Below are positions 1 through 20,000 of a stretch of 20,000 nt of DNA, piece after piece. The stretch lies in IMG/VR virus record IMGVR_UViG_3300035668_000001; one strand, written 5' to 3'. Source of the DNA: an uncultured virus (IMG/VR IMGVR_UViG_3300035668_000001) (taxonomy: Duplodnaviria > Heunggongvirae > Uroviricota > Caudoviricetes). Position numbers and translations under genes: made by a program. Positions within the stretch are counted from its first letter, which is position 1. Every line of letters starts with the position of its first letter. Below the pieces are notes generated by a model. It had not been told where the DNA came from, did no database searches, and was given only the letters and a program-made list of their open reading frames with translations.

Positions 1-60
1 GCACACCCCGACGTCGAACCCGTACCGCGCCGATTCCCGGGAAGGCGGAGGAGATCGCCG

Positions 61-498
61 ATGATCCGCACCGACCGGTTCCGCATCTCCGCCCGCCCGT
101 ACGCCGTCGACCTGCCCACCCTCAAGGTCGGCGACCCGTACGCCCGCCACGACGGCACCCCGGTGTACCGGTGCTTGATCCGGGCCGCGTGGTTCCGGCG
201 CAAAGGAGGCCGTCTCAGCGCGCTGGCCGGAACCCTGTGGGACCACCAAGGTCCCGCGCCGGCGGACGGGCGCGCGTTCCTGACCGCGCTCACCGACGGC
301 CGGTACGGCGGGGCCGCGGTCGCCCGCTGGGACGGCAGCAACTTGTGGGCCCCGCAGATGCACCGCGACGACCAGGAGGCGTACTACGCGCTACTGGGTC
401 CGATGCTCGACGCCTTCCCCGCGATCCCGGACGGCTTCGACGGCTGGTGGACGTTCGTCGGCCCCGTCACCACCCACGAAGGAGACACCGCGTCATGA
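61..498 (+). CDS. hypothetical protein (145 aa)
   Basis: GGAGGAG RBS before ATG 61; stop overlaps next start (ATGA 495-498). Confidence 0.8.
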   Translation: MIRTDRFRISARPYAVDLPTLKVGDPYARHDGTPVYRCLIRAAWFRRKGGRLSALAGTLWDHQGPAPADGRAFLTALTDGRYGGAAVARWDGSNLWAPQMHRDDQEAYYALLGPMLDAFPAIPDGFDGWWTFVGPVTTHEGDTAS

Positions 499-827
499 CC
501 GAGCCCAGCAGGTACCGCACCAGGCCGGTCGAAGTCGAGGCCGTGCAGTTCGACGGCACCGCCGAGTCCGGTGCGCGGGTGGTCGAGTGGATCCGTAGCA
601 ACGGCGGTCAGGCGCTTACCGCGAGCGTCGGGTACGGCGACAAACGCCGTCCCGGGGTGTGGGTCCAGACGGCGTCCGGGCGGCCTCGCGTGAGCCGGGG
701 ATGGGTGGTCGTCCGGGACATCGACCAGGGCGAGTTTTCCGTGTGCCAGCTCGGCGTCTTCGCGAGACGGTACGAACCCGCCGACACCCCGGTCGCGACA
801 GGTGACGTACGGGAGACCACCCCATGA
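495..827 (+). CDS. conserved phage hypothetical protein (110 aa)
   Basis: MTEPSRYRTRPVEVEAVQFDG...FARRYEP resembles the widespread phage 'PVEVEAVQ' family; ATGA coupling at both ends. Confidence 0.8.
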   Translation: MTEPSRYRTRPVEVEAVQFDGTAESGARVVEWIRSNGGQALTASVGYGDKRRPGVWVQTASGRPRVSRGWVVVRDIDQGEFSVCQLGVFARRYEPADTPVATGDVRETTP

Positions 828-1060
828 GCGCGGCATATGTGCGGTGCTACTACCGCGTCCCGGCAAAGCGTGGCACGCGCGTGATCGCGGACGGGAAACC
901 GGGCACCATCGTCAGCTTCCCCGGGAAGTACATCGGGGTCCGCCTCGACGGTGAGACGCGGGTGGGTCGTTGGCACCCGACGTGGCGCATCGACTACCTC
1001 GACGAGAGCGGGGCGGTCGTGTTCGCCAGCCCCGGCGACGCTGACGAGGTGACCCGGTGA
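824..1060 (+). CDS. conserved phage hypothetical protein (78 aa)
   Basis: YVRCYYRVPAKRGTRV...WHPTWRIDY resembles a recurrent small phage protein family; coupled overlaps. Confidence 0.8.
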   Translation: MSAAYVRCYYRVPAKRGTRVIADGKPGTIVSFPGKYIGVRLDGETRVGRWHPTWRIDYLDESGAVVFASPGDADEVTR

Positions 1061-1323
1061 CCGCGCCGACACCGAAGCTGGACGAGGTCTGCCGGCGGTT
1101 CGGCAGACCAGACATCAACTACTTCTTGCCGAACCGGCAGTACCGCGTGTGGCTCCACGGATGGCACGTGCACAGAACACGCGCGTCGTACGGCAGTGCC
1201 TGCGGATACGGGCCCACCCTCGAGGCCGCCGCCGAGCGGCTCTTGGAGAGCGTCGAGAAGCACGGCATCCGGCGGTCGGGGCACTGTTCCCGCGGCTGCC
1301 CCGACTACGTGGACGACCTGTGA
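1057..1323 (+). CDS. hypothetical protein (88 aa)
   Basis: GAGGTG RBS; GTGA overlap with previous stop. Confidence 0.7.
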   Translation: MTAPTPKLDEVCRRFGRPDINYFLPNRQYRVWLHGWHVHRTRASYGSACGYGPTLEAAAERLLESVEKHGIRRSGHCSRGCPDYVDDL

Positions 1324-2294
1324 TGGCCGCGCCGACGCCGGGCACACCGGCAACCGCCTGGTACAGCCCGGCTCTGCTGTCGGCCGTGGAGATGATCCTC
1401 GACTCGCAGGACATCCCCACACTCGTGGAACACCGCGAAGGAGACAGTTCCGCCATGCCGTGGGCACGCGCCGTGCTCGATGCCGCTACCGAAGAGGTGG
1501 CTGCCCGCGAGGCGGTGGCACGCGCCGAGCGGGACGAGGAGAGCGACGCCTTGCGGACCCGAATGGCGAATCTGCTGTCCGACACCGCTGACGCGTTGAA
1601 GGGCGACCCGGGTCCACTGAGGGCGCATGACTGGTCCGACCTGCCCCGCGTTGCTGCGGGGCTCATGCAGGCACGAGCGGCGGCCGAACAGCGAGGAGCC
1701 GACGCGGCTCTGGCTGTCTTCGGCCGGATGTGGTCTGACCCGAACTGGAACGGCCAGGTCAGCCTGGGATTCGCTGCCAGTTTCGCGCAGGAGCTTCATG
1801 AAGGGCTCCGCACCGACGGGTTCCCTGCCGTAGGCGCGGAGCTGAGTTGCTGCGCCGACTGCCGCCAGCCCTACACGGTCTGGTACGCCGACGTCGACCT
1901 GTGGAACGCCGTGATGCGACCCAACGGCGAACAGCAAGGCGAGCCGTTCCTGTGCGCTCGGTGCTTCCTCGTCCGTGCCGAACCGGTCTCCGAGTTCGCC
2001 GAGGTCACCTGGCCCCAGTACCCGTCGCGACGTGACCGCACCCGCGTCGCCGACCTCCTCCGGCAGGTCGCCGACCTCACCACCGAGCGGGACGCACTGC
2101 GGCGGCAGGTCGACGCCGTGAAGGCGCATCGGATTGCCGGGTCCGGGATCTCGGATCGCACCTGCGGCATCCACTGTGCGTGCGGCGCCGAGTTCGACAG
2201 CGGCACATGGGGCGAGGCCCTTGTGGAATGGGCAGCCCACTTCGACAGCCTCGCCCACGGCGGCGCGGACCTCGACACCGACGAGAGGCGCTGA
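1323..2294 (+). CDS. hypothetical multi-module protein with CxxC pairs (323 aa)
   Basis: TGATG overlap at 1321-1325; CADC, CARC and HCAC motifs plus helical segments. Confidence 0.75.
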
Positions 2295-2296
2295 AC

Positions 2297-2797
2297 ATGG
2301 CAGGCGACACCGTCATCACCGTCGTCGGGAACCTGACCGACGACCCCGAGCTCCGCTTCACCCCGTCGGGTGCGGCCGTCTCCAACTTCACGATCGCGTC
2401 CACACCCCGCATGTTCGACAAGGCCACGAACGAGTGGAAGGACGGCTCCGCGCTGTTCCTCCGCTGCTCGATCTGGCGGCAGGCCGCGGAGAACGTCGCC
2501 GAGACGCTCACCCGTGGCGCGCGCGTCATCGCTCAAGGGCGGCTCGTCCAACGCTCGTACGAGACGCGCGAAGGCGAAAAACGCACGGTTGTGGAGTTAC
2601 AGGTCGACGAGATCGGCCCTAGTCTCCGATATGCAACCGCGAAGGTGACGAAGGCGACTCGTTCCGACGCTAGCGGCGGCGGCGGTGGCGGGTTCGGAAG
2701 TTCCGGAAGCACCGGGCAAAGGAAGGCACAGGACGACCCGTGGGCAACATCGCCGGCCACCGCCGGGGGTTCACCGTCCGATGAGCCCCCGTTCTAG
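2297..2797 (+). CDS. ssb: single-stranded DNA-binding protein (actinobacterial type, 166 aa)
   Basis: [28 protein letters not shown], Gly-rich linker, DDPW, C-terminal DEPPF. Confidence 0.98.
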
Positions 2798-2846
2798 CCG
2801 GACCGCCCCCATGGGTACTACCGGTGTCGCGAAGGAGTGACCGTCC

Positions 2847-3143
2847 ATGCAGCAGCACGGAACGACGGAGGAGGACCCGCTCGAACAGCTTCGTGATGCT
2901 GCGGCTGAGGTGGCGGAACGGCACGGTGCATGGAAGGAGGCGGTCCGTCAAAGGGACCGCCTCCTTCGCAAGCTCCGGAAGGCGGGAGTCGCCGGTGTCG
3001 ACTGCGCCCGCGCCGCCGGCGTCTCGGATGCCTTCGTCTCGAAGATCGCGGGGACACGCCGCACCCGCAAACCGGGGGGTATCCGGCGACTCCGGCCCCG
3101 GCGCCGCGACATGACGGCCGACCTCGAGGGAGATTCCCCGTGA
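2847..3143 (+). CDS. small HTH DNA-binding protein (98 aa)
   Basis: AAGGAG RBS; RDRLLRKLRKAGVAGVDCARAAGVSDAFVSKI HTH pattern; Arg-rich tail. Confidence 0.75.
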   Translation: MQQHGTTEEDPLEQLRDAAAEVAERHGAWKEAVRQRDRLLRKLRKAGVAGVDCARAAGVSDAFVSKIAGTRRTRKPGGIRRLRPRRRDMTADLEGDSP

Positions 3144-3274
3144 CGTGGATCCGCGCCCTGCTCGACTTCGCCCACCGCCTGCCCTGGCCCGGCCCGTTCA
3201 CCCGGCCTGTCCACAGCCACCGGCACCCTCCCGGCCGGCACCGCCGCGAGGTGGGGGACGCACGTCGATGGTGA
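3140..3274 (+). CDS. small hypothetical protein (44 aa)
   Basis: GAGGGAG RBS; GTGA overlap. Confidence 0.5.
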   Translation: MTWIRALLDFAHRLPWPGPFTRPVHSHRHPPGRHRREVGDARRW

Positions 3275-3323
3275 CGCCGATCCGCCCGGGACGTTAGACC
3301 TACTACTGGTCCACCGTGTCCCC

Positions 3324-3611
3324 GTGGATCTGAGCGAGATGGCGGGCGAGTGGGACGCGGCCGAGGTCCGCGCCGCCGCCCGGCCGTGGTGGCGGCGCTG
3401 GTTGTCCCGCGACCCGTACGTCATGTGGTGGCCGTGCCGCCCCACGATCCTCGGGCAGACGGGGAAGCCGGTGACCCGCGGGGGCCAACCGTTGGTCGCG
3501 TTCCGGTTGTCGCAGGTCCGCGGGATGCGTGCCTACTTCCGGGCCGCGGTCCGGGACGACGAAGGCATCGACCCGGACCGGGACGTTACGCACGGCGCCG
3601 GGACAAGGTGA
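3324..3611 (+). CDS. hypothetical protein, start uncertain (3324 or 3339)
   Basis: Trp-rich plausible ORF filling the gap; no clear RBS. Confidence 0.5.
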   Translation: MDLSEMAGEWDAAEVRAAARPWWRRWLSRDPYVMWWPCRPTILGQTGKPVTRGGQPLVAFRLSQVRGMRAYFRAAVRDDEGIDPDRDVTHGAGTR

Positions 3612-3635
3612 CCGTGCGCCGCCCCCGTCTACTGC

Positions 3636-3687
3636 ACAACCCCGTGTACGCTGGCCCCCGCCGGTGGGTGAGCGACCCCGCCCGGCG
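3636..3687 (+). promoter_or_regulatory. promoter-like motif plus AGCGAC-loop hairpin, copy 1
   Basis: ACAAC-CCCG-TG-TACGCT (3636-3652); hairpin 3659-3687 with CGCCGG/CCGGCG outer stem, AGCGAC at 3671-3676. Confidence 0.7.
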
Positions 3688-3714
3688 CCCGATCCGACCG
3701 AGGAAGTGACTGCC

Positions 3715-3840
3715 GTGTCCGACCCGACACGCGAGTGCCCAGACGTGGATGTCCCCGACGATGTCCCTGGCGACGATCCGCGCCCCGACGACGTCGAAGA
3801 CAAGGACCACCCGGCCGCTGCGGACCGCGAGATCAAATGA
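3715..3840 (+). CDS. small acidic hypothetical protein (41 aa)
   Basis: GAGGAAG RBS 3700-3706; stop overlaps next ATG (3837). Confidence 0.5.
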   Translation: MSDPTRECPDVDVPDDVPGDDPRPDDVEDKDHPAAADREIK

Positions 3841-4334
3841 CCGACCCGCGAGTGTCCACTCTGCGTGGCACCCGATGCCCCGAATGCGACGAACGGATCG
3901 ACTACATCGGCGACGGCGTCGAGTCCGTCGACCCGGTCACGTTCCAGCAGATTTTCACGTGCCACCCGTGCGGGCATCGCAGCGACCGGGAGCACGCCTT
4001 GTACGCGCACCACATCGGGATACGGGTACACGTGCCGAAGGTGTCCGCGGCCGCGATCGTCGCCGCCGAGCAGGCGCGGGCCCGCGCGAAGGGCCACTCG
4101 CCGGAAGACGACGCGGCCCTCCCCGACGGGGTCCTGTCGTGGGCGTTGTGGTGCCTGACCGACGCGGCCCGTAAGGACGCGTCGCCGTCCCCGGATCCGC
4201 CGACCGCGTGGCCCGCCGAGCTCGGCCCCGAACGGTGGCCTTCCGCGGAGCCGTCGATCCGCAAGCTCGTCATCGCCCTCGCGTACGGGCTGTCCGAACT
4301 CGACAAGCGGCTAGCTGCGGGGGAGACGCCGTGA
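3837..4334 (+). CDS. phage hypothetical protein with N-terminal Zn ribbon (165 aa)
   Basis: CPEC...CHPC; C-terminal AEQARARAKGHSPEDD...WP...RKLVIALAYGLSELDKR resembles a common phage domain. Confidence 0.75.
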   Translation: MTDPRVSTLRGTRCPECDERIDYIGDGVESVDPVTFQQIFTCHPCGHRSDREHALYAHHIGIRVHVPKVSAAAIVAAEQARARAKGHSPEDDAALPDGVLSWALWCLTDAARKDASPSPDPPTAWPAELGPERWPSAEPSIRKLVIALAYGLSELDKRLAAGETP

Positions 4335-4552
4335 GCTACCCGGGGCCCGCCACCATCACCTTGAACACCACCGACCTGCCCGCCGTCGAGGCGTTGCGGG
4401 GCCTGAGGGCCCGGGTCGTCATCGCCGGCCGCGTCATCGGCACGGTCCTCGTCACCGATGTCACCTCCGGTGACCCGGGTGAAGTGCTGGTCACCTTCGC
4501 GATGCCCGTCCGTACTGTGCACGCCGTCTTCGACACCGAAGGATCGACATGA
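4331..4552 (+). CDS. hypothetical protein (73 aa)
   Basis: GGGGAG RBS; overlaps at both ends. Confidence 0.7.
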   Translation: MSYPGPATITLNTTDLPAVEALRGLRARVVIAGRVIGTVLVTDVTSGDPGEVLVTFAMPVRTVHAVFDTEGST

Positions 4553-5031
4553 CTTACATGGCTGAGGCCCGTGCCCTCCCGGAGCCTGTGTTCGTCGCGT
4601 GCGTTGTCCGCGCCGTCCCCGCATCCGGCCCCCCGTCCGTCCCCGCACCCGGCCTCCCGTCCGTGTCAAGTGACGCCTATGACGTCTGTGAGCGGATGGT
4701 CTTCGCGGCCTTCGACGGCAAGGTCGTCGACTACGTGACCGACGTGACCATCTCGCCGGAGGTCGACGACAGCGACATCTCGTGGTCCCTGGTTCGCAGC
4801 GTTGTACGGCATCCGGTGCGGGAGGTGCAGATGACCCTCGGCATCGACCCGAGGTACGTGGTCGTCACCGACTCGCCGAACGCGCTGTCGACTGTCCTCG
4901 AGTGCGCCATCCTCGAGGACGGCGCACTCGAGGACGACCCGGAAGTGGACGCGCGGCAGCTCGCCGACCGTCTCGTCGCCGCCATCCTCGACCACTTCGT
5001 CCAGCGTGGCGCGCTCCCGGACCCGTCGTGA
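4549..5031 (+). CDS. hypothetical protein (160 aa)
   Basis: GAAGGA RBS; ATGA overlap. Confidence 0.7.
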   Translation: MTYMAEARALPEPVFVACVVRAVPASGPPSVPAPGLPSVSSDAYDVCERMVFAAFDGKVVDYVTDVTISPEVDDSDISWSLVRSVVRHPVREVQMTLGIDPRYVVVTDSPNALSTVLECAILEDGALEDDPEVDARQLADRLVAAILDHFVQRGALPDPS

Positions 5032-5273
5032 TCCCCGTCCGGGTACCCCGCGACATGGCCCCCACCCTCGCCAACGACCGGGTGTGGGATCTCGCGGACA
5101 GACCAGACCAACCGGTTCACGGCACCGAATGCCTGGCGTGCGGACAGCCGATGACCGGCAAGATCGTTCTCGTGTACGTCGGCCGCGAACCGGATGGCCG
5201 GGTCGACGGGTGGACCACCGGGACCGCGGTCCCCGTCCACCAGGCGTGTGCACGCCCCGGGGGGCCGGAGTGA
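5028..5273 (+). CDS. small putative Zn-binding protein (81 aa)
   Basis: GTGA overlap; CLAC...HQAC. Confidence 0.7.
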   Translation: MIPVRVPRDMAPTLANDRVWDLADRPDQPVHGTECLACGQPMTGKIVLVYVGREPDGRVDGWTTGTAVPVHQACARPGGPE

Positions 5274-5677
5274 ACACCCGGCAAGCGTTCGCCCTCGCGC
5301 ACCCGTTGAACCGCGCCATCGGCGACTTGCGCCCGTACCAGCGGGTGCGGGAACACCCCAACGGGCTGCTGATCATGACCGTGCTGGCGGTGGACCGTTG
5401 AAACCGAATCAACGACGGGCTGCCCGTGTGGCACCTGTCGGTGAGCGTCTGGTCCAGGCGCCGAGTGAAACGGAACCGGCCCGCCCTCGCCGAGCGGGAG
5501 GCCGTCAAACTACTCCGCGGCGTCGGCGGCGACCGCGAATGGTGGACGTGGAACGAGGACGTGCTCATCGGCCACTTGCGGGTCGCCGTCACCGCGGACG
5601 AACACGCCCGGATGCCTCCGGGGACCGCGGTCGACGACGCCGGCGACCCGGGCACGGAGAGGGCGCGGACGCCGTGA
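5270..5677 (+). pseudogene. probable single gene interrupted by an in-frame TGA at 5399-5401 (or two small genes)
   Basis: 5270-5401 and 5426-5677 share a frame; reads ...LAVDR*NRINDGLPVWHLSVS...; no good RBS for 5426. Confidence 0.55.
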
Positions 5678-5708
5678 CTGCGAGCCGAACCGGAAGGACA
5701 CCGACGCC

Positions 5709-6134
5709 ATGACCGACAAGTACGCCTACGCCGGCAACTACATCTACACCGGCAACATGCTCGACGTGGAGCCGGCGCCGGTGACGTTCCGGCAGCGGCT
5801 CGCGGACAGGCTGCGCCGCGCCGCGGACTTGGTCGGCCCCGACCCGGTCGACGTCACCGTGACCTTGTCGTTCGACTCGACGGAGTGGAAGTCGGCCGCC
5901 GGCCGGAAAGCTAACCGGGCGCTGCTGCGGTACCGGCTGCGGCTCTACGCCGACACGGCCGGTGTCGGCGTTTTCACCCGCCCGTACGAGACGGTCATCT
6001 GGTCCGCCGGGGCGAGCTGGTCCACCGGGCGGCGCGTCGACCAGGTCGTCACGGAGGGCTCCCCGGAGGCGCGCACCGCGGTGGTCACCTGGACCGCGAA
6101 GGCGCGACCCCTCGCGTGCCCGCCGCGGTCATGA
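5709..6134 (+). CDS. hypothetical protein (141 aa)
   Basis: GGAAGGA RBS upstream of ATG. Confidence 0.75.
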   Translation: MTDKYAYAGNYIYTGNMLDVEPAPVTFRQRLADRLRRAADLVGPDPVDVTVTLSFDSTEWKSAAGRKANRALLRYRLRLYADTAGVGVFTRPYETVIWSAGASWSTGRRVDQVVTEGSPEARTAVVTWTAKARPLACPPRS

Positions 6135-6208
6135 CCCGGGACCGGGCCCCGGTCGACGTGGCGGTGCGCGACGCTGATGCCCCCGGTCCCGCAAACTGCG
6201 GGAGCGAG

Positions 6209-6234
6209 GGTGACGGTGCGGTCGTACCGTCACC
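6209..6234 (+). other. 11-bp hairpin immediately before an RBS (terminator/attenuator-like)
   Basis: GGTGACGGTGC-GGTC-GTACCGTCACC with one G-U pair; no U tract. Confidence 0.55.
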
Positions 6235-6256
6235 ACCCAAGGAAGGTCTGATCCAC

Positions 6257-6547
6257 ATGACCACCACAGAGGTCGAGTGTCGGCGTTCCGCCAGCGCACG
6301 CCTCTGGCGCAGCAACTGGGACTTCCGGGCGCATGTCCGGGGACTCGTCCTCCGGGACCTCCGTGCGATTGCCGCTCGCAACGGCCTCCGCCTGGTCACG
6401 TCCCCGGTCGAAAAGCTCCACTGGTACACGGGTCCGCCGCCGCACGGGCAGCGGACCGAGCCTGACGACATGTTGTTCGCGGTACACGTCGAGATCGTGA
6501 CGCGGGCACACGCCCGCACCTGCACGCCCCCGCCGGCCGCGCCGTGA
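6257..6547 (+). CDS. hypothetical protein (96 aa; alternative start 6131)
   Basis: AAGGAAGG RBS 6239-6246; stop overlaps next GTG. Confidence 0.65.
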   Translation: MTTTEVECRRSASARLWRSNWDFRAHVRGLVLRDLRAIAARNGLRLVTSPVEKLHWYTGPPPHGQRTEPDDMLFAVHVEIVTRAHARTCTPPPAAP

Positions 6548-6924
6548 CCGTCCCCGACCCGGGTCCGGTCGTGGATCTGGCGCGGAAGCTCCAAGAGGCG
6601 GCCCGGGCGCACGGGGACCACCTGTCACCCGTCGTGGCTCGGGACTTGGCCCGCGTCGCCCTCACCTACTCCGACACGGAGGTGACGGGGGACTGGACAG
6701 TCCCGGTGGGGAAGGCGCGGAACGCCGACGAGATCGCGACGGCGTGGGGTTTCGCCGAGGTGATGCTGCTGCGGTCCGCGCACACCCGCGGCCTCGCGGT
6801 CGTGACTCCGTTGCGGCACGCGTACGAGAGGCAACGGGACGGGTCCGTGATCCTCCGGTACACGGCCGGGGCCCGGACAATCATCAAGCCGACACCAGCG
6901 TCGGAAGCGTTGCCACCCGGGTAA
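6544..6924 (+). CDS. hypothetical protein (126 aa)
   Basis: GTGA overlap; TAA stop lies within the downstream promoter motif. Confidence 0.7.
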   Translation: MTVPDPGPVVDLARKLQEAARAHGDHLSPVVARDLARVALTYSDTEVTGDWTVPVGKARNADEIATAWGFAEVMLLRSAHTRGLAVVTPLRHAYERQRDGSVILRYTAGARTIIKPTPASEALPPG

Positions 6925-6972
6925 ACCGCGTGTATGTTTGTGGGTGAGGCGGACAGCGACTCCGCCGAACCC
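6910..6972 (+). promoter_or_regulatory. sigmaA/HrdB-like promoter plus AGCGAC-loop hairpin, copy 2
   Basis: TTGCCA(6910-6915)-N17-TATGTT(6933-6938); GGCGGA-CAGCGAC-TCCGCC (6948-6966) with outer GGGT/ACCC. Confidence 0.85.
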
Positions 6973-6996
6973 GACAACCGATCCGAGATGATCCCC

Positions 6997-7461
6997 ATGT
7001 CCACAGCGACCCCGTCGCCCGTCGGAACCACCTACACGCAGCACAGGACCGGCACAGAATGTTTCCGGCCTTTCGTCGACACCACGACCTGGACCCATCC
7101 CGTCGTCGTGCTCGGCGCCGCCGACGTCAACCTCCTCATCGCGTTCGCGGAACTCACCTGGCACCCGGTCACCACTTGGGGTGACCTCGGGGCGTCCGCC
7201 GAAGCGGCACCGGCGTCGAAGGTCGGCGAGATCTGCGCCGCCGTCGAGACGGCCTGCGACGCCCGCGGGGTCGACATGGCCCGCGCCGAGATCGTCACCG
7301 ATGGGGAGTACGACGCGATGCGGGACCACCGGCCGCTGCTGTTCGACACGTCCGGTGGCCGCGCCGCCCGCAACCACCGCCTCGTACCGCACCTGATGCA
7401 CCCACGGGAGCGTGACGACGCCGGCCATGTCGTACCCCACGGGTACGTTCTGATCGGATGA
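6997..7461 (+). CDS. hypothetical protein (about 154 aa; alternative start 6988)
   Basis: First long ORF after promoter copy 2; protein-like composition. Confidence 0.7.
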   Translation: MSTATPSPVGTTYTQHRTGTECFRPFVDTTTWTHPVVVLGAADVNLLIAFAELTWHPVTTWGDLGASAEAAPASKVGEICAAVETACDARGVDMARAEIVTDGEYDAMRDHRPLLFDTSGGRAARNHRLVPHLMHPRERDDAGHVVPHGYVLIG

Positions 7462-7498
7462 ACCCCGCCACCTTCCGCTCCGCGACGAAAGAACCCCG

Positions 7499-7861
7499 AT
7501 GACGGCCACCCCTGGCGCCCCCGTGACCTTGACGCTCGACCCGCGCCTCGCCGAAGCGCTGTCCGGGGAGGCGTGTGCAGCCAGCCTCTACTTCGAGTAC
7601 CCGGACCAGTTCGAGTACCTACGCCAGACCGATGACCTGGGCGACCCGGTGTTCCGCGAGGGCACCATGCGGTGGTGCGACACGGCCGCCGACGCCGTTC
7701 TGCTGCACGCCTTCCAACTGGCGGCCGGGCATCGCGCGGTACTCCTGTGGGACCTGGACCGGTCCCTGCAAAACATTGACGAGGGCCGCTCCTTGGCCTG
7801 CCACATCGTCCTGTCGACCGACCCGTGGCCCTACAAGGACGACGTGGAACCGTCCGGGTAA
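7499..7861 (+). CDS. hypothetical protein (120 aa)
   Basis: GAAAG upstream; protein-like composition. Confidence 0.75.
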   Translation: MTATPGAPVTLTLDPRLAEALSGEACAASLYFEYPDQFEYLRQTDDLGDPVFREGTMRWCDTAADAVLLHAFQLAAGHRAVLLWDLDRSLQNIDEGRSLACHIVLSTDPWPYKDDVEPSG

Positions 7862-7866
7862 ACCAG

Positions 7867-7929
7867 TGGACCCCGGGGGTAAACCCCCTGTACGATTAAG
7901 GGTGGCCGGTCAGCGACACCGGCGCACCC
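7867..7929 (+). promoter_or_regulatory. promoter plus AGCGAC-loop hairpin, copy 3
   Basis: TGGACC-N18-TACGAT(7891-7896); GGGTG-GCCGGT-CAGCGAC-ACCGGC-G-CACCC (7900-7929). Confidence 0.85.
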
Positions 7930-7952
7930 GAACCCGATGAAGGAGCCCCGTC

Positions 7953-8315
7953 ATGGCCCATACCCGCAGCTCGATCCTCGAGGTGTACCGGGACGCGTAC
8001 CGCCCCTTGCTCGACGGGATCACCCGCGAGGGTTTCGACGGGGTAGACGTCGTAGCCGTCGGCGGCTACGACGTGCTGATCCACATCCCTCTCGGTGCGC
8101 GCGACGTCCTCATGGGCGACAACCTGCGCGGCGCCCTCCCGGCCGACCCTGGCGCCTTGGCGTTCCTCGAGCCCGTCCTGTACTCCACGGGGTCGCTCGA
8201 CGCCGAGCGCGCCGGCCCCTCCGAGCTGTTCGACCGCGACCACTTGCCCGAGCTCGCGGCGTGGATCAAGACGCAGGTCACGATCGCCGAGTCCACGGAC
8301 GTCCTCACCGCATAA
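7953..8315 (+). CDS. hypothetical acidic protein (120 aa)
   Basis: AAGGAG RBS; directly after promoter copy 3. Confidence 0.8.
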   Translation: MAHTRSSILEVYRDAYRPLLDGITREGFDGVDVVAVGGYDVLIHIPLGARDVLMGDNLRGALPADPGALAFLEPVLYSTGSLDAERAGPSELFDRDHLPELAAWIKTQVTIAESTDVLTA

Positions 8316-8320
8316 CCCCC

Positions 8321-8374
8321 GGGAGGGGGCGCCTGCCGCCGTTGCCGCCGGCGCGCCCCCTCCCCACCGCTTTA
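8321..8374 (+). terminator. putative intrinsic terminator
   Basis: Perfect 12-bp inverted repeat GGGAGGGGGCGC(8321-8332)/GCGCCCCCTCCC(8353-8364) just after a stop; weak T tract. Confidence 0.6.
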
Positions 8375-8394
8375 CAGCCCCGGAAGGGGACGAC

Positions 8395-8796
8395 ATGCAG
8401 GCATCCGTAAACATCGTCCGTGTCGCCCAAGGCGCGGCCCGACAGCACATGCACCCCGTCACCCCGCCCCGCACGATGTGCTACCTCGAAGGCGTCGAGC
8501 AGGCGTGCCGGTGGGCGGTAGGGGATCGCACCGGCGCCACCATCTGGCGGATCCTCGAACCTGCCGGATTGCCGACACGCACCACTGCGCGCCGCGCCGC
8601 CCGCGCCGACAAGCAGATCGCCGCGGCCAGCGAAGCGGCCCGCACGAATGCCGCCAACACGCGCGGCCCGTCGAGTGCCCTCTCGATCGCGTGCGGCATC
8701 GCCGACGCCCTCCGGTGGATCTCCGACGGCAAGGTGACCCCGGACATGCGGCAAGTCCTCGACCGGGTCCCCGAGCTCACGGGGAGTACCCGGTGA
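8395..8796 (+). CDS. hypothetical protein (133 aa)
   Basis: GAAGGGGA RBS; two YLEGVEQACRW / ACGIADALRW-like helices. Confidence 0.7.
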   Translation: MQASVNIVRVAQGAARQHMHPVTPPRTMCYLEGVEQACRWAVGDRTGATIWRILEPAGLPTRTTARRAARADKQIAAASEAARTNAANTRGPSSALSIACGIADALRWISDGKVTPDMRQVLDRVPELTGSTR

Positions 8797-9008
8797 GCTA
8801 CCACGCTTGGGCGGCGACGCTGCCCCTCTGGTTGGTCCTGCTCCTCGGTGTCGCCGGGATCGCCGGTGTCATCGGCGGAATTCTCCGCGGCAGCCTCGTC
8901 GGCATAGCCATCGGCGGTGTCGTCTTCGGCCTCGTCGTCTCCTTCTTGGGCGGTGTCGACGCGTTCTTCACCGCGCTGCGCATCGCCACCGCCGGATGGA
9001 CCGGGTAA
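8793..9008 (+). CDS. small membrane protein (71 aa, about 2 TM helices)
   Basis: GGGGAG RBS; GTGA overlap; long hydrophobic Gly-rich segments. Confidence 0.75.
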   Translation: MSYHAWAATLPLWLVLLLGVAGIAGVIGGILRGSLVGIAIGGVVFGLVVSFLGGVDAFFTALRIATAGWTG

Positions 9009-9101
9009 CCGTCTACGGCCCCCAAGAGTCCACCGCCCCGGTGTACGTGGCCCTGCCCGACCACCGACCCCCGCGACACAAGCCGTGACGAATCTCCACG
9101 A

Positions 9102-9121
9102 TGCCCAGAGCGACCTGGACA
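9102..9121 (+). promoter_or_regulatory. AGCGAC-loop hairpin, copy 4 (short stem)
   Basis: TG-c-CCAG-AGCGAC-CTGG-a-CA, 5 nt before GAGGAGG RBS. Confidence 0.6.
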
Positions 9122-9139
9122 GCCCCGAGGAGGACCCCG

Positions 9140-9973
9140 ATGGAAGACCAACCCCCGAGCACGCCGGACCTCGTGTCACTGTCTCTGGGAGGCGGCGTCC
9201 AGTCGAGCGCGTTGCTGCTCATGTCCTGCCGCGGCGACTTGCCGAAACCTGACGTGGCGATCTTCGCCGACACCGAAGGGGAAAGCGGGGCCACGTACCG
9301 GTACCTCGCGGACGTGCTCGAACCCGCCGCGCGCGAGGCGGGGATCCCGTTGGTGCGCGTGGGCAAAGGACCCCTGGCCCATGACGCCCTCACCTTGTCG
9401 AGGAGTCGGCCGTCGTTGCCGTACAAGACGCTGAGCCGTGACGGGGAACCCGGCTACATGGCTCACCGCGACTGCACCAGGGCTTACAAGACGCGCCCGA
9501 TCGACGCCGAGATCCGCCGGCGTCTCGGCGGGTCCACGCGGAAGAAGACGGTCGAGACGTGGCTCGGCATCAGCACCGACGAGATCGGCCGCATGAAGCA
9601 GAGCCGCCACCGGTGGCAGCGGCTGGTGTACCCGCTGATCGACCTCCGCATGAGCCGGGCGGACTGCAAGCGGTGGGTCGTCGACCACGGCTACCCGCCG
9701 GCGCCCCGGTCCGCGTGCGTGTTCTGCCCGAACCATTCCGACTCCTACTGGCGGGCGATGCGGGACGGCGACCCGGAGACGTGGGCGCAGGTCGTCGCGT
9801 TCGACGCGGCCGCACGGAACGCCCTCCCGCACATGGACAGCGAAGTGTTCCTCCACGCCCAACGTGTCCCACTCTCCCAAGTCGACCTCGCGACGCCGCA
9901 AGAGAGAGGCCAACTGGGGCTGTTCGGGGACGACGAACAGTGCGCCGACGCCTCCGGGGCCTGCTTCCTGTGA
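9140..9973 (+). CDS. PAPS reductase-family (PP-loop, adenine nucleotide alpha-hydrolase) phage protein (277 aa)
   Basis: SLGGGVQSSAL PP-loop variant, IFADTEGE, CTRAYK, LGISTDE, YPLID, SACVFCP, C-terminal CADASGAC; GAGGAGG RBS. Confidence 0.85.
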   Translation: MEDQPPSTPDLVSLSLGGGVQSSALLLMSCRGDLPKPDVAIFADTEGESGATYRYLADVLEPAAREAGIPLVRVGKGPLAHDALTLSRSRPSLPYKTLSRDGEPGYMAHRDCTRAYKTRPIDAEIRRRLGGSTRKKTVETWLGISTDEIGRMKQSRHRWQRLVYPLIDLRMSRADCKRWVVDHGYPPAPRSACVFCPNHSDSYWRAMRDGDPETWAQVVAFDAAARNALPHMDSEVFLHAQRVPLSQVDLATPQERGQLGLFGDDEQCADASGACFL

Positions 9974-9988
9974 CGTCCGCTCGAGCCG

Positions 9989-10020
9989 CAAGTACTGCCC
10001 TGAGCGACCAGGGCACCTTG
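9989..10020 (+). promoter_or_regulatory. AGCGAC-loop hairpin, copy 5
   Basis: Perfect TGCCCTG-AGCGAC-CAGGGCA (9996-10015) with outer CAAG/CTTG; followed by GAAGGAAGGA RBS. Confidence 0.8.
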
Positions 10021-10037
10021 GAAGGAAGGACTCCCCG

Positions 10038-10523
10038 ATGGAAGGGCACCAGCTCAACCGCGACGGCAAGGGCGGCTGCCTCGACTGCGCTCTGCCCGGC
10101 CTGAACCGCTCCGCGCACCCGTTCGAACCGGCCCCACAGCCCCGGCAGGTGCGCCGCCGGCCACGCCCGGACGGCGACGACCCGCCCGCGCCGCGCCGCG
10201 GCACCACCGCCTACCAGATCCTCGACGCCATAGCCCGACGCCCACCCCACGAGCTGGGCGCCACCCGCGAACAGCTCGACGACACCCTCGCCCGGCCTTG
10301 CGCATCCACCCTCGTGACCTTGTTCAACGACGGCTGGGTACGCCTCGCCACCGACGAGGCCACCGGCCGGCCCACGGTCCGCGCCTCGGCGCGGGCGGGC
10401 GTGAAGCCTGCCCTCGTGTACGTCCTCACCACCCAGACGACGTCCCGCCTCGGACTCCGCGAATGGCAGGACGCGTCCACCGCGCAAGTGAGGCGCTACG
10501 AGGCGCCGGAGGCGACCCGGTGA
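10038..10523 (+). CDS. putative winged-helix DNA-binding protein (161 aa)
   Basis: Strong RBS; AYQILDAI...GATREQL...LVTLFNDGWV...ALVYVLT pattern; N-terminal H..CLDC..H. Confidence 0.6.
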   Translation: MEGHQLNRDGKGGCLDCALPGLNRSAHPFEPAPQPRQVRRRPRPDGDDPPAPRRGTTAYQILDAIARRPPHELGATREQLDDTLARPCASTLVTLFNDGWVRLATDEATGRPTVRASARAGVKPALVYVLTTQTTSRLGLREWQDASTAQVRRYEAPEATR

Positions 10524-11938
10524 CCACCGCAGCCAGTCCCGCGCATCTCATCCAAGGCAACGCCCTCGCGCTGCCATTGGCCGACGCGTCCGTCGACTTG
10601 GTCGTCACATCTCCGCCGTACTTCGGGCTCCGGTCCTACAAGGACGGCGGCGAGCACTACGTCGGGCAGATCGGAGCCGAGGCCACGCCGGGCGAGTTCG
10701 TGGATGCGCTGGTCGCCGCGACGCGGGAGATGGTGCGGGTCCTCAAGCCCGCCGGGTCGATCTTCGTCAACCTCGGCGACAAGTATTCGATGCGTGACGG
10801 TCAAGGCGGGCCTCAGGGACCGACGGGTCTGCGCGGGACACGTCGGCAGGCCGCGACCTACGTCCGACAGTCCGGACGGGAGTTCGGCGCTCCCTTGAAG
10901 TCTCTCGTCGGCATCCCGTGGCGGTACGCACTGCGCTGCATCGACGACCTCGGGCTGATCCTCCGCGCCGAGATCCTGTGGTCCAAGCCGAACGGGCTCC
11001 CCGAATCGGTCACCGACCGAGTCCGCCGCTCACACGAGACGTGGTTCCACTTCGTCAAACAGCCCCGCTACTACTCCGCCGTAGACGAGATCCGAGAGGC
11101 GCACATCGGGGGTGCCCACCCTGGACTGGAAACCCGCCACGAACGCAGCGGCGGCGTCCTCGCCCCCACGCGATCCAACGTAACCGTCAACCCGCTCGGG
11201 AAGCTCCCCGGATCGGTGTGGGAGATCCCCACGCAGCCGTTGAACATCCCGGACCACATCGCCCACAGCCGGTGCTGCAACGGCCGGAAACGGGCTGGCT
11301 GCGAGGACGGCATCGACCACTACGCGGCGTTCCCGATGGAGTGGCCGCGTCGCATCATCCGCGGCTGGTCCCCGAACGGCGTGTGCACCGCGTGCAGTGA
11401 AGAACGGCGCCCGGTCCCGGCCCGGTACCAGGTCGACCGGTCACGGCCGCAGGCCCGGCGCGCGCTCGCGCTTGTCGAACAGCACGGGCTGACAGATGAC
11501 CACATTGCCGCCGTGCGCTCGGTCGGCGTGTCCGACACCGGCCGCGGCGCGGCGACACAATCCGGCACTGGTAAAAACACGTCAGAGGTGTACGCGCTCG
11601 CGGAGGTGGCCCGCGCCGCGCTCGGCGGGTACGCCCGCGAGTTCCTGCTGCAACGCCCTACCGGTCTCGACTACGCGTGCTCGTGCTCGGAGCCGACTGC
11701 ACCGACCCGTCCGGCCGTGGTGCTGGACCCGTTTGGGGGCACCGGCACAACGGCCCTCGTCGCGAAGGTTCTGGGCCGTACCGGCATCTCCGTGGACATG
11801 TCCGCGGACTACGGCAACGTCGTCGCCCGGTGGCGGGTCGACGACCCGGATCAGATCGCCGCTGCCATGCAGATCCCCCGGAACAAGACGCGGGACGCGG
11901 GCACCGACCAACTCGACATGTTCGGGGAGTCGGCATGA
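10520..11938 (+). CDS. site-specific DNA methyltransferase, beta class (N4-C/N6-A) (472 aa)
   Basis: Motif IV VTSPPY near N-terminus, motif I VLDPFGGTGTT near C-terminus, HYAAFP; GGAGG RBS. Confidence 0.95.
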   Translation: MTTAASPAHLIQGNALALPLADASVDLVVTSPPYFGLRSYKDGGEHYVGQIGAEATPGEFVDALVAATREMVRVLKPAGSIFVNLGDKYSMRDGQGGPQGPTGLRGTRRQAATYVRQSGREFGAPLKSLVGIPWRYALRCIDDLGLILRAEILWSKPNGLPESVTDRVRRSHETWFHFVKQPRYYSAVDEIREAHIGGAHPGLETRHERSGGVLAPTRSNVTVNPLGKLPGSVWEIPTQPLNIPDHIAHSRCCNGRKRAGCEDGIDHYAAFPMEWPRRIIRGWSPNGVCTACSEERRPVPARYQVDRSRPQARRALALVEQHGLTDDHIAAVRSVGVSDTGRGAATQSGTGKNTSEVYALAEVARAALGGYAREFLLQRPTGLDYACSCSEPTAPTRPAVVLDPFGGTGTTALVAKVLGRTGISVDMSADYGNVVARWRVDDPDQIAAAMQIPRNKTRDAGTDQLDMFGESA

Positions 11939-12564
11939 CCACCGCGCTCGAGCACGTCCTCGGCGTGCTCGGCGAAGACCTGGGCCTAGTAGTCGACGAC
12001 GACGGCGGCATGCTCCCCTCAGGGTTCGCCGCGTTCGACCACGCCCGCCGGTACCGGTACCTCCTCGCCCGCACATGGGACGGCGACCTGGACCCCGCGG
12101 TGTGGCTCATGTGCAACCCGTCGACCGCCGACGCCTTCGTCCTCGACGCCACCCTCCGCCGCTGCCGCGCCTTTTCGCACACGTGGGGCCACGGCGGCAT
12201 GGTCATCCTCAACGCGTTCGCGTTCCGCGCCACCCAACCCGACGACATGAAAGCCCAGCCCGACCCGGTCGGCCCGGTGAACGACGCGGTCATCGCCGTC
12301 ACCGCCGCGGGGTTGCCCGGTGCGCCGTGGATCGTCGGCTGGGGCGCGAACGGCGGGCATTTGGGCCGGGACCGGCAGGTTGCTGCCATCCTCGCCGGGT
12401 ACGAGCTGTCCCCGTCCATGCTCGCGGTCACGAAAGACGGTCACCCCGGTCACCCGCTACGGCTCCGCGCCGACGCGAAGCCGACCCCGTGGAATCTGCC
12501 CAATGCCGTGTATGGTGCGTCATGCGGGGACCGTAGCGACCGGTCTCCCGACCCGAAGCCCTGA
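11935..12564 (+). CDS. DUF1643 domain protein (209 aa)
   Basis: YRYLLARTW, MCNPSTAD...DATLRRC, NAFAFRATQP, GWG, TKDGHPGHPL. Confidence 0.92.
   Translation: MTTALEHVLGVLGEDLGLVVDDDGGMLPSGFAAFDHARRYRYLLARTWDGDLDPAVWLMCNPSTADAFVLDATLRRCRAFSHTWGHGGMVILNAFAFRATQPDDMKAQPDPVGPVNDAVIAVTAAGLPGAPWIVGWGANGGHLGRDRQVAAILAGYELSPSMLAVTKDGHPGHPLRLRADAKPTPWNLPNAVYGASCGDRSDRSPDPKP
12500..12550 (+). promoter_or_regulatory. promoter-like motif plus AGCGAC-loop hairpin, copy 6
   Basis: CCAAT-GCCG-TG-TATGGT (12500-12516); CGGGGACCG-TAGCGAC-CGGTC(T)CCCG (12525-12550). Confidence 0.75.
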
Positions 12565-12580
12565 AAGGGGCGTGGTATCC

Positions 12581-12703
12581 GTGTCCGAACCGAAGATGGC
12601 CCTCCCACCGATCCCGCCTGCGCCCGCCCCGGCGCCGGCCCCGGAACGGCGGCTCCTCCCCGAGCTTGTCTACATCAAGCGAGCCCGCCGGAGCGTGCCG
12701 TGA
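12581..12703 (+). CDS. small Pro-rich hypothetical protein (40 aa)
   Basis: AAAGGGG upstream; stop overlaps next start. Confidence 0.45.
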   Translation: MSEPKMALPPIPPAPAPAPAPERRLLPELVYIKRARRSVP

Positions 12704-12969
12704 TGCGGTACCGCGGCTATGACGGCGACTACGACGAGTCCGATGACGGGTACGACACCGGCAAGCCCGGTAGGGCGCCGGCGGGGCGGCCGTCGAAGAA
12801 GAGGCGGAAGGACAACCAGAGGGCCCTCGTTGTCGTTGCTGTCGTCATCGCGCTCGCGCTCGTGTACGGCGTCCGCAACTGGGATGCCGCCAAGCCTGTC
12901 CTCAAGAACGTCGGGCACCTCATCGTCTGCAACTTGCAGAACAACTGCCCGACGGGGACTGTCCGGTGA
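12700..12969 (+). CDS. small single-pass membrane protein (89 aa)
   Basis: Basic KKRRK followed by ALVVVAVVIALALVYGV. Confidence 0.7.
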   Translation: MMRYRGYDGDYDESDDGYDTGKPGRAPAGRPSKKRRKDNQRALVVVAVVIALALVYGVRNWDAAKPVLKNVGHLIVCNLQNNCPTGTVR

Positions 12970-13652
12970 CCGCCTCGATGCCGGGCAGGACACCGGCGGT
13001 GACCACCGATGACGACGGCCAGTACTGGCGCGAGAAGGCGACCGAGCTCCAAGACGAGGTCGACTACTGGCGCGAGGCGCACCACGAACTCGAGCGCTAT
13101 CTCGCCGCCTTGTCGGGGGGCGACGCGCCGGTAGGCCACCCCGTGAGCGCGGCGAAGGTCCGGTACCTGTGGACGCCGACCGTCGACGCCTCGGCTGCGT
13201 GCTACGAGTGCGGGACATCCGCAGATACGTGCGGTGCGCGGGCGGCTGACGAGCGCGTCTTCGGCTACTGCTGCCAGGCGTGCTGGTGGTACCGCCCCCG
13301 GTTCGCCCACCGTGCTGCCGAGGCGTCCCTGGTGACCGCGCCGCGCGAGAAGGTGTCCGCGTACCAGATCGGCGGCGACCTCTGGCCGGGCCTCGGCAAG
13401 GTCATCGAGGAGTCGGGCGAGCTGGCTCAGGTGGCCGGGAAGCTCATCGCCAACAGCGGCGAGCGCAGCCACTGGGACGGCACCGACCTGCACGACCGGC
13501 TGATCGAGGAGCTGGGTGACGTCCTCGCTGCGATCGACTTCCTGATCGAGGCGAACGGCCTTCACGCCGCTGCCGTCCGTCAGCGCGCCGACAACAAGCT
13601 CACGCTGTTCCGGCGCTGGCACCGTGGCGCACCGGATGGGATGTCCCGGTGA
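12966..13652 (+). CDS. MazG-like nucleotide pyrophosphohydrolase with N-terminal Cys-rich extension (228 aa)
   Basis: KVIEESGELAQ...LIEELGDVLAAI (EExxE...EExxD all-alpha NTP-PPase pattern); CYEC/CCQAC upstream. Confidence 0.8.
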   Translation: MTASMPGRTPAVTTDDDGQYWREKATELQDEVDYWREAHHELERYLAALSGGDAPVGHPVSAAKVRYLWTPTVDASAACYECGTSADTCGARAADERVFGYCCQACWWYRPRFAHRAAEASLVTAPREKVSAYQIGGDLWPGLGKVIEESGELAQVAGKLIANSGERSHWDGTDLHDRLIEELGDVLAAIDFLIEANGLHAAAVRQRADNKLTLFRRWHRGAPDGMSR

Positions 13653-13939
13653 GCGACCTGGTCCCCTCTGACCGCATCGAGGCCATCGTCGGCGTCAGCC
13701 GACACCCCTCGGAGCACTGGGGGCGTGCGGTCTCGGCAGAGCAGACGGTCTACATCCTCCACTCGGCGGCCTGCCGGGACTCCGGCATCGACCTGCGTGA
13801 CTGCGACTACTCGATCGCGCTCGACAACGGCATCAACGACCTGAGCGACTGGATCGGCCGCGAGGACACCCCGGTCCAGCTCTCGATCTGCTACGGCTGG
13901 CTGATTCCGGTCGACCGTGACCCCGAGGTGTCTCGGTGA
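13649..13939 (+). CDS. hypothetical phage protein (96 aa)
   Basis: GTGA overlaps at both ends. Confidence 0.75.
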   Translation: MSDLVPSDRIEAIVGVSRHPSEHWGRAVSAEQTVYILHSAACRDSGIDLRDCDYSIALDNGINDLSDWIGREDTPVQLSICYGWLIPVDRDPEVSR

Positions 13940-14478
13940 CGGCGCCGACGCCGGACGACGAGGCCGCCGGGATGTGCCCGAACTGTGTGACGCCGTGGAA
14001 GTGCAACGGCCCTCATGAGCCGGCCACCGCGCCGGCGCCGGCCACGCCGGCGACCACTGGTTTCCCGGCACCCGGGGAGCGGACCGACCTGCGGCGGATC
14101 TCGCGAGACGCCCGTTGGGATGACGATCGGCTCGGCTGGATGAAGCGCTTGGAGTTCTTGATCGAGGAGCTGGCTCCCTTGGTGGCTGCCCGTGAGGCGG
14201 CGGCCTACGCCCGTGGTCGCGACGAGGAGATCCGCTGCACCTGCCTGGGTGAGTGGGACACCCGGTGTCGCCTGCACGGCCACCCCGCGATGCGCGCCAT
14301 GCGTGCCGAGGTGGCGGCGGCCGAGAGGGCGCGCAAGCAGCACGCTGACCTGTTGGCGATCCTGGCCGACGAGTGGGCAGACGACCCCGCGGGCGCCAGG
14401 GACTGGGCGCGGGCGTACCGGGCCGCCCGCGCTGCTGCTGCGGCCCCCGACACCACCCCCGAAGGAGAGCAGCGATGA
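13936..14478 (+). CDS. hypothetical protein with CPNC-C-H and C-C-C-H motifs (180 aa)
   Basis: GAGGTG RBS; CPNCVTPWKCNGPH. Confidence 0.75.
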   Translation: MTAPTPDDEAAGMCPNCVTPWKCNGPHEPATAPAPATPATTGFPAPGERTDLRRISRDARWDDDRLGWMKRLEFLIEELAPLVAAREAAAYARGRDEEIRCTCLGEWDTRCRLHGHPAMRAMRAEVAAAERARKQHADLLAILADEWADDPAGARDWARAYRAARAAAAAPDTTPEGEQR

Positions 14479-14657
14479 GCAAGGGCCAGGAGGTGTGCGT
14501 GGCGTGCCTGTGCACCGAGGAAGCCCACGGCGACGAAAGCGGCCACGGCCGGGCTTGCCCCCATGAGTGCTCGGGATGGTTCATCTACGAGGACCCGGAA
14601 CGCTGCCCCTGCTGTGACTGGGTGCTTCCCGGCTGCCGCCTGGATGGTGTCGTATGA
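14475..14657 (+). CDS. small Cys-rich protein (60 aa)
   Basis: AAGGAG RBS; ATGA overlaps; 9 Cys. Confidence 0.7.
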   Translation: MSKGQEVCVACLCTEEAHGDESGHGRACPHECSGWFIYEDPERCPCCDWVLPGCRLDGVV

Positions 14658-15043
14658 CGGGCCCGTCGTCGCCGGACCCGGCCACGCCGCAGTGGACGTG
14701 GACCGACGAAGCGCGCGAGGCGGCGTACCGGGCATCGGCGCGGGCGTGCGGCCGCGACTACCCGAACGCGGCTGATGTCACGGTCGGGCGTGCCGTTGGG
14801 GAAGCGCTGGCCCCGCACGCGGCCCGGCAGGTCGCGGACCTCGCGGTCGACCGGGACAGGTGGATGAACCTCGCCCAGCGGGCGTTCATGGAGGTCGCCG
14901 GGTACCTCGCCCGCGCTGCCGCGTCGACCGGCACCACCCCCGAGGCCGAGCCCGTCACGAAGGCGTGGGACGACGGCTACCGCGCCGGGGTCCGCGTCGG
15001 CCTCGACGCCTCCGCCGAGCGAGACTCCGGTGGCGCCGGGTGA
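14654..15043 (+). CDS. hypothetical protein (129 aa)
   Basis: Coupled overlaps; AWDDGYRAG motif common in phage proteins. Confidence 0.7.
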   Translation: MTGPSSPDPATPQWTWTDEAREAAYRASARACGRDYPNAADVTVGRAVGEALAPHAARQVADLAVDRDRWMNLAQRAFMEVAGYLARAAASTGTTPEAEPVTKAWDDGYRAGVRVGLDASAERDSGGAG

Positions 15044-15393
15044 CCACCATCGGGCAGCGGATCGTAGACCGGCGCGGCAATCGCACCCAGCAGTGGCTGG
15101 CCGGCCGGGTCGGTGTCACACAAGTCGCCGTGTCGTACTGGGAAACCGACCAACGTGTGCCCGAACTCCAAATGGTCGCCAAGCTCGCCGACGCGCTCCG
15201 CTGTGACCCCGGGTGGCTGGCGTTCGGGAACCATGCGCACACCGAACGGGGCGTTGCTTTGACGCGGACCGTCCTCTACGTCACCGACTGCGATTGGGGC
15301 GGCTGCGGCGCCCCTGCCGTCGCAGTCCGCTGGGACGAGGACCACGAAGGCTTCTTGCCCGTGTGCGACCGCCACACCGGTGAAGCCCCGTGA
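15040..15393 (+). CDS. XRE-family HTH regulator with C-terminal Zn-ribbon-like motif (117 aa)
   Basis: TQQWLAGRVGVTQVAVSYWETDQRVP...KLADALRCDPGWL; CDWGGC...CDRH. Confidence 0.88.
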   Translation: MTTIGQRIVDRRGNRTQQWLAGRVGVTQVAVSYWETDQRVPELQMVAKLADALRCDPGWLAFGNHAHTERGVALTRTVLYVTDCDWGGCGAPAVAVRWDEDHEGFLPVCDRHTGEAP

Positions 15394-15803
15394 ACAACGA
15401 GGAGGCGTGGAAGGACATGAGCGCGGCCGCGGACAAGCTGCGCGCCGGAGACACAGACGTACCGCCGCGGCTTGCCGAACCGATCGCCGGGTGGATGCTC
15501 GGCGCCGCCGAAGTGGTCCGTTCGAAATGGTGCCCGACGGTGGACCGCCGCGCCGGATGTTGGGTGTTCGCCCGCCTGGTCCTCGACGGGCCGGCCGAGC
15601 CTGCGGGAAGCCCGTTGACGCCGGACGAGGTGACGGCCGCGGAATGGCGCGGCGCCGAATGGGAACGCAACCGGATGCGGGAGGCGATGGAGGACACGTT
15701 CCCCGACAGCACACCCACGACGCGGGCCGTGCTGCGCCTGGTCGGCCCACCCCGCTCGTCCCGCCTCCGCCTCCTCCAAGGCGGGCAGGGCGGTGCCACG
15801 TGA
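15390..15803 (+). CDS. hypothetical protein (137 aa)
   Basis: GTGA overlap; ends LRLLQGG, a motif common in phage proteins. Confidence 0.65.
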   Translation: MNNEEAWKDMSAAADKLRAGDTDVPPRLAEPIAGWMLGAAEVVRSKWCPTVDRRAGCWVFARLVLDGPAEPAGSPLTPDEVTAAEWRGAEWERNRMREAMEDTFPDSTPTTRAVLRLVGPPRSSRLRLLQGGQGGAT

Positions 15804-15877
15804 CCGCGGCCAGGCGACTCGTGCCGTGCGGCCCCATCGGCGGCGTCGAGACGCGACCCAAAGAGAAGGAGAAACTC

Positions 15878-16276
15878 GTGACCGGCCGCCGCCGCAAGAA
15901 GGACCGGGAACAGTTCCGGGCGGTCGTCGCTGCGCGACGGAACGACGCGCGTCGCCGCGCGGGCCCGCCGACGCCGGCGCGGATCACCCTCGCACTGGAC
16001 CTCGCCGGTCTTGACGGCCCGCAGGTCGACGTCGCCTGCGGTGGGGTCGAGCCGATGGTCGACGAGTGGGAGGCGGGCACCCGCGTCCCCACCGACGCCC
16101 AGATCAAGGCCCTGGCCCGGTTGACGGGCATGACCGTCGACTCCTTCTACCTGCCCGCGCCCGATCCGATGGCCGGCTGGGTCTGCCAGCGGTCGGGCCC
16201 CGGCAAGGGATGCACCCACCTCGACACCCGCCCGGATGCTCCCGTCGTCCCTATCGTGAAGGAAGCCCTGTGGTGA
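15878..16276 (+). CDS. XRE-like HTH protein with Arg-rich N-terminus (132 aa; alternative start 15800)
   Basis: AAGGAG RBS 15866-15871; VDEWEAGTRVPTDAQIKALARLTG. Confidence 0.75.
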   Translation: MTGRRRKKDREQFRAVVAARRNDARRRAGPPTPARITLALDLAGLDGPQVDVACGGVEPMVDEWEAGTRVPTDAQIKALARLTGMTVDSFYLPAPDPMAGWVCQRSGPGKGCTHLDTRPDAPVVPIVKEALW

Positions 16277-16806
16277 CCCGCCGCATGATCACCAACACTG
16301 TGTCCGCCGCCGTGAAGCCTTGGCCGGTCGACTGCTACATCCAAGGCGGCCGCCGCGGGTTCGTGTTCCGCGACAAGGGCGCCCACTACGTCACCCCGTT
16401 CTTCTTCGAGGCGTTCCCCACCGACCCGCAGACGTTCCTCCGCGGGGAGGGCGACACGATGGAGGCCGCCGAAGCGCAGGCGTGGAAGCGGTGGGAGCGG
16501 GTCACCGCCTGCCCGGGACACGAGTACGAGGCGCGCGGCTACACCAACGGGCTCGGGTTCTGCCGCCACTGCGGCATGTCCAAGTCGGGTGCGTTCACCG
16601 CCGAGCAGCTCGGCCTGCACTGCGCCGCGTGCGGCGTCCCCGCGAACTACGCCCGGGAGGGCGACGACTTCTACTGCACGGAACACAACCCGCGCCGCGC
16701 CGAACACGAGCGGATGATGCGGCAGCTCGAGGAGCCCGTCGACGAGGACGAACTACGCGCGGACCTCACGGCCATCCTCGGCCGGATGGGGAAGACCGAT
16801 GGTTGA
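16273..16806 (+). CDS. hypothetical Cys-rich protein (177 aa)
   Basis: AAGGAAG RBS; FFEAFP...FLRGEG, CPGH, CRHC, CAAC, CTEH. Confidence 0.75.
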   Translation: MTRRMITNTVSAAVKPWPVDCYIQGGRRGFVFRDKGAHYVTPFFFEAFPTDPQTFLRGEGDTMEAAEAQAWKRWERVTACPGHEYEARGYTNGLGFCRHCGMSKSGAFTAEQLGLHCAACGVPANYAREGDDFYCTEHNPRRAEHERMMRQLEEPVDEDELRADLTAILGRMGKTDG

Positions 16807-17233
16807 GGACCCGATGGACTTCGGCCCCGTGCAGCACGTTCTCCGCGCCGCCCCGCCGTGGCGCCGCCACCCCGTCCTCACCGAGTGCGGGAACAAGATC
16901 AGGGAACCGGAGCGGCTCATCACCCGGGAGCAGCTCGCCGCGCGGGTCCGCAAACTCGGACAGAAGCGGGCCGCGTACTCGACGTGCATCACCTGCTGGG
17001 AAGCCGCGAAGGACCACCGAGGCTGGGACGTCGACCCGGCCTCGGTCATCGCCCGCGACGTGAGGTACCGCAACCGTTGGGGGTACGAGGACGACGACCC
17101 GATGAACCGGGAGTTCCGCGCCCTCGCCGCCCTCGTAGAGGCCCACCTCGAGGAGTGGGACGAACTCGTCACCGGCCTTGACCAGACCGTGTCCCTCGAC
17201 GCGCGTAGGCGGGAGGCGAGACGCCGTGGCTGA
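16799..17233 (+). CDS. hypothetical protein (144 aa)
   Basis: 8-bp overlap; HVLR, TECG, TCITC. Confidence 0.75.
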   Translation: MVEDPMDFGPVQHVLRAAPPWRRHPVLTECGNKIREPERLITREQLAARVRKLGQKRAAYSTCITCWEAAKDHRGWDVDPASVIARDVRYRNRWGYEDDDPMNREFRALAALVEAHLEEWDELVTGLDQTVSLDARRREARRRG

Positions 17234-17471
17234 CTGCCCGTCCACCGTCCACGAAGGCGCGCCCGTGCGGGCCGTGGCCCCCGGCAGGTTCACGAATCCG
17301 TGGAACCGCTCCATCGACGTCGACGTCGTCTACTGCGCCGACTGCGCGTACTGGATGCGCTGGTACGGGTTCTTCACCCCCACTGTCCGCACCGGCCGTC
17401 TCATGCGCTTCGGCCACCATCACGACGACTTCACCCCGACCCGCCGACCGACACACTTCCAGCGGCCATAA
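17226..17471 (+). CDS. hypothetical protein (81 aa)
   Basis: GGGAGG RBS; CADC; TAA stop lies within the promoter motif. Confidence 0.65.
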   Translation: MADCPSTVHEGAPVRAVAPGRFTNPWNRSIDVDVVYCADCAYWMRWYGFFTPTVRTGRLMRFGHHHDDFTPTRRPTHFQRP

Positions 17472-17513
17472 ACGCCGTGTACGTTCATGGGTGGGGGAGC
17501 GACCCCCCGACCC
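17457..17513 (+). promoter_or_regulatory. promoter plus AGCGAC-loop hairpin, copy 7 (upstream of dnaB)
   Basis: TTCCAG-N17-TACGTT(17480-17485); GGGT-GGGGG-AGCGAC-CCCCC-G-ACCC (17489-17513). Confidence 0.8.
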
Positions 17514-17539
17514 CCGAACCGTTGCCAACGGAGGCACAC

Positions 17540-17584
17540 GTGAACGCAGCAGAGCGTTCCACTCAAAACCCGGCCGTGACGTGA
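17540..17584 (+). CDS. 14-aa leader mini-ORF coupled to dnaB
   Basis: GGAGG 17530-17534, GTG 17540, TGA overlapping the dnaB GTG (GTGA 17581-17584). Confidence 0.45.
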   Translation: MNAAERSTQNPAVT

Positions 17585-18930
17585 CCGCCGCGCCGGCCGT
17601 CGACGAGGACCAGTTCGCGCGCGTCCCACCGAACGACATCCCCGCCGAACAGTCGGTCCTCGGCGGCATGCTGCTGTCCAAGGACGCGGTCGGCGACGTC
17701 GCCGACATCCTGCACGACGTCGACTTCTACCGCCCCGTCCACTCCACCATCTTCGACTGCATCGTCGCGCTGTACAACAAGGGTGAACCGGCCGACGCGG
17801 TCACCGTCAAGGCCGCCCTCATCGACTCCGGGGACCTCGGCCGCATCGGAGGGGCGTCGTACCTGCACACCCTCATCGACGCCTGCCCCACCGCCGCGAG
17901 TGCCGGGTACTACGCGCGCATCGTCGCCGACCGGGCCGTCAAGCGGCGCCTCGTAGAGGCCGGGATCCACATCACCCAACTCGGCTACAGCACCGGCCAC
18001 GACGCCGACGACGCCACCGACCGGGCGCAGCAGGCGGTGTACGACGTCACCGACCGGCGCGGCAGCGAAGACTACATCGCCCTCGAACACCTGCTACAGC
18101 CGACGATGGACGAGATCGAGGCCAGCGGGCACCGCGGCGACATGACCGGCATCCCCACCGGTTTCCGGGACCTCGACGACCTCACCAACGGCCTGCACCC
18201 GGGGCAGCTCGTAGTCATCGCCGGGCGCCCCGGGTTGGGGAAGTCCACCGCCGCCCTGGACATCGCCCGGTCGTGCACCGTGAAGCACAAGCAGGGCGCG
18301 TGCATCTTCACCCTCGAGATGAGCCGCACCGAAGTCACGATGCGACTCTTGTCCGCCGAGGCGCACGTCCCGTTGCAGAACCTGCGGACCGGGCGCATGT
18401 CCGACGACGACTGGATGCGGATGTCCCGCCGCGCCGGAGACGTCGCCGAGGCCCCGCTGTTCGTCGACGACTCGCCGAACATGACCGTGATGGAGATCCG
18501 GGCCAAGGCCCGGCGGCTGGTTCAGCAGCACAACGTCAAGCTCGTCATCGTCGACTACATGCAGCTCATGTCGTCGCCGAAGAGGACCGAGTCGCGGCAG
18601 CAGGAGGTGTCGGAGATCTCCCGCGGGCTCAAGCTCATGGCCAAGGACTTGAAGATCCCCGTCATCGCCGTCAGCCAACTGAACCGCGGCCCGGAGCAGC
18701 GGACCGACAAACGGCCGCAACTGTCCGACCTTCGCGAGTCGGGGGCGATCGAGCAGGACGCGGACATGGTCATCCTGCTGCACCGCGACGACTACTACGA
18801 GAAGGAATGCCCGCGCGCCGGTGAGGCGGACTTCATCGTGGCGAAGCACCGCAACGGGCCGACGGACACGGTCACCGTTGCCTTCCAGGGCGCCTACAGC
18901 CGGTTCGTGGATTTGGCCGGTCCCGTCTGA
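17581..18930 (+). CDS. dnaB: replicative DNA helicase (449 aa, no intein)
   Basis: PPNDIPAEQSVLGGMLL, Walker A GRPGLGKS, IVDYMQL, SQLNR, DLRESGAIEQDAD, AKHRNGPT. Confidence 0.98.
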   Translation: MTAAPAVDEDQFARVPPNDIPAEQSVLGGMLLSKDAVGDVADILHDVDFYRPVHSTIFDCIVALYNKGEPADAVTVKAALIDSGDLGRIGGASYLHTLIDACPTAASAGYYARIVADRAVKRRLVEAGIHITQLGYSTGHDADDATDRAQQAVYDVTDRRGSEDYIALEHLLQPTMDEIEASGHRGDMTGIPTGFRDLDDLTNGLHPGQLVVIAGRPGLGKSTAALDIARSCTVKHKQGACIFTLEMSRTEVTMRLLSAEAHVPLQNLRTGRMSDDDWMRMSRRAGDVAEAPLFVDDSPNMTVMEIRAKARRLVQQHNVKLVIVDYMQLMSSPKRTESRQQEVSEISRGLKLMAKDLKIPVIAVSQLNRGPEQRTDKRPQLSDLRESGAIEQDADMVILLHRDDYYEKECPRAGEADFIVAKHRNGPTDTVTVAFQGAYSRFVDLAGPV

Positions 18931-18944
18931 CCCGGGTGCCGACG

Positions 18945-18993
18945 GCAAAGAGGGGCGGCCGGGGGACGTCTCCCCCGAACCGCCCCTCTTTGC
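18945..18993. terminator. long hairpin between convergent genes, probably a bidirectional terminator
   Basis: GCAAAGAGGGGCGG/CCGCCCCTCTTTGC 14-bp stem plus inner GGGGGA/TCCCCC. Confidence 0.8.
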
Positions 18994-19042
18994 GAGGACG
19001 GACACGCTGTGCGGCCCGCTGTGCGCCTGTGGCCAGGCCGCG

Positions 19043-20000
19043 TCAGCGTCCCCCCTCGTCCTGCGCCGCCACCCAGGGCCAGCGGCCGGCGTGTCCTGCC
19101 TCTACGTGGCCGATCATCCGGAACGCCGTGTCGGTGAGCCCGCCGAACGACAGCCGGTTCCGGCCGGCGCGCCCGCCGGGCCGGTACCCGGCGAGGTTGA
19201 ACGTGTAGAGCGGCACGTCCTCGGGGATGGCCGTGGACGGGTCCGCGCCGTGGTGCTGCTCGTCGGTGAGGAGCACCACCCGGTCGTGCCGGGCGAAGTA
19301 TGCCGTCAAAGCCGCCGCCGTGTAGGTGCTTCCGCCGATGAAGTAGCCACTTTCGCGCCACCGGTCCAGTGCGCGCAACACCGACTCGCCGCCGCGCACC
19401 GGGAACTGCTTCGCCCGGTCGGAGTAGGCGACGACGTCCGCCGCGTCGCACCGCTGCGCCAAGGCCACGCCGAACAGGACCGCGGCGTCCCACCGCTTGA
19501 GCGTCCCGTCCTTGGAGAACGCGGCGTCCATCGAGTACGAGGTGTCGACGAGGACCAAGGTGCGGCCGGTCAGCCGGGGGATGTTCCGGACCGACAAGGC
19601 GAGCGCCTTCTCGAGTGCGTGCGCCCACCGCAGGTTCCCGACGGCCCGGTACGCGGACATGAACCGCATCGGGAACTGCCGCGAGTTCGCCACCCGCTCC
19701 GGGTCGCACAGCTTGGCGGCCACCGTCTCGGCGACCGCGTCGGACACCCCGGCCTCGTCGAAGTTCCGCAGGTTCCGCAGCAGCGCCATGTATCCCATGT
19801 CCGGGATGACGGCCTCCCACGCCGTCCGGTCCATCGGGGACTGCAACCACCCGGCCATCGACTCCCACGTCATCCCGGCCTCGCGGAGCGTCGGAAGCCC
19901 CGCGACGCGCAGAGCGCCCTCGATGTACCGGCGCCGGTCGGGCACCGGCAGGGCCATCAACGTCTGCCGGGCGCGGAGCATCGTCAGCGTCTCGAGGATC
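19043..20000 (-). CDS. TROVE domain (Ro60/Rsr-like) protein with C-terminal vWA domain; 5' end outside window
   Basis: TWESMAGWL, MGYMALLRNLRNF, SRQFPMRFMSAY, MIDAS LVDTSYSM, LLTDEQ; frame open to window edge. Confidence 0.93.
   Translation of the reverse strand, partial: ILETLTMLRARQTLMALPVPDRRRYIEGALRVAGLPTLREAGMTWESMAGWLQSPMDRTAWEAVIPDMGYMALLRNLRNFDEAGVSDAVAETVAAKLCDPERVANSRQFPMRFMSAYRAVGNLRWAHALEKALALSVRNIPRLTGRTLVLVDTSYSMDAAFSKDGTLKRWDAAVLFGVALAQRCDAADVVAYSDRAKQFPVRGGESVLRALDRWRESGYFIGGSTYTAAALTAYFARHDRVVLLTDEQHHGADPSTAIPEDVPLYTFNLAGYRPGGRAGRNRLSFGGLTDTAFRMIGHVEAGHAGRWPWVAAQDEGGR

Follow-up and report, generated by a model that had tools for sequence, protein, structure and literature searches.

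In a 20,000-nt window, the whole stretch analysed from the uncultured Caudoviricetes virus IMGVR_UViG_3300035668_000001, AGCGAC hairpins belong to a recurrent phage signal that in most cases joins a host-type promoter to a short folded RNA leader. This signal precedes most protein-coding messages, but not tRNA genes, in two distantly related uncultured soil phages. All seven window sites lie on the coding (+) strand and fold with AGCGAC in the loop and the stems listed in the initial annotation, at minimum free energies of -5.5 to -19.1 kcal/mol and z-scores of -1.8 to -3.7 against 200 dinucleotide shuffles, the lowest-contrast members being 9109 and 3671 (Table 1). Five sites (3671, 6955, 7912, 12535 and 17498) are full modules, which run from a -10-like GTGTAyGnT block, frequently accompanied by a TAAAC box, through the hairpin to a Shine-Dalgarno (SD) sequence and a start codon; the hairpin combines a conserved GGGTG/CACCC base, a covarying middle and the AGCGAC loop. 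The GTGTAyGnT block, a feature missing from the initial annotation, stands 12–18 nt upstream. The other two, 9109 and 10003, lie within operons and consist of the hairpin alone, without a promoter block. The family proposed earlier is real, but its unit is not a free-standing hairpin: the hairpin forms the leader of a sigma70-type promoter in 5/7 copies in the window and 31/45 in a distant relative. Loops measure 6–9 nt, stems 4–11 bp, and stem plus loop 19–31 nt. The hairpins do stand upstream of start codons, at a loop-to-start distance of 25–40 nt rather than 20–30 nt. CCCGA-like tails, previously reported at several sites, lie 3' of five of the seven hairpins, and their first CCC pairs with the GGG of the conserved GGGTG at the stem base.

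Table 1. Hairpins, promoter elements and downstream signals in the window (fold: minimum free energy in kcal/mol, then z-score)
Feature	Coordinates	Strand	Details	Fold
Module 1 -10-like block	3644..3652	+	GTGTACGCT; exact GTGTAYGNT match; hexamer TACGCT 3647-3652; within composite pattern match 3644-3676	
Module 1 hairpin	3659..3687	+	GGTGGG 3663-3668 / CCCGCC 3677-3682; loop TGAGCGAC 3669-3676	-17.8; -1.98
Module 1 downstream		+	CCCGATCCGACCGA 3688-3701; SD ~3701-3704; GTG 3715 (41-aa ORF 3715-3840)	
Module 2 promoter	6910..6938	+	TTGCCA 6910-6915; 17-nt spacer with TAAAC 6922-6926 (TAA = stop codon of gene 6544-6924); TATGTT 6933-6938; exact GTGTAYGNT block GTGTATGTT 6930-6938	
Module 2 hairpin	6942..6972	+	outer GGGT/ACCC; GGCGGA 6948-6953 / TCCGCC 6961-6966; loop CAGCGAC 6954-6960	-17.8; -3.74 (0/200 shuffles equally stable)
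Module 2 downstream		+	tail CCCGACAACCGATCCGA 6970-6986; ATG 6997 (or 6988)	
Module 3 promoter region	7859..7896	+	TAAAC at 7859 (TAA = stop of gene 7499-7861) and 7880; best -35 match TGGACC 7867-7872 (-35-like), 18-nt spacer; -10-like block CTGTACGAT 7888-7896	
Module 3 hairpin	7900..7929	+	outer GGGTG/CACCC, one bulge; GCCGGT 7905-7910 / ACCGGC 7918-7923; loop CAGCGAC 7911-7917	-19.1; -3.10
Module 3 downstream		+	tail CCCGAACCCGA 7927-7937; SD AAGGAG; ATG 7953	
GC-rich terminator-like hairpin, non-member	8321..8364	+	in 79-nt gap after gene 7953-8315	-46.1 (surrounding gap stretch)
Hairpin-only copy 9109	9102..9121	+	weakest member; 4 bp inner stem CCAG 9105-9108 / CTGG 9115-9118; loop AGCGAC 9109-9114; no GTGTAyGnT block upstream; SD GAGGAGG; ATG 9140 (PAPS-reductase-like gene); within 51-nt gap 9089-9139	-5.5; -1.78
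Hairpin-only copy 10003	9996..10015	+	TGCCCTG / CAGGGCA; loop AGCGAC 10003-10008; SD GGAAGGAAGGA; ATG 10038; within 64-nt gap 9974-10037	-12.6; -3.74 (0/200 shuffles)
Module 6 -10-like block	12508..12516	+	GTGTATGGT; exact match; within 3' end of gene 11935-12564 (Pfam DUF1643)	
Module 6 hairpin	12525..12550	+	GGGGACCG 12526-12533 / CGGTCTCC 12541-12548, one G.U; loop TAGCGAC 12534-12540	-15.1; -2.30
Module 6 downstream		+	tail CCCGACCCGA 12547-12556; GTG 12581 (40-aa ORF)	
Module 7 promoter part	17469..17485	+	TAAAC box (TAA = stop of gene 17226-17471); -10-like block GTGTACGTT 17477-17485	
Module 7 hairpin	17489..17513	+	GGGTGGGGG / CCCCCGACCC; loop AGCGAC 17498-17503	-16.4; -2.56
Module 7 downstream		+	tail CCCGACCCCCGA 17506-17517; SD GGAGG; GTG 17540 opens 14-codon ORF whose stop overlaps DnaB start at 17581 (GTGA)	
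Long hairpin, non-member	18931..19042	.	between convergent DnaB (+) and Ro/TROVE (-) genes	-73.5

A chance or compositional artefact, in which high-GC DNA rich in short hairpins places AGCGAC in several of them, is scarcely credible. In its favor, the AGCGAC word is not enriched (15 observed vs 19.6 expected), and a covariance model of the hairpin alone, the Infernal-type approach envisaged in the initial annotation, fails to separate true copies from noise. With stems of at least 5 bp, AGCGAC forms the loop 7 times on the + strand and 0 times on the - strand; this count takes in a hairpin at 1542, which sits within a gene and was left out of the family, and leaves out the 4-bp copy 9109. Across 1000 dinucleotide shuffles the mean was 0.92 such hairpins, and 1 shuffle reached 7. 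The hairpin count alone is not decisive, because among all 4096 hexamers scanned in this way TCGGCG reaches 8 hairpin-loop occurrences on the - strand. Intergenic placement is decisive for the reality of the family: 6 of the 13 + strand AGCGAC words are wholly intergenic, intergenic space being 788 of 18,870 nt (4.2%; binomial P = 7e-6), and the seventh site, 12535, overlaps just the final 30 nt of a gene. The window has 3 matches to the composite promoter–hairpin pattern, whereas 200 shuffles and 401 actinobacterial genomes have none. Together with 45 further copies in the distant relative, whose signature has 39 loci in all IMG/VR, each within that phage's three contigs, and with reversed-pattern controls that gave 0 matches, these results refute the chance reading. 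An Rfam search returned no match to the hairpin family, which the initial annotation had not recognized as a described motif either.

The stems vary beneath a fixed loop while retaining their pairing, as had been proposed. The arms differ in all seven window copies, and the six loop letters are identical in 7/7. Across three copies of identical geometry, 18/18 cells are paired, and 5/6 pairs are changed on both sides. Arm-swap permutations support covariation in both phages: own arms form 6.14 bp and swapped arms 3.02 bp in the window, where 10 of 10,000 permutations reach the value of the own arms, and the corresponding values in the relative are 4.58 and 3.52 (0 of 10,000). Loops differ in length from copy to copy, and AGCGA does not keep a fixed register against the stem.

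The relative, represented by IMG/VR contigs of 78–89 kb, has only SSB (60% identical), DnaB (57%), and Ro (47%) in common with the window phage. It carries 31 promoter-linked and 14 promoter-less copies, and its promoter is plainly sigma70-type (TTGACc-N18-TAyNNT), with the consensus cccTTGACc-N8-CGCTAAATG-NN-TGTA-NNN-T. A generic sigma70 scanner supports the promoter linkage: in 20 kb of the relative it gives 4 matches, 3 of which are modules; the module 2 promoter is its sole consensus site in the whole window. Pattern matches in the relative fall on one strand in 51 of 52 cases, and the lone off-strand match has AGGAG and ATG downstream in its own orientation. An SD and a start codon follow every promoter-less copy, 2 of which are in the window and 14 in the relative. 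The relative's hairpins are less uniform than those of the window. Stems of at least 5 bp occur at 15/32 module sites vs 23/117 non-module AGCGAC sites in the relative, and AGCGA lies in a minimum-energy hairpin loop at 14/32 vs 21/117; 4/31 lack a stem of at least 3 bp under the geometry used. The initial annotation had envisaged coordination across the early region, but the family is not specific to such a region: in the relative, copies also adjoin capsid and portal genes and are spread over the 89 kb.

The loop constraint also shows without ascertainment bias: when promoter boxes in the relative were located independently of AGCGAC, 31 of the 37 had an exact AGCGAC within 60 nt, and all 5 window -10-like blocks have one downstream. 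Visual reading, rather than a formal scan, found no one-letter loop variants among the six relative leaders without exact AGCGAC. The AGCGAC leader is absent at a promoter box of the relative (G406 ~8684, - strand) that immediately precedes tRNA-Val 8580-8651, part of an array of 38 tRNAs; the leader is message-specific, as shown for one tRNA promoter. Transcription starts ~7 nt downstream of a -10 hexamer, and in most copies the stem begins 4–10 nt after it, which places the predicted start at the stem. Start sites and promoter activity are predictions in both phages. Outer GGGT/ACCC pairs reach 1–3 nt upstream of the predicted start in several copies, so that not all would be in the RNA unless initiation lies closer to the -10 than is usual. 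The hairpins lack a trailing U-tract, indicating that they are not intrinsic terminators. Among the neighboring non-members, the terminator-like hairpin at 8321..8364 bounds the predicted transcription unit begun at module 3, and the one at 18931..19042 is likely a bidirectional terminator ending the + strand gene chain.

Three other explanations accept the family as real. 5'-terminal stem-loops are established mRNA stabilizers, as in the ompA, aprE, and ermC leaders; the hairpin lies at the predicted 5' end, and its GCGA could form a stable GNRA-type loop. A purely structural stabilizer and/or insulator with no trans-acting partner would block exonucleases or attenuate read-through from upstream, as in PeSL cassettes, where sigma70 promoters and stem-loops occur together in many copies (PMC2839356); its loop would be kept by folding or by copying between modules. 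We regard this as unlikely, given that the loop hexamer is kept in 7/7 window copies and 31/37 relative leaders despite differing arms and 47–60% identical proteins, whereas folding alone would permit other GNRA or stable loops; the variable loop length and AGCGA register are more compatible with the recognition of an exposed sequence than with one particular loop fold. Rather unlikely, too, is processive antitermination of the nut/boxB type, in which RNA polymerase, having just initiated, would receive an N-like or NusG-type factor from the nascent hairpin, so that every transcription unit could withstand Rho or intrinsic terminators. The hairpin does lie just downstream of the promoter in the linked copies of both phages, its loop includes GCGA, a tetraloop sequence of the GNRA type, and GNRA-like folds are known from boxB loops, terminator-like hairpins such as 8321-8364 occur within the gene chain, and a linear, C-rich run of CCCGA repeats follows the hairpin in the window lineage, much as boxA and boxB occur together. 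However, there are dozens of copies per genome vs two in lambdoid phages, promoter-less copies directly precede internal cistrons, and antitermination has no need for the 1–12 nt gap between hairpin and SD in the relative. The relative has no CCCGA tail, leaving no conserved boxA-like partner, and neither an arginine-rich N-like protein nor a NusG/KOW protein was found in the two genomes, both incomplete. The lambda boxB/N analogy drawn initially therefore fits poorly with 6–9 nt loops tightly tied to the ribosome-binding site. Nor do T7-type RNase III sites, also suggested, suit stems of this length, as they need much longer duplexes.

A DNA-level site, with AGCGAC and its flanks bound by a phage regulator as a duplex or non-template-strand hairpin, appears quite improbable. 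The stem plus loop is longer than the stretch of non-template strand that a transcription bubble exposes. The invariant part in the window spans only 6–7 nt, too few for a specific duplex site, and a duplex-binding protein gains nothing from arms that are entirely different but remain complementary. AGCGAC lies anywhere between 2 and 39 nt from the -10 end, which is hard to square with a DNA-bound factor touching RNA polymerase, and a general transcriptional operator would not be expected to be missing at the tRNA promoter. Selection on single-stranded structure, the initial proposal, better fits the strand bias, covariation, invariant loop, and conservation in the relative. Nevertheless, a DNA site like the ops/RfaH pause element, or like the stoperators of Cluster A mycobacteriophages, which are asymmetric and orientation-specific, would agree with the conserved outer pairs upstream of the predicted start. 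A comparison of G.U with A.C interruptions does not favor RNA over a DNA palindrome (4 G.T, 3 A.C, and 4 other among 228 Watson–Crick pairs). In the relative, the longer stretch GTGTTGgAGAGCGAC is conserved and so is the 5' arm GTGTTGG itself, making a sequence-level DNA site possible in that lineage. Candidate regulators are encoded by both phages (HTH, window 15040-15393; GntR, relative). One copy per promoter or intergenic gap, in one orientation to transcription, is also the stoperator distribution (PMC3203893).

On balance, we consider it somewhat more likely than not from these sequence patterns that a 5'-proximal mRNA leader hairpin presents AGCGAC to a putative factor controlling message stability or translation. 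The folded RNA would expose AGCGA(C) as a single strand in the 3' part of the loop, 11–40 nt ahead of an ordinary SD site and start codon; the promoter-less copies stand at the same position before internal cistrons. No candidate loop-binding protein was identified, and we infer both the binding and the direction of its effect. In cis, the hairpin would form a 5'-proximal barrier against 5'-end-dependent mRNA decay, and the invariant loop may serve as a docking site for a putative phage or host factor that sets message stability or translation.

The seven AGCGAC hairpins of the window (3671, 6955, 7912, 9109, 10003, 12535 and 17498, + strand) are, in most cases, parts of a larger unit. The flanks of five of them (3671, 6955, 7912, 12535 and 17498; modules 1, 2, 3, 6 and 7) share more than the loop, a feature missed in the initial annotation. 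At each of these five sites, a GTGTAyGnT block 12–18 nt upstream of AGCGAC provides a TAnnnT hexamer, which we take to be a −10 element of the actinobacterial type. All four exact GTGTAyGnT matches in the window, together with a one-mismatch copy at 7888, have an AGCGAC hairpin downstream. In three copies a TAAAC spacer box precedes the block by 4 nt and supplies, with its TAA, the stop codon of the gene upstream, so that promoter element and gene end are fused. The shared TAA triplets lie at 6922–6924, 7859–7861 and 17469–17471, in a genome of 70% G+C. The "CCCGA tail" begins with (C)ACCC, the pairing partner of the GGGTG at the base of the stem. A composite pattern joining promoter block and hairpin matched three times in the window, in none of 200 shuffles and in none of the 401 same-class genomes scanned, which total about 1.7 Gb. 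The only site returned by a generic sigma70 scanner in the whole window, TTGCCA-17-TATGTT at 6910–6938, is module 2. The remaining hairpins, at 9109 and 10003, are internal copies, with a Shine–Dalgarno (SD) sequence and a start codon and without the GTGTAyGnT block. SD sequences near the hairpins are ordinary and of the GGAG type, and no T-runs of the terminator type follow the hairpins. Module 7 leads into a 14-codon open reading frame with a good SD (17540–17584), whose stop overlaps the GTG start of DnaB (GTGA); because DnaB has no SD of its own, it is probably translated by coupling to this leader peptide. Short open reading frames, of 41 and 40 codons, also follow modules 1 and 6.

The window is the replication and small-gene region of a phage or prophage. 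Third-position GC and start-codon analysis delineated about 42 + strand genes between base 1 and 18,930, small and for the most part overlapping, followed by a single convergent − strand gene; the other intergenic gaps hold no member of the AGCGAC family. The genes at 8395–9088, downstream of a terminator-like hairpin, have no recognisable promoter and would therefore need read-through or an unseen promoter. No near relative of the window was found among 50,697 phage records, and its sequence was present in one soil-metagenome DNA run, probably the source sample, and in no RNA run among those listed. Its DnaB is at most 74% identical to chromosomal DnaB proteins of uncultured Actinomycetota, Acidothermaceae, Cryptosporangium and Frankiaceae (search loci L147–L226), a likeness that gives a hint of which hosts are infected or of where the gene came from.

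Annotated features of the window
Feature	Position (nt)	Strand	Remark
SSB	2297–2797	+	
Terminator-like strong GC-rich hairpin	8321–8364		Part of a −46 kcal/mol fold in the gap 8316–8394, after the single-gene unit 7953–8315
PAPS-reductase-like protein	9140–9973	+	
N6/N4 DNA methylase	10520–11938	+	
DUF1643	11935–12564	+	
MazG-like protein	12966–13652	+	
HTH regulator	15040–15393	+	
DnaB	17581–18930	+	
Long hairpin	18931–19042		Between convergent genes
Ro/TROVE protein	19043–19999	−	

Folding placed AGCGAC in a hairpin loop at each of the seven sites, with the stems originally described (−5.5 to −19.1 kcal/mol, z −1.8 to −3.7). The word itself is not enriched (15 observed against 19.6 expected), and 13 of the 15 occurrences lie on the + strand. 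Composition-matched shuffles had been named among the checks that could refute the family. AGCGAC loops on stems of at least 5 bp number seven on the + strand and none on the −, a count that takes in 1542 (inside a gene and not a member) and leaves out 9109 (4 bp); the mean over 1000 dinucleotide shuffles was 0.92, and seven was reached in 1 of the 1000. A survey of 3.42 Mb of actinobacterial strand sequence found 63 such hairpins, predicting about 0.7 for the window. However, because another hexamer scores eight (on the − strand) in the same all-hexamer scan, the count alone is unconvincing. Unlike the count, the intergenic placement does convince: six of the 13 + strand words are wholly intergenic, although intergenic sequence makes up 788 of 18,870 nt (P = 7e-6). 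The seventh site overlaps the last 30 nt of a gene.

The claim that the stems covary was borne out in two ways. In three copies that share one geometry all 18 of 18 cells pair, and five of the six pairs show compensatory changes; swapping 3′ arms among the window copies shortens the mean stem from 6.14 to 3.02 bp, the value of 6.14 being reached in 10 of 10,000 permutations. The seven copies carry seven different arms around an invariant loop; invariance in the window is confined to AGCGAC, plus the preceding G in four of the seven. Loops of 6–9 nt, all including GCGA, sit on stems of 4–11 bp. Orientation on the + strand and placement upstream of likely starts held, but the distance of about 20–30 nt did not, as AGCGAC lies 25–40 nt before the start in the window. 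The CCCGA tails follow five of the seven window copies and are absent from the distant relative described below, where the SD comes within 1–12 nt. The covariance model suggested as a search tool proved useless for discovery: a 23-nt hairpin model built from three copies scored the other true copies at 9–15 bits, mixed with about 60 noise hits. The element is not one described in Rfam, the whole window giving no match at the gathering score and, under permissive filters, none at E ≤ 1. In the literature searched, neither an AGCGAC-loop leader nor its promoter was found described, comparison with the phiC31 early promoters and conserved inverted repeats being outside the scope.

An IMG/VR scan with the composite pattern returned 32 loci, mostly single chance hits, from which three contigs of 78–89 kb and 66.5% G+C stood out, each with several same-strand copies. 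These contigs (62–74% complete) differ by one base across the 20-kb stretches around the match and come from a distant uncultured soil phage, whose only proteins in common with the window are SSB (60% identity), DnaB (57%), Ro/TROVE (47%) and one weak hit. The pattern TAAAY-N3-TGTA-N8-45-AGCGAC matched 13, 16 and 23 times in the three contigs, with 51 of 52 matches on one strand and none for the reversed control. Every one of the 39 loci in all of IMG/VR that carry a 19-base signature of the relative's modules lies in these contigs. With duplicates removed, the relative has 31 promoter-linked copies, and a further 14 copies with SD and start but no promoter were recognised among its 117 other AGCGAC sites. 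The promoter consensus, cccTTGACc-N8-CGCTAAATG-NN-TGTA-NNN-T, reads as an unmistakable sigma70-type promoter (TTGACc-N18-TAyNNT), and three of four generic sigma70 predictions in one 20-kb piece are modules. A typical hairpin, GTGTTGG-AG-AGCGA-CCAACAC, starts 4–7 nt after the −10 hexamer and ends 1–12 nt before AGGAG and ATG; AGCGAC lies about 18–30 nt upstream of the start. The stretch conserved around AGCGAC is longer than in the window.

The relative encodes capsid, portal and clamp proteins, 7-deazaguanine genes, two NUDIX hydrolases and Ro/TROVE; no RNA polymerase, sigma factor or NusG-like protein was detectable in it by Pfam. Since copies adjoin structural genes too, the signal is not early-specific, unlike the early-region coordination first proposed. 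Its 7-deazaguanine pathway, with GTP cyclohydrolase I, a radical-SAM QueE-like enzyme and QueC, probably serves DNA modification; these genes, the NUDIX hydrolases and an RNA-repair-type HAD domain are found at L378:6153–9946 (− strand), L382:18048–18467 and L379:15703–16377, all stretches of the relative. The phage has 38 tRNAs, its only Rfam matches; an array of about 37 tRNA genes lies on one strand with interspersed small open reading frames (stretch L376, corresponding to 7272–20000 of the whole contig G406, and L377:648–720). Two of the AGCGAC hairpins that lack a promoter begin some 5 and 36 nt past a tRNA 3′ end (near 9982 and 10758 of G406), so tRNA processing could create a hairpin-proximal 5′ end there. 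Three others (− strand of G406 near 75355, 69761 and 68798; stretch L379) are preceded by a second conserved hairpin, GCGCCGG-TTCAnGA-CCGGCG, and then GGGGCA. These hairpins resemble a T-arm with acceptor end, and were rejected as tRNAs, as neither ARAGORN nor Rfam called one; together with the leader hairpin they may form a pair in which they signal processing or termination.

Beyond these two phages, few candidates emerged. A first, loose database pattern gave at least 119 loci with one match each, judged to be chance, and a strict pattern with fixed 3-nt spacing gave two matches in IMG/VR, both also chance (51–55% GC, single copy). Three further records (L359, L365 and L351) were rejected, with one pattern match per whole record. 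A metagenome scan returned at least 117 loci; among the matches listed were a 630-nt fragment of the relative (L326) and a single contig-edge copy (L265), and further relatives may exist in metagenomes. The latter copy, on a metagenome contig of 64% G+C (L265:10001–10040), is a good one, with TGTACGAT followed by GGGTGT-T-AGCGAC-C-ACACCC. It lies 340 nt from the contig end beside ordinary bacterial genes, and could be the edge of a third-lineage prophage, or chance. Loci from DnaB searches of viral contigs (at most 46% identity) and of genomes were unrelated phages or host chromosomal dnaB–ssb loci and served as a background set only. Phage record MT835675 (DnaB 57%) lacks modules, and three phage contigs from a DnaB search with the two-phage alignment (L423, L426 and L429; DnaB 53–65% identity) have neither AGCGAC modules nor an analogous AT-containing repeat in the stretches examined. 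Thus, the family is rare in the collections searched.

Conservation of the loop was assessed free of ascertainment bias by locating promoter boxes in the relative without reference to AGCGAC: 31 of 37 had the exact word within 60 nt. One of the six boxes lacking it lies directly upstream of tRNA-Val in the tRNA array, and another about 310 nt upstream of the Ro gene, with the T-arm-like GGTTCGACTCC in the stretch between. The leader is therefore dispensable for the promoter, and it accompanies messages that code for proteins. Promoter-less copies, always ahead of an SD, show in turn that a leader can occur with no promoter. The hairpins of the relative are of only moderate quality. Stems of at least 5 bp were counted at 15 of 32 module sites; the corresponding figures are 23 of 117 for non-module sites and 9% of 1162 for background sites. 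AGCGA lies in the minimum-energy loop at 14 of 32, 21 of 117 and 115 of 1162, respectively. The arm-swap test was nonetheless significant there (0 of 10,000). A comparison of G.U with A.C interruptions, meant to tell RNA from a DNA palindrome, counted four G.U, three A.C and four others.

The stem starts 4–10 nt downstream of the −10 hexamer in most copies. Judging from general promoter geometry, host RNA polymerase would start at the foot of the stem, some 7 nt beyond the TAyNNT hexamer, and the nascent RNA would fold into a 5′-proximal hairpin, with the SD remaining free. Hairpins of this kind shield messages from 5′-end-dependent decay. The six loop letters are identical in all seven window copies and in 45 copies of the relative, while every window arm differs; from this invariance across distant phages we infer that the loop is read by something. 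On balance we lean towards a reader, most likely a protein, through which the stability or the translation of phage messages is set.

Other explanations were weighed against this reading, of which chance may be neglected for practical purposes. Several 5′-terminal stem-loops act as stabilisers, as in the ompA, aprE, ermC and SP82 leaders, and a purely structural stabiliser or insulator would likewise have its stem a few nucleotides at most from the transcript 5′ end, a position predicted here from promoter geometry. To our knowledge, these stabilisers share no loop sequence and are single cases rather than a genome-wide family, and we regard this explanation of the AGCGAC hairpins as unlikely. 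The analogy with lambda boxB and N, raised initially, would make the hairpins nut-like antitermination sites. Lambda nut consists of boxA and of boxB bound by N; lambdoid genomes have two such sites, and the boxB loop, GNRA-like and 5 nt long, closes a stem of about 5 bp. The AGCGAC element shares with boxB the small promoter-distal leader hairpin, the purine-rich GNRA-like loop through which it would be read and the variable stem. However, its loops contain GCGA without the pentaloop geometry, no boxA is conserved (the CCCGA repeats of the window being missing in the relative), and the copies, at least seven per 20 kb here and at least 45 in the relative, are tied to ribosome-binding sites. 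No convincing candidate for an N-like arginine-rich protein was seen among the 42 window proteins of the 20 kb. Antitermination appears distinctly unlikely. Nor do the hairpins fit the T7-type RNase III sites also proposed, which have a duplex of about 20 bp or more and often an internal loop, as the AGCGAC stems reach only 4–11 bp.

A DNA-level site of the stoperator or ops kind was judged very unlikely. Stoperators of Cluster A mycobacteriophages are duplex DNA sites of 13–14 bp, bound by the immunity repressor, that need no inverted repeat. Like the AGCGAC sites, stoperators (mentioned in PMC3203893) are many, asymmetric, short-intergenic and set in one orientation to transcription. The window encodes an HTH protein. 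In contrast, the window copies keep just 6–7 nt constant, between flanks whose covariation maintains a hairpin; for the relative, with its longer conserved stretch, the contrast is less clear. The distance from the end of the −10 element to AGCGAC varies from 12 to 18 nt in the window and from 2 to 39 nt (mode 13) in the relative, and the register of AGCGA shifts within the loop, with 0–3 extra 5′ nucleotides and the last C sometimes paired. The variable spacing and shifting register suggest a displayed single-stranded word rather than a rigid DNA site, in agreement with the original proposal of selection on single-stranded structure.

Besides the lambda nut sites, two described phage signals come close. 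PeSL (promoter-early stem-loop) cassettes, present in dozens of copies per genome in the T4-type phages RB49 and phi1, are, in the available text of Arbiol et al. 2010 (PMC2839356), likewise compact multi-copy intergenic cassettes, in which an upstream stop is followed by a strong sigma70-like promoter and then by a GC-rich stem-loop, SD and start, and often precede small genes of unknown function. A predicted sigma70-type promoter is found both in window module 2 and in the consensus of the relative. However, according to the same text, the PeSL stem-loop lies mostly between or over the −35 and −10 boxes or upstream of them and terminates upstream transcription, and no conserved loop is reported, whereas the AGCGAC loop is invariant with covarying arms. 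The AGCGAC stem-loop follows the −10 and coincides with the predicted start, and would therefore be transcribed as a leader, with no T-run after it; it also occurs without a promoter, and its presumed hosts are high-GC Actinomycetota.

The SAS and extended SAS (ESAS) motifs of Cluster K mycobacteriophages (Pope et al. 2011, PMC3203893) and Cluster EF/EC Microbacterium phages (PMC7302621) are, in the text available from both papers, multi-copy, orientation-specific actinophage signals in large intergenic gaps just upstream of starts, conserved across subclusters ahead of unrelated genes, for which a host or phage factor was proposed. SAS is described as a 13-bp asymmetric motif at the ribosome-binding site, a few nt from the start codon (PMC3203893), whereas AGCGAC lies 11–40 nt upstream of an ordinary SD. 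ESAS conserves its arms (a 17-bp inverted repeat) and varies its spacer; the AGCGAC element does the reverse, keeping its pairing by compensatory changes. The authors found little support for an mRNA hairpin in ESAS, and the available text describes no promoter linkage for SAS (PMC3203893, PMC7302621). We place the AGCGAC leader family, which is real and has a fuller anatomy than first described, among such repeated promoter- or start-associated phage signals; its proposed function is putative.

A bolder form of the reader reading, which we hold only tentatively and think rather doubtful, is that the hairpin serves as a cap-like "self" tag, carried by nearly every protein-coding message and not by tRNA transcripts. 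One dedicated factor would then separate phage from host mRNAs, sparing phage messages from phage-induced host mRNA decay or favouring their translation during it. Such a factor could be phage-encoded, and the Ro/TROVE RNA-binding protein, among only three proteins clearly common to both lineages, is a candidate. This Ro60-like protein is encoded at L382:12444–14246 (+) in the relative, where the AGCGAC-less promoter and T-arm-like stretch near its gene would suit a YrlA-type Y RNA; no Rfam match to a Y RNA was obtained beside that gene. The two NUDIX hydrolases of the relative could act as RNA pyrophosphohydrolases.

Phages are known to carry repeated motifs tied to promoters or starts, such as PeSL, SAS/ESAS and stoperators, whose workings are mostly unsolved. 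The anatomy of the present family is unusually clean: the promoter is of host type, and the hairpin at the predicted 5′ end has six invariant loop letters and arms that change by compensatory substitution. This makes the family directly testable. It is found on mRNAs and not on a tRNA transcript, and has been kept between phages whose common proteins are only 47–60% identical. The finding would be less important if the hairpin were a generic stabiliser only. It would give a compact promoter-plus-leader part for expression in Actinomycetota, and may reveal a factor with which soil phages of high G+C govern what becomes of all their messages.
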